Source of the DNA: an uncultured Clostridia bacterium
GTDB taxonomy: Bacteria > CAYTYR01 > UBA6262
DNA length: 64,000 bases
NCBI GenBank assembly: GCA_964441745.1
Contig: CAYTYR010000005.1
Span: 1 to 64,000 of the forward strand
Direction of reading: 5' to 3'
Shown: in pieces, positions 1-64,000 of the stretch
Position numbering within the stretch: position 1 is the first letter of the stretch
Layout of the letters: the number at the start of each line of letters is the position of its first letter
Position numbers and translations under genes: made by a program
The notes under the pieces: generated by a model
Seen by the model: the letters and a program-made list of their open reading frames with translations, nothing else
What the model was told of the DNA's origin: nothing
Database searches by the model: none

Positions 1-79
1 TTTGCTGGAAAAGTCTTAGGAGAACAGGTGTCACCCTGCCTGCCGGCAGGCAGGGATTTCTAAAGGAGATTACACAGAT

Positions 80-1219
80 TTGAATATTGCTTTTATTACC
101 AGGTCTTATAATAAAAAGGGCGGGGTTTCCCGCTGTGTAGTGGAACTGGCGGAAAGATTCTGCCGGGAGCACCAGGTACATATTTTCACCAGCCAATGGG
201 ATGAGTCACTGGTCAAAGAAAATATTGTTTTCCATAAAATTAAAATATGGCCTGGACCTTTGTTCCTGGAAGTCCTCAGTTTTAGCATTTTTTGCCGGCT
301 GGCCTTGAAAGAGCAATTTTTTGACCTGGTTATTGGGCCGCTGGGAGATGTTTTTGGAGCTGATATCCTGGTAGCTCACAGCTGCCATCGGGCCTGGGTG
401 GAAATGAAAAAGAAAGATCCGTTAGAACATTTGAAATACTGGCTTAATCCCTTTCACCGGGTAGCGCTCTTGCTGGAAAAAAAAGCCCTGCAGCCAGGCC
501 AGTATCGTAAAATAATCAGTATTTCCCAACTCACTCGGAAAGACCTGCTCAAGTATTATCATCTGCCGGAGGAAGATATAACCGTTATTTATAATGGGGT
601 CAATGTTGAGGAATTTACGCCTGGCAACCGGAATGAGCTCAGGCAGGAGTTGAGAAAAGAGCTGGGTTTTTGCGCTGATGATATTGTCTTGCTTTTTGCC
701 GCTAACGAATTTAAGCGAAAAGGATTAAGAGCACTGCTGGAGGCAGTGGCCTTGCCTATGCAAAGTGCCCGGATTAAACTGCTGATCTTAGGCGGTGATA
801 GTCCGCTGCCATACCGTAATTTGATTCAGAAACTGGGCATTGTTGAACAGACGCGTTTTCTGGGGTCGCATAATGATATGCCCAGATATTACGCGGCCAG
901 TGATATATTTATCTTGCCGACGCAATTAGAGCCGTTCGGCCTGGTTATTACCGAAGCCATGGCCAGCGGCTTGCCAGTCATTACCAGCCGGTTGGCCGGA
1001 GCGGCGGAATTGATCACAGATGGGGAAACAGGATTATTATTGCAGAATCCTGAAAATCGCGGCGAATTACAGGATAAAATACTTAAATTGGTCAGAGATG
1101 CTGATTTTCGCAATAAACTGGGAACTAATGCCGCAGCAGCAATGCAGCAATATTCCTGGGAAAAAGTGAAAACAAAATACGAGCAAGTATGCCTGGATGA
1201 GAAAGGAAGGGCGGGGTGA
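80..1219 (+). CDS. Glycosyltransferase family 4 (WaaG/RfaG-like)
   Basis: N-terminal GGVSR motif, RKGL, EPFGLVITEAMASGLPVI GT-B signature; TTG start after GGAG. Confidence 0.9.
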   Translation: MNIAFITRSYNKKGGVSRCVVELAERFCREHQVHIFTSQWDESLVKENIVFHKIKIWPGPLFLEVLSFSIFCRLALKEQFFDLVIGPLGDVFGADILVAHSCHRAWVEMKKKDPLEHLKYWLNPFHRVALLLEKKALQPGQYRKIISISQLTRKDLLKYYHLPEEDITVIYNGVNVEEFTPGNRNELRQELRKELGFCADDIVLLFAANEFKRKGLRALLEAVALPMQSARIKLLILGGDSPLPYRNLIQKLGIVEQTRFLGSHNDMPRYYAASDIFILPTQLEPFGLVITEAMASGLPVITSRLAGAAELITDGETGLLLQNPENRGELQDKILKLVRDADFRNKLGTNAAAAMQQYSWEKVKTKYEQVCLDEKGRAG

Positions 1220-2406
1220 ATATTTGCATTTTTACCAGGACAACTTTAGCGCATAGCATTGGCGGTATGGAAGTCCATACCAATTTATTAGCTAATGGTT
1301 TAGTGCAACAAGGCCATCTGGTAACCATTATCACTACTGGTCATAAAGACGGCAAGCTCTCAGAAACTATTGATGGCGTGGTTATTCATTATATCTCCGG
1401 GACCAAGCCAGGCAAGTATTCACGGAAATGGTATCGCCAAAGCCGGGAAAAATTTATGGAATTACATCAACAGCGCTTTTTTGATATTGTCTGCAGTGAA
1501 AGCGCCGGGGCCTTTGGTTTACTGAAATCTGCTCTGTCTAGGAAAACCGGGATTCCAGTAGTGGTTATTTTCCACGGTATTTTTTATAACGAGCTTAAAA
1601 CCCGGTTCAATCTGGGATTTAGCCTGAAATCCCTGGCTGCCGCAGTATATTACCTGGGTACATATATTTTCCGGGACATGAGCTTGGTTGCCCGGGCCAA
1701 AGCGATCATTGCTACCAGCCATGAACAAAAACATTTAATCAAAAAGTTTTATTTCCTGCCGGAAAATAAAGTATTTACCGTTCTTAACGGTATTGACACA
1801 AAAATAGCGCCGGCAGACGACAGCCTGAAAAAGAATTTAGGCTTTGCTGCTGATGATAAGGTCATACTAAGTGTAGCCAGGCTAAAAAGAGAAAAAGGAT
1901 TGCATGTTATTTTACAGGCTCTGCCAGAGATCCTGGTAGATGTGCCTAAGGCTAAATTATTGATCATCGGTGAAGGGGAATACCGGGGATATTTGGAAGG
2001 GCTGGCCAATGACTTGGGACTACTCGGAAAGGTACTCTTTATCGGTGCTCTGCCCTATGCGGAATTAGGTAAATATTTCCATTTGGCTGATGTTTTCGTC
2101 AATTCTACGATCAGGGAAAACGGGTATGACTTGACTATCATCCAGGGCATGGCTTATGGTAAGCCAGTAGTTGTTTCCAGGTTGAAATCTTTAAATGGTG
2201 TTATTGACGATGGCAAAAATGGATTTCTGGTTGCCCGGGGAGAGGCTAAAGAATTAAGCCAGGCCGTAAGAAAAGTCTTACAAAATCCACAACTGATGAT
2301 GACCATAGGGAAAGCAGCACAGCAGCAAGCGCAGGATTTGTTTAGCGTAGAAAATATGGTGAAAAATACGATCAAGGTATTTGAAAAATGTATATCCATA
2401 AAATAA
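1216..2406 (+). CDS. Glycosyltransferase family 4
   Basis: GGME N-terminal motif, VARLKREKG, ENGYDLTIIQGMAYGKPVV (variant EX7E motif). Confidence 0.88.
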   Translation: MNICIFTRTTLAHSIGGMEVHTNLLANGLVQQGHLVTIITTGHKDGKLSETIDGVVIHYISGTKPGKYSRKWYRQSREKFMELHQQRFFDIVCSESAGAFGLLKSALSRKTGIPVVVIFHGIFYNELKTRFNLGFSLKSLAAAVYYLGTYIFRDMSLVARAKAIIATSHEQKHLIKKFYFLPENKVFTVLNGIDTKIAPADDSLKKNLGFAADDKVILSVARLKREKGLHVILQALPEILVDVPKAKLLIIGEGEYRGYLEGLANDLGLLGKVLFIGALPYAELGKYFHLADVFVNSTIRENGYDLTIIQGMAYGKPVVVSRLKSLNGVIDDGKNGFLVARGEAKELSQAVRKVLQNPQLMMTIGKAAQQQAQDLFSVENMVKNTIKVFEKCISIK

Positions 2407-3197
2407 AGCACGGACTGGCTAAAATAAAGGAAAAAGTCTGGCCGGCTGGGTTTGACGGCTGGCTCAGAATATATCTCACCTTGCGCTGTAACCTGGATTG
2501 TCCTTATTGTGTCCATCACCATAATTTGGCAGGGTCAAGGGCTGATCAGTATGAGTTGCTGCCCTGGCAAAAATGGGCTGAGTTCATCAATAATACCGGC
2601 AAAGATGTGATTTTTACCGGCGGCGAACCGTTTTTATACCCGGATTTTGTAAAGCTGTTAAATGCCATCTCTCCTGGCATTAAGGTCAAGGTTTATTCAA
2701 ATCTGAGCGCCGAGATGGATGACTATATCAAGAATTGTCACCGGCCGGTGATATTTTTCGGAACTTATCATCCGTCCAGCGGGCCGGTGGATAAATTTAT
2801 CAGTAAGATCAATGCTTTGCGGGCAGCCGGCAAGTTTACCGGCAGTATCCATATGGTAGGCTGGGGACAACAGCTGGATTTTGTGATCAAAGCCAAGAAA
2901 GAATTTGCGCGGCAGGAATGGTATGTGTATATCGATGATGACCAGTATTTGACGGATGACAGTTCGTGTATGAAATACCGCAAAAATGTCCGTTGTACAC
3001 GCCGAATTTATCTTTTGGCCCCTGATGGGCGGAGATTTATCTGCGTTTCCAAGATGCTGGGCCAGAAAGATGACCTGGGCAATATCTTAACTACAGGATT
3101 GGGGCCAGATAAGGTAAGTGTTGAATGTCAGGATTATGGCTTTTGTAATCCCTGTGATCAACTGGGCGAAACCAGGATTAAGATAATGGGGGAGTGA
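2388..3197 (+). CDS. Radical SAM protein with Cys-rich C-terminal extension
   Basis: CNLDCPYC (CxxxCxxC) and FTGGEP motifs; further Cys at the C-terminus (CQDYGFCNPC). Confidence 0.85.
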   Translation: MYIHKIKHGLAKIKEKVWPAGFDGWLRIYLTLRCNLDCPYCVHHHNLAGSRADQYELLPWQKWAEFINNTGKDVIFTGGEPFLYPDFVKLLNAISPGIKVKVYSNLSAEMDDYIKNCHRPVIFFGTYHPSSGPVDKFISKINALRAAGKFTGSIHMVGWGQQLDFVIKAKKEFARQEWYVYIDDDQYLTDDSSCMKYRKNVRCTRRIYLLAPDGRRFICVSKMLGQKDDLGNILTTGLGPDKVSVECQDYGFCNPCDQLGETRIKIMGE

Positions 3198-3201
3198 AAT
3201 T

Positions 3202-4191
3202 ATGGATCTAAAGAATTCATTCAATAACCAGAAAGTAATGATCACTGGAGGATTGGGATTTATTGGCAGTACTTTGGCTTACCGGTTAGTTGACTATGGG
3301 GCTAAAGTAGTCTTAGTAGATTCTCTGATACCAGAATATGGCGGTAATCTTTTTAACATTAATGGGTTGGAGAATAAACTAATAGTAAACATCGCTGATG
3401 TACGCGATCAATCAGGTATGGATTACCTGGTACAGGGACATGATTATATTTTTAACTTAGCCGGCACTTTGAGCCATACCGACAGTATGAAAGATCCTTT
3501 TACAGATTTGCAGATAAACTGCGTTGCCCAGCTATCCATTCTGGAATCTTGTCGGAAATATAATCCTAAGGTAAAAATCCTGTTTGCTGGTACCCGTGGC
3601 CAATATGGGAAGGCAGACTATTTACCGGTTGACGAAAAACACCTGATGCATCCTACTGACGTAAATGGCATCAATAACATGGCTGGGGAGTGGTATCATA
3701 TCTTGTATAATAATGTTTACGGCATCAGGGCTTGTTCTTTGCGGTTGACTAATACCTTTGGCCCGCGGCACCAGATGAAACATCACCGCCAAGGAATTAT
3801 TAACTGGTTTATACGCCAGCTAATAGACGGCCAAAAAGTCAAGATTTTCGGTACCGGAACTCAAGTGCGGGATACTAATTTTGTTGATGATGTGGTAGAA
3901 GCGCTGTTATTAGCGATGGCTTCGGAAAAAACTAACGGCGAAGTTTACAATATCGGCGGCACTCCGCTGTCACTTAAGGATTTAGTAGATAAAATGATCA
4001 AAACCTATGGCCAGGGAGAATATGAGATTGTCTCATATCCACAGGAAGCGCAAAAAATAGAGGTCGGGGATTATGTGGCTAATTGGGAAAAGTTTAAAAA
4101 AGCTACTGGTTGGGAGCCAAAGGTTAGTATCGAAGAAGGGCTTAAAAAGACCTTTGAGTATTATAAAAAGAATAAAAATAATTACTGGTGA
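3202..4191 (+). CDS. NAD-dependent epimerase/dehydratase (extended SDR)
   Basis: TGGLGFIGS Rossmann motif, RLTNTFGPR, RDTNFVDD. Confidence 0.9.
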   Translation: MDLKNSFNNQKVMITGGLGFIGSTLAYRLVDYGAKVVLVDSLIPEYGGNLFNINGLENKLIVNIADVRDQSGMDYLVQGHDYIFNLAGTLSHTDSMKDPFTDLQINCVAQLSILESCRKYNPKVKILFAGTRGQYGKADYLPVDEKHLMHPTDVNGINNMAGEWYHILYNNVYGIRACSLRLTNTFGPRHQMKHHRQGIINWFIRQLIDGQKVKIFGTGTQVRDTNFVDDVVEALLLAMASEKTNGEVYNIGGTPLSLKDLVDKMIKTYGQGEYEIVSYPQEAQKIEVGDYVANWEKFKKATGWEPKVSIEEGLKKTFEYYKKNKNNYW

Positions 4192-4284
4192 ATAAAACGA
4201 TGCAAACAGATGAAATTCTAGGATGCAAACGGAGAAGATCCGTCTGAATCCGCAATAATTTGTATGCATCTGGGGGAATTATCT

Positions 4285-5433
4285 ATGATTCCAGCAATGG
4301 ACCTAAAAAGACAATATGGCCAGATCAAAAAGGAATTAGCAGCCGCTATCAACCGGGTATTTAAGCGTTCTAACTATGTCCTGGGTGAACAAGTAAAAGC
4401 TCTTGAACAGGAGTTTGCCGGATACCTGGGAGTAAAATATGCGGTTGGCGTGAATTCAGGTACCGATGCTTTATTCCTGGCTTTAAAAGCCTGTGGCATT
4501 AAAAAAAATGACGAGGTAATAACTTGTGCATTCGGGTATATAGCCTCTGTCCTGGGGATTTCTTATTGCGGAGCTAAGCCGGTATTGGTTGATGTTAATG
4601 AGCGCGATTTCAATATAGATGTGACTAAAATAGAAAAAGCTATCACCAGTAAAACCAAGGCAATTCTGCCGGTACATCTTTATGGACAGATGTGCGATAT
4701 GGCCCCGCTGATGCGTTTAGCCAGGAAATATCACCTGAAGGTGATCGAGGATTGTGCCCAGGCCCATGGAGCCAGCCTTCGCTTGGATATAGCTACGGCT
4801 GGTAAACTCAATTTACCTGACGAAGCCTCTGGCGTAGTCAGGATGGCAGGGACAATAGGAGATGTGGGTTGTTATAGTTTCTATCCGACTAAGAACCTGG
4901 GAGCTTATGGCGACGGTGGCATGCTGGTAACCAATAATAAGCAAATATATCAGCAACTCTTGTTGTTGCGCGATTACGGGCGCCGGGACCGCTATGAATT
5001 TGCCATTAAAGGATATAATAGCCGTCTAGATGAAATACAAGCAGCAATGTTACGGGTCAAGCTAAAACACTTAAAACAATGGAATGAACAAAGGCAGCAG
5101 GTAGCAGCGCTCTATGGAGAGAAAATTAAGCATAATGATCTGATTTTGCCGTTAACCAGCGCTGGCCGGAATCATGTTTATCATTTATTTGTGATCAGAA
5201 CTTCCAGACGCAAGCAATTGCAGGAGTACCTCCAAAAACAGAAAATTGGCACAGCTATTCATTATCCTATACCGATACATCTGCAGGAAGCGTATCGGGA
5301 TTTGCTCTATAAAAAAGGCGCCTTCCCGGTCGCAGAAAAAATATCACAGGAAGTACTCTCTTTACCGATGTTCCCGGAATTGAAAAATAATGAGCTTAAT
5401 GCTGTTTGTCAAAAATTGAATCATTTTAAATAA
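4285..5433 (+). CDS. DegT/DnrJ/EryC1/StrS sugar aminotransferase, with an in-frame palindromic insertion
   Basis: NSGTDAL, PVHLYG, EDCAQAHGA, SFYPTKNLG (PLP lysine), GYNSRLDE; start moved to MIPAMDL after GGGGG. Confidence 0.92.
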   Translation: MIPAMDLKRQYGQIKKELAAAINRVFKRSNYVLGEQVKALEQEFAGYLGVKYAVGVNSGTDALFLALKACGIKKNDEVITCAFGYIASVLGISYCGAKPVLVDVNERDFNIDVTKIEKAITSKTKAILPVHLYGQMCDMAPLMRLARKYHLKVIEDCAQAHGASLRLDIATAGKLNLPDEASGVVRMAGTIGDVGCYSFYPTKNLGAYGDGGMLVTNNKQIYQQLLLLRDYGRRDRYEFAIKGYNSRLDEIQAAMLRVKLKHLKQWNEQRQQVAALYGEKIKHNDLILPLTSAGRNHVYHLFVIRTSRRKQLQEYLQKQKIGTAIHYPIPIHLQEAYRDLLYKKGAFPVAEKISQEVLSLPMFPELKNNELNAVCQKLNHFK

Positions 5434-5458
5434 TAATTCATAATATTTTGGAGGGATC

Positions 5459-6508
5459 GTGCAAAAACAAGGCATCAAAAATATTCTAACTATCTCCACG
5501 ACCGGAATCGGGAATCTAATCCTCTATACGCCGGTTTTACGGGCACTAAGAAGGGATTTTCCGGAGAGCCATATTGCTATCATGGTTGCCAGCACGACTG
5601 CGGTTGACTTGTTAGAAGGGTGTAAAGAGATTGACAAAGTAATTATCATCAAAAAGAACACCAAGAACATTTTTTATTGGCTGACAATTTTAAAAAGGAT
5701 AAAGAATTTACGATTTGACATGGTGATCACTTCTTTTTTGGATAAAAGTTTCAAGGTTGCTTTGTTTACCTGGCTGACCGGGGCTCGCTATCGGGTAGGT
5801 TATAAAAACAAGGCCTACGGCTGGCTATATTCTCAACAGGTCCCGATCACTGAAAAGAAACATGAGATAGAGTATAATCTTGATCTGGTCAGGGCTCTGG
5901 GGGTGGAGATTCGCCGGGCTAATGAAAAAGCGCCATTTATAGCTACTACTCCTTTGGAAGAAGAAGTAGCTAATGATTTTCTGCTTAAGAACAATGTATC
6001 GCCTAAGGATTTGTTGATCGGGGTGCATCCTGGCAGTGGTTTAACGGTAGGATCAGCTAAACGCTGGTCCAGGGAGAAGTTTGCTGCTCTCTGTGAGAAT
6101 ATTTTAACTATTCCCAAGGCTAAAGTAATAGTTTTTGGCGGACCGGAAGAACGGTATGCGGCGGAGAAAATGGCCAAATTCATGCGCAAAAAGCCGATCA
6201 TAATCGCCGGTGATACGGATATCCGCATGACCGCGTCTTTGATCAAAAGAAGCGCCCTGTTTATTTCTAATGATAGCGGACTGATGCATTTGGCCACAGC
6301 GGTTAAAACGCCGGTGTTGGCTATTTTTGGGCCGACCCTGTGGTGGAAGAACTATCCCTGGGGTAAAGATAATGTAATTATCCGGAAAGAGATGGCCTGT
6401 TCACCTTGCTATAATTATAAAAATATAAAATGTGATACATTGAAGTGCCTGGAGCTGGTCCAGGTTGAAGAAGTATGGCAAAAAGTAAAGGAAATGCTTA
6501 AACAGTGA
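5459..6508 (+). CDS. GT9 LPS heptosyltransferase (WaaF-like)
   Basis: GIGNLIL, HPGS...AKRW, NDSGLMHLA, FGPT, CSPC motifs. Confidence 0.88.
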   Translation: MQKQGIKNILTISTTGIGNLILYTPVLRALRRDFPESHIAIMVASTTAVDLLEGCKEIDKVIIIKKNTKNIFYWLTILKRIKNLRFDMVITSFLDKSFKVALFTWLTGARYRVGYKNKAYGWLYSQQVPITEKKHEIEYNLDLVRALGVEIRRANEKAPFIATTPLEEEVANDFLLKNNVSPKDLLIGVHPGSGLTVGSAKRWSREKFAALCENILTIPKAKVIVFGGPEERYAAEKMAKFMRKKPIIIAGDTDIRMTASLIKRSALFISNDSGLMHLATAVKTPVLAIFGPTLWWKNYPWGKDNVIIRKEMACSPCYNYKNIKCDTLKCLELVQVEEVWQKVKEMLKQ

Positions 6509-8070
6509 AACAAGCGGTCATCTTGGGACTGGTACTGTTTTTATTCGCCAGTATGCGGATAATACATATTTCTGCGGATGCGCCAACTGCTTTAAGCTGG
6601 GGTAGAGGGCCGTTCACCGATGAAGGATTCTATGCCCATAATGCCAGGAATAAGGTACTCTTCGATAACTGGTCTATGGATGACTATAATTACTACTTTG
6701 TCAGTCCGGTCATGGGAGCTTTAAATTTTATTGCTTTTAAAACTTTAGGTGTGAAATACAGTAGTATGCGCTTCTGCGCTATTTTTATTAGTGGCTTGAC
6801 CTTGCTTCTGGTATTTTCGCTGGTAAGAAGAAAATATGATATACACACTGCCATACTGAGCGGTTTTTTTATGGGTTTTGCTTATTTTAATATTATGTAT
6901 AATCGCCTTTTTATCAGTGAAATACCAATGTTGTTCTTTCTTCTGCTTTCTTTGTTCTTCCTGAACCAGGGAGAAAAAAAAGACTATTTCCTGGCCGGGA
7001 TATGTTTTCTGCTGGCCCTATTGGCCAAGTCCCTGGCCTTACATTTTGTGGCTGTTATTGTCTGGATGCTTTGGCAGCAGCGCCGCAATAGGGTCTGGCA
7101 AAAAGCGGGATGGTTTTTGGCCGGATCAGCGGCAGTAGTGGCTATTTGGCTGATCTTCCTGGTCCGGCCTGATCCGGATAAGTTTTTTAATTTTTATCGG
7201 ATTTTTGTTTCGAGGATAAGCCCAAAGCATTTAAACCAGGTTTATAAAGTATTTAATGCGGAATATTTTGCATATGTGCCGGTTTTGACGGCCCTGGCCC
7301 TGGTGGCAGTGAGAGAATACCGGAGTTTTGGGGAACTGGAAAAACAAGCCGGGGTCTGGTTGGCGGCAGGCATTGTATTTTTGATGCTGTTTTCTTATAC
7401 CACGACTGCCTATTACCTGATTCTCTTCATACCTTCGGTTTTGCTGGCCAGCGGTTTTGTGTATAAACTATGGCATCAGGCGCTCTCTCCAGGCAGAAAA
7501 GCTTATTGGTTCAACGGGATCTGGTTCTTCAGCGCTTATTTTATTTCCAGGTATATAATGCTTTTTTATTTCCGCGATATATTTTTCCAATCATTGATGG
7601 CTAAATTAGCCTTGGAAGTCATGACGATCATGGTGGTAACCGGATTGTGGAAAATAAACCGCAAAATAGCACATTATCAACCGACCACAGTTATGATCGC
7701 GATGATCTTGCTGTTTTTGGCTATTGATTTTGTCCCCTATCTAAAATGGGTTACCAGCCCGCGCTATATCACGCAGGAAATTATGCGTGACCTGCAGCTG
7801 AAAGTACAGCAGGGGACAATAGCTGGTCCCTGGGCCCCGGCTTTATGCCTGGAGACCAATTTAAGGGAATTCCCTTTTGGGGAAACAGTAGTGAATACCG
7901 GGAGACTCAAGAAACAAACATCTTTGACTCACCTCCTGCTGGAAAGAAGAGAAGAAGAATTGGGATTTATCCAAAATAATTATTCGTTTTTATTAGCGCA
8001 TTCTACAATAGCCGCTACATATTTTATAGATAATAAAATTATTGATTTGTGGAAACTGGCTCATGATTAA
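6505..8070 (+). CDS. ArnT/PMT-like integral membrane glycosyltransferase (GT-C)
   Basis: DEGFY motif after the first TM helix; many hydrophobic helices. Confidence 0.7.
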   Translation: MKQAVILGLVLFLFASMRIIHISADAPTALSWGRGPFTDEGFYAHNARNKVLFDNWSMDDYNYYFVSPVMGALNFIAFKTLGVKYSSMRFCAIFISGLTLLLVFSLVRRKYDIHTAILSGFFMGFAYFNIMYNRLFISEIPMLFFLLLSLFFLNQGEKKDYFLAGICFLLALLAKSLALHFVAVIVWMLWQQRRNRVWQKAGWFLAGSAAVVAIWLIFLVRPDPDKFFNFYRIFVSRISPKHLNQVYKVFNAEYFAYVPVLTALALVAVREYRSFGELEKQAGVWLAAGIVFLMLFSYTTTAYYLILFIPSVLLASGFVYKLWHQALSPGRKAYWFNGIWFFSAYFISRYIMLFYFRDIFFQSLMAKLALEVMTIMVVTGLWKINRKIAHYQPTTVMIAMILLFLAIDFVPYLKWVTSPRYITQEIMRDLQLKVQQGTIAGPWAPALCLETNLREFPFGETVVNTGRLKKQTSLTHLLLERREEELGFIQNNYSFLLAHSTIAATYFIDNKIIDLWKLAHD

Positions 8071-9256
8071 AAAGGAAAATATTATTTGTATCTCTAGCGC
8101 CGATTGGGATAACCCTTACTGGGTCAACCAGCAGCATATCATGTCCAGGCTGGCCAGTCAAAACAGGGTGCTTTACATTGAGTCTATGGGTTTGCGCCGG
8201 CCAGTAATGCAAAGCAAGGATATAAAAAGAATAGGGCGGAGGCTGAAGCGTTTTTGGCAAGGGCCGATCAGGATTAACGAGAACCTTTATACCTATTCGC
8301 CGTTATTATTACCGTTTTATAAATTTGGCTTCATTCGGCTGTTAAATTATAAAATAATGGTTTTCACCTTAAGGCGGCTGATCAAGAAGCTTGCCCTGCA
8401 AAATCCGATATTATGGTCATATATCCCGAATGCAATTGATTTTAAAGGAAAATTAAGGGAAAAACTGTTGGTATATCATTGTGTCGATGAAATTGCCGCT
8501 AATCCTTTGATTCCTGGTAAGGTCATCCTGGATCTGGAAAAGAAAATGATGGCCGCAGCTGACTTAACCTTAGTCACCTCTCCGGAATTATATGCGGCTA
8601 AAAAGCCGCTGGCCCGGGAGATCCATTATTTACCCAATGTCGCGGATGTAGAGCATATTTTAAAGATTCAGGATCCTAATTTGGAAATTCCGGCTGACCT
8701 GGAAGGTATAGCACAGCCACGCCTTGGTTTTGTTGGCGCAGTTTCAAATTATAAACTTGATTTTGGATTATTGAAGGCTATTGCGCTTGCCAGGCCGACT
8801 TGGAGCATTGTGCTGATCGGCGCTGTAGGGGAAGGGGAAAAAGCTGCTGAAATTTCTATACTGCGAGAGGTCCCTAATATTCATCTCCTGGGTGGAAGGC
8901 CTTATGAACAACTGCCGAATTATTTGAAAGGTTTTGATGTTTGCCTTTTACCGAATAAATTAAACGAATATACCCGCAATATGTTCCCGATGAAGTTTTT
9001 TGAATATCTGGCCAGCGGCCGGCCGGTGGTCAGCACAGCGCTGCCTTCTTTGAGAGAGTTTAAAGAATATTTTTACCAGGCTGATTCTGCTGCGGAATTT
9101 ATCAGGAATATTGAAATGGCCTTGGCCGAGGATGCATCAACCAGGGACAAAAGAATAGCTTTAGCCAAAAAATACAGCTGGACCAACAGGATGGAAGAAA
9201 TATCAGTGCTCCTGGAAAACAAACTCATGGAAAAGCAGGTTAAGGTTAAGGTTTAA
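8063..9256 (+). CDS. Glycosyltransferase, GT4/TuaH-like
   Basis: DWDNPYWVNQQHIM, YHCVDE, PMKFFEYLASGRPVV; start moved to MIKK. Confidence 0.85.
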   Translation: MIKKENIICISSADWDNPYWVNQQHIMSRLASQNRVLYIESMGLRRPVMQSKDIKRIGRRLKRFWQGPIRINENLYTYSPLLLPFYKFGFIRLLNYKIMVFTLRRLIKKLALQNPILWSYIPNAIDFKGKLREKLLVYHCVDEIAANPLIPGKVILDLEKKMMAAADLTLVTSPELYAAKKPLAREIHYLPNVADVEHILKIQDPNLEIPADLEGIAQPRLGFVGAVSNYKLDFGLLKAIALARPTWSIVLIGAVGEGEKAAEISILREVPNIHLLGGRPYEQLPNYLKGFDVCLLPNKLNEYTRNMFPMKFFEYLASGRPVVSTALPSLREFKEYFYQADSAAEFIRNIEMALAEDASTRDKRIALAKKYSWTNRMEEISVLLENKLMEKQVKVKV

Positions 9257-9274
9257 TAAAGCTAATTTTACATT

Positions 9275-9350
9275 CCTCAACCTCAACCTGAACCTGAACC
9301 TGAACCTGAACCTGAACCTGAACCTGAACCTGAACCTCAACCTCAACCTA
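9275..9350. repeat. Hexamer microsatellite (CCTCAA)2(CCTGAA)8(CCTCAA)2
   Basis: Read directly; complementary AGGTTA units at 9237-9253 at the end of the upstream CDS. Confidence 0.95.
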
Positions 9351-9366
9351 AGTTTTTGAGGACCTT

Positions 9367-10524
9367 ATGCGCGGTAACAGACTATTTAAATTCATAGATG
9401 CTTATGTCGGTAAATCCTTGTTGTTTGTTTGCGGTAAGCTATTCAAGCAAAAGATTCAACTATCTTCAATGCGCTACCAGCCTGACCGGATATTGCTGAT
9501 CAAGCTTTCAGCCATGGGAGATACGATCTTAATGACCCCGGCTATCCGTAATCTGAGACAGACTTATCCCAAAGCGATCATTAAAATGATCGTGACCAAA
9601 GTTAACCAGGAAGTATTGGCCGATTGTCCTTACCTTGATGAATTGATCTTACTGGATCTGGAAAGGATAGTAAAAAAACCCTGGTTATTACTAAATTTTG
9701 TAAGATTATTGAGAAAAGAGTATTTTGATCTGGCTATTGATTTTGACCAATGGTTAAGGATTTCACCTTTGCTGGCTTTTCTATCCGGAGCGGAACAAAG
9801 AATAGGATTTCAAACCACGGGGCAGCATCGTGATCAGACTTATACCAAACAGGTAGTCCATGATGCGGATAAACATGAAGTAGAATGTTTTCTGGATCTG
9901 TTGCGGGCAATTGATATCCCGATCAATGATAAAGATCCGGAACTATGGATCCGCAAGTCATCCGGTAATCAGGTCAACAAAAAACTGGTTGATTGGGGGA
10001 TAGAAAAAGGGGAGATACTGATCGGTATTCATCCTGGCTGCGGCAGTCATGGGTTTCCCAGGCAATGGCCAGCAGAATATTACTTGGAATTGATCACCAA
10101 ATTACAAGCGGAACAAAGAGGAAAAATCATTTTGACCGGGGGTTCCCAGGAAAAAGAGCTCGTAGCTGGCATTGCGGCAAAGCTGGAAAATAAACCGTTG
10201 GTTGCTGTCGGTTGGGATTTAGCAGAAACTATAGCCTTGGTCAAAAAATTTAAGGTTCTTATCTGCGGCAACACAGGAGTAATGCATATTGCCGCTGCCG
10301 TCAAAACTCCAGTGGTGGCTCTCCATGGGCCCACTAATCCTAAAAAATGGGGACCTTGGGGTGAAAACCATACCATCATCACAGCCCACCAGGATTGTAG
10401 CCCTTGTCTTTATCTCGGATTTGAATATGCCTGCCATGATTATCACTGCATGGCTACGATTACCGTAGATGAAGTGTATGAGGCGGTTTGCAGTATCTTA
10501 ATAGTACTTGGAAATTGCCATTAA
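9367..10524 (+). CDS. GT9 LPS heptosyltransferase
   Basis: LSAMGDTIL, HPGCG, NTGVMHIAAA, HGPT, CSPC. Confidence 0.88.
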   Translation: MRGNRLFKFIDAYVGKSLLFVCGKLFKQKIQLSSMRYQPDRILLIKLSAMGDTILMTPAIRNLRQTYPKAIIKMIVTKVNQEVLADCPYLDELILLDLERIVKKPWLLLNFVRLLRKEYFDLAIDFDQWLRISPLLAFLSGAEQRIGFQTTGQHRDQTYTKQVVHDADKHEVECFLDLLRAIDIPINDKDPELWIRKSSGNQVNKKLVDWGIEKGEILIGIHPGCGSHGFPRQWPAEYYLELITKLQAEQRGKIILTGGSQEKELVAGIAAKLENKPLVAVGWDLAETIALVKKFKVLICGNTGVMHIAAAVKTPVVALHGPTNPKKWGPWGENHTIITAHQDCSPCLYLGFEYACHDYHCMATITVDEVYEAVCSILIVLGNCH

Positions 10525-10536
10525 ATTTGCTATAAT
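10508..10536 (+). promoter_or_regulatory. Putative sigma70 promoter
   Basis: TTGGAA-17 nt-TATAAT with extended -10 TG. Confidence 0.5.
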
Positions 10537-10566
10537 ATGGTTTTATTAATGGTCAAAAGGATGTAT

Positions 10567-11994
10567 ATGCCAAACAAAAGGATCCCTGTATATCTAAAAA
10601 TCCTGGCTTTGCTGATAGATGGTATTATTATCTATCTGGCTTTCTATCTGGCTTTCTGGATAAGATTTTATTCAGGATATATGATCCCTGATAAAGGCAT
10701 CCCTTCTTTGACACTCTACACGCAGGCTTTTGGGGTAATTACTTTGGTTAGTCTGCTGGCGTTTAAAATAAACGGATTATATATTTTAAAAGATAGGTTT
10801 TCATTAGATGAGTTTCCGGATATACTTAAAGCAGTCACTGTTTCCGCTATCATTGTTATGGCAGTGACCTTTTTATACCGGCAGTTTACTTTTTCCCGGA
10901 TCGTTCTTTTGTTGGGTTGGTTTATTAATATTGTTCTTATTTCCATATGGAGATCTGCCTATAGTCGATTCCGCCGGTATTTAAAGTATAAGTTAAGCGG
11001 CATCAAAAAAGTATTGCTCGTAGGAGCCGGCCGGCTAGCTAAGGAAATTTACCAGATCGTACAAGCTGACCAGCAGATTGAATATAAAATAGTAGGAATA
11101 GTAAATTACCCGAAGATCGAGCGAAAAGACTGGAGTGAGTTTAAAAACATTCCAGTTTTTGAGGGAATTGAAAACCTGAGTGAAATTATCCAAAAACTGC
11201 AGATCAATGAGATCATTATGACCAAATTGCCGGAAGCCAGCGGGCAAATGCTGGACATTATCACCCAAGCTGAGAAAACCGGAGTGGAATTTAAGATCAT
11301 CCCGGATGTGCTAGGGCTCATTACTACCCGCAGTACCTTAGATAGTATTTTTGGCTTACCGGTATTGACGCTGAAAAAAATTAAATTACGCGGAGTGAAT
11401 GCTCTATTTAAAAGAAGCCTGGATATTATTATCTCAGCTGGTCTTTTAGCGATAATTGCGCTTCCTATGCTCATTATAGCGATCATTATTAAACTGGATT
11501 CTTCCGGCCCGGTTTTTTACCGGCACCCGCGTATGGGCTACAAAGGTAATTCTTTTGAGTTTTTGAAATTTCGCAGTATGGTCGCAGATGCTGATGACCG
11601 GCTCAAGGATGTGATCCATTTGAATGAGAGGAAAGGGCCTGTTTTTAAAATGAAGAATGATCCCCGCATCACTAAATTCGGTAGATTTATCCGCCATTAT
11701 AGCCTGGATGAATTACCACAATTTATTAATGTATTAAAAGGGGACATGAGTATTGTCGGGCCACGGCCACAGGTACTCTGGGAAGCTTCCCATTATGATG
11801 AATGGGCCAAGCGCCGCCTGATGGTCCTGCCTGGTATCACTGGCTTATGGCAGGTCAGTGGCCGGAGCAACCTGAGCTATGAAGAAATGATCAAGCTGGA
11901 TATCTATTACATTGAAAACTGGTCCTTATGGCTGGATATAGAAATAATTTTGCAAACTATACCCACGGTTTTGTTTGCCAGGGGAGCATATTAG
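10567..11994 (+). CDS. Undecaprenyl-phosphate glycosylphosphotransferase (WcaJ/WbaP-like priming transferase)
   Basis: N-terminal TM helices, KRSLDI, KFRSM, DPRIT, SLDELPQFINVLKGDMSIVGPRP, PGITGLWQVSGR; start uncertain (10537-10567). Confidence 0.92.
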   Translation: MPNKRIPVYLKILALLIDGIIIYLAFYLAFWIRFYSGYMIPDKGIPSLTLYTQAFGVITLVSLLAFKINGLYILKDRFSLDEFPDILKAVTVSAIIVMAVTFLYRQFTFSRIVLLLGWFINIVLISIWRSAYSRFRRYLKYKLSGIKKVLLVGAGRLAKEIYQIVQADQQIEYKIVGIVNYPKIERKDWSEFKNIPVFEGIENLSEIIQKLQINEIIMTKLPEASGQMLDIITQAEKTGVEFKIIPDVLGLITTRSTLDSIFGLPVLTLKKIKLRGVNALFKRSLDIIISAGLLAIIALPMLIIAIIIKLDSSGPVFYRHPRMGYKGNSFEFLKFRSMVADADDRLKDVIHLNERKGPVFKMKNDPRITKFGRFIRHYSLDELPQFINVLKGDMSIVGPRPQVLWEASHYDEWAKRRLMVLPGITGLWQVSGRSNLSYEEMIKLDIYYIENWSLWLDIEIILQTIPTVLFARGAY

Positions 11995-12051
11995 GAGCAG
12001 CGTTCAGCGTATAGCGTACAGCGTTCAGAAAAACTATTTGGGAGGAATTAG

Positions 12052-12984
12052 TTGAAAATCTTAGTCACTGGCGGAGCGGGATTCATAGGTTCAAATATAA
12101 CAGACGCTTATATTTCAGCCGGACACAAGGTGGTCATAATTGACAACCTTTCTTCCGGTAAATTACATAATGTTAACAAAAAAGCTAAATTCTATCAGGC
12201 TGATATCAGGGATGCTAAAAAGATCAGTGAAATATTCAAGCGGGAGAGATTTGATATCGTTAATCACCACGCGGCGCAGATTGATGTGCGCAAATCAGTC
12301 CTGGATCCTGTCTTTGACGCCCAGGTTAATATTCTTGGGACACTTAACCTGTTGGAAAATTGCGTTAAATATAAAGTAAAAAAGTTCATCTTTGCCTCCA
12401 GCGGCGGGGTAATGTATGGTGAGTGCGGGAAAACTCCGCCGCCGGAAACAGTGCCGGCCAATCCGTTATCACCATATGGCGTTACCAAGCACACTACTGA
12501 AGTTTATCTGAATTATTATGCTGTTACCTATGGTTTGAAATATCTTATTTTCCGTTATGGCAATGTTTATGGCCCAAGGCAGGATCCGCATGGGGAAGCA
12601 GGCGTGGTGGCGATATTTATCCAGCGGATAATCAGTAATACTGAAATAAATATTTTCGGTAACGGAGAACAGTTGCGTGACTATGTTTTTGTCGGCGATG
12701 TGGTCCGGGCCAATTTGCTTGGGTTGAAAAAAGGTGTCAATACGATAATTAATATTGGTACCCAGAAAGCTTCAAGTGTAAATACCCTGTATGATGAATT
12801 ATCAACCATTACTGGCTATGACCTGAAAGCTGTCTATAAACCGCCACGGCTGGGAGAATTGCAAAAGAGTTTCCTGAATACGGCCAAAGCGAAGAAATTG
12901 CTTGGCTGGCAGTCAGAAGTCAGTTTTAAGGAAGGGTTAGCCAAAACAGTAGATTATTTTAAAGAAAACAGTTTTAAGTTATAA
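12052..12984 (+). CDS. UDP-glucose 4-epimerase-like extended SDR
   Basis: TGGAGFIGS, HHAAQIDVRKS, YGVTK (YxxxK), NVYGPRQDPHGEAGVV. Confidence 0.9.
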   Translation: MKILVTGGAGFIGSNITDAYISAGHKVVIIDNLSSGKLHNVNKKAKFYQADIRDAKKISEIFKRERFDIVNHHAAQIDVRKSVLDPVFDAQVNILGTLNLLENCVKYKVKKFIFASSGGVMYGECGKTPPPETVPANPLSPYGVTKHTTEVYLNYYAVTYGLKYLIFRYGNVYGPRQDPHGEAGVVAIFIQRIISNTEINIFGNGEQLRDYVFVGDVVRANLLGLKKGVNTIINIGTQKASSVNTLYDELSTITGYDLKAVYKPPRLGELQKSFLNTAKAKKLLGWQSEVSFKEGLAKTVDYFKENSFKL

Positions 12985-12988
12985 GTTA

Positions 12989-13036
12989 TCCCCTGCTGAT
13001 TTGTCTTAAAGGACAAATCAAAAACGCGGGGACAGG
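12989..13036 (-). repeat. CCTG+hairpin micro-element (long TCCCC...GGGGA-CAGG type) inserted in a heptamer array
   Basis: TCCCC...GGGGACAGG with an internal GATTTGTC/GACAAATC stem; the flanks rejoin as GTTA|TAA. Confidence 0.7.
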
Positions 13037-13117
13037 TAAGTTTTGAGTTAATGTAAAAAGATTTTCACCATAATTTAAAACTCAACACTCAAAATTGATT
13101 TATTCTTGGGGGTTCCC

Positions 13118-14173
13118 GTGAAAGCGCTTATTCTGATTGGTGGCTTCGGTACCAGGCTTAGGCCTTTTACCTGCAATACGCCAAAACCTTTATTGCCTAT
13201 TGTCAATAAACCGTTCTTACTCTACCAGATCGAGTTATTGAAGAAATATGGAATTAAAGAAGTGATATTTTGCCTGTCTTATCTGTCGCATACTTTTGAA
13301 AATCACTTTGGTAATGGCTCTAAATATGGGATCAAAATACATTATGTCCATGAACATGATCCGCTCGGGACCGGTGGCGCGATCAAGAATGCGCAAAAAT
13401 ACATTGATCGCCGGGTATTGATCTTTAATGGCGATGTCTTGATGGATATTGATATTGAAGCTATGCGCCATTACCATGTCAAGAACAAGGCTAAAGCCAC
13501 AATCGCCTTGACCAGGGTGAAAGACCCTACTGTGTATGGCCTGGTAGAGACGGCCAAAAATGGCCGGATCGAAAGGTTTTTAGAAAAACCTAGTTGGGAT
13601 GAAGTTACCTGCAATACTATAAACGCCGGAGTATATATTTTTGAACCCGAAGTTTTATCATTAATACCGCCAGAAATCAATTATTCAGTGGAAAGGGGAT
13701 TATTTCCTAATTTGCTATCTAAGAATGAAAAGCTTTTTGGTTTTGTTAATACCAGTTATTGGATCGATATGGGCTCTATTGAAAAGTATTTGCAGGTACA
13801 TTTTGACATAATCGATGGCATAGCCGGAGCCAACATTGCTGGCCGTAAAACCGGCAAGAATATCTGGCAGGGAAACAATAGTTTTATCAGTAAAGAAGCG
13901 GTAATAGCTGGCAAACTGGTGATGGGTAATAAAGCCAGGATTGAAGAATTTGCCCAGATCAACGGCAAAGTCACTCTTGGCGACGGCGTGATAATCCGCA
14001 AAGGCGCGATATTAAGTGATTGTGTGGTCCATGATCATACGGAAGTAGGAGAAGGCTCCAGGCTGGAAAAATGCCTCGTCGGCAAACAGTGTATCATTGA
14101 ACCGCATACTTCTCTAAGCCCAGGGACAGCTTTAGCCGACCACTCGATCCTGAAAAAGTATAGTAAATTGTAG
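13118..14173 (+). CDS. NDP-sugar pyrophosphorylase (mannose-1-phosphate guanylyltransferase-like) with LbH tail
   Basis: GGFGTRLRP, PKPLLP, PLGTGGA, FLEKP, INAGVY; hexapeptide C-terminus. Confidence 0.88.
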   Translation: MKALILIGGFGTRLRPFTCNTPKPLLPIVNKPFLLYQIELLKKYGIKEVIFCLSYLSHTFENHFGNGSKYGIKIHYVHEHDPLGTGGAIKNAQKYIDRRVLIFNGDVLMDIDIEAMRHYHVKNKAKATIALTRVKDPTVYGLVETAKNGRIERFLEKPSWDEVTCNTINAGVYIFEPEVLSLIPPEINYSVERGLFPNLLSKNEKLFGFVNTSYWIDMGSIEKYLQVHFDIIDGIAGANIAGRKTGKNIWQGNNSFISKEAVIAGKLVMGNKARIEEFAQINGKVTLGDGVIIRKGAILSDCVVHDHTEVGEGSRLEKCLVGKQCIIEPHTSLSPGTALADHSILKKYSKL

Positions 14174-14270
14174 AACAGATGCAAACTGATAAAGATACGG
14201 ATTCAAACGGATAGAATGTCTGTCTGCATCCGCAATAATTTGTGTGCATCCGTAGAGTGAGAGGTTTTAT

Positions 14271-15686
14271 TTGACCACAGAAATTAAGTTTGGCACCGAT
14301 GGCTGGCGCGGGATAATTGCCCGCGACTTTACATTTAATAATGTCCGCTTAGTCACCCAATCTATCAGCGACTACCTTAAACAGCGTACAGCGGTCAGCG
14401 TACAGCGGTCAGTAGTAATTGTAGGGTACGATTGTCGTTTTCTGTCAAAAGAATATGCTGTTGCCGTCTCTGAAGTGTTATCAGGGAATGGTTTTAAAGT
14501 ATTATTGAGCGATCAGACAGTCCCAACCCCGGCTGTCTCCTATAATGTGGTGAACAAAAAAGCGGCTGGAGCAATAATCATTACTGCCAGTCATAATCCC
14601 TATGAATTCAACGGCTTGAAGTTTAAAACAGCGCAAGGCGCTTCAGCTCATCCGGAAGTGACCAGTCTATTCGAACAATCCTTACGGCAGACTTCTGTCC
14701 GGCAGGATCAAAAGAGTATTAAGAAAGTTGATCTTAAGAAAACCTACTTAAACCATCTGCAGACAATGGTGGATATTAATAAAATCCGCCGACAGAAGCT
14801 AAGTATAGTCATTGACCCTCTTTACGGTGCAGGCCAGGGGTGTTTGGAAGAATTATTGGCGGGAGGGTCCCTCAAACTTACTGCAATTAATAGCGCTCAT
14901 AATCCCCTGTTTGGAGGTATCCATCCAGAGCCGATAGCCAGCAATCTTAGTGCTTTAATGAGTACCGTAAAAGAGCGTAAAGCTGATATTGGCATCGCCC
15001 TGGATGGGGATGCTGACCGTATAGGACTGGTAGACAACAAGGGTGTTTTTGTTAATTCCCATCAGATTTTTTCGCTGTTGTTGCTGCATTTGATCAGAAA
15101 CCGGAAGAAAAAAGGGTCAGTAGTTAAAACGATCTCCGGGACCAGTTTGATCGGACGGATTTGCCAAAAAAATAATCTGAAATTAGTTGAGACTCCAATC
15201 GGTTTCAAGTACATTGGTGATATTATGTTGAAAGAAAAGGTGCTCATTGGCGGGGAGGAAAGCGGCGGAATCGGATTTAGCGGACACATTCCGGAGCGGG
15301 ATGCTCTCTTAAGTGCGCTGTATATACTGGAAATGATGGCCATGACTGGCCAAAGCCTGATTAGTCTGAAAAAGGAATTATTTGCTGAATTTGGTGTGTC
15401 CTGCTACGATCGCATTGATCTAAAAATAGGCCGTGCCCAGCATCATCATATTGATAAGAAAGATTTTTCCAGGCAAATAGCCGGTATTGTTTCTGCTTTA
15501 CCGCTGGTTAAGGAAATAAAAGATTATGATGGCGTAAAGATCATGTTTGAAGATGACAGTTGGCTGCTCTTACGGCCATCCGGTACTGAACCTGTGGTCC
15601 GGATCTATGCCGAAGCGGATAACCAATCACAGGTCAAAAAACTGATTGACTTAGGCCAGAAATTAGTGTACAAAGTACAAAAATAA
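14271..15686 (+). CDS. Phosphoglucomutase/phosphomannomutase
   Basis: FGTDGWRG, TASHNP, DGDADR, GEESGG, RPSGTEP. Confidence 0.93.
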   Translation: MTTEIKFGTDGWRGIIARDFTFNNVRLVTQSISDYLKQRTAVSVQRSVVIVGYDCRFLSKEYAVAVSEVLSGNGFKVLLSDQTVPTPAVSYNVVNKKAAGAIIITASHNPYEFNGLKFKTAQGASAHPEVTSLFEQSLRQTSVRQDQKSIKKVDLKKTYLNHLQTMVDINKIRRQKLSIVIDPLYGAGQGCLEELLAGGSLKLTAINSAHNPLFGGIHPEPIASNLSALMSTVKERKADIGIALDGDADRIGLVDNKGVFVNSHQIFSLLLLHLIRNRKKKGSVVKTISGTSLIGRICQKNNLKLVETPIGFKYIGDIMLKEKVLIGGEESGGIGFSGHIPERDALLSALYILEMMAMTGQSLISLKKELFAEFGVSCYDRIDLKIGRAQHHHIDKKDFSRQIAGIVSALPLVKEIKDYDGVKIMFEDDSWLLLRPSGTEPVVRIYAEADNQSQVKKLIDLGQKLVYKVQK

Positions 15687-15707
15687 CGGCACTTATTCGA
15701 GGTTAAT

Positions 15708-16748
15708 ATGAAGGCAATGGTGATGGCAGCTGGTGTGGGGACACGATTGCGGCCGCTGACACATTTTATACCTAAACCGATGATTCCTATCGTCAATAAA
15801 CCGGCGCTTGAGCATACCTTGGACCTGCTCAAGAAGCATGGTTTTGACGAAGTGGTCATTAATCTGCATTCATATCCGGAAATGATCAAAAATTATTTTA
15901 AAGATGGACAGCACTATGGGATCAAAATCCATTATTCGCTGGAGAAAACACTACTGGGGACCGCTGGAGGAGTAAAAAAAGCCGAGAAATGTTTTGATGA
16001 TACTTTCGTGGTGATGAGCGGTGATGGCCTTACTGATATTGATCTAACCCGGGTGCTGGAGTTCCATAAAAAGAAAAAATCATTGGCGACTATGGTTTTA
16101 AAGAAAGTAGATTCACGTTTTGACTATGGCGTGACCTTGATCGATCGACATAATCGGATTAAGAAATTTATTGAAAAACCTGCGTGGAGCGATGTTTTTG
16201 CCAATACCGTAAATACTGGTATTTATTTTTTTGAAACGGAAATATTTAACTATATTCCAAAAGAAAAATTCTTTGATTTTGGCCGGGATGTTTGGCCTTT
16301 ACTGCTGGGTAAGAAAAAACCGATCTTTGGTTTTGAAATGAATTCCTACTGGTGTGATATCGGGAATCTGCAAGAGTATAAACGGGCTGAGAAGAATGCC
16401 CTGGAAGGGGCGGTAAAAGTAAAGATCCCCGGCAAGATTAAGAAGAAAAATATCTGGGTGGGTGAGAATACTTTTATTCATCCTCAGGTAAAAATTTCCG
16501 GGCCGGTAGTGATCGGTAGTAACTGCCAAATAGAAAAAGGAGTAACCATAAACAGCTTCACTACGATCGGAAATAATAATATAATTGAAGAAGGAGCAGT
16601 ACTCAGTGATTGTATCCTCTGGTCAGGGGTGCAAGTGTCCAAGGGAGTACATCTGCGGAATTGCGTGATCGGCAATCAAGCCAAGATCAGTGAGAATATC
16701 TCTGTTTTTGAAGGTTCAGTCATTAACATAGATGAGAAAAAAACATAA
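15708..16748 (+). CDS. Second NDP-sugar pyrophosphorylase (M1P guanylyltransferase-like) with LbH tail
   Basis: AAGVGTRLRP, PKPMIP, LGTAGG, FIEKP, VNTGIY, FDFG, YWCDIG. Confidence 0.88.
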   Translation: MKAMVMAAGVGTRLRPLTHFIPKPMIPIVNKPALEHTLDLLKKHGFDEVVINLHSYPEMIKNYFKDGQHYGIKIHYSLEKTLLGTAGGVKKAEKCFDDTFVVMSGDGLTDIDLTRVLEFHKKKKSLATMVLKKVDSRFDYGVTLIDRHNRIKKFIEKPAWSDVFANTVNTGIYFFETEIFNYIPKEKFFDFGRDVWPLLLGKKKPIFGFEMNSYWCDIGNLQEYKRAEKNALEGAVKVKIPGKIKKKNIWVGENTFIHPQVKISGPVVIGSNCQIEKGVTINSFTTIGNNNIIEEGAVLSDCILWSGVQVSKGVHLRNCVIGNQAKISENISVFEGSVINIDEKKT

Positions 16749-16753
16749 AAGCA

Positions 16754-16853
16754 GATTACACCGATTAGAAAGAAAGATTACACCGATTATAAGCTTTTAA
16801 AATCTGTGTAATCCCTGTCCGCCTCTGGCGGATCTTTGGAAATCTGTGTAATC
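16754..16853. repeat. Inverted GATTACACCGATT/AATCTGTGTAATC repeat block with a CCTG+hairpin insert (16814-16832)
   Basis: Two forward and two reverse-complement units; CCTGTCCGCCTCTGGCGGA inside. Confidence 0.85.
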
Positions 16854-16875
16854 GCAATTAAAAGGGAGGAAGAGA

Positions 16876-18081
16876 ATGTTTAAGAGGGATTTTGTTTTTA
16901 CCAGTGAAAGCGTAACTGAAGGTCATCCAGACAAGGTCTGCGACCAGATCTCCGATGCCGTGGTGGATGAGATTTACCGTTTGGACCCGCCCAACAAAAA
17001 TAATTTTCACAGCCGGGTAGCATGTGAAACATTTATTACCGTGGGCTTGGTGATCGTTGGCGGCGAGATCACTACAACGGCTTATGTGGATTTGCCGCAA
17101 TTGGTCCGCGGGGTCATCAAGGATATAGGATATACAGACGTAAAATATGGTTTTAATTATGAAACTTGCGCTGTTCTTAACGCCATTGGTAAGCAATCCC
17201 CGGATATAGCCCAGGGGGTAGGGCGCAAAGGCAAAGTGATTGGCGCCGGTGACCAGGGACTGATGATCGGTTATGCTTGCAATGAAACCCCGGAACTGAT
17301 GCCTATGCCGATTATGCTGGCGCACAGCCTTTCCAGGAGATTAGCTGAAGTCAGGAAGAAAAAGATCCTGTCTTACTTGGGCCCTGATGGCAAATCCCAG
17401 GTAACAGTACGGTATGAAGATAAGAAACCGGTAGCAGTTGATAAGATCGTGATCTCCAGCCAGCATACAGAAGAAGCATTAGATAAGAAAACTGATAATA
17501 TGGCTAATTGGGCTAAGGAAGAGATCATTGAATCGATCATTAAACCGATTATCCCTGCCCGTTTAATGAAAAATTTTAACTGGAAAAAAGATTGTTTCAT
17601 TAACCCTACCGGCAGGTTCCTGGTCGGTGGACCGCAGTCAGATACTGGTATGACCGGAAGAAAAATAATTGTCGATACCTATGGCGGAATGGCTGCCCAT
17701 GGCGGTGGCGCGTTCTCCGGCAAAGATGCTACCAAAGTTGACCGCAGCGCAACCTATATGGCCCGCTACATCGCTAAAAACGTGGTAGCCAGCGGTTTAG
17801 CTGAAAGATGTACGGTCCAATTAGCTTACGCTATCGGGGTCCCCGAACCAGTCAGTGTCATGGTCGACACCATGGGGACAAGTACGGTCGATGAAGCCAA
17901 GATTGAAAAAGCCGTGATCAAGAACTTCCGCCTGGATCCTCGCGGCATAATTGATTCTCTGGAACTATACAAACCAATCTTCCGGAAAACCGCCAGTTAT
18001 GGCCATTTTGGCCGTTCTGAGAGCGAGTTTACCTGGGAACGGACTGATAAGGCTGAAGCGATCAGGAAAGACGCTAAGTAA
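16876..18081 (+). CDS. metK: S-adenosylmethionine synthetase
   Basis: [37 protein letters not shown]. Confidence 0.97.
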
Positions 18082-18092
18082 TTAAAAATGAA

Positions 18093-18135
18093 TCCCCTCT
18101 GTTTTTACAGACACAAAACTGGCAGGGGGGACAGG
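18093..18135 (-). repeat. CCTG+hairpin micro-element (long type)
   Basis: TCCCCTCTGTTTTTACAGACACAAAACTGGCAGGGGGGACAGG, closely similar to 54931-54971. Confidence 0.75.
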
Positions 18136-18150
18136 CACAGATTAAAATAA

Positions 18151-19428
<1,278 letters not shown>

Positions 19429-19545
19429 AACAGCTTATGGCGGATAGCGTATAGCGTATAGCGAAAAACTGAAAAACTGGTTTACAATTTAAGCGTTTTT
19501 GTGATATAGAGGTGAAGGAAGTTAATTTAGGTGAGGGAGGCTGTT

Positions 19546-20517
19546 ATGTCTGGTAGAGGCAAATTAGTTGCTATCTTTCTTGTGTTAGCGATGGTATTCA
19601 GCTTAGCTGGGTGCAGTAAGACTACTAATATCTTCGGTTGGACGCATAAGGGAGGCAGTGATACCAGCTCCGAATCACTGCTATCAGATGGCCAAGCAGC
19701 TTTGAATAGCGAAGACTACAATGATGCTTTGACCTATTATAACGATATTTTGAGCCAGGACTCGGATAACTCTGAAGCCTTATATGGAAAAGCCCAGGCC
19801 CTGATCGGGTTAGGTGGATTAAATTTAGCGGAACTGATCGCTGAGGTAATTAAAGACACCGCTTTAGATGATAATTCACCAGTGATTGCCAATAATGAAC
19901 TTGGCGTTTTTTTCAGCAGGACCAAGCACACTTCTGCTTCTGAGGATCTCCTGCCAGAGTCTTTGGATCTGCCGCAGCTGTATGAGACAGCTAAAGCAGT
20001 AGTGCCAATATTAAAACTAATTGCTGACGGTAATAGCGATGGCGTTATCCCGGCTGACGATCCTGATGTCAATATTAACCTGGCTTTTTTTATCACTATC
20101 CAGGCAGTATGCCGTTTATTGGACGATAATAATGACTTAGTCCCCGGTGGTAACGGCGATCTGGTACAGGTGCTGAATTCTGACGGTGATTGGACTGTTT
20201 CCCTGCCGGATGCCAGTACTATACCTGTTACCAGCAGCGATCCAACCGTGACAACGCAAAGTACTCTGCGCGATCAGGTCCAGCAAGCTATTGATGATGA
20301 ATTTGGTATTGCCTTGACCACTTTAGGAGCTATGAATTATCTGGAAAAAGCGATCAATAAAGTCAAGGCCAAAGATGACTCAGCGCTCATGGATCTTTGG
20401 AATAATTTTGATGACTTAAAACTAAGCATTAAGGACCAGATTGATACTAATGTTAATCCGAAGATGGATGCTTCCATCGCAGATATAGTCTGGCAGCCGC
20501 ATGCTTCGCTACTATAA
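19546..20517 (+). CDS. Acidic TPR-containing lipoprotein
   Basis: Signal peptide with lipobox LAGC; TPR-like AL..EDYNDAL..Y...EALYGKAQA; start after GGGAGG. Confidence 0.65.
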   Translation: MSGRGKLVAIFLVLAMVFSLAGCSKTTNIFGWTHKGGSDTSSESLLSDGQAALNSEDYNDALTYYNDILSQDSDNSEALYGKAQALIGLGGLNLAELIAEVIKDTALDDNSPVIANNELGVFFSRTKHTSASEDLLPESLDLPQLYETAKAVVPILKLIADGNSDGVIPADDPDVNINLAFFITIQAVCRLLDDNNDLVPGGNGDLVQVLNSDGDWTVSLPDASTIPVTSSDPTVTTQSTLRDQVQQAIDDEFGIALTTLGAMNYLEKAINKVKAKDDSALMDLWNNFDDLKLSIKDQIDTNVNPKMDASIADIVWQPHASLL

Positions 20518-20531
20518 AGAGGAGGGATACA

Positions 20532-21740
20532 ATGACTACTTTTAAACGGTTACTATTGTTGTTGGCGCTTAGCCTGCTTATCCTTCCCGTACTGGCCTGG
20601 GGCGCAGACAGCGCTTTTATGATCAAAGGGATCAGGCCGGTTGGTATGGGTGGGGCGTTTATCGCTATCGCTGATGATGCCAATGCTTATTTTTATAATC
20701 CGGCCGGTATTACCCAAATACAAAAATGGCAGCTGCAAATTGCCAGTTTGCCGATAACGGTTAGCAATGACACCAAGGAGCTGTATGACTGGTGGAGTGA
20801 AAATGACAGCGAACTTGAAAATTTTGATGAACAAAGTTATGAAACCCAAGTCAGGTTGATCAATGATATTACGGACCAGGTTTCTAAGCTAAAGGTCCAT
20901 TTATCCACTAGTTTATTGAACCCTAATTTTATTTCCGGCCCAATTGGCCTCAGGAATAATTTAAAGTTAAATTTCGGTGTTGGCCTTTATAGCTTGATTG
21001 ATGTCCGCATCGGGATGAATAATGGCCTGCTTGTTCCCAATGTGGATATGATCGGCAATATTGATGTGGTTGGCATGGCTCCGGTTGCGTTCAAAATGGA
21101 GAAAACGCCTTTTGACCTGCCTGGTTCTTTGTCCTTAGCCGGTACGATCAAACTACTTCGCCGGGGCAGGATCGAAGAATTAAGAAAATCAGTGCTGGAA
21201 TTTGATGAGTTTGACCCGGCAATTCAATATGGCGCCGGCGTTGGCCTGGATTTCGGAACTCTCTATCAGCTGAATGAACAATGGAATTTTGGTTTAATGG
21301 TAGCTGATATCTTCGGCACTCCGGTCACGTACGACCAAATCACTTCTAACAATATCATCAAACCGGAAACCACTGATGTCATCAATCCCCGGGTTAATGT
21401 TGGAGTAGCGTTCCGGCCAAAAAATTTATATTATTGGAAGAATAAATTCCTGCCCTTAAAGAATCACTGGGTTCTGGCTGCTGATGTTAATGATCTTACT
21501 AATACTGATGAGGACCTCTTTGGGGCTTCTTTCTTTAAGAAGTTGCACCTTGGCGCTGAATATCAGACTAAAATGTTGTCTATACGTGGCGGGTTTAATT
21601 CCGGCTACCCGACTTTTGGCTTAGGTCTGGATTTATGGCTGCTCAATCTGGATTATGCTTTCTATGGCGAAGAACTTGGGATTTATGCCGGCCAGATCGT
21701 TGCCTGGAACCATATGGTAGCTTTGTCTATTGGCTTCTAA
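20532..21740 (+). CDS. Outer-membrane beta-barrel, TraF/PorV/FadL-like superfamily
   Basis: Signal peptide, GIRPVGMGGAFIAIADDANAYFYNPAG N-terminal motif, amphipathic strands, terminal Phe. Confidence 0.75.
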   Translation: MTTFKRLLLLLALSLLILPVLAWGADSAFMIKGIRPVGMGGAFIAIADDANAYFYNPAGITQIQKWQLQIASLPITVSNDTKELYDWWSENDSELENFDEQSYETQVRLINDITDQVSKLKVHLSTSLLNPNFISGPIGLRNNLKLNFGVGLYSLIDVRIGMNNGLLVPNVDMIGNIDVVGMAPVAFKMEKTPFDLPGSLSLAGTIKLLRRGRIEELRKSVLEFDEFDPAIQYGAGVGLDFGTLYQLNEQWNFGLMVADIFGTPVTYDQITSNNIIKPETTDVINPRVNVGVAFRPKNLYYWKNKFLPLKNHWVLAADVNDLTNTDEDLFGASFFKKLHLGAEYQTKMLSIRGGFNSGYPTFGLGLDLWLLNLDYAFYGEELGIYAGQIVAWNHMVALSIGF

Positions 21741-21789
21741 GGAGATTGATTATTGTGATTAAAATAAATAATTTATAGAATATTAGATA

Positions 21790-21822
21790 GGCCGTTCCGA
21801 TATGATCGGAACGGTCTTTCTA
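21790..21822 (+). terminator. Possible intrinsic terminator
   Basis: GGCCGTTCCGAT-ATG-ATCGGAACGGTC stem followed by TTTCTATT. Confidence 0.4.
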
Positions 21823-21837
21823 TTATGGGAGACCCTC

Positions 21838-23568
21838 TTGAAAAAACTTTTTTTTGTTCTTTTGATTTTTCTTTTACTCGCGACGCACGACGCACGACGC
21901 ACGGCGTTATTTGCTGCTCCCCCGCATCCGTTGATTTACGATACTGGCCCATTATCGCCGGAAATTCAGGCTTTGGTTACCAAGCCACGGATCGCTGTGC
22001 CTAACATGCCTGCTGAATATGTATCCAGCAGGGCAATTACTACCGGGACAGCGAGAGTAGCGGCAATCCTGATAGAATTTACAGATGTCACGGCTTCGGC
22101 TGCCCATTCCAAGACCTATTTTGATAATATGCTATTTAGCCAGAATACAGGAAACAACAGTTTATATGATTATTTCAAAGAGGTCAGTGAGTCACAACTT
22201 GCTGTAACCGGAACCACCGGCGCTCGCTGGTATAAAAGCAGCCGGAGTATGAGCTATTACGGGGCCGATGGTTCAGGAGGAGTGGATACCTATTATACTG
22301 ATATCTCTAATCTGGTCATTGAAGCTGTACAGCAAGCAGATGCTGATATCAATTTTGCCCAGTATGATCTTGATGGTGACGGCATTGTGAATCATGTGAT
22401 CATTGTGCATGCCGGGTACGGGCAGGAAGATACAGGTGATACTGATAATATCTGGTCGCACAGCGGTTCTTTTACCGTGACCAGCGGTGGTATCACTGAT
22501 CCAAATGGATACCTGACCAATGACGGGGTGCATGTCAAAAACTATACGATGATGAGCGAATATTCTAAAGTCGGGACCTTTGTTCATGAATTCGGACATG
22601 ACCTGGGATTACCTGACCTGTATAATACCCAGAGTATTGGCGGGACTACAGTGGTCGGGAATTGGGACCTGATGGATGGTGGATCGTGGTTGGGCCCTGG
22701 CCAGGATGGTACTCGTCCGGCTCATATTGGGGCCTGGGGTAAGCAATATCTGGATTGGGTAACGCCAATTGCGCTTGACCAGCAGGAAACAGCAGTTCCT
22801 GTTCACCCCAGCGGGACACAGAGTGTTTACAAGATCCCGCTAGCGACAGCTGATGATCCTCTGAAAGAGTATTTTCTGGTGGAATACCGCCGCAAAGCGA
22901 ATTTTGACCAGTACTTGCCTGGAGAAGGTTTGTTGTTTTGGCACATTGATGACGCCATGCTTGATTATGAAACCTCTGATTCTTTGGGCAATACTGGCAC
23001 AGCTTTAGATTTGAATGTAGTCAATTCGGAACCATATGTCCCGCATCGCGCTGTAGACCTGGTAGAAGCAGATAATACTGATAAGACCAGTGAAGCCAGC
23101 GACCCGTTCCCGGGGACGAGGGGCATCACTAGTTTTGCCAGCCCTAATAATGATCCCTACAGCCAAAATTCATCCCCATTCACTATTCTCAATATCAGCA
23201 ATGCCGGTGGTAGTTCTATGACTTTTGATATTTACCAGGCAGTGTTTACCATAGCGCCGGATATTACTGATGTTTATAGCTATCCTAATCCCAGCGCTAC
23301 CGGCCAGGTCAAGCTGAAGATTATCACTACCAACCTGGTGGAAACCAAAAACATCGAGCTGAAAATATATGATGTCAGCGGAGAACTGATCCGGGAAGCG
23401 AAAAGCGGGGAGATCAGCCAGGTGGCTATCTCTGACAATAAAGCTGAGTATGAGTATGCGTGGGATGCCAAAAATGAAAACAGAGAAAAAGTAGCCAGCG
23501 GAATTTATCTTTACTGGTTTAAAGCGGATAATAAGGAAAAGGTTGGCAAAGTAGCGATTATAAGATAG
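21838..23568 (+). CDS. Secreted M6-family (immune inhibitor A-like) metalloprotease with C-terminal FlgD-Ig/T9SS-CTD-like domain
   Basis: HEFGHDLGLPDLY zinc motif, DLDGDGIVNHVIIVHAG, WDLMDGGSW, EYFLVEYR; tail YSYPNP...LKIYDVSGELIR...WDAKNENREKVASGIYLY...KVAIIR; TTG start after GGAG. Confidence 0.88.
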   Translation: MKKLFFVLLIFLLLATHDARRTALFAAPPHPLIYDTGPLSPEIQALVTKPRIAVPNMPAEYVSSRAITTGTARVAAILIEFTDVTASAAHSKTYFDNMLFSQNTGNNSLYDYFKEVSESQLAVTGTTGARWYKSSRSMSYYGADGSGGVDTYYTDISNLVIEAVQQADADINFAQYDLDGDGIVNHVIIVHAGYGQEDTGDTDNIWSHSGSFTVTSGGITDPNGYLTNDGVHVKNYTMMSEYSKVGTFVHEFGHDLGLPDLYNTQSIGGTTVVGNWDLMDGGSWLGPGQDGTRPAHIGAWGKQYLDWVTPIALDQQETAVPVHPSGTQSVYKIPLATADDPLKEYFLVEYRRKANFDQYLPGEGLLFWHIDDAMLDYETSDSLGNTGTALDLNVVNSEPYVPHRAVDLVEADNTDKTSEASDPFPGTRGITSFASPNNDPYSQNSSPFTILNISNAGGSSMTFDIYQAVFTIAPDITDVYSYPNPSATGQVKLKIITTNLVETKNIELKIYDVSGELIREAKSGEISQVAISDNKAEYEYAWDAKNENREKVASGIYLYWFKADNKEKVGKVAIIR

Positions 23569-23576
23569 TGATTGTT

Positions 23577-24665
23577 TTATTTTCTTACTTTCTTTACCAG
23601 CAGCCAGACGCCGATACTGCCGAAGGTTAGGTTAGAGAGCCAGGCTGCCAATATTGGGGTTAAGATTTTATTCTCACCCAGAGCGTGTCCAATCTCCAGC
23701 GTCCCCCAGAAAACAAAGGCGATAGCCATTCCTGTGCCAAAATTCATGACTTTACTGGATTGTTTAGTCCACAGGGCAAAAGGTATCCCGATCAGCAAGG
23801 TTACCAAATTGGCAAAAGGGTAAGAAAATTTAAGGGCCAGTTCCACTTGTTCCTTGTTGGCTGGGATCCCATTTTTGCGGAGTCGGATGATATAATCTTT
23901 AAGTTCCCGGTAATCCATTTCAGTGGACTTTTTAGCTTCCCGCAGGAAATCGCCAGGATCTTCCGGCAAGATAGGATTTATTCTTTCAAATTTTTCTTCT
24001 TTGATAATATTTTTTCCCTGCTGGTCAAATTCCCGAATAATCCCATTGTTGAATACCCATTGGGTATCCTGCCACTGCCCTGATTTAGCTACAATTTGCT
24101 TCACTAAGTTGTGGGTACTATTAAATTCATCGATTTGCAAATCTTTCATGATGCTGTGCTGCCCGTCAAAAGACTTGATAAAATAAATACGGTTGTTTTG
24201 GCCCAGATGAATGACATTGTTACGCTGTAAATAATCTAGTCCTTCTTCATGGCGGATCTTGTGCTTCTCATATAATTTTGCCTTGTATTCCAGCGGTGAA
24301 GCCAGGATTTCATTAAAAAAGAAAGTTAAACCGCTGAGGATGGCGGTAAAGAGAAACAGGGGCAATAAGATACGATAGATGCTTAACCCGGAAGCTTTCA
24401 TGGCGGTGAGCTCATTATAACGGAGCATGTTGCTGAGAGAAAACAGGGTAGCTAATAACGTCGCTACAGGCATTACCTGTACTAGCCAGAAGGGCAAGCG
24501 GTATAATAAATAGATAATAATTTTGTTAGGCGGGGTTTTGTAGTTCAAAAAAGTGTCTATCTTGTCAAAAAACTGGGAGATCAGTACGATCAGGGCAAAG
24601 CAGCTGATGGCAAAGAGAAAAGCCTGCCCGTATTGTTTTAATACATAACGATCTGCTATTTTCAC
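23577..24665 (-). CDS. lptG: LPS export ABC permease LptG
   Basis: IADRYV start, NELTAMKASGLS, periplasmic beta-jellyroll region, LAAWL. Confidence 0.85.
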   Translation of the reverse strand: MKIADRYVLKQYGQAFLFAISCFALIVLISQFFDKIDTFLNYKTPPNKIIIYLLYRLPFWLVQVMPVATLLATLFSLSNMLRYNELTAMKASGLSIYRILLPLFLFTAILSGLTFFFNEILASPLEYKAKLYEKHKIRHEEGLDYLQRNNVIHLGQNNRIYFIKSFDGQHSIMKDLQIDEFNSTHNLVKQIVAKSGQWQDTQWVFNNGIIREFDQQGKNIIKEEKFERINPILPEDPGDFLREAKKSTEMDYRELKDYIIRLRKNGIPANKEQVELALKFSYPFANLVTLLIGIPFALWTKQSSKVMNFGTGMAIAFVFWGTLEIGHALGENKILTPILAAWLSNLTFGSIGVWLLVKKVRK

Positions 24666-25768
24666 TATACTTTCCCTCTGATTACTTTAATACTGAACAG
24701 TATTCCGGCAATGCCTATTACTATATTTGGCAGCCAAATGGCGATAGCCGGCTTTATTATCCCGCGTTCTCCGGCAGTCATGCCAGAGATCAGGATTGTA
24801 TAATACACTATGATCAAGATCAAGCTCATGCCAAAACCAAGTCCTTTCGTTTTCTGTTTTGGCCTTAAGCCCAGCGGGATAGCGATTAAAGCGAAAGTGA
24901 GGCAGGCAAAAGGAATGACATTGCGTAAATGATATTCCACTAACAGGGTATTATTTTTAATGTTGCTCTTTTCCAGGCGCTGGATCTCGGCGCCTAACTC
25001 CTGCTTATTCATTTCCCGCAGGCTTTTATAACGGATGGCATCTTTAGACGCGTCTTTAGCCAGGTCAATGAGCATGGCATAGGTCTTGAAGAAAACGCGA
25101 TTATATTTTAAAAAGTCATTCTTATCCACCATATGCCGGGCGCCGTTATTCAGCTCCAGCACCAATCCCTGTTTCTGATCACTGCGGAAATTGCCATCCT
25201 GAGCAGTGATCATCAGCGGCAGGCCATCCTTTTCATTCCGGTAAATTATCACTCCTTTGAAAGTGGAAGCCTTTTTATCGATTGAATCAAAATATAGCCG
25301 GGTATCCTGTAATTCAATAAAAGTGCGTTCCTCCAGTTTAAGAACTGGCTGACGGTAAAGTATCTCCATATAGAGATTTCTAAATTTATGATTTGCCGCA
25401 GGTACCACCTGGTCATTGAAATAAACCCCAACCAGGGACAGCAGGACACACGTTACCAGCAGGGGAGTCATGAGCCGCAAGGTAGATACGCCGCTGGCTT
25501 TGATGGCCGTGATCTCATTGTCCTGGTTAAGACGTCCCAGGGCCAATAAAATGGCCAGTAAGGTCGCCATGGGCAGACTCAAGGTCAAAGTAAACGGCAA
25601 AGTATATGACAACAGCTTGCCTACTGCTGCCAATCCTACTCCTTTGCTGATGACCATATTGACTAAATCAAAAATACGGTTCATTAAGAGTATGAAAGTA
25701 AACAAGAGCATAGCCATGACAAATGAAGCCAGGCTTTCCCTCAGGATATATCTGGTTAAAATACGCAT
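24665..25768 (-). CDS. lptF: LPS export ABC permease LptF
   Basis: MRILTRYI, GRLNQDNEITAIKASGVS, IAIWLPN; paired with lptG. Confidence 0.85.
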   Translation of the reverse strand: MRILTRYILRESLASFVMAMLLFTFILLMNRIFDLVNMVISKGVGLAAVGKLLSYTLPFTLTLSLPMATLLAILLALGRLNQDNEITAIKASGVSTLRLMTPLLVTCVLLSLVGVYFNDQVVPAANHKFRNLYMEILYRQPVLKLEERTFIELQDTRLYFDSIDKKASTFKGVIIYRNEKDGLPLMITAQDGNFRSDQKQGLVLELNNGARHMVDKNDFLKYNRVFFKTYAMLIDLAKDASKDAIRYKSLREMNKQELGAEIQRLEKSNIKNNTLLVEYHLRNVIPFACLTFALIAIPLGLRPKQKTKGLGFGMSLILIIVYYTILISGMTAGERGIIKPAIAIWLPNIVIGIAGILFSIKVIRGKV

Positions 25769-25774
25769 ATGCTT

Positions 25775-25804
25775 ATTATATACTATTTTAAGGATATTTA
25801 GCAA
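25775..25804 (-). promoter_or_regulatory. Putative sigma70 promoter for lptFG (leaderless spacing)
   Basis: Minus strand: TTGCTA-18 nt-TATAAT-6 nt-ATG. Confidence 0.5.
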
Positions 25805-25849
25805 TTAGAAAGATGTCTGACCGGGAAGAGGCGAGGACAAGTATTTATG

Positions 25850-25878
25850 TTGAAAAAAAGCAATTTTTAAGCTATACT
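25850..25878 (+). promoter_or_regulatory. Putative sigma70 promoter for the SprA-like gene
   Basis: TTGAAA-17 nt-TATACT. Confidence 0.55.
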
Positions 25879-25925
25879 TGTAAAAATATGTATTTTTTTA
25901 TCCTATATTGATCCTGGGGAAAAGC

Positions 25926-28900
25926 TTGCGGAAAATTATTGCCATTATCCTGATTATCGTTTTGACCTGGTTGCCGCTGGGAGCTAATATTTTAGCGCAA
26001 ACACCTAAAATGAGCTTACGTCAATCCGCCACCAATCCTGCTGACCGGCATAATTATAATGTGGACTTGAGTACTTTCACTTTTTTGCCGTTGTCCAAAA
26101 GCACAGCTCTGACAGAATCAACTGCCCCAAAGATAATGTCCTTCAGCCAGGACCAGTGGATCAAAGTTAAAAATAGTCAGGAACGGATCCAAGAGGTACA
26201 GAGTAAACTGGCTGAAGGAATTGAATTTAACCTGCCTTATGAATCCAAGCTCAACATTTCCGGCCGGAAGATGATTAATATTAAGACTGGCAAAGTCAAA
26301 TATGCCCAGCCTGATAAAAAAACTATCTCCGGGACCCCGGCCGGGGTCACTGACCGGATGGAAATGCAGCAGGAATTACAGGTAAAGATCAAGGGCATGG
26401 TCGGTCCTAAGATCTCGGTTAATATTGACTATGATGATACCAAAGAAGATAAGAGGGATATTTCGGTTATCTATAAAGGCGAACCTGAAGAAGTGGTCCA
26501 GGAAGCGGCTTTCGGCGATATTGACCTGTCTTTGCCGCAGACCGAGTTTGTGTCGTATAATAAAAAGCTCTTTGGCGCCAAGATCGATACTCTGCCTGTC
26601 TCCACAGCCAAAAATAAATTACGGGTTATGGGTATTGGCAGCCGCACGAAGGGTGTGACTGAAACCAAACGTTTTAAAGGCAACACTACCTTTGAGAAAA
26701 GAGAGTTTTTTGATACGCAGTATGTACGGCGCAAGTACTACAAAATATATCCTACTGACCCCGCGGAAGCCACTGACCTGCCTATTATTGGGGGCAGTGT
26801 TGAAATTTATATTGATAACCAAAATTCCAGTGATAATATAAATACCATACATGCAACATTGAATGATATTAACAATGATCCCGCCAATCTCTTTGAAGGA
26901 TATTTTGATAAACAAAATGCCGGACTGGATTATACCGTTGATTATGTTAGAGGCATTATTACCTTTAACAAAACAATCAACACCAATGATGTGATCGCGG
27001 TGAACTATAAAAAACCAGATGGTACCATGCTCTCAACCGCTGCCATCGGCATCATTATTAAGGATGGAGACGAGACGGCGATTACCCGGGAAATGAAGAA
27101 CTATTACAGCCTGGGTAATACCAAGCTCATCAACGACCCGAATATGTTTATTGTCAAGATTTTGGATGGGTCCCGCAATGAAGTTACCTCCAGTGCTTAT
27201 CTTTATGATGTAGATTTTGATTTTGGTACGATCAAGTTCCATACTGATCTCCCGTTTAATCCTGAAGCTTATCTTAATAATAATCCGATCCATTATTATT
27301 CTATCTATGTCGAATACCGGCATAGCGTCAAAACCTATAATCTCCGGCCCGGATTGGTGCAGAAAAGCGAGAAAGTCAAGCTGGATGGCAAGGAATTGAC
27401 CAGAGATGAAGATTATTTTATTGACTATGATATTGGCCTGCTGACCTTCCTGCAAGATGCGGTTATTACTGATGATACCGAAATAGAAGTGGATTATGAA
27501 TACATGCCTTTTGGCGGCCAATTCCAGCAAACTATTGTTGGCGCCAGGACAGAATATGAATATGCCGAAATGTTTACTCTGGGATCCACGGCGCTCTATA
27601 ACTGGGCGACCTCTCCCGGCGCTATCCCGGATGTGCGTTCTACTCCGGAAAGTATCCTGGTGCTGGAAGGAGACACGAAATTAAAATTACGGCCAGAGGA
27701 ATTTTGGAAATTGAATTTAGAAGGATTAAGCATAGATCTTGGGGCGGAAATAGCCCAAAGCAAATATAATCCGGATATCTTTGGCAAGGCCATGGTCGAT
27801 AATATGGAAGGCTCAGAAATTGCCGATACTGTCTCGACTGATGAAAACTTATGGCAATTAGGCAGCGGCAGGCTGCTCTTTGATCAAACCCAAAAAGGAA
27901 CCTTGGAGTGGGCTAATGGCGATGAAGAAAAAAATACTATTAATGATCAAACAACGGAAGAAGGGCGTGAGCAAACCCTGGACCTGACTTATAATTTGCC
28001 GGCGACTGATTCCTGGGTGTCTGTGGTGTATCCTATCTCTAAGTCCGGTGTGGATTTTAGTAAACACAATTATCTGCAATTTTGGGTTTACGGCGAAGGA
28101 GTTGGTGAAAAACTTCATGTTGACTTGGGACGGCTCAGTGAAGATGCCGATGGCCAAGGCGGTTTTGAAAACGATGTGCTGGTCAATGGTATTGTAAGGT
28201 GGAGAAAAGGTTCGCCCAAAACTGAAGATTTAAACAATAATGGTTTGCTGGATGTCGGAGAAGATGTTGGTTGGCAATATGTCAATCCTGACGGCACCAT
28301 CAACCAGACCGGCGCCGGAAACGGACGTTTGGATACTGAAGATTTGGATGGCGACGGTATTTTAAACACCACGGAAATCATCGCGACCACTGATAATCTG
28401 ATCGATATAAATTGGCAAGGCTGGCAGCAGGTGGTTATTCCGATAGATATTACCGCCAGTAATTTGTCTGCCTGGCAAAATGTCAAGCATATCCGTTTTT
28501 GGCTGAAGAGGGGCTCTGAATCATATCACACCATCCGGCTGGCTAAGATGGAAATCGTCGGTAATCGCTGGGATCAACCAATAGTAAACCAGGCCGGGAC
28601 GATGGACGTTTCAGTCAAGTCCCAGGAAGATGACAGTAATGTTTCTTTGAAGGATAATGGGGATTATAACTGGCTTTACCGGGACACGGTTGACAAGGAT
28701 ATGGATGAGAATAGCACATTAGTGCTGAAATATTCTTTAGGTCCCGGAGAAGAAGGATATACTAAACGGCAATTGTCCAAATCACTGGATTTTTCCAAGC
28801 ATAAGAAAATGCGGTTTTTTGTCTATGGGGATGGCCAGGGAGAAACTTTCTATCTGCGTATCGGCGCAGATGATAATAATTATTATGAATTCAGCAGTAC

Positions 28901-31070
28901 CATGACTTGGACCGGCTGGGAGTTGATCAGCATCGATATGCCGGAGGATTTCAAAAAACCTGTCACCGGGAATCCCAGTTTGACCAATATTTTAATGATC
29001 CGAATGGGTATTATCGGTGTCGGAGCTCCCGGGGAACATGAGATCTGGGTTGATGAAATCCACTTAATAGAGCCAATAGAAGAGACAGGGGTAGCCCAAA
29101 AATATTCCCTGGACTCATCATATAAAGACCTGATTACGGTAAATGCCAAGCATCGTTCAATCGATGACAAGTTTAGCATGGTAGGTGTGCCAAAGGTTAA
29201 TCAGGAAGTTACCTCAGACAGTGTGACCGGGGCTATGAATAAACTTCAGGTAAGACAAGTGAACATGCCCACTAAGGTTACCTGGAATAAAACTACTACC
29301 GTCACGCCAACTACCTTCCGGACAGAGCTGTCTACCCTGGATGAAGGTAAAGTGATCGCTGATAATTTTAATGTACAAACAACTTTAAGTAAAGAAGAGT
29401 CCCCACAGCTGGGGCTTAGTTACACCCGTAATAATATTAATTCTAATTTACAGTATCAGGTAAAAAAGATCTATACATACGGTTCCACGCTTAACTATAG
29501 TAATAAACCGCAGGTTTGGAAACCGCTGAGCCTGGCTTTGCCGGATGCCTTTGCCGGTAATTATAACCGCATTCATGGATATACGACTTATGAAGAGATC
29601 CAGAAGAAGAATCCAGGATATGAGGATCTCTTTGAGCAAACTGATGATTGGTCGGTAAATCCAACTTATATTTTCCAGTTCAAGGCCAAAGCGGCAGCTA
29701 AATCTAAAATCGCCGCTGCTGCAGCCGCTAAAGTGGCTACAATTACGACCGGCCTATTGGGAGCAGGCACTACCGCTGGGTCTTCTGAGTATGTCAATCG
29801 GTTGACCCTGAGCCCTTATTACAAACGCCGCAAAACAGCTGAAACAAAAACGTTTTATGATGATCTCGCTTTCAAACGCAAAAAGTCAGATGCCCAAACA
29901 GTACGTTTAAATGCGACCTTTGAACTATTTAAATGGTTAAACCCGACTTTTAAATATAATATTGATACCACTGAAACTTACAATGTCGACGCTTCCAGTA
30001 AGCAAGTCAACCGGTCAGCGACTACAGAAATATTTAATGCGTTGAAGATGCGGGACCTCTGGTCTTGGCGTCCCCTGGACTCGTTCAACATAAATAACCG
30101 TTATAAGATCGATGAAGGGGATATTTATGATAATGCTGATGCTCCCTATCAGACGATGAATAAATTGTTCGTCAAAAAGCAATTGGAATCTGGGGACCTG
30201 AAATCAACCAACCGGCTGATAACATTTGAAAATACGGTGCGCTGGCTGCCATTTGATTTTCTGAACCTGAAAGGCGGCTGGCGGCCGGTCAAAACAATAG
30301 ACACGACGCTAAAGTATACCAAGATCAATGAGCATAAGATCACTACCGGAACTCCGTATAATTCGTTTAGCAAGACCTTCCCGGATGTCATTTTAATTAT
30401 CAGGGAAATGGAAAACTTTCCAGGCCTGTCGTATTTCCTGGAAGCCAGCCAGCTGGAGCTGAAATATTATTTAAAAACCACTGACCGGGTTGATATCTCT
30501 TTGGCCCAGGACAATACCTGGGGAGCAAAATGGCGCGGCAAATTATTCAAAAAATATACCCTGCTCTTGAATGCGGACCAGACTAAAACCAAAGAGACTG
30601 ATCCGGCTGGAGTAAAACTGCGCGATGCTTTAAATCAGAATATAGGGACACAGGTTAATTTCCGTACAGCCAGGGATTTCATTTTTGTTTTAAGCTATGA
30701 TGACCGGAAAGATTCAGAGAAGGACCGTTACGGAGCGATCCTGCGGGAAGAAACGACACGCACTCCGGCGCTGAAAATGGAAAAAGACGTGCTCTTTCCC
30801 AAAGGATTACGGATCCCGTTTACTAAAAAAATATGGGATCTTAAAAACCAGGTCAAAATAACCAGTACCCTTAAGACTATTATGCTGCGCAGTAATATTG
30901 CCGACAAAAACAGCGACACTTACTATGCTTCAGCCAGCGCAGATTATACGGTCAGCTACAATTTTGTGATCACTCTGGGCGTAGATGGCAGCATGGTCAA
31001 GAACAAAGAGCTTAAAATTAACGATTATTATACCTATGGCGCGAACTTTAAATTGCTGATCAGGTTCTAG
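25926..31070 (+). CDS. SprA/Sov-like giant outer-membrane protein (T9SS translocon-related)
   Basis: Signal peptide; QQELQVKIKGMVGPKISVNIDYDD...YKGEPEEVVQEAAFGDIDLSLP...KLFGAK resembles the SprA N-terminal region; DYTVDY/DYFIDY repeats; TEDLNNNGLLD and DTEDLDGDG motifs; C-terminal beta strands ending in Phe. Start is 25908 or 25926. Confidence 0.7.
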   Translation: MRKIIAIILIIVLTWLPLGANILAQTPKMSLRQSATNPADRHNYNVDLSTFTFLPLSKSTALTESTAPKIMSFSQDQWIKVKNSQERIQEVQSKLAEGIEFNLPYESKLNISGRKMINIKTGKVKYAQPDKKTISGTPAGVTDRMEMQQELQVKIKGMVGPKISVNIDYDDTKEDKRDISVIYKGEPEEVVQEAAFGDIDLSLPQTEFVSYNKKLFGAKIDTLPVSTAKNKLRVMGIGSRTKGVTETKRFKGNTTFEKREFFDTQYVRRKYYKIYPTDPAEATDLPIIGGSVEIYIDNQNSSDNINTIHATLNDINNDPANLFEGYFDKQNAGLDYTVDYVRGIITFNKTINTNDVIAVNYKKPDGTMLSTAAIGIIIKDGDETAITREMKNYYSLGNTKLINDPNMFIVKILDGSRNEVTSSAYLYDVDFDFGTIKFHTDLPFNPEAYLNNNPIHYYSIYVEYRHSVKTYNLRPGLVQKSEKVKLDGKELTRDEDYFIDYDIGLLTFLQDAVITDDTEIEVDYEYMPFGGQFQQTIVGARTEYEYAEMFTLGSTALYNWATSPGAIPDVRSTPESILVLEGDTKLKLRPEEFWKLNLEGLSIDLGAEIAQSKYNPDIFGKAMVDNMEGSEIADTVSTDENLWQLGSGRLLFDQTQKGTLEWANGDEEKNTINDQTTEEGREQTLDLTYNLPATDSWVSVVYPISKSGVDFSKHNYLQFWVYGEGVGEKLHVDLGRLSEDADGQGGFENDVLVNGIVRWRKGSPKTEDLNNNGLLDVGEDVGWQYVNPDGTINQTGAGNGRLDTEDLDGDGILNTTEIIATTDNLIDINWQGWQQVVIPIDITASNLSAWQNVKHIRFWLKRGSESYHTIRLAKMEIVGNRWDQPIVNQAGTMDVSVKSQEDDSNVSLKDNGDYNWLYRDTVDKDMDENSTLVLKYSLGPGEEGYTKRQLSKSLDFSKHKKMRFFVYGDGQGETFYLRIGADDNNYYEFSSTMTWTGWELISIDMPEDFKKPVTGNPSLTNILMIRMGIIGVGAPGEHEIWVDEIHLIEPIEETGVAQKYSLDSSYKDLITVNAKHRSIDDKFSMVGVPKVNQEVTSDSVTGAMNKLQVRQVNMPTKVTWNKTTTVTPTTFRTELSTLDEGKVIADNFNVQTTLSKEESPQLGLSYTRNNINSNLQYQVKKIYTYGSTLNYSNKPQVWKPLSLALPDAFAGNYNRIHGYTTYEEIQKKNPGYEDLFEQTDDWSVNPTYIFQFKAKAAAKSKIAAAAAAKVATITTGLLGAGTTAGSSEYVNRLTLSPYYKRRKTAETKTFYDDLAFKRKKSDAQTVRLNATFELFKWLNPTFKYNIDTTETYNVDASSKQVNRSATTEIFNALKMRDLWSWRPLDSFNINNRYKIDEGDIYDNADAPYQTMNKLFVKKQLESGDLKSTNRLITFENTVRWLPFDFLNLKGGWRPVKTIDTTLKYTKINEHKITTGTPYNSFSKTFPDVILIIREMENFPGLSYFLEASQLELKYYLKTTDRVDISLAQDNTWGAKWRGKLFKKYTLLLNADQTKTKETDPAGVKLRDALNQNIGTQVNFRTARDFIFVLSYDDRKDSEKDRYGAILREETTRTPALKMEKDVLFPKGLRIPFTKKIWDLKNQVKITSTLKTIMLRSNIADKNSDTYYASASADYTVSYNFVITLGVDGSMVKNKELKINDYYTYGANFKLLIRF

Positions 31071-31172
31071 GAAAGCAATGCAAACGGATTAGAGCCGAAT
31101 GCAGATAGAGATCATATCTGTTTGAATCCCTGCCGCAGGCAGGTGAGGTAATCTGTATTCATCGTTGTAAAT

Positions 31173-31886
31173 ATGAATAAATATTTAAATATAATCCTAA
31201 ATTCAATATTTCCCCTAAAGTGTGAAGTGTGCCAGCGGCAGTTGCCGCTGACTGCCGGATCAAGAATATGTCCCGGTTGCCGCGGAAAAGTACTGGCCAT
31301 AGGTGATTACTACTGCCGCAAATGCGGAAAATCACTGCAGATCGATACTTCTTTTTGTCTTGATTGCCATAGCCAGAACACTTTATATTATGACAGTATC
31401 AGGGCTGCTGGGATTTATGATGGGGTACTAAGGGAAGCTATCCAGGCTTTTAAATATAACCAGAGGAGCTGCCTTGGTACAGAGCTGGGCGAATTAATGC
31501 TCAATTCCTACCAAACACATTTTCCTAAAGTCAATTTTGCTGCTTTGGTGCCAGTCCCATTGCACAAAAAACAAGCTGTTAAGAGGCAGTATAACCAATC
31601 CGAAGTTCTGGCTAGGAGTTTGAACAAAGCTACGGGGATTCCGGTTGCTCCTAAGACTTTAGCCAGGATCAGGCAAACTAAGCCGCAATATACCTTAAAC
31701 AAGCAGGAAAGGGCAGAAAATATTAAGAATGCCTTTCAGGTAAAAGACAGCGCTCCCTTACCAGGAGCTAACATCCTGGTCATTGATGATATTTGTACCA
31801 CGGGCAGTACTATTAATGAATGTGCCCGTGTACTCAAGCAGGCTGGGGCAGCAGAAGTTCATGGTTTGGTCCTGGCTCATGGCTAG
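31173..31886 (+). CDS. comF: ComF family protein (double zinc ribbon + PRTase)
   Basis: FPLKCEVC, CPGC, CRKC, CLDC, PVPLH, YNQS, VIDDICTTGST. Confidence 0.88.
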   Translation: MNKYLNIILNSIFPLKCEVCQRQLPLTAGSRICPGCRGKVLAIGDYYCRKCGKSLQIDTSFCLDCHSQNTLYYDSIRAAGIYDGVLREAIQAFKYNQRSCLGTELGELMLNSYQTHFPKVNFAALVPVPLHKKQAVKRQYNQSEVLARSLNKATGIPVAPKTLARIRQTKPQYTLNKQERAENIKNAFQVKDSAPLPGANILVIDDICTTGSTINECARVLKQAGAAEVHGLVLAHG

Positions 31887-32012
31887 GAAAGCAAATACTA
31901 AATCCTAATTTCGAAATCCTAAACAAATTTTATGTACAAAATTCAAATTTCAAAAAATTTAGGGTTTAGATATTAGCGCTAGAATTTGTTAAAAAGAATT
32001 GTTAAAAAGTCT

Positions 32013-32041
32013 TTGACTTTTTAACACTTCTGTGGCATACT
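32013..32041 (+). promoter_or_regulatory. Putative gap promoter overlapped by a perfect 12-bp inverted repeat
   Basis: TTGACT-17 nt-CATACT; IR TGTTAAAAAGTC-TTT-GACTTTTTAACA at 32000-32026. Confidence 0.5.
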
Positions 32042-32062
32042 AATAATCTTAATAAATACTAA

Positions 32063-33109
<1,047 letters not shown>

Positions 33110-33115
33110 CTTTTT

Positions 33116-33170
33116 GATTACACACCTGCCTGCCGGCAGGCAGGGATTACGAAAAAAGATTACACAGATT
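33116..33170. repeat. GATTACACAGATT repeat pair interrupted by the palindrome CCTGCCTGCCGGCAGGCAGG (33125-33144)
   Basis: GATTACACA|insert|GATT; an identical palindrome lies at 35-54. Confidence 0.9.
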
Positions 33171-33221
33171 GGGGCATTAGCCTCAGTCTGTGTGGTCGCT
33201 TTTAAGTGGAGGGGAAAGAAA

Positions 33222-34412
33222 ATGGCGAAAATGAACATTACCGATGCAGATCTCAGCAATAAAAAGGTACTCATGAGGGTTGATTTTAATGTCCCGCTGG
33301 ATAAACAGCAGAACATTACCGATGATACCAGAATTAAAGAGACTTTACCCTCAATTAAATATCTCCTGGATAAAAAATGTTCCCTGGTTTTGTGTGCCCA
33401 TTTAGGCCGGCCAAAAGGCAAACCAGTCCCGGAAATGAGCTTGAAGCCCTGTGCCGAGCGCCTGGCTAAGCTGACCGGGGTAAAAGTACAGATGGCTCCT
33501 GATTGCATCGGTGCGGAAACCAAAAAAATGGCTGAGGCCCTTAAACCAGGAGGAATCCTATTACTGGAAAACCTGCGCTTCCATCCTGAAGAAGAAAAGA
33601 ATGACCCGAATTTTGCCAAGGAATTATCCTCCCTGGCTGAGGTATTTGTACAAGATGCCTTTGGCACAGTGCATCGTGCCCATGCTTCCACTGAAGGTGT
33701 GACCAAATATTTACCTGCTTATGCCGGGTTCTTATTAAAGAAAGAGATTGATTATCTGGGCAAAGCAGTAGAAAATCCGGATAAACCTTTTGTCGCCATC
33801 CTTGGCGGGGCCAAGATCAGCGGCAAAATTGATGTTATATCCAATTTATTAAATAAAGTAGATACCCTGATCGTTGGCGGCGCCATGACCTACACTTTCC
33901 TGAAAGCCCAGGGCTTAAGTATCGGTAATTCCCTGGTAGAAAATGACCGTCTGGATATGGCCAAGGAAGTACTCGCTAAAGCCAAAGACAAGAAAGTAAC
34001 TTTTTTATTGCCACTTGATCATTTAATAGCAGATAAAGTAGAAGCCGGAGCCAAATCGGAAATAGTAGGTGAAAATATCCCGGCAGGTATGATCGGCGTG
34101 GATATCGGACCCAAAACCATAGCTCTTTTTAAAGAGGCAATTAAGAGAGCCAAGACAATTGTCTGGAACGGGCCAATGGGTGTATTTGAAATTGATGATT
34201 TTGCCAAAGGAACAATTGCTATTGCCAATGCCTTAGCTGAAGCAACAAAAAACGGCGCCATCACTATAATCGGTGGCGGTGATTCAGTAGCGGCAGTAGC
34301 CAAAGCAGGCGTTACCAGCAAGATCTCACATATATCAACTGGCGGTGGAGCCAGCCTGGAATTCCTGGAAGGTAAAGTATTGCCGGGAATAGCAGCTTTG
34401 AAAGATAAGTAA
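33222..34412 (+). CDS. pgk: Phosphoglycerate kinase
   Basis: [44 protein letters not shown]; real start MAKMNI after GGAGG. Confidence 0.97.
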
Positions 34413-34416
34413 AAAC

Positions 34417-34496
34417 GATTACCCGCCAAAGAGCTCCGGCGGGCGCGGCACAGATTTAAAGAGATCCGCCAGAGGCGGACAGGGATTACACAGATT
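34417..34496. repeat. GATTACACAGATT repeats carrying two hairpin inserts
   Basis: 34422-34448 insert matches 42332-42358; 34465-34483 is the exact reverse complement of 16814-16832. Confidence 0.85.
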
Positions 34497-34513
34497 AAAG
34501 ATAGGAGTAAAAA

Positions 34514-34864
34514 ATGTTTGCATTCTTAGTATCAATACATATCTTAGTGTGCATCTGGCTGATCGTCATTGTGCTTTTACAGGCAGGAAAAGGCGGGGGG
34601 TTATCTGGTTTGTTTGGCGGTGGCAGCTCTCCCGAAACTCTTTTTGGCGGCGGCGGAGATACGACCATGAAGAAGATTACCACAGTATCTGCTTTTCTCT
34701 TCCTGATCACTTCAACGTTGCTCTATATCTATATTACTAAGCAGGATTCTACCAGTGTAGTAACACCAATAGCAGCTACTTCTGCCCCGGCAGTCCCAGC
34801 GGCAACTCCAGCAGCGCCAGCAGCAAGTACGCCGGCCCCAGCAACTGCTCCAGCTAGTAAATAG
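34514..34864 (+). CDS. secG: Preprotein translocase subunit SecG (Ala/Pro-rich tail)
   Basis: VLLQAGKGGGLSGLFGGG, two TM helices; followed by tRNA-Leu(GAG). Confidence 0.9.
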   Translation: MFAFLVSIHILVCIWLIVIVLLQAGKGGGLSGLFGGGSSPETLFGGGGDTTMKKITTVSAFLFLITSTLLYIYITKQDSTSVVTPIAATSAPAVPAATPAAPAASTPAPATAPASK

Positions 34865-34911
34865 AAATAAATATAATTGTCTTTGAAATAATTGATAGAA
34901 AAAACTGATTT

Positions 34912-34993
34912 GCGAGGATGGCGGAATTGGCAGACGCGTACGCTTGAGGTGCGTATGGGTAACACCGTGAGGGTTCAATTCCCTCTCCTCGCA
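34912..34993 (+). tRNA. tRNA-Leu (GAG)
   Basis: Acceptor GCGAGGA/TCCTCGC, anticodon arm TACGC-TTGAGGT-GCGTA, long variable arm, GGTTCAATTCC. Confidence 0.95.
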
Positions 34994-35115
34994 AGATTTA
35001 CCCCAAACCCCGCTCACAGGGGCTCCCCCGCCAACGATCTTTGGCGGGCTCACTCGGCTGATTTCCTGGCCGGAAATCAAAACGCCGGCTCGCTGTTACC
35101 CCTTGGGGTGAATCT
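34994..35115. mobile_element. MITE-like element with terminal inverted repeats, abutting the tRNA-Leu 3' end
   Basis: AGATTTACCCCAA ... TTGGGGTGAATCT (12/13 match), internal hairpins, no ORF. Confidence 0.5.
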
Positions 35116-35172
35116 GGAGAACAATAATTTTATTTTTTCTAGTCTATTTCGTCTTTTTAAGAAATAAAATGC

Positions 35173-35201
35173 TTGAAAAAGCAGTCCATTTATTGTATAA
35201 T
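35173..35201 (+). promoter_or_regulatory. Putative sigma70 promoter for tRNA-Gly
   Basis: TTGAAA-17 nt-TATAAT. Confidence 0.65.
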
Positions 35202-35227
35202 AATTAAATACGAGATAGCGCATTAAT

Positions 35228-35300
<73 letters not shown>

Positions 35301-35567
35301 TTTTTTTCTTAAAAAACGATTACACAGATTTTAAGAGAAGATTACACAGATTAGAACCCTTCATATAAAGGCAAGCAAAAAAGTGTTTTTTGCAATCATT
35401 TGCCTTGTTTGCTTGTAAAAACGTGTATAAGCATAGAGAAGCAAGGGGGTGACAGCGAGGTCGCAAAGAGAATGTGGTTGCGATCAACACGTTACCGACC
35501 GAGCGTCAAGAGGGGGAAAGGTTATTTCCCCCTATGAGGGAGTCCCGATCTTATCGGGACGACAATA

Positions 35568-35685
35568 GTGCGGTACCCAAGTGGCTAAGGGACCTGCCCG
35601 CCAGAGTCTGGTGGCGGGGCAGTCTGCAACCCGCCAACGTACTTTGGCGGGCAAATCCCTGCCTGACGGCAGGCAGGCGCCCCGC
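35568..35685 (+). pseudogene. Disrupted tRNA-Cys copy with three hairpin inserts
   Basis: Colinear with 35951-36023 except for hairpins at 35593-35618, 35630-35651 and 35658-35677; acceptor ends are truncated. Confidence 0.85.
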
Positions 35686-35702
35686 TTAATGAATGAAAAT
35701 AC

Positions 35703-35945
35703 ATGATATATTTTGTATATATATTAAAAAGCTTAAAAGATGGTAAAAGATATATTGGAATAACTTCAAACTTATTTATAAGAGTGATTGAACACAATAA
35801 GGGTGGAGTTGAGTCGACAAAGAATAGACATCCGCTTGAACTAATATACACAGAAAAGTTTGCAAGTAAAAAAGAAGCGCAAAGAAGAGAAAGATTTTTC
35901 AAGACTGGTGCGGGGCGGACATTCTTAAGTAGAATATCGAAATAG
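35703..35945 (+). CDS. Small stand-alone GIY-YIG nuclease
   Basis: FVYIL...YIGIT...R...HN...E..A..RE..FK.G.GR; 80 aa; AT-rich. Confidence 0.88.
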   Translation: MIYFVYILKSLKDGKRYIGITSNLFIRVIEHNKGGVESTKNRHPLELIYTEKFASKKEAQRRERFFKTGAGRTFLSRISK

Positions 35946-35950
35946 GTGAC

Positions 35951-36023
35951 GGTGCGGTACCCAAGTGGCTAAGGGAGCAGTCTGCAAAACTGTTATTCGG
36001 CGGTTCAAATCCGCCCCGCACCT
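35951..36023 (+). tRNA. tRNA-Cys (GCA)
   Basis: GGTGCGG/CCGCACC acceptor, GCAGT-CTGCAAA-ACTGT anticodon arm, GGTTCAAATCC, U discriminator. Confidence 0.94.
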
Positions 36024-36047
36024 TTTAAATAGGATACAAAAGGTGAG

Positions 36048-36138
36048 AGTGGTTAAGGGACCTGCCCGCTAGAGTCTGGTGGCGGGGCAGTCTGCAACCC
36101 GCCAACGTACTTTGGCGGGCAAAATCCGCCCCGCACCT
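36048..36138 (+). pseudogene. Second disrupted tRNA-Cys copy (5'-truncated, two hairpin inserts)
   Basis: AGTGGTTAAGGGA-[CCTGCCCGCTAGAGTCTGGTGGCGGG]-GCAGTCTGCAA-[CCCGCCAACGTACTTTGGCGGG]-CAAAATCCGCCCCGCACCT. Confidence 0.85.
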
Positions 36139-36175
36139 CCAAAAATCGGTTTAAAATCAATATATATACGACATC

Positions 36176-36379
36176 GGGCAGTTAGCTCAGTTTCAGCCAA
36201 AGGCTGATCCGCCTCTGACGGAGGTTAGAGTACTTCCTTGACCTGGGAGGGGCATCCCGATAGAAGAAAAATGGGCTTGTAGCTCAGCTGGTTAGAGTAC
36301 TTCCTTGACATGGAAGGGGTCTGCGGTTCGAATCCGCACAAGCCCACCATTTTCCTTTTCATCGGGATACTGCCCACCA
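36176..36379 (+). pseudogene. Disrupted outer tRNA-Val (GAC) enclosing an intact tRNA-Val
   Basis: 5' GGGCAGT pairs with ACTGCCC-ACCA at 36369-36379; 30-nt double hairpin in the D-loop; T-arm replaced by an IR-flanked cassette. Confidence 0.75.
36273..36349 (+). tRNA. tRNA-Val (GAC)
   Basis: GGGCTTG/CAAGCCC acceptor, CTTCC-TTGACAT-GGAAG anticodon arm, GGTTCGAATCC, encoded CCA. Confidence 0.95.
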
Positions 36380-36406
36380 TAAAAATGGTGGAGAAAAGAA
36401 ATATAT

Positions 36407-38137
36407 ATGGAAAAAAATGAAGAGAACCTGCAAGCATTAAGACATTCCGCATCACATGTAATGGCCCAGGCAGTTAAAGAACTGTACCCTGAGGTAAAAC
36501 TGGCCATTGGCCCAGCTATTGCTGATGGTTTCTACTATGATTTTGACAAGAAAGAACCCTTCACTCCGGAAGACCTCGAAAAAATCTCCCAAAAAATGAA
36601 AGAAATCGTCAAACAAAATCTCAAATTCGAGCATTATGAAAAATCCCGCGCCGAAGCTATCAAATATTTCCAGGATAAAGGCGAAAAATACAAAGTAGAA
36701 CTCATCAACGACCTGCCTGACGAGAATATGTCATTTTATAAACAGGGTGATTTTGTTGACCTGTGCAAAGGCCCGCATACCAACTATACCGGTGGCTTAA
36801 AACATTTCAAGTTGTTGAGCGTAGCAGCGGCCTATTGGCGCGGAAATGAAAAAAGAGAGAGCTTACAGCGCATATATGGTACCGTATTCTTTACCAAAGA
36901 AGAATTAGACGCCTACCTGAACCTGTTAGAGGAAGCCAAAGCGCGTGACCATCGTAAATTAGGCAAAGAGCTGGACCTGTTCAGTTTTCATGAAGAAGCT
37001 GGCCCGGGATTGGTTTTCTGGCATCCTAAAGGATCTTTGGTCCGCAAGGTCATAGAAGATTTCTGGAAAGATGAGCACCTGAAGAATGGTTACAATCTGC
37101 TCAATACGCCGCATATTGCTAACCTGAATATCTGGAAAACCAGCGGACATTGGAATTTCTACCGGGAGAGCATGTATTCCCCGATGGATATAGACGGCCA
37201 GGACTATATGATCAAGCCGATGAATTGCCCATTTCATATCCTGATCTATAAGACCCAATTGCGCAGTTACCGGGAGCTTCCTATCCGTTACGCGGAATTA
37301 GGGACAGTTTACCGCTATGAGCGCAGTGGCGCTTTGCACGGTTTGATGAGAGTGCGCGGGTTTACCCAGGATGATGCGCATATCTATTGCCGGTTGGACC
37401 AGTTGGAAAACGAGATCATTGATGTCATAAAATTTGTCCTGTTCATCTTGCAGACTTTCGGGTTTAAGGAATATGAAGTGTATGTCAGCACGAGACCGGA
37501 AAAGTATGCCGGTGAATTGGCGCATTGGGAAAAAGCCACTTCGGCGTTGGAAAATGCCCTTAAAGCTGTTGGTTTAACTTACCAGATAGATCCGGGTGAA
37601 GGAGTTTTTTACGGGCCGAAGATCGATATTAAGATCAAAGATTGCCTGAATCGTGCCTGGCAATGTTCCACTATCCAGGTGGATTTCAACTTACCTACCG
37701 CGTTTAAAGTAGAGTATATTAATGAAGAAAGCAAACCTGTGCAGCCAGTAATGATTCACCGCGCGCTGATGGGCTCCCTGGAACGTTTCTTTGGCGTATT
37801 GATCGAGCACTATAAAGGGGCTTTCCCGGTATGGCTCTGCCCGGTACAGGCCAAGGTACTCAATATTACTGACAGCCAGGAAGAATATGCTAAAAAAGTA
37901 TTTGCCCAGCTCAAGGAAAATGGTATCCGCGCTGAGCTGGATATTCGCAATGAAAAATTGGGTATGAAGATCAGGGAAGCGCAATTGGCTAAGATCCCTT
38001 ATATGCTGGTAGTAGGAGATAAAGAAAAAGAAAATGGTACGGTCACCCTGCGCCGGCGCAATAGCCAGGAACAAAAAGTCAGGCCTTTAGCTGATTTTAT
38101 CAGTTTGGCTCTAGAAGAGATCAAAAATAGGATATAA
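36407..38137 (+). CDS. thrS: Threonine--tRNA ligase (short form without N-terminal TGS domain)
   Basis: RHSASH, DLCKGPH, RDHRKLG, KPMNCP, RVRGFTQDD, FYGPK, MIHRA. Confidence 0.97.
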   Translation: MEKNEENLQALRHSASHVMAQAVKELYPEVKLAIGPAIADGFYYDFDKKEPFTPEDLEKISQKMKEIVKQNLKFEHYEKSRAEAIKYFQDKGEKYKVELINDLPDENMSFYKQGDFVDLCKGPHTNYTGGLKHFKLLSVAAAYWRGNEKRESLQRIYGTVFFTKEELDAYLNLLEEAKARDHRKLGKELDLFSFHEEAGPGLVFWHPKGSLVRKVIEDFWKDEHLKNGYNLLNTPHIANLNIWKTSGHWNFYRESMYSPMDIDGQDYMIKPMNCPFHILIYKTQLRSYRELPIRYAELGTVYRYERSGALHGLMRVRGFTQDDAHIYCRLDQLENEIIDVIKFVLFILQTFGFKEYEVYVSTRPEKYAGELAHWEKATSALENALKAVGLTYQIDPGEGVFYGPKIDIKIKDCLNRAWQCSTIQVDFNLPTAFKVEYINEESKPVQPVMIHRALMGSLERFFGVLIEHYKGAFPVWLCPVQAKVLNITDSQEEYAKKVFAQLKENGIRAELDIRNEKLGMKIREAQLAKIPYMLVVGDKEKENGTVTLRRRNSQEQKVRPLADFISLALEEIKNRI

Positions 38138-38205
38138 ATAAGGCACAAAGTTTTAATACAAAAACAGGCACAAAGGCACAAAGTAAAATAAATGGGAGGT
38201 CGGGA

Positions 38206-38871
38206 GTGAAAAAATATTTATTGGTACCAGTTTTTCTATTAATATTTCCGGCTTCTCTCCTGGCGCAAAACCTGACTGAATTGGTAGATACTCCTACGGC
38301 GGATATATATGAATCCGGCACATACAACTTGAATTTGCGGCTATATGGGGCAGGAAGCGTGCTGACCAGGCTGCTTTTCAGTGTGAAATTCTTTGAGCTG
38401 GGAGCTTATTTGGATGTAGATAACGCCACCGGTTCCTTGGACCCCAAAGCTCATGATGTTCAGCCGCTGTTGAAAATACGTCTATATCCCGGTGGACAGA
38501 TCCTACCGGCCTTGGCTATTGGTTATGACGGACAGGGTGAAAATTATTATTTCAAAGAACCAAAGGGATTCTATGTGGTTCTGTCTAAAGAACTGCTAAT
38601 CCCCGGCTTAATGCTGCACCTCGGCGGCAATAGCAAGGATTATACGTATGGCTTTGCCGGTGTCAGCTATACATTTGAAGAACAAGGCAGTGTTTTTGTC
38701 GAATACGAACGTATCCGGAATATGAGCGACCTGACCAATAACAAGTGCAATGCCGGATTGAAATTCCAGATCACCAAGGAACTAGGCATGGAATTTGATT
38801 TCAAGAATATTGGTAATCGCGGTACTGAGTATGAACGGATATTGCGTTTTGATTATTCCGGCGAGTTTTAG
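38206..38871 (+). CDS. Exported outer-membrane protein, YjbH-like
   Basis: Signal peptide, LVDTPTA motif, PALAIGYD, amphipathic strands, terminal Phe. Confidence 0.5.
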   Translation: MKKYLLVPVFLLIFPASLLAQNLTELVDTPTADIYESGTYNLNLRLYGAGSVLTRLLFSVKFFELGAYLDVDNATGSLDPKAHDVQPLLKIRLYPGGQILPALAIGYDGQGENYYFKEPKGFYVVLSKELLIPGLMLHLGGNSKDYTYGFAGVSYTFEEQGSVFVEYERIRNMSDLTNNKCNAGLKFQITKELGMEFDFKNIGNRGTEYERILRFDYSGEF

Positions 38872-38935
38872 GAAAAACGATTACGCGGATTAGAAAACCA
38901 GATTACACAGATTTCTTAAAGGTTTAGGAGTATGT

Positions 38936-39898
38936 ATGGCCTTAGAGAGTGTCTTGGATTTTGAACGGCCTATCTCGGAGCTTGAACAGCAAATAGAAGA
39001 AGTAAAAAGCCTGGTAGCTGCTGGTGATATGAGCTTGTCTGTAAAACTGGGCAAGATGGAAGCCAAACTGGATGTTTTAAAGAGAAAAGTGTACGGGAAC
39101 CTTACCCCTTGGCAGAAAGTACAATTAGCCAGGCACCCGCAGCGTCCATATACACAGGATTATATAAAATTATTAGTGACTGATTTTCAGGAATTGCACG
39201 GTGATCGTAAATTTGCCGATGATTTGGCGCTCTTGAGTGGCTTGGCCTCTTTTGAAGGGATGCCGGTATTGGTGATGGGCCAGCAAAAAGGCAGAAATGT
39301 TAAAGAAAATATGGAGCATAATTTTGGCATGATGCAGCCTGAAGGATATCGTAAAGCGTTACGTCTAATGCAGCTGGCCGAAAAATTTAATATTCCCGTT
39401 ATCACTTTTGTCGATACACCTGGCGCCTATCCAGGCATAGGAGCCGAGGAACGGGGCCAGGCAGAAGCTATCGCGCATAATTTATACAGTATGAGTGACT
39501 TGAAGACGCCGATCATAGTAATTGTCATCGGAGAGGGCGGCAGTGGCGGGGCCCTGGGTATTGGTGTTGGCGATAAAGTATATATGCTGGAGAACAGCAT
39601 TTACTCCGTGATCTCGCCTGAAGGCTGCGCTTCCATACTCTGGCGGGATGCCAGCAAAGCGGCGCTGGCAGCCGAAACCATGAAAATAACAGCGAAAGAT
39701 TGTTTAAACCTAGGGGTTATCGATGAGATTATACCGGAACCGTTGGGTGGCGCTCATCACAGCTATGAAGAAGCAGCAGAGAATATCCGTAAGGTCCTGC
39801 GCCGCGATCTTAAAGAACTGGTGAAAATAGTCCCAGATGAATTAATCAAAATACGGTACGAAAAAATACGCAAATGGGGCGCATATAAAGAAAGCTAA
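38936..39898 (+). CDS. accA: Acetyl-CoA carboxylase carboxyltransferase alpha
   Basis: LDFERPI, ARHPQRP, PEGYRKA, DTPGAYPG, GEGGSGGA, SVISPEG. Confidence 0.97.
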   Translation: MALESVLDFERPISELEQQIEEVKSLVAAGDMSLSVKLGKMEAKLDVLKRKVYGNLTPWQKVQLARHPQRPYTQDYIKLLVTDFQELHGDRKFADDLALLSGLASFEGMPVLVMGQQKGRNVKENMEHNFGMMQPEGYRKALRLMQLAEKFNIPVITFVDTPGAYPGIGAEERGQAEAIAHNLYSMSDLKTPIIVIVIGEGGSGGALGIGVGDKVYMLENSIYSVISPEGCASILWRDASKAALAAETMKITAKDCLNLGVIDEIIPEPLGGAHHSYEEAAENIRKVLRRDLKELVKIVPDELIKIRYEKIRKWGAYKES

Positions 39899-39949
39899 AT
39901 ACCGTTCGCGGTTAGCGGATGGCGGTTGGCAGATAAAGGAAAAGAACAA

Positions 39950-40924
39950 ATGAAAGCGAAAAGAATAGCGATTGTGACTAGCGGCGGTGATGCGCCGGGA
40001 ATGAATGCAGCGATCAGGGCAGTGGTGCGTACCGCGATATTTAACGGCCTGGCAGTATTGGGGATTGAAAGAGGCTATGCCGGCTTGATCGAAGGGCAGA
40101 TAGTAAACCTTACCTTGCGCTCGGTTTCCGGCATAATTAATCGTGGCGGCACTATCCTGAAGACTGTTCGTTGCGAAGAGATACAGACCTATAAAGGTTT
40201 GGAAAAAGCGGTTGCGGTTATTAAAAAGTATAAAATAGATTATCTGGTAGTTATTGGCGGTAATGGCTCATTCCATGGGGCCTGGGAAATTTATCAGGCT
40301 ACCGGCCAAAAATTAAAAGTAGTTGGTATACCGGCTAGTATCGATAATGATGTGGCGGGGACCGATGAAACTATCGGCTTTGATACTGCTGCCAACACCG
40401 CTGTCGAAGCCATAGATAAGATACGGGATACGGCGACCAGTCATGAACGGGTGTTCGTGATCGATGTAATGGGCCGCGATAGGGGTTTTTTAGCCCTGGA
40501 AGTAGGCTTAGCCAGTGGCGCAGAATTTATTTTAGTGCCAGAATTACGATATGATTTAGTAAAAATGTGTGAGTCCATTTCCAGCGGCAAACGGCATGGC
40601 AAGACCAGTTATATTATTGTGATGGCTGAAGGAGCCGGTAGTCCTGCAGCTATCTGTGAACAAATCAAGGACTGTACCGGTATGGAAGTGCGTTATAGCA
40701 CACTGGGATATATTCAGCGTGGCGGTTCACCAACTGCCCGCAGCCGTATTTTAGCTGAGAAATTCGGCAAAAAGGCTGTAGAACTGATCTTGAAAGGCGA
40801 AAAAACTAAGATCGTCGGTATTAAAAATAACAAAATTGTCACCAGCTCTTTGGATTATGCCTGGAAAGGTACTAAAGAGCTGGATCAGAAAATGTATAAG
40901 TTAGCAGAAATATTGGCAATATAA
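39950..40924 (+). CDS. pfkA: 6-phosphofructokinase
   Basis: TSGGDAPGMN, GGNGS, SIDND, MGR, LGYIQRGG; start moved to MKAKR. Confidence 0.95.
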   Translation: MKAKRIAIVTSGGDAPGMNAAIRAVVRTAIFNGLAVLGIERGYAGLIEGQIVNLTLRSVSGIINRGGTILKTVRCEEIQTYKGLEKAVAVIKKYKIDYLVVIGGNGSFHGAWEIYQATGQKLKVVGIPASIDNDVAGTDETIGFDTAANTAVEAIDKIRDTATSHERVFVIDVMGRDRGFLALEVGLASGAEFILVPELRYDLVKMCESISSGKRHGKTSYIIVMAEGAGSPAAICEQIKDCTGMEVRYSTLGYIQRGGSPTARSRILAEKFGKKAVELILKGEKTKIVGIKNNKIVTSSLDYAWKGTKELDQKMYKLAEILAI

Positions 40925-40995
40925 GTCAGCGCTCAGCGTACAGCGTTCAGAAAACAGGAAAAAATAAAAAAAATAAAAAAGGGGGAACAGCAAGC

Positions 40996-42321
40996 ATGGG
41001 AAGGAATATTGATGAAATTGTCAAAGAGTTAGTAACCAGTGATGACCTGCATGTGAAAGAGAAATGCTTGGATGAAATTTGGGCGCAGGCCCGGGAAAAA
41101 GGTATCTATCCGGCCAGCATACAGGGCTTGTATGAAGCCCGGGGAAAAGAGCAGTATAAAGGACTGAGCGTACCAGCTATGAATTTACGGGCGCTGGCCT
41201 ACGATTCAGCCAGAGCTGTATTCCGCGCCGCTAAAAAAATCAATGCCGGCGCTTTCATCATGGAAATAGCTAAAAGTGAAATGGGCTATACTAACCAGCG
41301 TCCTAGTGAATATGTGGGCGTATGCCTGGCCGCCGCGGTAAAAGAAGGCCATGAAGGTCCGGTGTTTATCCAAGGCGATCATTTCCAGGTAAATATGAAA
41401 AAGTTTAAAGAAGATCCCAAGAAAGAAGTCCAGGGAGTCAAAGACCTGATCCGTGAAGCTATTGCCAGCGGATTTTACAATATTGATATTGATACCTCTA
41501 CCCTGGTAGAGCTGGAAAAGCCAACAGTAAAAGAACAACAGAAAAATAATTACGAAGTATGCGCAGAACTGACTAAATATATACGTAGTATCGAGCCGAA
41601 GGGCATCACGGTGTCTGTCGGCGGGGAGATCGGTGAAGTAGGGACCAAAAATTCTACGGTGGAAGATCTCGACGCTTTTATGGAAGGGTATCTTTCATTA
41701 TTACCCAAGAGTATGACCGGCATCAGCAAAATGAGCGTGCAAACCGGGACTTCCCATGGTGGTGTGGTATTGCCTGATGGATCAGTGGCCACGGTAAAGC
41801 TTGATTTTAATGTGCTCAAAGAGATTGGTATTGCCGGCCGCAAGAAATATGGGATCAGCGGCGCTGTCCAGCACGGCGCGTCTACTTTGCCGGATGAAGC
41901 GTTCCATAATTTCCCGGCGGCGGAGACTGCTGAAGTACATTTGGCTACCGGTTTCCAGAATATGATCTACGAAAGCAAGAATCTGCCGGAAGATTTGCGG
42001 AAAAAGATGTATGCCTGGCTGCATGAAAATGCGAAGGAAGAAATGAAGGCTGGCATGACTGAAGAGCAATTTATTTATAAAGCCCGCAAAAAAGCTATCG
42101 GTCCTTTCAAAAAAGAAATGTTCAGTATTCCCGGGAACCTGCGGGAAGCTATCGGTGGAGAATTGGAAGCTAAGTTCAGCTTCCTGTTTGACCAGCTCAA
42201 GATCAAAGGATCCAAGGAATTAGTGAAAAAACATGTCGGCAATACCAAAGATATTGCGCGTGCCGCTTCCCTGATGGACATCAAAAAGGGTGGCGAGATG
42301 TCATCTGAAGGCGCCGATTAA
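40996..42321 (+). CDS. Class II fructose-bisphosphate aldolase family, long atypical form
   Basis: QGDH, GGEIGEVG, GTSHGG, HGASTLP metal/substrate motifs; lies between pfkA and pyk. Confidence 0.78.
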   Translation: MGRNIDEIVKELVTSDDLHVKEKCLDEIWAQAREKGIYPASIQGLYEARGKEQYKGLSVPAMNLRALAYDSARAVFRAAKKINAGAFIMEIAKSEMGYTNQRPSEYVGVCLAAAVKEGHEGPVFIQGDHFQVNMKKFKEDPKKEVQGVKDLIREAIASGFYNIDIDTSTLVELEKPTVKEQQKNNYEVCAELTKYIRSIEPKGITVSVGGEIGEVGTKNSTVEDLDAFMEGYLSLLPKSMTGISKMSVQTGTSHGGVVLPDGSVATVKLDFNVLKEIGIAGRKKYGISGAVQHGASTLPDEAFHNFPAAETAEVHLATGFQNMIYESKNLPEDLRKKMYAWLHENAKEEMKAGMTEEQFIYKARKKAIGPFKKEMFSIPGNLREAIGGELEAKFSFLFDQLKIKGSKELVKKHVGNTKDIARAASLMDIKKGGEMSSEGAD

Positions 42322-42326
42322 GAAAC

Positions 42327-42387
42327 GATTACCCGCCAAAAAGCGCCGGCGGGCACAGCACAGATTTAAAGAGCGATTACACAGATT
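42327..42387. repeat. GATTACACAGATT repeats with a hairpin insert
   Basis: Near copy of 34417-34462. Confidence 0.85.
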
Positions 42388-42404
42388 TCTTAAAGGTAAT
42401 AAAA

Positions 42405-43826
42405 ATGAGAAGAAGCAAGATTATATGCACGATCGGTCCAGCCAGCCAGGACCTGCAAACTATTAAGGAGCTGATCCAGGCGGGCATGAATATTGCCCGC
42501 CTAAACGCTTCACATGGCGATTTCAAAACTTTAGGTAAAATAATTGCCAATATCAGGATCGCTGCTAAAGTATTACAGAAAAATGTGGGGATTTTACTGG
42601 ATTTGGAAGGGCCGCATGTCCGGGTAGGAGATATAGCTGGGGGTAAGGTTGATTTGCATGAAGGCCAGGAACTGATCATTACTGCTTCCCAGATACTAGG
42701 TAACAGTAAATATATCTCTATCAATTACAGGAATATCATCAAAGATGTAAAAGCCGGTAATAACATCCTGCTGGATGACGGCAATATTAAACTACAGGTA
42801 GTCAAAAAGTCTGCTGATGGCTTGCATTGTTCAGTGCTGGAAAGCGGCGCTCTGAAGAGCCATAAAAGCGTTAATGTCCCCGGGGTTTATTTAAACCTGC
42901 CATCGATGACGGCCAAGGACCTGGATTATATCAAATTTGGTATCCAGCAGCGGGTAGATTTCTTTGGCCTTTCTTTTGTGCGGCATACGCAGGATGTGAT
43001 AAAAGTTAAGAATCTTATTAAGAAATTTAAAGCAAAAACTTGGGTCATAGCTAAAATTGAACATCCTCTGGCCGTGGCTAATATAGATGATATTATCAAT
43101 GCCGCTGATGGTATCATGATCGCCCGTGGCGATTTGGGAGTGGAACTGCCAACAGAAGATGTACCCATTGTACAAAAAACAATTATCCGCAAATGTAATA
43201 CTTTTGCCAAGCCGGTCATTACCGCAACGCAAATGCTGGAGTCTATGATCGATAACCTGATCCCAACTAGGGCTGAGGCTAGTGATGTGGCCAACGCCAT
43301 AATTGATGGCACAGACGCGGTCATGTTGTCAGGTGAAACAGCAGTAGGCAAACATCCGGCATTAGTGGTACAGACCATGGAGAAGATTATCCTAAAGGCT
43401 GAAACATCCATGGATTATGATAAGATATTTGAATCTAAAAAAATGATACGCGCGATTGGTAATATTCCGCATGCAGTAAGTCATGCGACAATTCAGGCGG
43501 CAATCGACCTGAAGGCGCAAGCTATAATTACGGCTACAAAAAGCGGCCAGACCGCGCGTTTGATTGCCTGTCATCGTCCCAGTGCTTTTATTTATGCCAT
43601 TACCACTGATAAAGATAACGTCAGGAAATTGAACCTGCTCTGGGGTGTGATTCCGTACCATATTGACAAGTATATCCGAAATACTGACCAGATGATCGAA
43701 TGTTCAATGAAAGTGGTCAAACAGCACAAAAGAGTGCAATCTGGCGACACGGTAGTGATCACCAGCGGCGCACCGGCTGGAATTGCCGGCAAGACCAATA
43801 TGCTGGAGATCAATGTCATTAAATAA
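42405..43826 (+). CDS. pyk: Pyruvate kinase
   Basis: KIICTIGPAS, ARLNASHG, IAKIE, IMIARGDLGVE, ATQMLESM, MLSGETA. Confidence 0.97.
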   Translation: MRRSKIICTIGPASQDLQTIKELIQAGMNIARLNASHGDFKTLGKIIANIRIAAKVLQKNVGILLDLEGPHVRVGDIAGGKVDLHEGQELIITASQILGNSKYISINYRNIIKDVKAGNNILLDDGNIKLQVVKKSADGLHCSVLESGALKSHKSVNVPGVYLNLPSMTAKDLDYIKFGIQQRVDFFGLSFVRHTQDVIKVKNLIKKFKAKTWVIAKIEHPLAVANIDDIINAADGIMIARGDLGVELPTEDVPIVQKTIIRKCNTFAKPVITATQMLESMIDNLIPTRAEASDVANAIIDGTDAVMLSGETAVGKHPALVVQTMEKIILKAETSMDYDKIFESKKMIRAIGNIPHAVSHATIQAAIDLKAQAIITATKSGQTARLIACHRPSAFIYAITTDKDNVRKLNLLWGVIPYHIDKYIRNTDQMIECSMKVVKQHKRVQSGDTVVITSGAPAGIAGKTNMLEINVIK

Positions 43827-43865
43827 GTGATAAAGTGGTAAGTGATAGAGTGATAAGAGGAAAAG

Positions 43866-44264
43866 ATGCAAGAGCACAGCTTAGAGATCAGAGTAAGTTA
43901 TGCTGATACTGACCAGATGGATGTGGTCTATTATGCCAATTATTTCGTCTGGTTCGAACGCGGCCGGATAGAGTATTTGCGCGCGCTTGGCTTATCCTAC
44001 AAGGAAATGGAAAAGCAGAACCTGATCCTGCCAGTGATGGAAGCCAGCTGTTCTTATAAAGCGCCGGCCCATTTTGATGACCTGGTAGTAGTGAAGACAA
44101 TGATTAAAGAACTGGGTAAAAGCAGTATTAATTTTACTTATGAAGTATTAAACAAAGAAACAAGTCAGCTATTAGCTACCGGTGAGACCCGGCACCCGTT
44201 CATTAACCGGGAAAGAAAAATTGTCCGGATTCCAGACGAAATCCGAACAAAACTCAGCGCCTGA
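43866..44264 (+). CDS. Acyl-CoA thioesterase (YbgC/FadM hotdog family)
   Basis: [23 protein letters not shown]. Confidence 0.9.
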
Positions 44265-44311
44265 CCCGTGACTCGCAGACCCGCGACTCGCGACTATCTT
44301 GGAGGTTTTTA

Positions 44312-44662
44312 ATGTTTCGCATTATGTGTAAGTCAAAAATCCACCGGGCAACGGTTACCGAAGCTAATTTAGCCTACGAAGGAAGCATCAGTATTGATAA
44401 GACATTACTTGGGGCCGCGGATATTTTGCCCTTTGAAAAAGTACAAGTATTGAATGTCAATAATGGTTCCCGTGTGGAAACTTATGTTATGGAGGCGCCA
44501 GCCGGATCAGGAGTAATTTGCTTGAATGGGGCAGCGGCTCGCTGGGGACAGCCAGGCGACCTGGTCATCATTATGGCCTATGAAGTAGTAGAAGAGAAAA
44601 GGGCCAAAAAATATCAACCTAAGATCGTGCTGGTCAATGAAAGAAACAGGATTAAAAAGTGA
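44312..44662 (+). CDS. panD: Aspartate 1-decarboxylase
   Basis: [14 protein letters not shown] cleavage site, [16 protein letters not shown]. Confidence 0.96.
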
Positions 44663-45411
44663 TCAAGATCATAAATCTGACCAAGAGATACGGCAAATTG
44701 CTGGCCCTGGATAATTTGAATCTGGAGATCTCCCCTGGGGAGATTTTTGGTTTTTTAGGTCCCAATGGCGCCGGCAAAACTACTACTGTTAAGTTACTTT
44801 GCGGTTTACTGAAACCCAGTCAGGGGCAAGCCATTGTTGGGGATATTGATATCCAGCAGCATCCCGAAGAAGCTAAGAAGATCATCGGTTTAGTGCCGGA
44901 TTTCCCGTTTGTTTATAAAAAGCTGACGGGCCATGAATTTCTGCAATTTATCGGTGACTTATATGGTGTCACCGCAGAGAACATGGAAGACAAGATTCCG
45001 AAATACCTGGAAATGTTCGAATTAACTCCCTGGGCCAACGAATTGATCGAAAATTATTCCCGCGGGATGCAGCAAAAGCTGGTCATGGCCAGTGTCCTGC
45101 TGCATGAGCCTAAAGTCATTGTCCTGGACGAACCATTGGTAGGCTTGGATCCTAAGGGGGCCAGGGTGATGAAAGAAATATTTGTCAATTTAAGTAAAAA
45201 AGGTACGACTATCTTTATGTGTACCCACACTTTGGAGATCGCTGAACGGATGTGCGACCGGATTGGTATTATCCAGAATGGGAAGCTGACTAATATGGGT
45301 ACGACAGATGAATTGCGCCAGCAGGTTAAAGAAGGGGGCAATTTAGAAGATATTTTTCTGCAGTTGACTGGCGGTTCAGAATATGCGGACCTGTTGAAAT
45401 ACTTAGAATAA
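44659..45411 (+). CDS. ABC transporter ATP-binding protein
   Basis: [18 protein letters not shown]. Confidence 0.92.
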
Positions 45412-45540
45412 TGCTAAATTACAAATTGCATCGTCCCAATGTATTGGAACTTATTACAAATTTAAGTATTTATATATTAGTATAGTTACCATAATTTAGC
45501 ATAAACGAAGTGATAAAACTTGTAATTTGGAATGTTAATT

Positions 45541-47214
45541 ATGAATAATATTTGGCTATTGACTAAAATAAATCTCCTATCCTTGCGCAACAGCGTTAAA
45601 ATTACCTCAAAAGAAGACATCATCAAACGAATTATTTTCCCGTTAATGGGAGCTCTTTTCCTGTGGGGATTGTATGTATTGTGTTATAAGGGTATGGTTT
45701 ATATGCGGGGAACGCCGCTTTTAGGCCCGTTGTTGATCGCCAGGTTTTTTGCCATGATCTTTCTGGCATTCATGGTGATGCTTATATTCTCTAATATTAT
45801 CACCAGTTTTACCGCTATTTATTTCTCCTATGACCTGCATTTACTGCTCAGCAGTCCTATTTCCTTTAATAGCATCTTTATCCTCAAGTTCGTGGAGACG
45901 ATGGCCTATTCATCATGGATGTTACTCTTAACCTTATCTCCGCTCATATTATCGTATGCCCAAGTCTATCTCTATCCGGTCAGCGGATTTTTATTGTCCA
46001 TCCTGGCCATGATGCCATTTTTTGTGATTTGTTCTGGTATTGGCGTGCTGCTTAGCCTGGTTCTGATGTACTTTTTCCCCAGCAAGAAAACCCGGGATAT
46101 TTTTATAGTTTTAGGAGTGATACTTGGCAGCGGCCTGTACTTGTTTTTCCGGTTCTTGCAGCCGGAGCGGATCACTAATCCGACAGAAATGATGAGTATC
46201 TTCCAATATATGGCCGGATTGCAGGCTCCGGTAGCTGGATACTCGCCAAGTTACTGGGTTTCACAGGCAATCATTTTTTCGGTTCGGCGCCCGCTTAATA
46301 ATTACTATTACTATCTGGGTTTCCTGGTTATTGGGGCACTGGCTTTAGTGATCATTAACCTGATAGTAGCCAAATATGTCTATTATGAAGGCTGGGTCTC
46401 CAGCCAGGATGCGGCCAAGAAAGTCTTCAAAAAGTCTTTACTATCCAAGCTGGATGCCAGCAGGTTTATGGTAGTGTTGCCACGGGAATTTAAAGCCCTC
46501 TTGTTTAAGGATATCCGTATCTTTTTCCGTGATACCAGCCAGTGGTCGCAAATACTTCTATTGCTGGTACTGGTAATAATTTATGTTTTTAATATCTACA
46601 AATTGCCATTGGACCTGCCAGCTTTAAGGTTATTGGTTTCATTCCTGAATATTGGCATGGTCGGATTTGTGATAGCGGCGGTGGCTTTGCGCTTTGTTTT
46701 TCCCCAGGTCAGCCTGGAAGGTAATAGTTTTTGGATCATCAGGAGCGCTCCGCTTTCCGTTAAACGTTTCATGTGGGAAAAATTCTGGCTATCTTTATTC
46801 CCATTGCTAATATTATCTACAGCCTTGATCTGGTTTTCAAATATCGTGCTGAAAGCTGACCGGTTTATGATGGTCTTTACTACGGCAACAGTATTTTTCC
46901 AGACTATTGGCTTGACCGGAATGGGGATCGGTATGGGCGCGTATTTCCCGCGGTTTAAAGTGGAAAATATCGCCCAGATAGAATCCAGCATGGGCGGCGT
47001 ATTATATATGGTTTTCTCTTTATTTTATATTGGACTGACTATTGCCCTGGAAGCAGTGCCGGTGAGAATGTATGTCCTGGGGCAGATCAGCGGCAGGTTC
47101 CCGTCGGCAACACTGCTCATCGGCATAGTTTGTGCTATAATGGCGATGAATATACTGGCAACTTTTTTACCGGTTAAAACAGGTATTAAAGCAATCGAGA
47201 ATATGGACCTCTAA
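45541..47214 (+). CDS. ABC exporter permease (large polytopic)
   Basis: About 12-14 TM segments, DLHLLLSSPI and SLEGNSFWIIRSAP motifs; follows the ATPase. Confidence 0.78.
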   Translation: MNNIWLLTKINLLSLRNSVKITSKEDIIKRIIFPLMGALFLWGLYVLCYKGMVYMRGTPLLGPLLIARFFAMIFLAFMVMLIFSNIITSFTAIYFSYDLHLLLSSPISFNSIFILKFVETMAYSSWMLLLTLSPLILSYAQVYLYPVSGFLLSILAMMPFFVICSGIGVLLSLVLMYFFPSKKTRDIFIVLGVILGSGLYLFFRFLQPERITNPTEMMSIFQYMAGLQAPVAGYSPSYWVSQAIIFSVRRPLNNYYYYLGFLVIGALALVIINLIVAKYVYYEGWVSSQDAAKKVFKKSLLSKLDASRFMVVLPREFKALLFKDIRIFFRDTSQWSQILLLLVLVIIYVFNIYKLPLDLPALRLLVSFLNIGMVGFVIAAVALRFVFPQVSLEGNSFWIIRSAPLSVKRFMWEKFWLSLFPLLILSTALIWFSNIVLKADRFMMVFTTATVFFQTIGLTGMGIGMGAYFPRFKVENIAQIESSMGGVLYMVFSLFYIGLTIALEAVPVRMYVLGQISGRFPSATLLIGIVCAIMAMNILATFLPVKTGIKAIENMDL

Positions 47215-47216
47215 AT

Positions 47217-47879
47217 ATGATTACACAGATTAAAAAGCTGATTACACCGATTATTTTGTTGTTAATCTTCTTACTTGTTACTGGTTGCCAGCAGGGGCAG
47301 GTACCGCAGGATAAATTATTGGTTGAGGACGCGGAAGAATGGATCAATGCCCAGGGTTATGATAAAGCCTTGGAAAGCCTGAAAAAAGCTATTGAAATTA
47401 ATCCGCGGAATTTGAAAGCATATGTGTTACTTGGTGATGTTTACTATTTCCAGTCTAACGAAATTATGTTCCGGATGCAGGTATTAAACCTGGTTTTTAA
47501 ATATGGGCGGCGATTACGCTTTGCCACAGCTAAAGAACTGGATTTGGCTACGCCGACAGAAGAATTATTGCTATCAGGAATGGGTTCTTATCAAAAAGCC
47601 CTGGATTTATTAAAAGAAGGAGTAGTTGACCCAACGGTAGAGGATACATACCTTAATTATGAGCTTGGCTGGGGATATATGGCCATGGATGATATAGAAA
47701 ACGCCAAGAAATATTTTCAAAACTCTATTACAGGCGGCAAGGACCGTTGGGATGCTAAAAGCGCCGATAAATATATCTGGTACCTGGAACAAAAAGCTAT
47801 TGACCAGAAAAACCAGGAAATACTGAAAAAAGCCCGTCAGGAATTACTTGAAAAAAAGGAGAAGCAACGCAAAAAATGA
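47217..47879 (+). CDS. TPR lipoprotein
   Basis: Lipobox VTGC; YDKALESLKKAIEINPRNLKAYVLLGDVY TPR. Confidence 0.7.
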   Translation: MITQIKKLITPIILLLIFLLVTGCQQGQVPQDKLLVEDAEEWINAQGYDKALESLKKAIEINPRNLKAYVLLGDVYYFQSNEIMFRMQVLNLVFKYGRRLRFATAKELDLATPTEELLLSGMGSYQKALDLLKEGVVDPTVEDTYLNYELGWGYMAMDDIENAKKYFQNSITGGKDRWDAKSADKYIWYLEQKAIDQKNQEILKKARQELLEKKEKQRKK

Positions 47880-48562
47880 AAAAACTGTATATCTTTTTGA
47901 TCTTGGGGATAATGTTATCTACTGCCGCCTATGCTCTCAATCGAAACTATCTGGGATATGCAGTAGGTCAGGCCAAAACCAGGGAGAAAGTAGTTGCCTT
48001 GACCTTTGATGATGGCCCCAACAAAACTTATACCCCGCAGGTCTTGGCGGTACTTAAAAAGTACAACATTAAGGCGACATTTTTCATGTGCGGGGCATAT
48101 GCCCAGTACTATCCTGAACTGGTAAAGCAGGCGTCGGCTGACGGCCATGAAATTGCCAATCATAGTTTCAGTCATCCCAATCTTTTTAAGAATAAAGCTA
48201 AACGCGGAGCAGTACTGGTTAATGAAGTAAAGCAAATGAATCAATTGATCGAAAAACTAACCATGATCCGGCCGGCCTATTTCCGCGCTCCTTATAATTA
48301 TATGGGAGCAGAGACAGTCAAGGCGATCAATAATCTTGGATTGATCTATGTAAGCTGGACTTTCAGCGTCAAAGACTGGGAAAAACCCGCACCTGAAGTT
48401 ATGGTTAAGGATTTTAACAAAAAACTGATCCCAGGATCGATCGTCTTGCTGCACGATGGCGGCGGGAACAGGGCTAACACTGTAGCGGCTTTATCCGGCA
48501 TGATCGAGTCAGCCAAAAAAAAGGGATACAGGTTTGTGACCTTGGGAGAACTGCTTAAATAA
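47876..48562 (+). CDS. Polysaccharide/peptidoglycan deacetylase (CE4, NodB)
   Basis: TFDDGP, HEIANHSFSH, FRAPY, KDW, LLHDGG. Confidence 0.93.
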   Translation: MKKLYIFLILGIMLSTAAYALNRNYLGYAVGQAKTREKVVALTFDDGPNKTYTPQVLAVLKKYNIKATFFMCGAYAQYYPELVKQASADGHEIANHSFSHPNLFKNKAKRGAVLVNEVKQMNQLIEKLTMIRPAYFRAPYNYMGAETVKAINNLGLIYVSWTFSVKDWEKPAPEVMVKDFNKKLIPGSIVLLHDGGGNRANTVAALSGMIESAKKKGYRFVTLGELLK

Positions 48563-48697
48563 GAGCAGTTTTGAGTTAGAAGTTTTAAGTTTTAAATTTA
48601 GGTAAAGAGCTTTTTACATTAATTCAAAATTCTCCGCTTTTAAGCCTGGCGGATCCGCCTTTGGCGGAAAAACTTAACACTGCTTTTGAGGTATGGA

Positions 48698-51268
48698 ATG
48701 GATATTAATAAATTTACCTATAAAGCCCAGGAAGCATTACAGGAAGCGCAGAGAAAAACAACAGAAGCAGGCCAGCAACAGATAGAGATTGAGCATTTAC
48801 TGTCTGCTTTGTTATCCCAGAAAGACGGCATAGTTCCGCTTATCTTGCAGGAAACCAACCTGGATCCGGTTGCCCTAAAACAGGAAACAGAAACAGCTAT
48901 AGCTAACTATCCCCGAGTATCAGGCGGAGGCCAGATATATCTCTCCCCGTCCTTAGACCGGGTGCTGAACAACAGTTTAAAAGAAACACAGAATTTAAAA
49001 GATGAATTTATTTCCACAGAACATATTCTGCTGGCCATGTTGGCTGAATCAACATCTATCCTGAAAGCCAACGGCCTGACCAGGGAAAAAACTTTGCAGG
49101 CGCTGCAGAAGGTGAGAGGAGGACAACAAGTGACTGACCAAAATCCAGAAGTAAAATACAAGGCCTTGGAAAAATATAGCCGCGACCTGACTGAACTGGC
49201 GAGAAAAGGCAAGTTGGATCCAGTGATCGGTCGGGATGATGAGATCCGCCGGGTAATACAAGTTTTATCGCGTCGTACCAAAAATAATCCGGTGCTGATC
49301 GGTGAAGCCGGTGTAGGCAAGACAGCAATAGTGGAAGGATTAGCCCAACGTATTATCAGCGGTGATGTGCCGGACACTTTAAAAAATAAGCAGTTGGTAG
49401 CCTTAGATCTGGGAGCCATGATCGCCGGCGCAAAATTCCGCGGGGAATTCGAAGACCGCCTGAAAGCGTTGCTCAAGGAAGTGACTGACAGCGCCGGGCA
49501 AATCATCCTGTTTATCGATGAGCTGCATACTTTAGTCGGGGCTGGCGCTGCCGAAGGCGCAATCGATGCCAGTAATATGTTGAAGCCGGCCTTGGCTCGT
49601 GGGGAACTCCGGGCAGTTGGCGCTACTACAATCGATGAATACCGTAAGCATATAGAAAAAGACGCGGCCTTGGAACGCCGGTTCCAGCCGGTATTAGCCG
49701 GTGAACCGACGGTAGAGCAGACAATAGCTATTTTGCGGGGATTGAAAGAACGCTATGAGGTCCATCATGGTGTTAAAATAAAAGATGAAGCCTTGGTGGC
49801 AGCCGCTACTTTGTCTTCCCGCTACATCACCGATCGTTTTCTGCCGGATAAAGCCATTGACCTGGTTGATGAAGCAGCCTCGCGGCTGCATATTGAAATA
49901 GATAGTATGCCTACCGAAATTGATGAAATAGAGCGTAAGGTCAGGCAATTGGAAATTGAGAAGCAGGCGCTGAAAAAAGAAAGTGATGAAGGCAGTAAGA
50001 AGCGTCTGGCCAGCCTGGAAAAAGAATTGGCTGACCTGAAGAATCAATCTACTGTGTTAAAAGCCCATTGGCAAAAAGAAAAGGAACTGATCAGCAGGAT
50101 CAGGCAAGCCAAAGAGAAAATAGAAAGCATGAAACTGGAAGAAAAGAAAGCGGAACGCAGCGGGGACCTGGGTAAAGCCGCAGAGATAAAGTACGGGACT
50201 TTACCGGGTGTGCAGAAGCAACTGGATGGGGATAATGCCAAGCTCGTGGAACTGCAAAAGAACCAGAAGATGCTCAAGGAAGAAGTAGACCTGGAAGATA
50301 TTGCCGAAGTAGTGAGCAAGTGGACGGGAGTACCGGTTTCGCGGATGATGGAAAGTGAACTGCAAAAACTGGTGCAGATGGAAGAGAAACTTAAAGAACG
50401 GGTGATAGGGCAAGACGAGGCTATTGCCGCTATCGCCAATGCTGTCCGCCGGGGCCGGGCTGGTTTGCAGGATGCCAATCGTCCGTTAGGTTCATTTATC
50501 TTCCTGGGGCCAACCGGGGTAGGCAAAACTGAATTAGCCAAGGCTTTAGCTGAATTTCTTTTTAATGATGAAAAAGCCATGATCCGGATTGATATGAGTG
50601 AATATATGGAAAAGCACAGTGTCGCCAGGCTGATCGGCGCTCCTCCGGGATATGTTGGTTATGAAGAAGGCGGACAGCTTACGGAAACAGTGCGCCGCCG
50701 TCCCTATGCCGTATTATTATTTGATGAAATTGAAAAAGCCCATTCAGATGTATTTAATATTTTTTTGCAGATCCTGGAGGATGGTCGTTTGACTGACGGC
50801 CAGGGGCGGACGGTTGATTTTAAAAACACCGTAATTATCATGACCTCCAATACCGGCAGCCAGTTTATCCAGGAATTGATGGGCGCCAATGAAGAAGAAA
50901 TGCGGCGGCGGGTAATGGAAACCCTGCGCCAGCAGTTTAAACCGGAATTCCTGAACCGGGTGGACGAAGTGGTAATTTTCCATAATTTGTCCAAACAAAA
51001 TATCAAGAGTATTGTAGATATCCAGCTAAAAAAACTAGAGCAAAAACTCCAGGAAAAGAATATCAGGATAACTATCTCGGATAGAGCTAAAACCTTGCTG
51101 ATCGATGAAGGCTTTGATCCTGTCTATGGGGCCCGGCCGCTAAAACGTACTATCCAGCGGCTGATCCAGGACCCGCTCGCCACCAAGATATTATCCGGGG
51201 AAATAAAGGAACGGGACCAGATCGAGATTGAGGCCAAAGAAAAACTGCTGGTTTTTAAAAGGAAGTAG
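48698..51268 (+). CDS. clpB: ATP-dependent chaperone ClpB
   Basis: Two AAA+ modules ([16 protein letters not shown]), long middle coiled coil, YGARPLKR. Confidence 0.96.
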
Positions 51269-51303
51269 TAATTTTAAGCCAATAAATTCAAAAGGAGTCG
51301 TTT

Positions 51304-52110
51304 ATGTTGAGACCGGAAGATTTATTTGATCTGCAGGGACACAAGCTAAAAGATCTTTTTGCCAATGCAGAATTTGCCTGGGAAGGTCTCAAGAACCTGC
51401 CAGAATATATCAAAAAAAATATTAAGCCGAACGTGGCTGAAATAAGAAAAGGCAAATCTTTTATTGACCAGGATATTATTGTTGTTGAAGGCAAGGTGCT
51501 CCGGGCTGGTTTTACCATAGAGACTGCTAAAAATATTGCTAAAATTAACGGGGAAACCATTAAAAACGCCACTATTATCTATGCCGGTGTGAGTTTGATG
51601 GATGATGAAATATATCTAGGCCAAGGAACGGTGGTAGAGCCTGGCGCGATGATCAAGGGGCCGACTATTATCGGGGACAATACGGAAGTACGGCAGGGAG
51701 CCTATCTCCGGGGTAATGTCCTGGTTGGAGATAAATGTGTGGTCGGGCATACTACCGAAATGAAATCAGCTATAATGATGGGAGGCAGCAAAGCCGGCCA
51801 TTTTGCCTATATCGGGGATAGTATTCTGGGCCGGGTTAATTTGGGAGCCGGCACCAAACTGGCGAATCTGAAGATAATTGAATCCAAGGTAATACTTAAT
51901 ATAAATAGCAAGAAATATGAAACTGGTTTGAGAAAATTCGGAGCGATACTGGCGGATGGCGTGGAAACTGGCTGCAACAGCGTCACTACGCCTGGCAGCA
52001 TATTGGGCAAAAATACCTTGCTTTATCCCAATGGCACAGCCAGAGGATATTACCCTCCCAATTCGATCATTAAAATAAAACAGTCCCAGGAAATTGAGAT
52101 CAGAAAATAA
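51304..52110 (+). CDS. Stand-alone hexapeptide (LbH) acyltransferase resembling the GlmU acetyltransferase domain
   Basis: VRQGAYLRG, GHTTEMK, HFAYIGDSILG, NLGAGTKLAN, KFGAIL..GCNSV. Confidence 0.8.
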   Translation: MLRPEDLFDLQGHKLKDLFANAEFAWEGLKNLPEYIKKNIKPNVAEIRKGKSFIDQDIIVVEGKVLRAGFTIETAKNIAKINGETIKNATIIYAGVSLMDDEIYLGQGTVVEPGAMIKGPTIIGDNTEVRQGAYLRGNVLVGDKCVVGHTTEMKSAIMMGGSKAGHFAYIGDSILGRVNLGAGTKLANLKIIESKVILNINSKKYETGLRKFGAILADGVETGCNSVTTPGSILGKNTLLYPNGTARGYYPPNSIIKIKQSQEIEIRK

Positions 52111-52128
52111 GCTGGTTCTGGATTGTTT

Positions 52129-52893
52129 TTATTTTAACTGGGCGGCCGCGGCCTGGTCCAGAACTACCGTTACTGTACCCTGGTGCATTTGGATCGCAGA
52201 AGCGGTAATAGCCGAAGATACCGGCCCCTGCAGAGCTTGAGCTACAATAACTGCTTTTTTAGGACCGTTTGCCAACATTAAGGCATGTCTTGATTCCAGA
52301 ATAGTTCCTATCCCCATAGTGACGGCAAAATGCGGCATAACTTCTTTACTTACGCCTGCCTTTTGATAAAAACTTTCATAATTATCGTCGATAGTTTGTT
52401 GGGCGAGTTGCTGCACTCTGGTCCGGGAAGATAGGGAGAAGCCAGGTTCATTAAAGGCCCAGTGGCCATTACTACCAATACCCAATACCTGCAAATCGAT
52501 CCCCCCGGCTTTAACGATCTCTTGTTCATACCAAACACAGAATTTATTCATATCTTTAGCTAAACCATCTGGTATATGAATATTCGCTTTTTGCAGGTTT
52601 ATGTGCTTAAAAAACTCTTCGTGCATAAACCTGGCAGCGCTGCGGTCCTGGTCGTAAGACTTAGTCAGGTCCATCCCAATACCTACATACTCATCCAGGT
52701 TGAAAGTCTTGACTTTAGAGAAATCCAAGCCTTCTTCTTTGTGCATTCGGATCAATTCCTGGTAGGTACCAAGAGGCGTACTGCCGGTAGCTAATCCCAA
52801 CACACAGTCAGGTTTCGATTTGATGAGAGCGGCTATAATTTTAGCCGCAGCCAAGCTCATTTCTTGATAGGTAGCTTTGATTATTATATTCAT
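52129..52893 (-). CDS. nagB: Glucosamine-6-phosphate deaminase
   Basis: GLATGSTP, FNLDEY, LGIGSNGHWAFNEPG, TMGIGTI. Confidence 0.93.
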   Translation of the reverse strand: MNIIIKATYQEMSLAAAKIIAALIKSKPDCVLGLATGSTPLGTYQELIRMHKEEGLDFSKVKTFNLDEYVGIGMDLTKSYDQDRSAARFMHEEFFKHINLQKANIHIPDGLAKDMNKFCVWYEQEIVKAGGIDLQVLGIGSNGHWAFNEPGFSLSSRTRVQQLAQQTIDDNYESFYQKAGVSKEVMPHFAVTMGIGTILESRHALMLANGPKKAVIVAQALQGPVSSAITASAIQMHQGTVTVVLDQAAAAQLK

Positions 52894-52899
52894 GAAAAT

Positions 52900-52928
52900 A
52901 TTATATCACAAGAGAAGGGGATGTACAA
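52900..52928 (-). promoter_or_regulatory. Putative sigma70 promoter for nagB (leaderless spacing)
   Basis: Minus strand: TTGTAC-17 nt-TATAAT (extended TG)-6 nt-ATG; no Shine-Dalgarno. Confidence 0.6.
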
Positions 52929-52935
52929 TAAATCA

Positions 52936-52964
52936 TTGACTAAGATATCAAAATATGTTATATT
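52936..52964 (+). promoter_or_regulatory. Putative sigma70 promoter for tRNA-Leu(CAA)
   Basis: TTGACT-17 nt-TATATT with extended TG. Confidence 0.55.
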
Positions 52965-53027
52965 TATCTAGGCTGGAACCGGACTTTTGTTTTTCCTAAA
53001 AAGCTCCGGTTTTATCTTTGAATAGTT

Positions 53028-53110
53028 GCCGGAGTGGCGGAATGGCATACGCGTTGGTCTCAAAAACCAATGGTCTTAGGGCCTTGTGGGTTCAAGTCCC
53101 ACCTCCGGCA
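53028..53110 (+). tRNA. tRNA-Leu (CAA)
   Basis: GCCGGAG/CTCCGGC acceptor, TTGGT-CTCAAAA-ACCAA anticodon arm, variable arm, GGTTCAAGTCCC. Confidence 0.95.
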
Positions 53111-53233
53111 TTTATATGAAAATAAAGGGCTTGAAGCTGACCCGAACGCCACTGGTCCGAGTGAGGGCAGCCGGCTTCGGAGGAAGCCGCTGAAATAGCG
53201 GCTGGGGGAGAAGAAGTCCCACCTCCGGCATTT
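53094..53233 (+). repeat. 20-bp direct repeat of the tRNA-Leu 3' end around a 100-bp structured spacer
   Basis: AAGTCCCACCTCCGGCATTT at 53094-53113 and 53214-53233. Confidence 0.9.
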
Positions 53234-53399
53234 TTGATCTCTGAAAACAGGTATTTTACAGCTGCAAACCCGTCTTTTTGGCTGCGCCAGCTTCATTTGC
53301 TCCTAACTTATCCCGGTGTTGATAAGCGTCGTCGCTCATTCATTGGCTCGCTCAAAAATACAAGTTTTCGCTGTGTAAAATACTGTTATCAGAGATCAA
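53234..53399. mobile_element. MITE-like element with long imperfect terminal inverted repeats
   Basis: TTGATCTCTGAAAACAGGTATTTTACA ... TGTAAAATACTGTTATCAGAGATCAA; no credible ORF. Confidence 0.55.
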
Positions 53400-53498
53400 G
53401 CCTCAAACCTCACGATAAAAGTAAATTCGAGATTAAAACTTGACAGGGTCTCTAAAAGTGTGTTAAAAATAAAGAGAATGTTTAGAAAACGGTGGGAT

Positions 53499-54515
53499 AT
53501 GAAATACAGAGCAATGAAAAAAACCTTATATGCGCTTATCTGCTTATGTTTATTACCGGCAGGTACCCTCTGGGCGACGATTGAGCAAAATGACGGACTA
53601 AAAAACTTTGCCGATGTTTTGACTTCGCGCAGTGATATTTTCCGTTTAGAAAGTTCTGGTAACATTAACTTGTTACCGGGAAAAGAGGCTCTGGTACAAA
53701 ACTCTTTGAGCCTGGTAGATTACCGTAAACAGCATTTACAGAGTTCTAGTAGCGATGCTTATCCGATGTTGTCCATGAGTGAAGGCTTGCCGTTAAATAT
53801 ACCTGGTAAAGATTTTACAGTAACTGGCCAAACCAAAATAATGAAAATCAAAATATATTATAAAGTAAAATCAGGTGATAATTTATATTATATTGCCAGA
53901 AAATATCGCACTTCAGAAAAAAAGATAATGAAGCTAAATGGACTTAAAAGTGACCTGATCAGGCCAGGCCAAAGGCTAGTAGTAGGAATCAGGGACAAAG
54001 TAATTGAAATACCTTATATTGATGAAAACAGGATCAGGGCAGAGATAGCCAGCCTTAAGGAAAATTTAATCACTGAAGTGGACTCTCCGGCAGAAACATC
54101 ACAGGCAGTTGAACAAAAAGTAGTAGAGATTGCCTTAAAATATCTTGGGCTCCCTTATAAATATGGCGGGGAGAGTTTATGGGGAATTGATTGTTCAGCT
54201 TTTGTACGGAGAATCTGGGGATTTTTTGGTTTGGAATTGCCGCGAACCAGCGGAGAGCAATTCAGGGTGGGACAAAAAACCAGCAGCGGTGATCTGAAAC
54301 CGGGAGATCTGGTGTTCTTTCATAAACAGGGAAGGAAATCAGTATCTCATGTAGGTATCTACATTGGTGATAGCAAATTTGTTCATGCTTCGGGAATTGA
54401 TAACAAAGTCACGATCAGCGATTTGACCCAGGATTATTATAGGCGTTGCTACAAAGGTGCCAGGCGAGTGATTAATTTTATGTTTCCTGAGTTGATGAAT
54501 ACGACGAAGCGATAG
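53499..54515 (+). CDS. LysM + NlpC/P60 peptidoglycan endopeptidase
   Basis: YKVKSGDNLYYIA LysM; YLGLPYKYGG, IDCSAF, LPRTS, PGDLVFF, HVGIY, FVHAS. Confidence 0.92.
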   Translation: MKYRAMKKTLYALICLCLLPAGTLWATIEQNDGLKNFADVLTSRSDIFRLESSGNINLLPGKEALVQNSLSLVDYRKQHLQSSSSDAYPMLSMSEGLPLNIPGKDFTVTGQTKIMKIKIYYKVKSGDNLYYIARKYRTSEKKIMKLNGLKSDLIRPGQRLVVGIRDKVIEIPYIDENRIRAEIASLKENLITEVDSPAETSQAVEQKVVEIALKYLGLPYKYGGESLWGIDCSAFVRRIWGFFGLELPRTSGEQFRVGQKTSSGDLKPGDLVFFHKQGRKSVSHVGIYIGDSKFVHASGIDNKVTISDLTQDYYRRCYKGARRVINFMFPELMNTTKR

Positions 54516-54530
54516 AAGGAGGAGGGCCTA

Positions 54531-54851
54531 ATGAATCCAGAATTTGAGAAGATGCTAGATAATGTAATAAAAAAAGCCGTGGAAATTGGCAAGGTAGTCA
54601 AGGCTGATGCTATTGTTGGCACCCAGATGGGCAAACATAAAGTACAGGAGCTTGATTGGGAAAGAAAAAAAATGGCCAAGCTCTATGAAATAGGCAAAAA
54701 AGCATTATCGCTACATAAAAAAGGTAAATTAGCTCAAGCTGATCTGAACAGTATGTGTGAACAAGTGAACAAAATGGAGAAAGAGATCTCTAAACAGAGA
54801 TCTGCTTTCACCTCTCAGAAAAAGAAACTTAAAAAAGTTTCATTTAAATAA
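54531..54851 (+). CDS. Hypothetical basic coiled-coil protein
   Basis: Strong GGAGGAGG RBS, 106 aa helical ORF, operon position. Confidence 0.65.
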   Translation: MNPEFEKMLDNVIKKAVEIGKVVKADAIVGTQMGKHKVQELDWERKKMAKLYEIGKKALSLHKKGKLAQADLNSMCEQVNKMEKEISKQRSAFTSQKKKLKKVSFK

Positions 54852-54930
54852 AAACCTTGATAGCTTGAAAATATATTGTACAACAATATAGACGGATACT
54901 GTGACTTCCAGCTAAAATAGGAGAGGGTGA

Positions 54931-54971
54931 TCCCCCTAGTTTTACAAGGCAAAACTGGCAGGGGGGACAGG
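54931..54971 (-). repeat. CCTG+hairpin micro-element (long type)
   Basis: TCCCCCTAGTTTTACAAGGCAAAACTGGCAGGGGGGACAGG, homologous to 18093-18135. Confidence 0.75.
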
Positions 54972-55184
54972 CAGTGAGGGCCTAACCTTGTTAGCTTGAA
55001 AAAACGTGACTGATGTGGCTCCGCCCAAAGGGGTGACCCGCCACTAAAGAGCGTTGGCGGGCAGGCAGCGAAGGTTGCCAAGAACGATTGAAAACACGAT
55101 AAACATAACAACCGAGCACCATCAGGGGAAAAGAAAGTTTTCCCCTATGGGGAGGAGAAGGTAGTTAATTTTAGCCGACATAAC

Positions 55185-55257
55185 GGGGGTGTAGCTCAGT
55201 TGGGAGAGCGTCTCCTTGGCGTGGAGAAGGTCAGGGGTTCAACTCCCCTCACCTCCA
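55185..55257 (+). tRNA. tRNA-Ala (GGC)
   Basis: GGGGGTG/CACCTCC acceptor with G3:U70, TCTCC-TTGGCGT-GGAGA anticodon arm. Confidence 0.95.
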
Positions 55258-55316
55258 TATTAAATACGATTACGCCGATTTAAAAAAAGATTACACAGAT
55301 TAAGGAAGGAAAGGCA

Positions 55317-55736
55317 ATGACCATTATTACTAAAGAATTGAGTTTTTGGACCAAAGGCGAAACAGACATTATTGATATTACTACCGAGATCCAGGGAGAG
55401 TTATCCGATGGCAAGCCAAAAAATGGGATTGCGGTGCTCTTTATACCAGGATCAACCGGCGCTTTGATCACTATTGAACACGAACCTGGCCTGGTTTCAG
55501 ATTTTAAAGCCTCGATGGAAAAATTATTTCCGCAGGGAATAGAATATGCTCACAATATGCGTTGGCATGACGGCAACGGTCATTCTCATATCCGCGCTTC
55601 TGTAGTCGGTTCATCTATGACCATACCTTTCCAAAACAGAAAACTGCTTTTAGGCACCTGGCAACAAATTGCCTTGGTTGATTTTGACCTACATCCTCGT
55701 TCCCGCAAAGTGATCATGCAGATTATCGGAGAATAA
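55317..55736 (+). CDS. yjbQ: YjbQ family (UPF0047) protein
   Basis: STGALITIE, NGHSHIRAS, LGTWQQI. Confidence 0.88.
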   Translation: MTIITKELSFWTKGETDIIDITTEIQGELSDGKPKNGIAVLFIPGSTGALITIEHEPGLVSDFKASMEKLFPQGIEYAHNMRWHDGNGHSHIRASVVGSSMTIPFQNRKLLLGTWQQIALVDFDLHPRSRKVIMQIIGE

Positions 55737-55739
55737 GCT

Positions 55740-56291
55740 ATGCAGGTAATTGCCGGCATTGCTAAAGGCCGAAAACTCAAAGCTCTTCCCGGACTGGCTA
55801 CGCGCCCAATTTTAGCCCGCATTAAAAAATCACTATTCGACATTATCCGTTTACCTGTTATTGAGGCTGCTTTTCTAGACCTGTATGCCGGTACTGGCGC
55901 TGTAGGAATTGAAGCGCTGAGCCGCGGTGCCAGGTCCGCAGTATTTATCGAAAAAGGGCCTGAGGCTATTAAGGTAATCCGGGAAAATTTGCAATTGACT
56001 CAATTTTTAGACCAGAGTCAAGTGATACAAGGAAATGTTTTTGACCTGCTGCAAAGAATGGGTCAAGCCTATAATATTATATTTGTCGGACCTCCCTATA
56101 AGCTTGGGGTGACAAAAGATACTATTGCCACAATAGATAAATACCAGGTAATGGCCCAGGATGGGTTAGTAATAGCCCAGCACCATTTTAAAGAACCAAT
56201 GGAGATTAAAATAGGCGGCTTGTTTATGTGCCGGCAAGAACTTTATGGGGATACCCGTTTATCTTTTTACAGAAAAGCAAATAGCAAGTAA
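55740..56291 (+). CDS. rsmD: 16S rRNA m2G966 methyltransferase
   Basis: VIAGIAKGRKL, TRP, LDLYAGTGAVGIEALSRGA, GPPY, YGDT. Confidence 0.9.
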   Translation: MQVIAGIAKGRKLKALPGLATRPILARIKKSLFDIIRLPVIEAAFLDLYAGTGAVGIEALSRGARSAVFIEKGPEAIKVIRENLQLTQFLDQSQVIQGNVFDLLQRMGQAYNIIFVGPPYKLGVTKDTIATIDKYQVMAQDGLVIAQHHFKEPMEIKIGGLFMCRQELYGDTRLSFYRKANSK

Positions 56292-56327
56292 TGTTTTATT
56301 CGAGTCATTCGTAATCAGGAGTTCATT

Positions 56328-57146
56328 ATGAAAGTATGGTTAGCTTTTAATCCGAATAAAGAAAAGGCGAAATTAGCCGTTAAAGAGCTTACGAAATATT
56401 TTCGTAAGAAAAAAATAACTGTTATCAACGAGCAGAAACCGGGAAAGATACTGGGTGCTGATGATCTGGTTGTGGCTTTGGGCGGAGACGGGACCTTATT
56501 ACGGGTAGCCAGGGCGATTGCCGGCTGTAATGTCCCGGTACTGGGTGTTAATCTTGGTGGTTTAGGATTTTTAACCGAAGTTACCCGGCAGGAAATGTAC
56601 AAAACTTTAGACAAGATATTAAAGGGAAATATCACAATTGAAGAAAGAATGATGCTGCAGGCTGAAGTTTGGCGCGGAAAAAAGAAACTTGGTGCATATT
56701 TAGCTTTAAATGATGTAGTGGTTAATTCCAGCCGGGAAGCCAGAGTTGTTAGTTTGGACCTGGCTATTGATAGTAAGCTGGTAGCCAATTACATTGCTGA
56801 CGGCCTGATCGTCGCTACTCCAACCGGTTCCACTGCTTATACTTTGTCCGCCGGCGGCCCGATAGTATATCCAAATATGGAACTGATAATTGTTGCGCCA
56901 ATCTGCCCGCATATGCTGACCTTGCGTCCTTTGATCGTATCTGCTGAAAAAAATATAGCTATTACTATGAAAACCAATCACCAGGTCGGCAATGTTACGA
57001 TGGATGGGCAGGTAGCTGTGCCGGTTAAATTGAATGACGTGATAATAGTAAAAAAAGCGGAGGAAAAATTCCCGCTGATCACTAGCCCGTATAAAAATTA
57101 TTTTGAAGTATTGAGAACTAAGCTTAAATGGAGCGAACGAGCCTAA
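56328..57146 (+). CDS. nadK: NAD kinase
   Basis: GGDGT, GVNLGGLGFL, LND, DGLIVATPTGSTAY. Confidence 0.95.
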   Translation: MKVWLAFNPNKEKAKLAVKELTKYFRKKKITVINEQKPGKILGADDLVVALGGDGTLLRVARAIAGCNVPVLGVNLGGLGFLTEVTRQEMYKTLDKILKGNITIEERMMLQAEVWRGKKKLGAYLALNDVVVNSSREARVVSLDLAIDSKLVANYIADGLIVATPTGSTAYTLSAGGPIVYPNMELIIVAPICPHMLTLRPLIVSAEKNIAITMKTNHQVGNVTMDGQVAVPVKLNDVIIVKKAEEKFPLITSPYKNYFEVLRTKLKWSERA

Positions 57147-57272
57147 TTATTAGCAAAGGCGATGATAAGCTGATAAGATGACAAGATGATAAGTCAGAAC
57201 TCGTTTTGTCAGATTATCTTTTCTTTAAACTTATAATCATATCATCGTATCATCTTATAATCGGATTTTAAA

Positions 57273-58961
57273 ATGTTAGAACAACTAAGTATTAAAAATT
57301 ATGCGCTGATCGAAGACCTTCATGTTAATTTTAATGAAGGTTTTAATGTTTTAACCGGGGAAACAGGCGCCGGGAAATCAATCATTGTGGGCGCGCTTGG
57401 CTTGATCCTGGGTGAACGCGCATCAACGAACATTATTCGCAAAGGCGCTGAATCGTGCAGTATCAGGGCCACATTTGATGTCGCTAAGAACAAACCATTA
57501 TTACATCTTTTGAAACAGCAGGGGATTAGTCTTGATGATTCAACGCTGCTTTTATGCCGGGAGATCAGCGCTGCGGGGAAAAATCGCTGTTTAATCAATG
57601 GCCAGATTATTACCTTAGGCATGCTGGAGAGTATCGGCAATTGCCTGGTAGACTTGCATGGCCAGCATGAGCACCAGTCGCTTTTACAGGCTGCAGAGCA
57701 GTTAAATATCCTGGATGATTTTGGCAGCCTGATGGAGCAAAGGAAAGATGTCGGGGAAATGTATGCCGGTTTGCGGCAACTGGAAATTGAATTGGAAGAA
57801 TTGAATCATCATGAACAGGAACGAGATCATTTTCTCGATCTCTATAATTTCCAGGTAAAGGAAATTAAAGATGCGCATTTAGAACCAGGGGAAGAAGAAA
57901 AATTATCCCAGGACATAAATCTCCTGGCCAATGCCGAAAAAATAGCCCATCTGGTGAATGACGCATATGAATGGCTGTATGAGGAAGAAGGTTCAACCTT
58001 ATCCAAACTGGAAAAGATCAAACAGAACCTGCTTTCTCTGCAAACTATCGACCAAAACCTGAAGACTACCTCAGCTTTGGTGAATGAAAGCATGGTCAAC
58101 CTGGAAGAAGTCAATTCTACCCTGCGTGAATATAAAGATAAAATCATTTTTGACCCGGTTAAACTGGATAGTTTGATCGAGCGTAAGGAGCAGATCAACC
58201 GGCTGAAGAGTAAATATGGGGCAACCATAAAAGATATTCTGACCTATCAGGATAAAATCACGAAAGAGATAGAAAAGCTATCCACTGCTGAGGAAAGTAA
58301 AGCCGGCTTGGCTAAAGAGATAGAACAAGCTGGGATTAAAGCTATGGATAAAGCTAAAAAACTTTCTCTGGCGCGTCAGAAAACCGCTGCTAAGCTGGAA
58401 CAGGAAACAGGGCAGGAGCTTAAAGACCTGGGTTTGCCGAAGATCAAGTTTAAGATAAGCTTGGTGCCGGAAGTGGATAGCCAAGGTGTCCAGCAGTTAA
58501 ACCAAAATGGTTTGGAAAGAGCGGAATTTTTGATCAGTCCCAATGTAGGGGAAGACCTGCAATCGCTGGCCAAGATCGCTTCTGGTGGAGAAATGTCCCG
58601 GATCATGCTGGGATTAAAATCTGTTTTAGCCCATACTGATCAGATCCCCACTTTGATTTTTGATGAAATTGACACTGGCATAGGTGGCAGTATGGCGGAA
58701 ATAGTAGGAAAAAAGATCAATGCCCTGGCTGGCAGGCACCAGGTGGTCTGTATCACTCACTGGCCGCAAATTGCCGGTTTTGCTGCTCATCACCTGCATG
58801 TTTCCAAGGAAGTAATGAAAGACCGGACCTATACCAAAATACAGCTTCTTAAGGCTGACGAACGGGTAAAGGAACTGGCCCGCATGCTAGGCGGGGAGAC
58901 CCTCACGGATATTAGTATAAAACATGCCAAAGAACTCCTCAAAAAAAGCATCTTAAAATAG
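57273..58961 (+). CDS. recN: DNA repair protein RecN
   Basis: TGETGAGKS, HGQHEHQ, ASGGEMSR, FDEIDTG, ITHWPQ. Confidence 0.96.
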   Translation: MLEQLSIKNYALIEDLHVNFNEGFNVLTGETGAGKSIIVGALGLILGERASTNIIRKGAESCSIRATFDVAKNKPLLHLLKQQGISLDDSTLLLCREISAAGKNRCLINGQIITLGMLESIGNCLVDLHGQHEHQSLLQAAEQLNILDDFGSLMEQRKDVGEMYAGLRQLEIELEELNHHEQERDHFLDLYNFQVKEIKDAHLEPGEEEKLSQDINLLANAEKIAHLVNDAYEWLYEEEGSTLSKLEKIKQNLLSLQTIDQNLKTTSALVNESMVNLEEVNSTLREYKDKIIFDPVKLDSLIERKEQINRLKSKYGATIKDILTYQDKITKEIEKLSTAEESKAGLAKEIEQAGIKAMDKAKKLSLARQKTAAKLEQETGQELKDLGLPKIKFKISLVPEVDSQGVQQLNQNGLERAEFLISPNVGEDLQSLAKIASGGEMSRIMLGLKSVLAHTDQIPTLIFDEIDTGIGGSMAEIVGKKINALAGRHQVVCITHWPQIAGFAAHHLHVSKEVMKDRTYTKIQLLKADERVKELARMLGGETLTDISIKHAKELLKKSILK

Positions 58962-58962
58962 T

Positions 58963-58991
58963 TTGACACCCACCCCAAAAATCGCTATAAT
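58963..58991 (+). promoter_or_regulatory. Consensus sigma70 promoter for the oxidoreductase operon
   Basis: TTGACA-17 nt-TATAAT. Confidence 0.75.
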
Positions 58992-59158
58992 ATAAATACA
59001 GTTTTCAGTCGCTAGTCGCTAGTTTAAATACAGTCGCTAGCTGCTAGTTTCTGGTTGCTAGTTTTAATGGTTTAAGGCTGGATACTAGGAACTAGCGAAT
59101 AGAAGCTGATTTTAAAACCAGATACTAGCAACCAGCGACCGCTTTTATGGGAGTACTT

Positions 59159-59362
59159 ATGCCTAAAATCGTCATTGCCCAGAACAAATGCAAGGGCTGT
59201 GAGTTATGCGTTTCAGCCTGCCCGAAAAAGATCATTTGTTTGAGCCAAAAAATGAATAAAAAAGGTTTGCACTATGTTGAGATAATCGACCAGGATAAAT
59301 GTATTGCCTGCGGTTTATGCTTCCAGGTTTGTCCCGATGTAGCGATAGAGATCTGGAAATAG
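59159..59362 (+). CDS. 2x[4Fe-4S] ferredoxin, delta subunit of 2-oxoacid:ferredoxin oxidoreductase
   Basis: CKGCELCVSACP and CIACGLCFQVCP. Confidence 0.9.
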   Translation: MPKIVIAQNKCKGCELCVSACPKKIICLSQKMNKKGLHYVEIIDQDKCIACGLCFQVCPDVAIEIWK

Positions 59363-59375
59363 TTGAGGAGTCGGT

Positions 59376-60413
59376 GTGAAAAAGCTAATAAAAGGTAATG
59401 AAGCTCTGGGTGAAGGCGCCATTCAAGCTGGCTGCGGCGCTTATTTTGGCTATCCTATTACGCCGCAAAATGAGCTGATAGAATATATGTCCCGCCGGAT
59501 GCTGGAAGAAAAACGCGTTTTTGTCCAATCAGAAAGCGAGTTAGCAGCCATTAATATGGTGTTTGGTGCCAGCGTGGCCGGAGCCAGAGCCATGACTTCA
59601 TCATCTTCGCCTGGTATCAGCCTGAAACAGGAAGGCATTTCTTATATGGCTGGCTGCGAATTACCCGGGCTGATAGTAAATGTGCAACGGGGAGGCCCGG
59701 GGTTGGGCAATATTTCCGGCTCACAGGGTGACTATTTTCAGGCAGTGAAAGGCGGGGGGCATGGGGATTACCATCTGCTTGTGTTCACTCCGGGATCAGT
59801 GCAGGAAATGTACGAAATGCCGGCTTTAGCCTTCACTTTAAGCGAAAAATACCGTACTCCAGCGATGATCTTGACTGATGGGATCTTGGCCCAAATGCAG
59901 GAACCGATGGAAATGGTAAAAATTGATGCTTCCAGGTTTAAAGACCGGAACTGGATCTTAGATGGCTGCAAAGGGCGGACGCCGCGAAAAATCAGGTCGT
60001 TATTTATGGAAGAAGGAGTTTTAGAAGCTCATAATCAGCATTTACAAAGCAAATATGAAGAAATTAAAAAACAGGAGCAGAGATACCAGTTAATTAATGA
60101 ACAGGCTGAGATCATGCTTGTCGCTTATGGCATCAGCGCCCGGATTGGCTATACAGCTTTAGAGGATGCCAATAAAAAAGGATTTAAAGTTGGATTGCTA
60201 AGGCCACAAATGGTTTGGCCGTTCCCGGAAAAGATACTAAGAGAACTGGCTCCAAAAGTAAAGGCTTTCCTGGTAATAGAACTGAATGCCGGCCAGATGG
60301 TAGAGGATGTCAAGCTATCGGTCAATGGAAAAACCCCGGTTCATTTTTACGGCCGGTCTGGCGGTGGCTGTATCACTCCAGAAGAAGTGCTAAAGGAAAT
60401 TGAAAAAATATGA
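59376..60413 (+). CDS. 2-oxoacid:ferredoxin oxidoreductase alpha subunit (VorB-like)
   Basis: [31 protein letters not shown]. Confidence 0.9.
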
Positions 60414-61156
60414 AAAAATTATTTTGTAAACCAGAAAGTCTCACTGACACAGACCATAAATATTGTCCCGGTTGCGGGCATGGCATTGTGCACCGCCTGG
60501 TGGCCGAAGTTATTGATGAATTAGGTGTCCGGGAAAAAACTGTTGGTATAGCCCCGGTAGGTTGCGCGGTGTTCGCTTATGATTATTGGAATTTTGATGT
60601 AACTGAAGCTGCTCATGGCCGTCCGCCGGCGGTGGCTACCGGGATCAAAAGAGTTTTACCAGACCGGGTAGTCTTCACCTATCAAGGGGACGGGGATCTG
60701 GCGGCCATAGGGATGGCTGAAACTGTTCATGCCGCTAACCGCGGGGAGAATATTACCGTAATTTTTATCAATAATGCTATCTACGGCATGACGAATGGAC
60801 AAATGGCGCCAACCAGTTTGTTAGGCATGAAAACTAGTACTTCGCCATTTGGCCGGGATGAAAAAATTGCCGGGTATCCCATTAAAGTCGGCGAATTACT
60901 GGCCACCTTGGAGGGTACTACTTATTTGGCCCGCTGTGCCGTAGATTCAGCAAAACATGTATCGGAAGCCAAGAAAGCAATAAAAAAAGCTTTCGAGGTG
61001 CAATTAGCAGGAAACGGTTATTCTATGGTGGAGATACTATCACAATGTCCTCCTAACTGGAAAATGTCAGTACCTGAATCTTTGGAGTATGTACGGAAAG
61101 AAATGATGGCTCAGTTCCCGCTTGGCGTGATTAAAGACAAAACTAAGATATCCTAA
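60410..61156 (+). CDS. 2-oxoacid:ferredoxin oxidoreductase beta (TPP-binding) subunit
   Basis: [16 protein letters not shown]...[13 protein letters not shown]. Confidence 0.92.
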
Positions 61157-61267
61157 AAAGTCAGGATGTCTTGATTACCCGCCTTCCTACCGGCAGGCAG
61201 GGATTTCAAAAAACGATTACACCGATTACCTAAACATATAAAATAATATTACACTAGGATTAGAAAG

Positions 61268-61798
61268 ATGAGAGAAGAATTGATCATCGCAGGATTTGGC
61301 GGTCAGGGAATTATGTTCACCGGGACATTATTGGCCCAGGCCGCCATGATCGAGAATAAATTTGTTACTTATTTCCCGTCATATGGGGCAGAGGTGCGTG
61401 GGGGAACGGCAAATTGCAGTGTAACTATTGCGGATGTAGCAATCGGCAGTCCGGTTATTACCAGCCCGGACAGCCTGCTCATTTTAAATAAGCCATCGCT
61501 GGACCGGTTTCGGCCGCGTCTCAAAAAAGGCGGTTTGCTCGTTTTAAACTCTACCTTGATCGAAGATGAAATAAAAGAGCCCAGCGGGCAGGCTGTGCGT
61601 CTGCCGGCTACAGGGATTGCCGAGCAGATCGGACAGGTGAAGGTAGCCAATATTGTTGCTTTGGGAAAATACCTGGCGGTAAAGAATATTATTAAACAGG
61701 AATCAGTGTTCCAGGCATTGGAAGCGCTCCTGACTGGCAAGAAAAAAGAATTACTGGATTTAAACCGGAAAGCATTAGTTGCCGGATATGAATACTAA
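61268..61798 (+). CDS. 2-oxoacid:ferredoxin oxidoreductase gamma subunit
   Basis: AGFGGQG, PSYGAEVRGG, ANIVALG. Confidence 0.92.
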   Translation: MREELIIAGFGGQGIMFTGTLLAQAAMIENKFVTYFPSYGAEVRGGTANCSVTIADVAIGSPVITSPDSLLILNKPSLDRFRPRLKKGGLLVLNSTLIEDEIKEPSGQAVRLPATGIAEQIGQVKVANIVALGKYLAVKNIIKQESVFQALEALLTGKKKELLDLNRKALVAGYEY

Positions 61799-61935
61799 AG
61801 AAAGTTGTTGGTTGTGGAAGTAGGTATGGAAGTAAGTCTGATGTTTGTGGTTTAGAACCTAACACCAATAGACCTAAGACCAAACTTACTTCCTAACCTA
61901 ATACCCAAAGACTTATTAAAAAAAGGGAGCGACAC

Positions 61936-62400
61936 ATGAAACTGCGTAAGGCAAAAATGAAAGACGTCAAGGAGATCCAGGGTATTATTAATTACTTTGC
62001 TGCTAACGGTGAAATGCTGCCCAGGGCTTTGAATGAGTTATATGAAAATATCCGCGATTATTTTGTTATTGAGGATAAGGGCAAAGTCGTGGCCTGCGGC
62101 GCTCTGCATGTCAATTGGGAAGATCTGGCGGAAGTTAAAGCCTTTGCTGTCGCCAAAAGTCATCATCGTCAAGGATTAGGGACTATACTGCTCAAAGCCT
62201 GTCTCAAGGAAGCCAAGGCCATGGGTATTAAAAAGGTCTTTGCTCTCTCTTACCAGCCGGACTTTTTTAAGAAGCATGGGTTCAGCGTGATCGATAAAAT
62301 GCAGTTGCCGCATAAAATATGGAGTGAATGCGTAAAATGTCCGAAATTTCCTGATTGCGATGAAACTTGCCTGATCTATCCGAAAGGAGCTAAAGTTTAA
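61936..62400 (+). CDS. GNAT N-acetyltransferase (short ArgA-like)
   Basis: MLPR, LAEVKAFAV, QGLG, FF...GF, LPHKIWSECVKCPKFPDCDE. Confidence 0.82.
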   Translation: MKLRKAKMKDVKEIQGIINYFAANGEMLPRALNELYENIRDYFVIEDKGKVVACGALHVNWEDLAEVKAFAVAKSHHRQGLGTILLKACLKEAKAMGIKKVFALSYQPDFFKKHGFSVIDKMQLPHKIWSECVKCPKFPDCDETCLIYPKGAKV

Positions 62401-63155
62401 TGTTGGCAGTGAAGATAGAAAATCTGACTAAGATCTATAAAAGAAGGTATTTTCTTAAGCCGCGCTACAGCGTTGGCATAAAGAATTTAAACCTGGAAGT
62501 AGAAGAGGGTGAAACCTTTGGTTTGCTGGGACTAAATGGTTCCGGGAAAACGACAACGATCAAGTTGTTGCTGGGATTACTATTTGCTGATAGCGGTCAA
62601 GCCTTTATTTACGATCAAAAAGTGCCGCACCGCCTAGCCAGTAACCTGGTAGGTTACCTGCCGGAAGCCCCTTACTTCTACAGGTATCTCAGCGCCCAGG
62701 AAATAATCGATTTTTATGGGAGGCTGAGTGGCGTTCCAGAACAAGTTCGGCAGAAAAAAATAGACGAGTTATTGGAATTGGTGAAACTGACTAAAAACCG
62801 TCATAAAAGATTGTCTGAATTTTCAAAAGGCATGCTGCAGCGCGTGGGTATTGCCCAGGCTTTGATCCATGACCCGAAAATCCTGTTTTTTGATGAATTG
62901 ATCACTGGCCTCGATCCAGTCGGTATTACGGAAATGCGGTCTTTGCTCCTGCGCCTTAAAGAAAGAAAGAAAACTATTTTTCTAAGTTCCCATATTATTA
63001 GTGAAATTGTAAAAGTATGCGACCGGGTGGGTATTATCAAGGAAGGTGAATTAGTGAAGGTAGTTGACTTGCGGCAATTGAAAAATAAGGATGCGGAGCT
63101 GGAAAAAATATTCTTAAGTACGGTCATGCCGTCTGGTCAGGAGTCACTATCGTGA
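62400..63155 (+). CDS. ABC transporter ATP-binding protein
   Basis: GLNGSGKTT, FSKGM, FDE. Confidence 0.9.
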   Translation: MLAVKIENLTKIYKRRYFLKPRYSVGIKNLNLEVEEGETFGLLGLNGSGKTTTIKLLLGLLFADSGQAFIYDQKVPHRLASNLVGYLPEAPYFYRYLSAQEIIDFYGRLSGVPEQVRQKKIDELLELVKLTKNRHKRLSEFSKGMLQRVGIAQALIHDPKILFFDELITGLDPVGITEMRSLLLRLKERKKTIFLSSHIISEIVKVCDRVGIIKEGELVKVVDLRQLKNKDAELEKIFLSTVMPSGQESLS

Positions 63156-63919
63156 ATATATTGCCCATTGCTGAATATACGATCATGGAGAATATACGCA
63201 GTAAAATATTTTATATTTTGTTGCTTTTTGTTTTTATTATGATCGGCAGTTCCCTGGTGTTTTCTGCTCTGGCTCCAGATACCGAGGCCAGGGTGATCAC
63301 TGATATCGGTTTAGCCTGTATTGAAATGTTTACTTTAATGACCGGGATTTACGCCGCCGTTAACCTGGTTTTACAGGAAATTGAGAACCGGACGATTTAC
63401 CTGATAATGACCAGGCCATTACGCCGTTGGGAATATATCATTGGCCGTTATCTTGGCGTGCTGGTAATTTTGTGTTTTAATATTATCACTATGCTAGTCG
63501 TATTAATGCTGCTGCTAAAGTTAACCACTCACTGGATCCTTGATCCTATGTTTATCTGGAGCGCAGTAGCTATTTTCTTCAAGATGATCATTATTGTCGC
63601 TGTGGCCATGACTGCCAGCCTGGTATTTACATCCAGCATTACCGCTATGGCTTTTAGTTTCCTGACCTGGATACTAGGCCATTTTTCCAGCGAATTAAAA
63701 CTGATGGCGGAGAAAGTACAATCTTTTCTGGCCAAGGGGCTTCTGTATTTATTGTACTATGCTGTGCCAAATTTCCAGTTATTTAATCTGAAGGATAAAT
63801 TGGGTATACCAGAGGGAATGCCGCTGGATGTGGTTTCTATGGTTTTATTATACGGTCTGATCTATGCCGCTATTTTTCTAGTGATCAGCAGCCTATTCTT
63901 TAGCAAGAAGGAGTTCTAA
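63152..63919 (+). CDS. ABC-2 type permease
   Basis: EIENRTIYLIMTRPLRRWEYIIGRYLG, six TM helices, FSKKEF end. Confidence 0.85.
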   Translation: MNILPIAEYTIMENIRSKIFYILLLFVFIMIGSSLVFSALAPDTEARVITDIGLACIEMFTLMTGIYAAVNLVLQEIENRTIYLIMTRPLRRWEYIIGRYLGVLVILCFNIITMLVVLMLLLKLTTHWILDPMFIWSAVAIFFKMIIIVAVAMTASLVFTSSITAMAFSFLTWILGHFSSELKLMAEKVQSFLAKGLLYLLYYAVPNFQLFNLKDKLGIPEGMPLDVVSMVLLYGLIYAAIFLVISSLFFSKKEF

Positions 63920-63926
63920 GAAGAGC

Positions 63927-64000
63927 ATGTTAAAAAGAAATAGCTGGGGTCTTATTAGTATAATTATCCTGGCCGCGGTCCTGTTTAACCTGCGGACAAC
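63927..64000 (+). CDS. Partial CDS (5' end), N-terminal hydrophobic segment
   Basis: ATG 7 nt after the permease stop; MLKRNSWGLISIIILAAVLFNLRT is open to the window end. Confidence 0.5.
   Translation, partial: MLKRNSWGLISIIILAAVLFNLRT

Follow-up and report, generated by a model that had tools for sequence, protein, structure and literature searches.

Non-autonomous hairpin micro-elements, many of them tagged with CCTG, with clean filled and empty sites and a spread across bacterial phyla

The window, that is the whole 64-kb stretch of DNA analysed here, carries short hairpin elements of several families, decayed copies of tRNA genes and a small gene for a GIY-YIG nuclease. All 13 elements listed by an earlier model from the letters alone (the sequence-only reading) lie where they had been placed and have the stem-loops described for them. 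The features of the window are the following:

35..54, unstranded: family A, perfect palindrome CCTGCCTGCCGGCAGGCAGG
12989..13036, minus strand (CCTG tag on minus): family D1, 48 nt, nested hairpin, within a heptamer array between GTTA and TAA
16814..16832, plus strand: family B, CCTGTCCGCCTCTGGCGGA, directly 3' of the host repeat AATCTGTGTAATC
18093..18135, minus strand: family D2, 43 nt
31129..31143, unstranded: short variant of family A, CCTGCC-gca-GGCAGG, without a separate tag
33125..33144, unstranded: family A, between GATTACACA and GATTAC
34422..34448, minus strand: family F, tag CCGCG, stem CCCGCC/GGCGGG, in the host repeat between AATCTGTG and TAATC
34465..34483, minus strand: family B
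35568..35685, plus strand: pseudo-tRNA-Cys copy bearing three hairpins (C, untagged, A)
35593..35618, plus strand: family C in the pseudo-tRNA-Cys, between AAGGGA and GCAG
35630-35651: untagged CCCGCC hairpin in the pseudo-tRNA-Cys
35658..35677, unstranded: family A in the T-loop region of the pseudo-tRNA-Cys, between CAAATC and CGCC
35703..35945, plus strand: small, free-standing GIY-YIG nuclease gene, 80 aa (PF01541, 50.8 bits)
36061..36086, plus strand: family C within another pseudo-tRNA-Cys, a partial one (36049-36140)
36098-36119: untagged hairpin 3' of C in the second pseudo-tRNA-Cys
36193..36222, plus strand: pair of 15-nt hairpins without a tag, TCAGCCAAAGGCTGA and TCCGCCTCTGACGGA, within the D-loop of a pseudo-tRNA-Val at 36176-36263
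42332..42358, minus strand: family F, in the host repeat
54931..54971, minus strand: family D2, between GGGTGA and CAGTGA of a tRNA-leader-like element
55037..55065, minus strand: family C, between GGGGTGA and CAGCGA
61182..61201, unstranded: degenerate copy of family A, CCTTCCTACCGGCAGGCAGG

With lengths of 15-48 nt the elements are far too small to have any coding capacity. Across the whole genome (2.07 Mb) we catalogued 114 copies in six families, whose stems differ and which have CCTG or a variant of it in common: A (CCTGCCTGCCGGCAGGCAGG, a perfect 20-nt palindrome), B (CCTG-TCCGCC-nnn-GGCGGA), C (CCTG-CCCGCC-N8-12-GGCGGG), D (CCTG-TCCCC...GGGGA), E (CCTG-CCCCGA...TCGGGG) and F, in which C[CT]G[CT]G (CYGYG) replaces CCTG. 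From A to F these families number 18, 20, 12, 36, 4 and 24 copies, and the window holds two F copies. The elements are best read as non-autonomous micro-elements with a common, partly general grammar, 5'-CCTG-YCC...hairpin...GGR-3'. In D1, five stem pairs switch (TA/CG, GC/CG/AT and others), so that paired changes keep the structure, and some B copies are followed by a T-rich spacer. The tag is enriched beside hairpins: among the 1534 perfect, GC-rich hairpins of the genome (stem of at least 6, loop of 3-12) the commonest 5' flank is CCTG, with 71 cases observed and 19.1 expected from its tetramer frequency. A second count found 77 CCTG-tagged hairpin starts versus 7, 12, 5, 6 and 9 in five first-order Markov shuffles, which bears out the genome-wide enrichment anticipated by the sequence-only reading. 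However, CCTG is not universal among the hairpin repeats of this genome. Family A and the short copy at 31129-31143 have it as part of the stem, with no separate tag, and several repeated hairpins are untagged (TCCGCC-nnn-GGCGGA between AGTTTT and AAAACT, TCAGCC-nnn-GGCTGA, and CCCGCCAACGTACTTTGGCGGG). The proposed CCTG grammar therefore holds as an enriched tag common to the families; it gives way to CYGYG in family F and does not extend to the untagged hairpins.

Placement in this genome is almost exclusively intergenic. Open reading frames of at least 120 aa hold 19 of the 114 copies although they cover 85% of the genome, and the elements often lie directly 3' of genes. Typically they occupy a host repeat of 13 nt (GATTACACNGATT) or tandem heptamer arrays, or else tRNA leaders and decayed copies of tRNAs. 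Of the 20 B copies, 17 follow the host repeat's AATC; family F sits between AATCTGTG and TAATC in about 21 of 24, and D1 and C are located in heptamer arrays. Moreover, 11 of the 114 copies are found less than 500 nt from a tRNA, compared with 1.4% of random positions, in agreement with the suggested preference for short repeats and tRNA-derived sequence. The 5' flanks vary by family (AATC and CTGTG, for example) and by organism, and no single fixed target tetranucleotide was found across families or organisms; the role of a guide that had been assigned to CCTG is not supported in that form.

Comparison with genomes of the same genus, from species of 80-87% identity, revealed clean presence and absence at orthologous loci. 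The site at window position 33157 is empty in our genome and filled with a B element in relative G003. For the B element at 16814 the orthologous site of G003 is empty; reciprocally, G003 carries B in the other arm, where our genome has none. D1 at 12989 is absent from the orthologous site of G003. Empty sites show the identical T-rich spacer minus the hairpin. The family A copy at 33125 has a diverged counterpart in G003; in G002, G004 and G005 the site is either missing or cannot be aligned. An A-like copy in G002 stands against an empty site in G004. For C at 35593, the pseudo-copy of G004 is without the insert (flanks 15/15 and 15/15 identical), and G002 has the intact tRNA-Cys only, without the pseudo-tRNA-Cys at 35568-35685; for C at 55037, the orthologous site in G002 has no insert (flank identity 15/15 and 13/15). 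Between the 64-kb window and three relatives there are five clean indels (at least 12 nt, both flanks at least 13/15 identical), three of which are elements of this kind, and no target duplication was seen at any clean site. Furthermore, the paralogous empty sites named earlier were recovered between GATTACACA and GATT, at both tRNA-Cys sites (AAGGGA/GCAG and CAAATC/CGCC) and between GGGGTGA and CAGCG. The claim of a precise, duplication-free family thus gained orthologous support from relatives, and the aligned sites indicate precise insertion or removal without target-site duplication, gain and precise loss being indistinguishable. A classical MITE was rejected, since the duplication is missing and the analysis turned up no parent insertion sequence whose ends match. 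In the public runs, contigs break at these repeats.

These filled and empty sites also bear on whether the hairpins are mobile at all. Terminators, RNA-stability elements or protein-binding sites kept in place by selection would be expected between genes and often just 3' of them, with paired changes that maintain the stems and with the T-rich spacer seen after some B copies. Nevertheless, such immobile motifs would not readily account for clean presence and absence at orthologous sites, for insertions within decayed tRNA copies or for empty sites that keep their spacer and lack the hairpin, and Rfam gave no family match for the elements, even at E values up to 1. Movement by an RNA copy is likewise disfavoured, as no RVT_1 reverse transcriptase was found in the 98%-complete genome. 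We regard functional motifs or an RNA route as very improbable.

At least two of the families, A and B, extend beyond this lineage. The same sequences recur in unrelated phyla, and numerous metagenome contigs carry them between flanks that are unrelated. The host phylum comprises only nine species genomes, six of which carry B. Outside the phylum, B (at most one mismatch) was present in 10 of 392 genomes, and its reversed pattern, used as a control, matched two genomes among all 401 surveyed. The A palindrome was found in 28 of the 392, 17 of them with 2-30 copies, and its control in five of the 401. The exact B 19-mer occurs in at least 123 metagenome stretches. The 80 metagenome B loci for which DNA was retrieved range in GC content from 0.31 to 0.73, and their 79 scorable copies lie in 66 distinct flank contexts; by megablast, none of 87 foreign loci was similar to the genome of the window. 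In some metagenome contigs B is a guest of REPs, placed in the loop of REP hairpins that carry the GTAG tag. A 221-kb sample of genome G015 contained no CCTG-tagged perfect hairpin, so the element load beyond the genus can be very low.

Gene conversion, slippage or recombination among host repeats and heptamers could mimic precise insertion with no dedicated transposition, and most copies do occupy fixed repeat positions (B, F, and D1 and C in heptamers), with preferred flanks that vary by organism, such as the REP loops of some metagenome contigs. However, inserts also occur in unique contexts without flanking homology (AAGGGA/GCAG in the pseudo-tRNA-Cys, GGGGTGA/CAGCG), an identical B 19-mer is found in all those different contexts, the homology arms measure merely about 13 nt, and identical sequences in unrelated phyla are left unexplained. 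This makes recombination an improbable source of the elements. Because identical tiny sequences recur in unrelated bacteria, some enzyme would appear to spread them. We therefore favour, at a probability of roughly 60%, non-autonomous micro-elements that would be moved in trans and whose nearest known likeness may be the small dispersed repeats (SDRs) of Nostoc, with the enzyme at the level of a candidate. A conserved protein would recognise the tag together with the base of the stem and move the elements in trans; the element would probably fold as a single-stranded hairpin, which probably enters exposed or structured single-stranded DNA.

SDRs are a few tens of bases long, form several dissimilar families with a common hairpin kept through paired changes, and are set in tandem heptamers or other short repeats, precisely inserted without duplication. 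To our knowledge, no enzyme has been assigned to them. They were reportedly described by Elhai et al. in 2008 (Genome Res 18:1484) from Nostoc punctiforme and its relatives. The elements of the window, compared with SDRs by description, resemble them in being very small and dispersed, in their common hairpin with paired changes, in their position in tandem heptamers and short repeats and in their precise insertion, and in kind their behaviour appears SDR-like rather than REP/RAYT-like. Unlike SDRs, they have a common CCTG tag and identical copies across phyla and are linked to tRNA genes and a small GIY-YIG gene. SDRs of Nostoc are cited in PMC5861425 and PMC3116915, and the former states that, among HIP1-rich cyanobacteria, its authors found no SDR-like repeats outside the Nostocaceae. 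PsaA and PsaB were not found in the host genome and the host, from a phylum of nine species genomes, is not a Nostoc-type cyanobacterium; the elements would therefore be an analogue of SDRs and not a member.

The sequence-only reading had instead proposed REP-like elements moved by a RAYT enzyme of the HUH type, and had noted that no RAYT or TnpA gene lies in the window. The genome has eight Y1_Tnp matches, and indeed none is on the contig of the window. The 315-aa type exceeds the cut-off of the NCBIfam REP-associated tyrosine transposase NF047646 (87.8 bits, cut-off 80). A RAYT/TIRYT (Y1 HUH) enzyme would recognise tag and hairpin when the DNA is single-stranded and, in the manner of IS200/IS605 transposases, cleave and religate it without duplication, and the architecture fits. 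Relative to GC skew, a proxy for replication, families D (27/36, p = 0.004) and F (18/24, p = 0.02) are strand-biased; C is not significantly so (9/12, p = 0.15), and B (12/20) and A (11/18) show no bias. The terminal inverted repeats (TIRs) of TIRYTs have the consensus GGGG[AT][CG]A[CG] according to PMC6006769; the D end GGGGACAG agrees with it, and D2 with its flank (GGGGACAGGCACAGATT) matches a local TIR (GGGGTCAGGCACTGAAT) at 14 of 17 positions. Moreover, a TIRYT is found in 11 of the 17 genomes with at least two A copies and in 101 of 375 others (p = 1.7e-3, phylogeny and habitat ignored).

However, the Y1 genes have repeats of their own, GGGGTCAG-type terminal inverted repeats around the 315-aa genes and the palindrome TTCCACCTACGCGGTGGAA around those of 217-241 aa, and no CCTG hairpin flanks any of the eight matches. 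Their nearest elements are 1.2-24 kb away, no closer than random positions (median 7.5 kb), so the expected clustering was not observed, and the mechanism is not supported as first put forward. Family B does not track close homologues of the 315-aa type (4 of 10 positive versus 108 of 382 negative genomes outside the phylum, p = 0.31, again with phylogeny and habitat ignored), and none of the 80 metagenome B loci has a homologue of either Y1 type within 1.5 kb. A CCTG-like motif is internal to the terminus in the Y1 TIR and terminal in the elements. In the REP/RAYT system (REPtron), the palindrome is tagged GTAG or CGTC at one end (PMC3733652). Our elements share with REPs the short extragenic palindrome with a conserved tetranucleotide at one end, the non-autonomous multi-copy state and a genome with RAYT-family genes, but their tag is CCTG (CYGYG in family F), they are single hairpins and not doublets, the RAYT-family genes have different repeats beside them, and their sequences cross phyla whereas REPs are species-specific. 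Miniature IS200/IS605 elements, with their 'peel and paste' single-strand transposition, are similar in the missing target duplication, the dependence on a hairpin and the family-specific 5' flanks; the strand bias of D and F, which A, B and C do not significantly show, may be a further likeness. They differ in having two different subterminal hairpins rather than one, hundreds of nucleotides rather than 15-48, and a fixed tetra- or pentanucleotide 5' of the insertion. We consider mobilisation of REP-like elements by such an enzyme unlikely, and as the enzyme of the micro-elements, where it ranks second after the GIY-YIG nuclease, a RAYT/TIRYT-type protein is a doubtful candidate.

The GIY-YIG gene, to which the sequence-only reading had also pointed as something to be searched for, lies in the window itself and gave a stronger signal than Y1. 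It is flanked by the pseudo-tRNA-Cys and the intact tRNA-Cys, and the A copy at 35658-35677 lies 25 nt upstream of its start codon. Family A also lies near GIY-YIG homologues in G003 (twice), G391 (27 and 52 nt away) and G015, and five of the 80 metagenome B loci have such a homologue within 1.5 kb, versus none for Y1 enzymes. Close homologues (E of 1e-12 or better) occur in 6 of 10 B-positive versus 25 of 382 B-negative genomes outside the phylum (p = 2.5e-5) and in 6 of 17 genomes with at least two A copies versus 25 of 375 others (p = 1e-3), tests which likewise ignore phylogeny and habitat. Across the genomes surveyed, the elements thus track GIY-YIG better than Y1 genes, carriage of GIY-YIG and of TIRYT being itself correlated (p = 0.03). 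A close homologue is missing in 4 of the 10 B-positive genomes, one of which has seven B copies, and in 11 of the 17 genomes with two or more A copies. Since elements and gene both lie near tRNA genes, the link may be indirect. Physical linkage and co-occurrence tentatively suggest the tRNA-gene-associated GIY-YIG nuclease as the best enzyme candidate. We know of no GIY-YIG nuclease that catalyses strand transfer.

That nuclease and CCTG hairpins form one system spreading horizontally across bacterial phyla is a speculative, rather doubtful proposal. In this scheme, DNA that is structured or single-stranded, for example in the loops of tRNA genes and hairpins or in short repeats, would be nicked by the nuclease, and the hairpin-laden pseudo-tRNA copies adjoining each nuclease gene would be footprints of its activity. 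If true, this would be a nuclease with its own micro-repeats, an analogue of RAYT/REP on a different enzyme fold, and, as cargo delivered precisely into nicks, the hairpins would be smaller than any other known. Our literature search found no described link between GIY-YIG genes and dispersed micro-hairpins. SegB of T-even phages is a free-standing GIY-YIG homing endonuclease in a tRNA gene cluster (PMC13096335). The candidate genes are likewise small GIY-YIG genes situated in the midst of tRNA genes and next to local duplications of these, but they belong to bacterial chromosomes, encode 80-110 aa and lack a DNA-binding domain. As a separate observation, the double insert of TCAGCCAAAGGCTGA and TCCGCCTCTGACGGA recurs at two further loci of the genome.

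The hairpin micro-elements of this genome are a family of scarlessly inserting elements of 15-48 nt, at least two of which are common to several phyla. The sequence-only reading had listed 13 of them in the window, all with CCTG beside a GC-rich stem-loop, and had proposed a REP-like family moved by HUH-type RAYT enzymes; the finding proved real and wider than had been noticed, while membership in the REP/RAYT class did not hold. All 13 elements (13/13) were found as described. Among 1534 GC-rich perfect hairpins of the genome, CCTG is the most frequent 5' flank (71 versus 19.1 expected), and in a second count 77 hairpins started with the CCTG tag versus 5-12 in each of five Markov shuffles, which contain only half as many hairpins in total as the real genome. 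A pattern catalogue gave 114 copies in six families: A (a 20-nt palindrome) with 18, B (a 19-mer) with 20, C with 12, D with 36, E with 4 and F with 24. In the five families with the CCTG tag, A to E, elements begin with 5'-CCTG-YCC and finish in GGR-3'. F likewise opens its stem with CCC and closes with GGG, but bears C[CT]G[CT]G as its tag, so that the proposed grammar fits most copies, not all. Tagless repeated hairpins are also present. Family D comprises two forms, the nested 48-nt D1 and the 43-nt D2. In D1, both sides of five inner stem pairs vary across 16 distinct copies, and such paired changes are fewer in D2; judging from this pattern, the hairpin is under constraint, or else its inner hairpin is exchangeable.

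The elements reside in a genome of 2,069,592 bases (39 contigs, completeness 98%) from a phylum with nine species genomes in the whole collection; for its ThrRS, the best named relatives show 64% identity. The window, which is the initial 64 kb of contig C5, has a GC content of 42-46% and a positive GC skew over its full length. Although ORFs of at least 120 aa make up 85% of the genome, only 19 of the 114 copies lie inside them. As had been suggested, the elements favour short repeats and tRNA copies. A host repeat of 13 nt, AATCTGTGTAATC (which reads GATTACACAGATT on the opposite strand), carries B after its AATC; the core 12-mer of this repeat occurs 104 times in the genome, and F and half of D2 occupy a site between AATCTGTG and TAATC inside the same repeat. 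Tandem heptamers host D1 and half of C. Further copies lie in degraded tRNA copies or in a leader-like element that precedes tRNAs. Eleven of the 114 copies have a tRNA gene no more than 500 nt away, versus 1.4% of random positions, an enrichment that is overstated because coding DNA was counted among the random positions. The two recurrent host sequences are located as follows.

Window 68-80, 16754-16853, 35318-35352 and 10 further sites: host repeat GATTACAC[AC]GATT
Window 35430-35565 and 54915-55184; contigs C1:171458-171570, C6 near 70828, C19 near 3126: conserved element of ~130 nt

The host repeat forms intergenic inverted pairs and also direct pairs about 22 nt apart. At orthologous sites, the same-genus genomes G002 and G004 carry another version (GAATAACACGAATT / ATTCGAGTAATTCG), which points to concerted evolution of the repeat within each species. 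The ~130-nt element (GGGGTGACAGCGA ... GGGGnAAA..TTTCCCC ...) precedes tRNA or pseudo-tRNA genes, and families C and D2 have repeatedly been inserted in it; it has no Rfam match, E-values up to 1 included. In the Rfam search only six tRNAs reached the gathering score, and nothing relevant appeared around the tRNA clusters even with E up to 1. Heptamer tandem arrays are plentiful genome-wide (TAGCGTA, AAATTCT, CGCTGAC, AAACTTA and others; in the window at 12975-13105 and 11994-12040). They recall the short heptamer tandems known from heterocystous cyanobacteria, to which the host is unrelated; its genome encodes no photosystem I core, and the host is therefore not an oxygenic cyanobacterium. 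Insertion into hairpin loops as a general rule is only partly true: it applies to 1 of the 114 elements in this genome, and a stem of at least 6 bp encloses B in 9 of 79 metagenome copies versus 21 of 1600 control junctions. Among the hairpins that enclose these metagenome copies are REP hairpins with a GTAG tag. On metagenome contigs L201, L185, L252, L209 and L216, which belong to one organism group of 50-55% GC, several distinct REP hairpins that carry the GTAG tag have B at one and the same loop position, between TTTA and G.

Precise insertion had been proposed from empty sites within the window; precise gain or loss was borne out by clean cases at orthologous sites of the same-genus genomes G002-G005 (74-91% identity over syntenic stretches), none of which shows a target duplication. 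At window position 33157, B is present in G003 and the studied genome is empty, reading ...GAAAAAA directly followed by GATTACAC. At 16749-16875, B sits in one arm in the studied genome and in the opposite arm in G003, each arm being empty in the other genome. D1 at 12989 is missing in G003, C at 35593 is missing in the otherwise identical pseudo-tRNA-Cys of G004 (flanks 15/15 and 15/15), C at 55037 is missing in G002 (flanks 15/15 and 13/15), and an A-like copy of G002 is missing in G004. Moreover, a blind census listed 121 gaps of at least 12 nt, mostly in badly aligned intergenic DNA. Six survived the requirement that both flanks match at 13/15 or better, and one of these (35260) was discounted because the G003 record has masked N bases there; of the five real indels, three are these elements and two are unrelated. 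Movement through an RNA copy was set aside, since the genome contains no RVT_1 reverse transcriptase. Nine public sequencing runs matching the stretch were listed, two with most of it and none of those listed being RNA. In four runs, de Bruijn contigs over window 16600-36500 stop at the repeats, with additional joints to other repeat copies. The elements also matter for annotation: they interrupt tRNA-like sequences and fragment short-read assemblies, and public contigs stop at them.

With at most one mismatch, B is present in all five same-genus genomes; it was not found in the family's other genus or the class's other family. Outside the phylum it occurs in 10 of 392 genomes from seven families, with two matches for a reversed control over all 401 surveyed genomes. 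The A palindrome is found in 28 of the 392, 17 of them with 2-30 copies (control, five matches over all 401). In two genomes of another phylum (G015 and G041), B lies inside a hairpin-laden pseudo-tRNA beside an intact tRNA, in G015 at the position of the anticodon loop. Furthermore, the exact B 19-mer occurs in at least 123 metagenome stretches; 80 such loci span a GC content of 0.31-0.73, and flank contexts are distinct in 66 of 79. Mis-binning or contamination was rejected as a source of the cross-phylum matches on account of this GC range and because megablast found resemblance to this genome at 0 of 87 foreign loci. No exact B was matched in viral contigs, and none of the papers searched contains the A or B sequence. 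The presence of the same 19- and 20-nt elements with unrelated flanks in unrelated phyla implies a machinery that is conserved and transferable and that acts on recognition of a short, defined sequence. The high element load is a trait of the studied genus, since CCTG-tagged perfect hairpins number 0 in 221 kb of G015 and 12 in 323 kb of another surveyed genome (G006), every one unique and probably due to chance.

Which enzyme might move the elements was addressed through the two candidate types encoded in the genome. Eight Y1_Tnp (HUH) matches are present, none on contig C5, in agreement with the earlier remark that the window lacks a RAYT/TnpA gene. Four are proteins of 261-331 aa with a DnaA-like C-terminal helix-turn-helix; the 315-aa protein, the one scanned, exceeds the NCBIfam RAYT cut-off, and these proteins are of the TIRYT type. 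PMC6006769 describes TIRYT genes as flanked by inverted repeats with the consensus GGGG[AT][CG]A[CG], with REPs not nearby, and the genes found here likewise lie between repeats of the GGGGTCAG type. A separate palindrome (AACCGTCT-TTCCACCTACGCGGTGGAA-AAGAGGTT, eight copies) flanks two RAYT-like genes of 217-241 aa, with which it forms a small conventional REP-like system within the same genome.

C8:5327-6420, C1:192234-192434, C7:101142-101173, C5:71629-71646: TIRYT gene ends and terminal repeats
C8:48-51 kb, C11:40-44 kb: RAYT-like genes of 217-241 aa with their palindrome, most copies of which lie in clusters close to the C8 gene and on C11

The TIRYT genes have tandemly reiterated terminal repeats at their ends, with AACAATGGGGTCA present in as many as five partial copies, and many solo terminal repeats are dispersed through the genome. 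RAYT-family genes are thus flanked by other repeats, and the micro-elements fall outside REP/RAYT as defined. Mobilisation by a Y1 enzyme appears somewhat less likely than mobilisation by the GIY-YIG nuclease described below: families D and F show strand bias, and GGGGACAG, the end of D, agrees with the TIRYT consensus, but the elements cluster beside none of the Y1 or RAYT genes, and the 80 metagenome B loci (181 kb) contain tRNAs at 13, a GIY-YIG homologue at 5 and a Y1 homologue at 0. Moreover, among the 392 outside genomes, with kinship and habitat ignored, B does not track TIRYT (4/10 versus 108/382, p = 0.31); two or more copies of A do (11/17, p = 1.7e-3).

The other candidate mobiliser is a small GIY-YIG nuclease, to which we assign a probability of about 0.35, the mechanism of movement being inferred.

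Window 35703-35945: GIY-YIG gene, 80 aa, between a pseudo-tRNA-Cys with three hairpins and the intact tRNA-Cys

Both this gene and the pseudo-tRNA-Cys copy are missing from G002. In the same outside genomes, again ignoring kinship and habitat, B tracks a close GIY-YIG homologue (6/10 versus 25/382, p = 2.5e-5), as do two or more copies of A (6/17, p = 1e-3). At 26 of 30 loci examined from many phyla, no more than 400 nt separate the GIY-YIG homologue from a tRNA gene, often with a duplicated, hairpin-holding tRNA piece on one side or both. At five of the 30, an A palindrome is found within 450 nt of the GIY-YIG gene, and two of these five belong to other phyla (G391, with distances of 27 and 52 nt, and G015). 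The GIY-YIG association may be indirect, via tRNA neighbourhoods. The probability left by the two enzymes goes to movement by something unseen or by recombination. At the 26 loci, free-standing GIY-YIG genes of 80-110 aa directly adjoin tRNA genes, and an incomplete second copy of that tRNA, interrupted by hairpins, often lies on the opposite side (window 35568-36140; L131, L133, L134, L136, L301-L320). This arrangement is suggestive of a mobile cassette with tRNA genes as targets, which it would partly duplicate; among the literature matches listed, free-standing GIY-YIG genes at tRNA genes were phage and organelle cases only.

In behaviour, the elements are nearest to the small dispersed repeats (SDRs) of Nostoc, for which, to our knowledge, no enzyme has been proposed to date. 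For REPs the enzyme is known, yet we know of no demonstration of transposition in cells. The movement of very small repeats is a long-standing open question, which becomes testable here through identical 19- and 20-nt elements across phyla and two small, concrete candidate enzymes, the 80-aa GIY-YIG and the 315-aa TIRYT protein. Both mechanistically and for practical use, an enzyme able to insert a given 19-nt hairpin into DNA without a scar would be of interest. According to PMC5861425, SDR-like repeats were found in none of the HIP1-rich cyanobacteria outside Nostocaceae.

A 134-nt insert directly after tRNA-Leu(CAA) (window 53111-53244) ends in a second copy of the last 15 nt of that tRNA, GTCCCACCTCCGGCA, and is missing in G004. 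In G002, G003 and G004, tRNA-Gly is followed by comparable inserts that contain a duplicate of its 3' end. These inserts represent a different small element which, unlike the hairpin micro-elements, duplicates its target.

Follow-up and report, generated by a model that had tools for sequence, protein, structure and literature searches.

A single-domain GIY-YIG nuclease gene set among intact and hairpin-interrupted tRNA-Cys copies in an uncultured Clostridia bacterium, with tRNA-linked homologues across phyla

Nucleases of the Ssn family cut single-stranded DNA beside a hairpin repeat, and one of them, SsnA of Neisseria meningitidis, modulates transformation (Chenal et al. 2025, PMC11893778). 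SegB, a free-standing GIY-YIG homing endonuclease from the tRNA cluster of phages T4/T6, recognises the conserved T-loop motif and amplifies tRNA segments, spreading with neighbouring tRNA genes and driving tandem amplification of the tRNA segment (PMC2330249 and PMC13096335). Short dispersed GC-rich hairpins, and small nuclease genes flanked by hairpins, are familiar from REP/BIME-RAYT and IS200/IS605 systems, while integrase-borne islands insert in tRNA genes, displacing a partial copy and restoring the intact gene. Here we describe a locus with likenesses to each of these, in which a nuclease gene lies inside duplicated tRNA genes, a layout of which we found no description in the literature searched.

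The locus lies in the window, a 64,000-nucleotide stretch of the genome of an uncultured Clostridia bacterium, and consists of four parts in order: an interrupted tRNA-Cys copy, an 80-aa GIY-YIG open reading frame (ORF), an intact tRNA-Cys and a second interrupted copy. These parts and their surroundings are as follows.

35173..35201, + strand: putative promoter TTGAAA/17 nt/TATAAT ahead of tRNA-Gly, agreeing with the consensus at 11 of 12 positions and a consensus match only
35543..35559, strand not assigned: perfect hairpin TCCCGATCTTATCGGGA, 8 nt 5' of the upstream copy
35568..35685, + strand: upstream interrupted tRNA-Cys copy, with tRNA positions 2-26, 27-37 and 62-69 at 100% identity
35593..35618, + strand: hairpin 1, 26 nt inserted precisely at the D-arm/anticodon-arm junction, with tRNA position 26 on one side and 27 on the other
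35630..35651, + strand: hairpin 2, 22 nt (CCCGCC, 10 nt, GGCGGG), member of a genome-wide family
35658..35677, + strand: hairpin 3, 20-nt perfect hairpin CCTGCCTGACGGCAGGCAGG in the T-arm, member of a 20-copy family
35703..35945, + strand: ORF of the 80-aa single-domain GIY-YIG nuclease (Pfam PF01541)
35907..35919, + strand: 13 nt within the ORF (T-G-A-G-R codons), perfect complement of the tRNA-Cys 3' end, positions 60-72
35951..36023, + strand: intact tRNA-Cys(GCA) (ARAGORN; Rfam tRNA, 63.6 bits)
36036/36048..36138, + strand: downstream interrupted tRNA-Cys copy, with tRNA positions 14-26, 27-37 and 57-73, carrying hairpins 1 and 2
36176..36265, + strand: interrupted 5' copy of tRNA-Val, just ahead of the intact gene, its D-loop holding a double hairpin at 36192-36224
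36273..36349, + strand: intact tRNA-Val(GAC) (ARAGORN, Rfam)

The sequence-only reading had described this four-part layout and a third hairpin in the upstream T-arm, and ARAGORN, Rfam, Pfam and alignment place every part where it had been put; the tRNA-Val copy is a further interrupted copy beyond its list. The intact tRNA-Cys, which begins 5 nt after the ORF stop, is the sole tRNA-Cys among the 42 tRNAs of this 2.07-Mb genome. Its two interrupted copies share hairpins 1 and 2 and are 97% identical over the 76 nt that they have in common, and therefore derive, as had been proposed, from one already-interrupted copy; in the upstream one, hairpins 2 and 3 stand in for tRNA positions 38-61. Folded as single-stranded DNA, the upstream copy reaches -39.6 kcal/mol (z -4.56) and the downstream copy a z of -2.97, with 0 of 200 shuffles equally stable in either case, a fold that exceeds chance in both. 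None of the interrupted copies matched the Rfam tRNA model at E <= 1, and ARAGORN missed them too. The TCCCGATCTTATCGGGA hairpin is of the TCCCGA...TCGGGA type, which recurs within interrupted tRNA copies of other phyla, as at loci L014, L030, L040, L058, L073 and L107. The complementarity between ORF and tRNA 3' ends does not generalise: beyond the Cys lineage it holds at one Gln locus only.

The gene sits closely packed within a tRNA operon: we found no promoter of its own and no terminator-like site between 34800 and 36500, and the putative promoter at 35173..35201 may start a single transcript that takes in tRNA-Gly, the upstream interrupted copy and the ORF and continues across tRNA-Cys and tRNA-Val. 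No integrase or transposase ORF lies near the locus, again as the sequence-only reading had it, the ORFs around 33000-39000 being gap, pgk, a small membrane-protein ORF, the nuclease and thrS. The arrangement is also unlikely to be an assembly artefact, since the order of upstream copy, ORF and tRNA-Cys is kept in three separately assembled congeners and contigs from four public runs, which possibly include the source sample, match without difference at 35626-35999, 35970-36123, 36094-36318 and 35947-36259; these contigs bridge the other junctions and leave 35573-35611, with the left junction of hairpin 1, uncovered.

By sequence and predicted structure, the 80-aa protein is a minimal Slx1/UPF0213-like GIY-YIG nuclease. 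Pfam PF01541 matches residues 3-68 of 80 at 50.8 bits (cut-off 22.6; E 2.2e-13), the catalytic domain standing alone with no separate DNA-binding domain. An 18-row alignment of tRNA-linked sequences holds Y6, Y17, G19, R27, H31, E63 and K67 invariant, of which Y6, Y17, R27, H31 and E63 (the GIY Tyr, YIG Tyr, Arg, His/Tyr and Glu) are what we take to be the catalytic residues of the family. The AlphaFold2 model (pLDDT 94.5) has the beta-beta-alpha-beta-alpha fold, and Foldseek ranks UPF0213 (1zg2) first, followed by Slx1 at TMq ~0.7, with I-TevI far weaker; UPF0213 is also the best PDB sequence match (E 1e-16). The invariant residues, this fold and purifying selection on the ORF (dN/dS 0.08-0.16) show that its function is kept. 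UPF0213/YhbQ and the stand-alone Slx1-like proteins (PDB 1zg2, 1ywl), a minimal variant of the domain, are thus its best matches in both sequence and fold, and tRNA-gene linkage goes unreported for them in the available portion of Dunin-Horkawicz et al. 2006 (PMC1564403). Homologues span 78-104 aa once tRNA read-through parts are set aside, the window ORF ending at residue 80. No NCBIfam family scored above its cut-off, PHROGs gave weak homing-endonuclease matches only, tblastn found 3 weak matches in plasmids, and a comparison with phages gave 14 weak matches. A UPF0213-like paralogue in the same genome lies on another contig with no adjoining tRNA, and falls with its orthologues in a separate clade of the tree.

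The association of such genes with tRNAs, which the sequence-only reading had put forward as a check, proved widespread. Relatives, reference genomes and metagenomes together yielded 91 unique homologous ORFs, the latter two sources having been scanned with a single-protein query that reaches only relatives with shared short exact peptides. A same-strand tRNA directly adjoins 51 of the 91, across at least 30 anticodons; 41 of these 51 have a partial copy of the adjoining tRNA nearby, and at 28 of the 51 the partial copy contains GC-rich hairpin-like inserts, either in loops or replacing arms. In relatives' genomes (matches at E <= 1e-11) the same-strand tRNA is present in 17 of 20 cases, its start lying between 44 nt before and 11 nt after the stop in 13 cases and the tRNA standing directly upstream in 4; 13 of 25 loci in reference genomes of many phyla and 28 of 37 near-full-length metagenome loci are tRNA-adjacent, and neither of these two sets has a neighbouring tRNA on the opposite strand. 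Insert boundaries cluster at tRNA positions 24-28, 44-48 and 53-57. The layout of a nuclease gene beside a same-strand tRNA and its partial copy is thus general across phyla. No tRNA adjoins the other 40 of the 91 ORFs, many of which belong to an Ssn/UPF0213-like clade; outside that clade, 24 of 81 tree rows are also without one, some of them at contig ends.

Comparison of the locus among relatives, the second check that had been suggested, revealed empty sites. G002, of the same genus, and G006, of a sister genus, have one tRNA-Cys between the same flanks, with neither the ORF nor an extra copy, so that the insert measures ~340 nt in whole. G001 has a nuclease gene ahead of tRNA-Asn that is missing from G000. 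At both tRNA-Cys and tRNA-Asn, then, close relatives differ by presence and absence at a conserved site, as is looked for in homing. Within the orthologous copy of four species the hairpins were gained stepwise, judging from their distribution: hairpin 1 occurs in G000 and G003 and not in G004 or G005, hairpin 2 in G000, G004 and G005 with differing loops, and hairpin 3 in G000 and G004 only.

How does this family relate to Ssn? Both are single GIY-YIG domains of ~80-100 aa without a DNA-binding domain, Ssn proteins having ~94 aa; in both, short GC-rich hairpin repeats flank the gene and are also dispersed in the genome, and genes of the two types coexist within the same small genomes. As stand-ins for SsnA and CDD cd10448 we used NTS-flanked genes from five NTS-rich small genomes, and the 80-aa protein is 38-42% identical to these Ssn-type representatives (E 1e-10 to 3e-13). 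In a quick maximum-likelihood tree of 115 rows, in which many forks are weakly supported, it lies outside the clade that holds all 3 NTS-flanked genes (SH-aLRT 100, 18 rows, 0 of the 18 tRNA-adjacent) and outside a wider clade around it (SH-aLRT 98, 34 rows); judged by eye, it also lacks the Ssn motifs EGFTxKY and C-terminal LIExxNPxWxDL. The word 'tRNA' appears 0 times in the main text of PMC11893778, and in those of its supplements that are readable only in gene names. Taken together, these sequence comparisons show that the tRNA-linked protein is akin to the Ssn clade and falls outside it.

SegB is a larger protein with a DNA-binding part. It is also a phage protein, whereas the window nuclease is chromosomal, has 80 aa and sits on the Slx1/UPF0213/Ssn side of the superfamily. 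The genetic setting is nevertheless alike: SegB is a GIY-YIG gene among tRNA genes of many isotypes, and in the cassette family, too, tRNAs are duplicated, units stand in tandem and inserts cluster at the T-loop. The portions of PMC2330249 and PMC13096335 consulted make no mention of hairpin-interrupted tRNA copies. REP/RAYT and IS200/IS605 elements share the short dispersed hairpins and the hairpin-flanked small nuclease gene, and the strict same-strand arrangement of the cassette would suit a single-strand mechanism; they use another enzyme class, however, whereas the cassette has no tyrosine transposase, targets a tRNA gene and involves a long duplication. A REP/RAYT system proper was set aside, none of the 8 Y1 loci of this genome having a Y1 gene flanked by the repeats. 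An integrase-borne tRNA island was likewise rejected, as no tyrosine or serine integrase lies beside the tRNA; the cassette further differs from such islands in its ~340-nt insert, its combination of 5' and 3' fragments and the hairpins inside the displaced copy.

We consider it probable, at roughly 60%, that the ORF belongs to a widespread, seemingly undescribed subfamily of single-domain GIY-YIG nucleases inside tandem tRNA duplicates and forms part of a mobile or once-mobile cassette, which by analogy is best read as a bacterial, minimal, single-domain counterpart of phage SegB. Such a cassette would consist of a tRNA copy, the nuclease gene and a tRNA copy, tightly packed on one strand, with one tRNA copy intact and doing the tRNA's work and the other crippled by GC-rich hairpins that sit in its loops or replace its arms, and it would have been gained in one branch of the host genus. 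The gene would be transcribed from the tRNA promoter and excised from the precursor by RNase P and RNase Z. The nuclease may act on hairpin or cloverleaf DNA, single-stranded or extruded, as Ssn relatives do on their hairpin repeat, with cuts falling at tRNA-gene loops and arm junctions; repair of such cuts would produce the tRNA duplication, copy the cassette into naive tRNA alleles and allow portable hairpins to enter. The hairpins could in turn break the homology between copies, keeping the cassette from being lost by recombination, while the perfectly kept tRNA segments would remain as homology arms.

Several observations count against this cassette reading. Among four species the dN/dS of the ORF is 0.08-0.16 at dS values reaching 1.3; such purifying selection over a dS of ~1 is not usual in a fixed homing gene and fits a host function equally well. 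The 40 of 91 homologous ORFs that have no adjoining tRNA also weigh against it, as does the published degenerate SRM motif, which is not enriched (10 matches genome-wide, where 20 shuffles average 8.35) and has no occurrence at the locus. The nuclease would still be able to attack the intact tRNA beside its gene, and we see no mechanism of immunity, which likewise speaks against a cassette. The proposal of a minimal, selfish, tRNA-targeting module accordingly holds in part: the homologues and the empty sites bear out a tRNA-associated nuclease that goes with tRNA duplication, whereas pure selfishness sits poorly with the dN/dS values.

Alternatively, the cassette could be tRNA-associated and the hairpins unrelated to it, being REP-like palindromes spread by another agent (for example the Y1 transposases of the genome, which are IS200/RAYT-like) or arising by replication slippage; they would pile up in the spare tRNA copy as a dispensable sequence, and cassettes whose flanking repeats are broken would outlast others. 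We regard this as possible, if on the whole unlikely. The genome holds 8 Y1_Tnp matches (none in the window region), and its hairpin families, of 108 and 20 copies, are dispersed and mostly distant from tRNAs: the CCGCC...GGCGG family shows a general enrichment close to tRNA genes, yet 88 of its 108 hairpins lie >150 nt from any tRNA, and 34411 and 35312 form a filled/empty pair of one repeat unit. Interrupted tRNA fragments without a nuclease gene stand beside ~10 other tRNAs of the genome, and G002, which has no tRNA-linked nuclease copy, has 51 CCGCC hairpins where the control has 32. The distant hairpins, the gene-free fragments and G002 also count against the cassette reading. Set against independent spread are the hairpin-interrupted copies that accompany the gene at 28 of 51 loci in many phyla, with differing hairpin sequences; the insert sites, which are at loops and arm junctions and not random; and the double hairpin in the D-loop of the tRNA-Val copy, which recurs at the identical D-loop place in three further tRNA fragments elsewhere in the genome. 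No hairpin of these families convincingly flanks any of the 8 Y1 loci within 500 nt, the two genomes of the genus that are poorest in tRNA-linked copies have the smallest hairpin excess (n=6, kin genomes), and the sister family Ssn binds and cuts such hairpins (PMC11893778). The suggestion in the sequence-only reading that the nuclease itself nicks or moves the hairpins rests on co-occurrence and the published activity of Ssn, and is opposed by the distant hairpins, the Y1 matches, the gene-free fragments and the hairpins of G002, leaving the nuclease-hairpin link circumstantial.

A bolder version of that link, which we hold only tentatively and think doubtful, is that the nuclease and its portable hairpins constitute a new class of minimal mobile element, with recognition of cloverleaf DNA, cuts at loop and arm junctions, staggered cuts that duplicate the tRNA, and cut-and-paste of hairpins; the same enzyme would then swap hairpins for tRNA arms and seed REP-like families genome-wide.

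A domesticated host nuclease, controlling single-stranded DNA uptake or recombination (compare Neisseria SsnA) or resolving structures at highly transcribed tRNA loci, would explain the low dN/dS, and in that case the gene would be merely co-transcribed and the tRNA fragments by-products of tRNA-locus instability. The close packing of the gene among tRNAs of one operon, where we found no separate promoter for it, and the effect of SsnA on transformation (PMC11893778) also fit. We judge it improbable, however, given that the gene comes and goes within one genus, leaving clean empty sites, and that close relatives sit beside many different tRNAs: proteins 65-81% identical adjoin Met, Gln, Pro, Val, Leu and Glu tRNAs, and in one such target-switched pair DNA similarity is limited to the ORF. 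CPR-like lineages have 5-12 copies of such GIY-YIG genes per 1-Mb genome, nuclease gene and tRNA-like unit form tandem repeats in L073 and G091, and L015 is a nuclease copy broken by an internal TAG. An ordinary operon gene would moreover not be expected to have a partial copy of its neighbouring tRNA nearby, as 41 of the 51 tRNA-adjacent genes do.

Selection might instead act on RNA, the interrupted copies being working tRNA-like RNAs whose hairpins preserve a cloverleaf-like shape for RNase P and RNase Z and punctuate the nuclease mRNA on both sides, with loss of the anticodon arm stopping decoding. Several hairpins do replace an arm with a stem-loop of like size, exactly the anticodon arm 27-43 in L033, L034 and L036 and nearly so (27-41/28-44) in L093 and L107; only a few nt separate the tRNA-like units from the start and stop codons of the ORFs, and the tRNA-derived segments are 100% identical across the four species though dS in the ORF reaches 1.3. 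Many copies, however, have no acceptor strand or carry T-loop inserts, in conflict with the needs of RNase P and RNase Z for both elements, the Rfam tRNA model recognises none of them at E <= 1, and the stems are invariant and so offer no compensatory changes to score; we give this explanation little credence. Least credible of all is that the repeats are attachment sites left at tRNA-Cys by an island with an integrase, or the product of misassembly, for although att-type short duplicates of tRNA 3' ends occur elsewhere in the genome (Glu, Leu-caa, Gly-ccc) and the public contigs leave 35573-35611 uncovered, there is no integrase, the insert over the empty site is ~340 nt, the upstream copy includes the tRNA 5' part and not the 3' end alone, and the order recurs in three other assemblies with contigs bridging the other junctions. 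A ~100-nt element after tRNA-Leu(CAA) gave nothing above chance in Rfam, and a similar element on contig C9 has no second copy by blastn.

For annotation, interrupted copies of this kind are overlooked by ARAGORN and Rfam, and one at L030 was called as a second tRNA-Asp. Enzymes of the family could extend the toolbox of structure- and site-specific single-stranded DNA cutters that Ssn has opened. If the cassette reading is true, a large share of the genes annotated as 'GIY-YIG nuclease family protein' in uncultured bacteria, those of the CPR-like lineages among them, would represent one kind of element whose habitat is the tRNA gene, and the origin of many bacterial tRNA pseudo-copies, tandem tRNA duplicates and hairpin-bearing 'odd tRNAs' would be explained. 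The Ssn hairpin nucleases would be linked to the story of phage SegB, and how an enzyme without a DNA-binding domain finds a target common to all tRNA genes would become testable. Were the bolder proposal of a new class of element true as well, hairpins would move and tRNA duplicates would form in many bacterial phyla by a route that needs no transposase.

We take the locus to be a tRNA-resident nuclease cassette, gained in one branch of the genus and since retained. The window, bases 1-64000 of contig C5, belongs to a genome of 2.07 Mb with 39 contigs and 42 tRNA genes. It carries a same-strand run of tRNA-Leu, Gly, Cys and Val between gap/pgk and thrS, and the order that the sequence-only reading had described within it, an interrupted tRNA-Cys copy, a GIY-YIG ORF, the intact gene and a second interrupted copy, is indeed present:

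35568-35685, + strand: upstream interrupted tRNA-Cys copy
35703-35945, + strand: 80-aa nuclease ORF (Pfam GIY-YIG, E 2.2e-13)
35951-36023, + strand: intact tRNA-Cys, beginning 5 nt past the ORF stop, the sole intact tRNA-Cys in the genome
ending at 36138, + strand: downstream interrupted tRNA-Cys copy
36176-36265, + strand: a fourth interrupted copy, consisting of the 5' part of tRNA-Val with a double hairpin in its D-loop and preceding tRNA-Val

The upstream copy is 100% identical to intact tRNA-Cys at tRNA positions 2-26, 27-37 and 62-69, with a 26-nt hairpin inserted precisely between positions 26 and 27 and with positions 38-61 substituted by hairpins of 22 and 20 nt. Both interrupted tRNA-Cys copies have 76 nt in common at 97% identity, and both fold stably as single strands (z -4.56 upstream, -2.97 downstream; 0 of 200 shuffles equally stable in either case). 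In the pgk region (33114-33230), the longest ORF begins at TTG and spans a CCTGCCTGCCGGCAGGCAGG hairpin (33125-33144); translation probably starts further on, at the ATG of MAKMNITD, which would place this hairpin in the intergenic stretch between gap and pgk.

Homologues of the nuclease had been expected to adjoin tRNAs, tRNA fragments or hairpins, and many do: 51 of 91 unique ORFs, pooled and de-duplicated, are tRNA-adjacent, with a partial copy of the same tRNA (at least 15 nt) near 41 of these 51 and a hairpin-like insert (at least 12 nt, dG -8 or lower) within the copy in 28. Relatives' genomes gave 20 matches at E <= 1e-11, 13 with a same-strand tRNA starting -44 to +11 nt from the stop codon, which in several of the 13 falls within the tRNA; a tRNA lies directly upstream in four of the 20, and three have none. 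Adjoining same-strand tRNAs were found at 13 of 25 loci in reference genomes and 28 of 37 near-full-length loci in metagenomes, with no neighbouring tRNA on the opposite strand in either set. Over all sets, relatives and NTS-rich genomes (below) included, the adjoining tRNAs represent at least 30 anticodons, for 19 amino acids, and the tRNA-adjacent reference loci belong to CPR groups, Elusimicrobia, a record labelled Gammaproteobacteria, Ignavibacteria, Verrucomicrobia, Nitrospirae, Desulfobacteria-like groups, Planctomycetes and Bacteroidota. Two layouts occur, a 5' fragment, ORF and intact tRNA or an intact tRNA, ORF and 3' fragment; the window's triple layout is also found at tRNA-Asp in another scanned genome, G010 (locus L030), and at tRNA-Pro of that genome (L014) the layout is comparable, its downstream fragment being shorter. 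ARAGORN's second tRNA-Asp at L030 (1956-2034) is the hairpin-interrupted copy, an annotation pitfall; there, positions 40-51 (3' anticodon-stem side to T-stem start) are substituted by TCCCGATGGTTCGGGA.

The inserted hairpins vary in sequence from lineage to lineage (TCCCGA-N4-TCGGGA, CCCGCC...GGCGGG, TCCGCC...GGCGGA, CCCCGA...TCGGGG and others), and their places within the tRNA copies are non-random: across the pooled loci, left borders concentrate at tRNA positions 24-28, 36-39 and 53-57 and right borders at 44-48 and 55-57. At three loci (L033, L034, L036) a hairpin stands in place of exactly the anticodon arm, positions 27-43, and at two others in place of positions 27-41 (L093) and 28-44 (L107).

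Within the home genome, 108 copies of the CCGCC-N6-14-GGCGG family were counted, and 32 for an arms-reversed control; 20 of the 108 and 2 of the 32 lie within 150 nt of a tRNA. A CCTGCC...GGCAGG family has 20 copies. Compared with control, the six related genomes of the genus show the smallest hairpin excess in G005 and in G002, the latter lacking any tRNA-linked copy. Roughly ten other tRNA genes have fragments of their own nearby, hairpin-bearing or plain, and no nuclease gene. Four 5' fragments, ahead of tRNA-Val(GAC), Arg(ACG), Thr(CGT) and Arg(CCG), share a 33-nt double hairpin, TTCAGCCnnnGGCTGA then TCCGCCnnnnGGCGGAGG, at one place in the D-loop, 33-71 nt ahead of the intact genes:

window 36176-36265: 5' tRNA fragment with double hairpin
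contig C1, 256496-256563: the same
contig C2, 61575-61626: the same
contig C10, 26260-26320: the same

The single insertion place in four different tRNAs favours targeted insertion, and as no nuclease gene lies between fragment and tRNA at any of the four, an intervening nuclease gene is not required. Fragments of this kind may be footprints left by lost cassettes, may have arisen by action in trans, or may be due to another agent. The main rival to our reading retains the cassette and attributes the hairpins to another agent. The Y1 transposase family PF01797 has eight matches in the genome (among others C22:25848-26174; C1:182900-183232 and 186764-187096; C8:5426-5758), none flanked by these hairpins. 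The open frames of the Y1 matches reach 334 aa, exceeding the 121-position Pfam Y1_Tnp profile. Elsewhere in the window, a unit of GATTACACAGATT, which occurs 100 times in the genome, is split by a 27-nt CCGCC hairpin segment at 34411-34464 and unsplit at 35312-35338, and the two are a filled and empty pair for hairpin insertion. After tRNA-Leu(CAA), tRNA-Gly(CCC), and tRNA-Gly(GCC) in congeners lies a stretch of ~100 nt with a GCCAYTGGTCCGAG-like core (window 53112-53231; home contig C9:48569-48687; G002 contig C36, ~13600-13720), without an Rfam match; behind it comes a repeat of the tRNA's last 17-18 nt, resembling an attachment-site duplicate.

Turning to the nuclease itself, an 18-row alignment shows Y6, Y17, G19, R27, H31, E63 and K67 conserved, and the predicted structure (pLDDT 94.5) is nearest among solved proteins to UPF0213 BH0048 and EF2693, then Slx1, with I-TevI much weaker. 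Four Cys-linked orthologues give dN/dS of 0.08-0.16 at dS 0.32-1.33, and the protein is therefore maintained by selection; because this purifying selection is strong, a host function for the nuclease is a real possibility. Across that divergence the interrupted copy's tRNA-derived segments have not changed at all (100% identity), a constancy that requires either gene conversion by the intact copy or selection acting on them. The ORF codons T-G-A-G-R (35907-35919) form a 13-nt perfect complement to the tRNA-Cys 3' end (36010-36022; also 36125-36137), and the closest non-Cys relative, at tRNA-Gln (L013), has T-G-Q-G-R at the corresponding codons, which are complementary over 9 nt to the equivalent region of tRNA-Gln, against a longest match of 8 nt among 466 mismatched pairs; nothing similar was found in the other lineages examined.

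Ssn proteins, single-domain GIY-YIG nucleases of ~94 aa (CDD cd10448), cut single-stranded DNA beside a hairpin repeat, NTS, that flanks ssn genes and is dispersed genome-wide (Chenal et al. 2025, PMC11893778); tRNA is absent from the main text of that paper and appears in its non-PDF supplements only within gene names. The degenerate SRM motif published there is not enriched in the home genome (10 matches vs 8.35 in shuffles). True NTS-linked genes were drawn from a scan for the NTS motif, as described for Neisseria (<=2 mismatches), in 401 small genomes (0.6-1.6 Mb; G042-G441) of the class containing homologue locus L052; 135 of the 401 carry NTS (reversed control 0). Five NTS-rich genomes have 5-12 small GIY-YIG genes apiece. 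These fall into two kinds: genes that adjoin a tRNA and lack NTS, and genes that NTS flanks and that have no immediately neighbouring tRNA. With proteins of the latter kind the window protein shares 38-42% identity. In a quick, weakly resolved maximum-likelihood tree of 115 rows, a clade of 18 (SH-aLRT 100) contains all three NTS-flanked genes and lacks tRNA-adjacent ones; two tRNA-adjacent rows fall in a wider clade of 34 (SH-aLRT 98), which includes the genus's UPF0213-like orthologues, and 57 of the 81 remaining rows are tRNA-adjacent. As far as such a tree shows, the tRNA-linked genes are thus related to Ssn and UPF0213 and lie outside the NTS-type clade.

The phage enzyme SegB, larger than the window protein and with a DNA-binding part, is the closest in behaviour to the tRNA-linked genes. 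Located in the T4 tRNA cluster, it has a site that includes the conserved T-loop motif, and it propagates itself together with tRNA genes (PMC2330249). Under its action a tRNA segment is amplified in tandem, and in many phages segB genes are found close to tRNAs (PMC13096335). A full-text literature search found no paper on small bacterial GIY-YIG genes within duplicated tRNA genes or on hairpin-interrupted tRNA copies beside them, and the only tRNA-related note in the part of Dunin-Horkawicz 2006 covered is an Slx1-like domain fused to a TrmH-like tRNA methyltransferase.

The neighbouring tRNA varies among proteins that are 65-81% identical: it is Met or Gln in one genome and Pro, Val, Leu or Glu in one clade. 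DNA similarity in the Met/Gln pair (80% over 259 nt) is restricted to the ORF, the flanks being unlike; the ORF is thus the sole conserved unit and the target supplies the tRNA parts. Tandem repeats of nuclease gene and tRNA-like unit occur at L073 and in G091, and at L013 the tRNA-Gln fragment is preceded by what is left of an earlier nuclease gene, its 3' end.

Three separately assembled congeners (G003, G004, G005) have an interrupted copy, then the ORF (74-76% identical), then tRNA-Cys starting 3-6 nt past the stop, and contigs from public runs, which may include the source sample, match the window without difference over 35626-35999, 35970-36123, 36094-36318 and 35947-36259 (35573-35611 uncovered), so that an assembly artefact, a doubt raised by the sequence-only reading, is rejected. 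Congener G002 and the sister genus (G006) have an empty site, a single intact tRNA-Cys with neither ORF nor extra copy. The flanks of this gene in G002 are those that in G004 adjoin the interrupted copy (left) and the intact tRNA (right), and the gain is therefore ~340 nt, made up of one tRNA length plus a 16-nt spacer, the ORF and a further 5 nt. Of the upstream copy's three hairpins (35593-35618, 35630-35651, 35658-35677), all present in the home genome, the orthologous copy has the second in G005, the second and third in G004 and the first in G003, a variation by species from which it follows that hairpins are gained or lost stepwise. At tRNA-Asn, a nuclease gene precedes the tRNA in congeners G001 and G003 and is absent from the home genome.

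For this tRNA-resident cassette, we infer as the most likely working that the nuclease gene would be transcribed with the tRNAs from a promoter-like site ahead of tRNA-Gly, and that its Ssn-like product would act on hairpin or cloverleaf DNA. Repair of cuts at loops or arm junctions would then duplicate the tRNA and let hairpins in, and these would disrupt the direct repeat that otherwise would delete the cassette.

Follow-up and report, generated by a model that had tools for sequence, protein, structure and literature searches.

How can one tRNA gene come to lie inside another of the same anticodon, and which of the two, if either, serves the cell? The question is posed by 204 nt (36176-36379) upstream of thrS in an uncultured Clostridia bacterium (the host genome below), within a window of 64,000 nt, that is, the whole stretch of DNA analysed. 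Our answer, which we regard as probable, is that the outer sequence is the wrecked tRNA-Val(GAC) gene native to the lineage, and that a second, intact and working tRNA-Val(GAC) occupies the former site of its T-arm, inserted there by hairpin repeats in one step or several. The features concerned are listed in Table 1.

Table 1. Features of the nested tRNA-Val locus and its neighbours (positions in the window)
Feature	Positions	Strand	Basis
Short TCCCGAT..ATCGGGA hairpin (GTCCCGATCTTATCGGGAC)	35542-35560	+	Pattern search
tRNA-Cys cassette, neighbour of the Val nest	35568-36140	+	ARAGORN, Pfam, self-copy search
First hairpin-ridden Cys-like copy	~35568-35690	+	In tRNA-Cys cassette
GIY-YIG gene, 80 aa, 230 nt upstream of the nest	35703-35945	+	Pfam GIY-YIG
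Intact tRNA-Cys	35951-36023	+	ARAGORN
Second hairpin-ridden Cys-like copy	~36040-36140	+	In tRNA-Cys cassette
Outer (resident) tRNA-Val(GAC), positions 1-17: GGGCAGT acceptor, TA, D-stem 5' strand, start of D-loop	36176-36192	+	Alignment to relatives
30-nt double hairpin (TCAGCC-AAA-GGCTGA, then TCCGCC..) in outer D-loop before G18	36193-36222	+	Repeat search
Outer tRNA-Val, positions 18 to ~48: remaining D-arm, anticodon arm (loop TTGACCT), variable loop	36223-36253	+	Alignment to relatives
Inverted repeat, left arm ATCCCGATAGAAGAAAAATGG; final two bases are G1 and G2 of inner tRNA	36254-36274	+	Repeat search (8/8; 11 nt, 91%)
Inner intact tRNA-Val(GAC), CCA encoded, acceptor GGGCTTG/CAAGCCC, T-arm TGCGG-TTCGAAT-CCGCA	36273-36349	+	ARAGORN, Rfam RF00005
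Inverted repeat, right arm CCATTTTCCTTTTCATCGGGAT; initial three bases are CCA of inner tRNA	36347-36368	+	Repeat search
Outer tRNA-Val 3' acceptor strand ACTGCCC (36369-36375) and ACCA (36376-36379)	36369-36379	+	7/7 complementary to GGGCAGT at 36176-36182
Hairpin CCACCAT-AAAA-ATGGTGG, overlapping outer CCA end, directly before thrS	36374-36391	+	Repeat search
thrS, threonyl-tRNA synthetase, 576 aa, conserved downstream neighbour	36407-38137	+	Pfam tRNA-synt_2b, HGTP_anticodon, tRNA_SAD

The initial annotation described an outer tRNA-Val(GAC) split around a cassette, and its main coordinates hold: the acceptor strands GGGCAGT and ACTGCCC are perfect complements. The 19-nt T-arm has given way, as it proposed, to a palindromic cassette of 115 nt containing a complete tRNA-Val(GAC), which ARAGORN places at the same position, between arms whose ends pair 8/8. 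The D-loop insert that it called precise can be excised (its boundary is ambiguous by 2 nt) to leave AGTT+GGTTA, as against AGTTGGTTA in relatives.

Synteny and sequence agree that the outer sequence is the gene resident upstream of thrS. In all four family genomes with the region assembled (G002, G004, G005 and G006; G001 and G003 are not assembled there), an intact tRNA-Val(GAC) with the acceptor stem GGGCAGT/ACTGCCC stands upstream of thrS, 168-577 nt from the LRHS motif of ThrRS; each genome has one intact copy, with the T-arm CACAGGTTCGA(G/A)TCCTGT. Before the hairpin the outer copy is identical to the tRNA-Val of G002 and G004 (17/17; the D-loop of G006 has one additional base, AGTCTGG). 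After it, 29 of 32 positions match the resident gene, with one deletion: A37 has become C, one stem A has become G and one T is missing in GGGGTC. At the 3' end, TACTGCCCA is common to all four relatives and TACTGCCCACCAT is identical with the resident gene of G002, where the CCACCAT..ATGGTGG hairpin also follows tRNA-Val. A bare 7-nt inverted match would be expected about twice by chance in 251 nt (a rough estimate by hand). Moreover, GCCCACCAT is present twice, 30 nt apart, ending both outer and inner tRNA, so that only TACT separates the outer 3' strand from the copy at the inner end; the significance of that strand therefore rests on the match to the relatives.

Judged from its sequence, this outer gene is dead: the D-loop is split, the T-arm is replaced and three small changes have accumulated. 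With the D-loop insert and cassette removed in silico, introns allowed and the threshold lowered, ARAGORN never called it, whereas the inner gene is called intact; no GTTCGAATC-type T-loop is left after removal of the inserts. The silence of the program is expected once the T-arm has gone, and alignment to relatives was used in its place.

The inner gene is in good order. It scores 67.1 bits against Rfam RF00005 (gathering score 29), forms a cloverleaf with all four arms, and is the sole intact tRNA-Val(GAC) among the 42 tRNAs that ARAGORN finds in the host genome. Being canonical and the only gene of its kind there, it would be the working copy, and most likely does the job of the wrecked gene. 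It differs from the resident type in three acceptor pairs and three T-stem pairs, and thus is not a recent local duplicate. Searches for its source returned no match to the exact acceptor and T-arm pattern in genome contigs, and none to the inner acceptor with core in metagenome contigs or in virus contigs. A relaxed acceptor pattern gave 18 tRNAs, mostly from Patescibacteria or unclassified MAGs, matching at 59-66 of 74 bases; the best match in nine genomes of the phylum (87%) is the resident type itself. The identical D-arm and anticodon core was considered as a sign that the inner gene derives from the lineage, and rejected: at least 120 metagenome contigs share the 32-nt core, joined to many different acceptor stems. 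Of 80 metagenome Val(GAC) matches listed, 71 had sufficient flank; of these, none has a 5' self-copy upstream and one has a 3' copy downstream. At one further metagenome locus (L143), the D-loop and the T-loop of a Val-like copy each hold double hairpins.

What brought the cassette? Its outermost 8 nt, ATCCCGAT (36254-36261) and ATCGGGAT (36361-36368), pair without mismatch; the repeat extends inward as AAGAAAAATGG and CCATTTTCCTT (11 nt, 91% complementary), and its right end abuts the outer 3' strand exactly. The locus sequence displays no target-site duplication around the cassette; the 115-nt insert contains no ORF and the Val nest no nuclease or transposase gene. The ends themselves belong to a family. 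Short-loop hairpins ended by this pair number 9 in the host genome and 0 in the reversed-sequence control; they are more numerous in relatives (15 in G003, for example), and their interiors vary from 2 to 17 nt. In G003 such a hairpin replaces the T-arm of a pseudo-tRNA-Pro and another sits in the T-loop of a Cys-like copy; in G004 a 21-nt member, TCCCGAT-AGAAGAC-ATCGGGA, has a loop that resembles the cassette ends split by an insertion. The initial annotation had matched the CCCGAT/ATCGGG ends to two hairpins in the window. That at 35542-35560 is a true member; that at 45433-45450 (GTCCCAATGTATTGGAAC) bears a weak likeness only and is rejected. The tRNA-bearing cassette, and the inner parts of its repeat arms, have no second copy in nine genomes of the class; two extra matches to the repeat arms (3 mismatches), both in coding DNA, are attributed to chance.

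This family is one of five in the host genome, with 16 (TCAGCC), 66 (TCCGCC), 55 (CCCGCC), 9 (TCCCGAT) and 35 (CCTGCC) copies, against 1, 5, 0, 0 and 0 in the reversed control. Some 20-25% of the hairpins lie within 300 nt of tRNAs, as against 1.1% of the genome, an enrichment that is inflated because hairpins and tRNA neighbourhoods are both non-coding.

The double hairpin in the outer D-loop has a distribution of its own and, on the evidence of its copies, is an element separate from the cassette. There are 5 copies in the host genome, 17 in G003, 15 in G002, 4 in G001, 2 in G005 and 0 in the reversed-sequence control; it also appears in nine distinct virus contigs (10 matching stretches). 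Four of the five host copies sit in 5' tRNA fragments, including those directly upstream of three other intact host tRNA genes; none of the 42 intact host genes has one. The double hairpin always follows AGTT, AATT or AGCT of a D-loop and precedes GG; the gene fragments concerned are those of Arg-ACG, Arg-CCG, Thr-CGT, Val, Met/Ile-CAT, His and Pro. In G003 a 104-aa GIY-YIG ORF is joined at its end to a tRNA-His copy with the same double hairpin, beside an intact tRNA-His; Asn cassettes in G001 and G003 contain, in order, a 5' fragment, the D-loop double hairpin, a GIY-YIG ORF and an intact tRNA.

The nest has company: elsewhere in this lineage, too, working tRNA genes have broken copies at their side. 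At least 10 of the 42 host tRNA genes have a partial self-copy within 300 nt, to which Thr-CGT and Trp can be added by eye. A 5' fragment precedes the intact gene also at Arg-ACG, Arg-CCG and Thr-CGT, and duplicates of 3' ends lie 45-260 nt downstream of Leu-CAA, Gly-CCC, Glu-CTC, Asp and Trp. The immediate neighbour is the tRNA-Cys cassette, whose 80-aa GIY-YIG gene is conserved in G003, G004 and G005. Pfam assigns only the GIY-YIG domain to these proteins, NCBIfam gives them no named match, and the nearest solved structures (PDB) of the local protein are UPF0213 proteins.

These elements suggest how such a locus may arise and persist. Short, GC-rich hairpin repeats, of which some are associated with tiny GIY-YIG nuclease genes, would lodge in the loops of tRNA genes or tRNA-like DNA; the survivors would be genomes that keep a working tRNA copy beside or inside the broken one. 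An insertion carrying a whole tRNA would be harmless at once, leaving the dead outer copy free to gain the D-loop hairpin and point changes. A consensus scan of 35400-36600 found no usable promoter or terminator, so that the route of expression can only be inferred: the inner tRNA would be transcribed along with the wreck, probably in a Leu-Gly-Cys-Val tRNA cluster, then freed by RNase P and 3' trimming. Leader and trailer around the inner tRNA pair at -26.3 kcal/mol, a value reached by 0.12% of 1722 cross-paired flank controls; RNase III is encoded in the host genome, and the paired leader and trailer could be a substrate for it.

One history supposes a mobile element with the ends ATCCCGAT..ATCGGGAT and a whole tRNA-Val as its loop, which replaced the resident T-arm hairpin at once. 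This is a specific version of our preferred explanation and not its opposite; delivery of the tRNA as the cargo of one hairpin element is plausible, though not proven, and we hold the single step only tentatively. It accounts for the long inverted repeat lying flush with the outer 3' strand, for ends that belong to a hairpin family, and for the replacement of tRNA arms by such hairpins in other dead copies. Moreover, with a single event the genome would never be without the tRNA, and the replacement would be selectively neutral. The initial annotation reached the same reading, in which a hairpin element replaced the resident gene with an isoacceptor. Much of this stands: the outer gene is disrupted, a tRNA of the same anticodon sits at the T-arm site and the ends are those of a real family. 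The single-element cargo does not stand as firmly. No other long-loop member in nine genomes of the class contains a tRNA, there is no target-site duplication, and genome, metagenome and virus contigs yielded no donor. Part of the repeat, AAAATGG/CCATTTT, is the tRNA's own GG and CCA with A/T-rich flanks, the same as in the resident genes of relatives. Finally, the G004 hairpin, with its split-like loop, favours two steps.

A stepwise history starts from an ancestral 5' Val fragment with a hairpin, placed before an intact resident gene. A tRNA-Val segment was inserted into the intact T-arm, or hairpin and tRNA replaced it successively; the repeated 5' parts then recombined, and two copies became the present outer gene. 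Variants of this scheme, in which a hairpin replaces the T-arm before a tRNA enters its loop, or a duplicated 5' fragment of the G005 type collapses, fit equally well as the single step. The full sequence of events is a rather doubtful proposition all the same: it needs at least three events, no intermediate has been seen, and the G005 fragment differs (GCTTGAG versus GCTCAG). In its favour, G005 does present GGGCAGTTAGCTTGAGTT, the hairpin, GGTTAGA, 8 nt and an intact resident-type Val in succession, sharing the AAA-loop variant of the hairpin and a similar upstream flank (TTTAAAA..TATAT), and the layout of fragment before intact gene is that of the three host loci named above (Arg-ACG, Arg-CCG, Thr-CGT).

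Plain tandem duplication with decay, in which an upstream copy lost its 3' half and the outer 3' strand is a 9-nt duplicate (GCCCACCAT) after a chance TACT, is improbable. It could explain the recurrence of that 9-mer 30 nt apart, and in the host genome intact tRNAs are often preceded by 5' fragments. Against it, TACTGCCCACCAT and the ATGGTGG hairpin match the 3' end of the G002 resident gene, the 8-bp end of the repeat lies flush against the outer 3' strand, and inner and resident genes differ in the six stem pairs already described.

It is very improbable that the outer gene is functional, its inserts being removed from RNA as in archaeal multi-intron or split genes, or that the whole unit is a structured leader regulating thrS. 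The stretch does fold into a neat nested structure, with outer acceptor stem, repeat stem and inner acceptor stem one inside the other (MFE -86.1 kcal/mol, z -5.0; none of 200 shuffles as stable). At the orthologous Arg-ACG locus, hairpin and 5' fragment are identical in three genomes at 53 of 53 columns, while the rest of the fragment with the spacer is identical at 36 of 50, a striking conservation. However, removal of the cassette leaves no T-arm, A37 is now C, a plain gene suffices in relatives, and hairpin-bearing copies at other loci are truncated. The disrupted tRNA genes of archaea and red algae (multi-intron, split or permuted) are likewise interrupted at D-loop and T-arm positions; these are repaired at the RNA level, through a bulge-helix-bulge motif and splicing endonuclease. 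That endonuclease (PF01974) was not found in the host genome, which is 98.3% complete (the control search was positive in four archaea), and excision would not restore a tRNA. There is no match to the group I intron model RF00028 in the window; on another contig of the host genome, tRNA-Arg(UCU) has one.

An assembly chimera of two alleles or strains is hardly credible: the assembly is of metagenome type, with 39 contigs, and the locus is evidently hard to assemble, since in G003 the contig ends after 5 nt of tRNA-Val and the 5' region of thrS is not found in G001 or G003, but the longest exact stretch shared by outer and inner genes is 20 nt (GGTTAGAGTACTTCCTTGAC), which usual assembly k-mer sizes exceed, the junctions form a coherent palindrome and the contig extends tens of kb on both sides.

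Insertion by hairpin repeats, our preferred reading, invites comparison with several known systems. REP/REPIN and BIME palindromes are mobilised by RAYT (IS200/IS605-like Y1) transposases. Like them, the five families here are short, GC-rich, extragenic hairpins present in excess over the reversed control (9-66 copies against 0-5), inserted after a short preferred sequence (..GTT) with no target duplication, and the host genome has eight Y1_Tnp matches. Unlike them, the present hairpins lie inside tRNA-like sequences at loop positions, and neither the TCAGCC double hairpin nor TCCCGAT hairpins flank any of 13 Y1 gene loci (seven in the host, six in G002 and G003). When all five families are considered, none of the six loci in G002 and G003 has a hairpin, and three of the seven host loci have a lone CCCGCC or TCCGCC hairpin only. 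Y1/RAYT transposases are therefore rejected as mobilisers, there being no flanking association.

In the intervening sequences (IVS) of bacterial 23S rRNA a helix tip is replaced by a much longer stem-loop, which may carry cargo and is a substrate for RNase III; the rRNA is left fragmented but working. The replacement of a helix tip by a longer stem-loop with cargo is similar here, as is the presence of RNase III in the host; the difference is that the recipient tRNA, lacking its T-arm, is dead, and function resides in the cargo. As to MITEs, the cassette has inverted ends, displays no target duplication, is multicopy in its short forms and single-copy in the tRNA-bearing form.

Integrating elements leave partial tRNA genes at attL/attR (van der Gulik et al. 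2023, PMC9897764), a broken copy beside an intact one, and the 3'-end duplicates in the host genome resemble such scars. The known cases duplicate the 3' part across a kb-sized element with an integrase; here a whole tRNA is enclosed in 115 nt with no recombinase, and the broken copies are mostly 5' parts. Nor does the nest itself look like integrase-type insertion, as it has no recombinase gene and its only repeat is the 9-nt GCCCACCAT.

Two GIY-YIG systems can also be compared. SegB, a homing endonuclease of phage T4 with a GIY-YIG domain, is free-standing and encoded within a cluster of tRNA genes; it recognises a conserved motif of the tRNA T-stem-loop and drives the inheritance of its own gene and neighbouring tRNA genes (PMC2330249), a precedent for nuclease-driven replacement of tRNAs by a nuclease tied to them. 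It is larger, phage-borne and cuts double-stranded DNA, and the abstract of that report describes neither hairpin repeats nor nested tRNAs. The Ssn family comprises single-domain GIY-YIG nucleases of single-stranded DNA associated with SRM/NTS hairpin repeats (Chenal et al. 2025, PMC11893778); their tiny genes are flanked by hairpin repeats of 20-50 nt that are also scattered through the genome. The 80-aa gene between hairpin-ridden Cys copies, and the abutment of double hairpin and GIY-YIG gene in G003, are similar. The main text of that report does not mention tRNA, however; the local protein is nearest to UPF0213 among solved structures, and the Val nest has no nuclease gene.

A broader idea, which we put forward as speculation and think unlikely as it stands, is that a self-rescuing mobile system drives the turnover of tRNA genes in the lineage. 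DNA with hairpin ends, the target of small GIY-YIG (Ssn-like) nucleases, would invade tRNA stem-loops; it could bring along a complete substitute tRNA that keeps the anticodon but differs in its acceptor and T stems, and so spread without killing its host and swap tRNA alleles between genomes.

Hairpin repeats and mobile DNA that targets tRNA genes are both known, and the locus is a variant within them; a literature search found no description of a nested replacement tRNA of this kind. Such loci break assemblies, as where the G003 contig ends inside tRNA-Val, and confuse tRNA annotation. The nest indicates that a tRNA gene which is essential and single-copy can be lost and yet replaced at its own site, the intermediate state being preserved here, and a very small, poorly sampled phylum (nine genomes) joins the lineages in which mini-hairpins and tiny GIY-YIG nuclease cassettes invade tRNA genes. 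If the tRNA did arrive as cargo, whole tRNA genes can move as passengers of hairpin elements, which would explain sudden changes of acceptor stem between close relatives; if the self-rescuing system is real, a homing or addiction mechanism would be acting on tRNA genes.

The tRNA-Val(GAC) genes linked to thrS in related genomes provide a standard against which the doubled gene of the window can be read. The window contig is C5 of a 39-contig, 2.07-Mb genome (G000), and its phylum is sampled by nine genomes in the searched collection. Three relatives of the same genus (G002, G004 and G005) and one of a sister genus (G006) carry a single intact tRNA-Val(GAC) upstream of thrS, with acceptor GGGCAGT/ACTGCCC and T-arm CACAGGTTCGA(G/A)TCCTGT. 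No thrS 5' region was located in G001 or G003, and a G003 contig ends 5 nt into this tRNA-Val. Upstream of its D-loop hairpin the outer copy is identical to the G002 and G004 gene (17/17 bases); after the hairpin it matches the relatives at 29 of 32 positions, the differences being C for A37, G for a stem A, and the loss of one T; its 3' end, TACTGCCCA, is common to all four, and identity to G002 extends through TACTGCCCACCAT, after which both have the CCACCAT..ATGGTGG hairpin. Because its sequence equals that of the relatives' thrS-linked gene before the hairpin, after it and at the 3' end, the outer copy is, by sequence, the lineage's resident tRNA-Val(GAC) gene, with its 19-nt T-arm exchanged for 115 nt. 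The inner gene is the sole Val-GAC among the 42 tRNAs that ARAGORN finds in G000. Orthology of the outer copy and the unique intact inner gene give good support to what the initial annotation proposed, in-place replacement of the resident gene by a nested isoacceptor.

The layout described there (bracketing acceptor strands, inverted repeat, inner tRNA and D-loop insert) holds at its coordinates, collected in the table.

Features of the nested tRNA-Val(GAC) locus and of the neighboring GIY-YIG gene
Feature	Position	Strand	Basis or remark
Outer acceptor, 5' strand GGGCAGT	36176-36182	+	Sequence inspection
Outer acceptor, 3' strand ACTGCCC-ACCA	36369-36379	+	Closes the bracket around the region with GGGCAGT
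Inverted repeat ends ATCCCGAT / ATCGGGAT	36254-36261 / 36361-36368		8/8 paired
Inner tRNA-Val(GAC), complete	36273-36349	+	ARAGORN call; Rfam 67.1 bits (gathering score 29)
Outer D-loop insert, 30 nt, two hairpins	36193-36222	+	
80-aa GIY-YIG gene	35703-35945		Pfam GIY-YIG; between hairpin-ridden Cys-like copies and intact tRNA-Cys

The inverted repeat extends inward as AAGAAAAATGG / CCATTTTCCTT (11 nt, 91%). The predicted RNA fold of the 204 nt nests three stems, outer acceptor, repeat and inner acceptor (MFE -86.1 kcal/mol; z -5.0; 0 of 200 shuffles fold equally well). The 30-nt flanks of the inner tRNA pair at -26.3 kcal/mol, equalled by 0.12% of 1722 controls, which are cross-paired flanks of the genome's other tRNAs.

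The hairpins with TCCCGAT..ATCGGGA ends, which match those of the cassette, form a family: G000 holds nine with short loops, against none in the control, and with loops of 6-130 nt there are 15 in G003, 7 in G001, 4 in G005 and 3 in G004. The hairpin at 45433-45450, initially annotated as related, is too degenerate to count. In a dead tRNA-Pro copy of G003 (locus L026) the anticodon arm and the T-arm are both replaced by TCCCGAT hairpins, and the T-loop of a G003 Cys-like copy contains another, so that replacement of a T-arm by such a hairpin has precedents. A G004 hairpin from the loop-hairpin scan, TCCCGAT-AGAAGAC-ATCGGGA, looks like the cassette ends prior to entry of a tRNA into the loop. 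The further proposal, that a hairpin element carried the inner tRNA in as its cargo, is possible but unproven: no donor was found, with 0 exact matches among 185,579 species genomes and 0 matches in metagenome contigs or in virus contigs. Eighteen tRNAs, mostly from Patescibacteria or unclassified MAGs, have the inner acceptor, with only 59-66 of 74 bases matching. Three pairs of the acceptor and three of the T-stem distinguish the inner from the resident type. Both share the D and anticodon core, which is not diagnostic of origin, since at least 120 metagenome contigs contain these 32 nt, combined with a wide range of acceptor stems. The 13 Y1 transposase gene loci examined have neither the TCAGCC double hairpin nor TCCCGAT hairpins in their flanks.

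An alternative history starts from a state like that of G005, from which a later collapse could have produced the layout seen now. In G005 the intact gene stands 8 nt behind a 5' fragment of Val that carries the same AAA-loop variant of the hairpin, and a second such fragment with its hairpin lies 1.5 kb upstream, flanking an MntA/HepT pair. The two fragment and double-hairpin copies are direct and bracket ~1.5 kb (L027, G005:C77, ~1540-3032) encoding an MntA-like nucleotidyltransferase and a HepT-like RNase, a toxin-antitoxin pair; intact tRNA-Val and thrS lie just downstream. Arrival in one step and arrival in several fit the present sequence equally well.

Two caveats attach to the layout: a lone 7-nt inverted match in 251 nt is not rare, and GCCCACCAT ends both tRNAs, the outer 3' strand being told from a copy of the inner end by TACT only. 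Tandem duplication with a chance TACT is unlikely, because the outer 3' end matches that of G002 and the repeat abuts the outer 3' strand exactly. An assembly chimera also seems unlikely, as the longest exact match between outer and inner copies is 20 bases. Within the limits of sequence evidence, an outer tRNA restored by RNA splicing is excluded: the outer copy with its inserts cut out in silico, the check that had been suggested, is not called by ARAGORN, and a search of G000 found no tRNA-splicing endonuclease. The outer copy is predicted to be non-functional, a gene that cannot work.

Conservation of the tRNA order Leu-Gly-Cys-Val suggests a common transcript; a consensus promoter scan around the locus found no promoter. 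G007, from the other family of the class, has the four as a compact cluster, with thrS ~1.1 kb beyond. The inner tRNA would be transcribed together with the outer wreck; RNase P and 3' trimming would then free it, and RNase III, an enzyme that G000 has, may cleave the long stem between leader and trailer. An insertion bringing a complete tRNA would be neutral at once, and the outer copy, once dead, would decay and accept hairpins.

The double hairpin of the outer D-loop is itself a repeat. The query TCAGCCnnnGGCTGA-TCCGCCnnnGGCGGA, at up to 2 mismatches in G000-G006, finds 17 copies in G003, 15 in G002, 5 in G000, 4 in G001, 2 in G005 and none in G004 or G006; the reversed control gives 0 for every genome. 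Nine distinct virus contigs also carry it in intergenic DNA (10 matching stretches). One class is a near-identical dispersed form within heptamer tracts (..GATAGTT / element / GATTGTTGATAG); the second lies always in a tRNA D-loop, 3' of AGTT, AATT or AGCT and 5' of GG, in copies of Arg-ACG, Arg-CCG, Thr-CGT, Val-GAC, Met/Ile-CAT, His and Pro genes. Four of the five G000 copies sit in 5' tRNA fragments directly upstream of intact Arg-ACG, Arg-CCG, Thr-CGT and Val genes; no intact tRNA gene of G000 has one. G000, G002 and G003 have an orthologous Arg-ACG locus, at which 5' fragment and hairpin are identical in 53/53 columns, against 36/50 kept in the rest of fragment and spacer, and the upstream flank is unalignable; the hairpin would thus be either constrained or kept uniform by conversion. 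In another lineage, a full-length tRNA-Val(GAC)-like sequence with one acceptor mismatch (metagenome contig L143, ~960-1110) has a pair of CCCGCC-type hairpins in its D-loop and in its T-loop.

Partial self-copies within 300 nt accompany 10 of the 42 G000 tRNA genes by BLAST, and Thr-CGT and Trp were added by eye. The 5' self-copies stand upstream, several with hairpins at loop positions (e.g. ~40 nt in a Ser-copy anticodon loop); 3' self-copies stand 45-260 nt downstream of Leu-CAA, in the window, and of Gly-CCC, Glu-CTC, Asp and Trp elsewhere in G000. The 80-aa GIY-YIG gene lies 230 nt before the nest and has conserved counterparts in G003, G004 and G005; its nearest solved relatives are UPF0213 proteins. 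The tRNA-Cys cassette around it (35568-36140) comprises a Cys-like copy with three hairpin inserts, the gene, intact tRNA-Cys (35951-36023) and a second Cys-like copy, with a directly repeated ~68-nt hairpin block (~35593-35660 and ~36061-36128); its hairpins vary by species although the gene is conserved. A 104-aa GIY-YIG homologue in G003 runs on into a copy of tRNA-His; the copy is missing its 5' strand, has the same double hairpin in its D-loop and adjoins an intact tRNA-His. At the Asn loci of G001 and G003 the order is 5' fragment, D-loop double hairpin, GIY-YIG ORF and intact tRNA-Asn. Compared with these cassettes, loci with 5' fragment, hairpin and intact tRNA that have no ORF look like stripped versions. 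The inserts are members of repeat families favouring tRNA loops, and in a relative one of these families is physically linked to a GIY-YIG gene.

The Thr(CGU) 5' fragment (G000 C2:61582-61641; L276, G001:C200) has acceptor GCCGAGG versus GCCCACG in the intact gene and occupies the resident position, its upstream flank the same as in the plain G002 and G004 loci; G000 and G001 share the fragment, with different hairpins. Dead tRNA-Ser 5' copies (G000 C1:213430-213800 and C1:257200-257480), several with the anticodon loop split by a ~40-nt hairpin (CCTGTnCTCCnTGTATGAAG..CTTCAAnGGGGG), stand upstream of intact tRNA-Ser(UGA) and tRNA-Ser(CGA). After tRNA-Leu(CAA) (window 53027-53231) come a 102-nt insert and a repeat of the last 16-18 nt of the tRNA (AGTCCCACCTCCGGCA); tRNA-Gly(CCC) on C9 has a related insert behind it, again with a repeat of the 3' end. 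Downstream of tRNA-Glu(CUC) (G000 C1:87780-88040, minus strand) are two more 64-nt units in tandem, in each of which the last 19 nt of the tRNA recur together with a TCCGCC hairpin. Composite hairpin repeats directly 3' of tRNA-Leu(GAG) (window 34995-35100) include CCCGCCAACGATCTTTGGCGGG, which is found again, as its reverse complement, 5' of tRNA-Arg(CCG) on C10. Strongly complementary flanks surround tRNA-Trp (G000 C6:68101-68175, -27.8 kcal/mol), which has a 13-nt repeat of its own 3' end 88 nt downstream, and tRNA-Met (C14:18668-18742, -24.8 kcal/mol), where they are inverted heptamer-repeat tracts. ARAGORN misses tRNA-Arg(UCU) (G000 C10 ~35962-36248, minus strand; L018 1315-1511) because its anticodon loop is interrupted by a ~210-nt group I intron (RF00028, 47.5 bits, gathering 50; E 3.4e-11; full model covered); G003 has the same tRNA without the intron. 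In a conserved Met-Val pair, Val is GAC in G001 (L012, G001:C78) and CAC in G000 (C14:18490-18564), the genes being otherwise nearly identical with two differences in the anticodon loop; this may be a switch of anticodon, and G001 is a genome in which no thrS-linked Val(GAC) turned up.

REP/RAYT elements and rRNA intervening sequences are close known systems. Full-text literature searches listed no account of one tRNA nested within the pseudogene of another, nor of bacterial tRNA genes invaded by hairpins. Among the closest published work are the Ssn nucleases with SRM hairpins (PMC11893778), a paper whose main text uses 'tRNA' 0 times, whereas here hairpins and GIY-YIG genes are tied to tRNA loci; also close are the tRNA fragments left by integrating elements (PMC9897764) and T4 SegB, which recognises a T-stem-loop motif of tRNA genes (PMC2330249). 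The nested tRNA-Val offers a clear case, dated by comparison, of what appears to be an undescribed route by which tRNA genes are broken and replaced.
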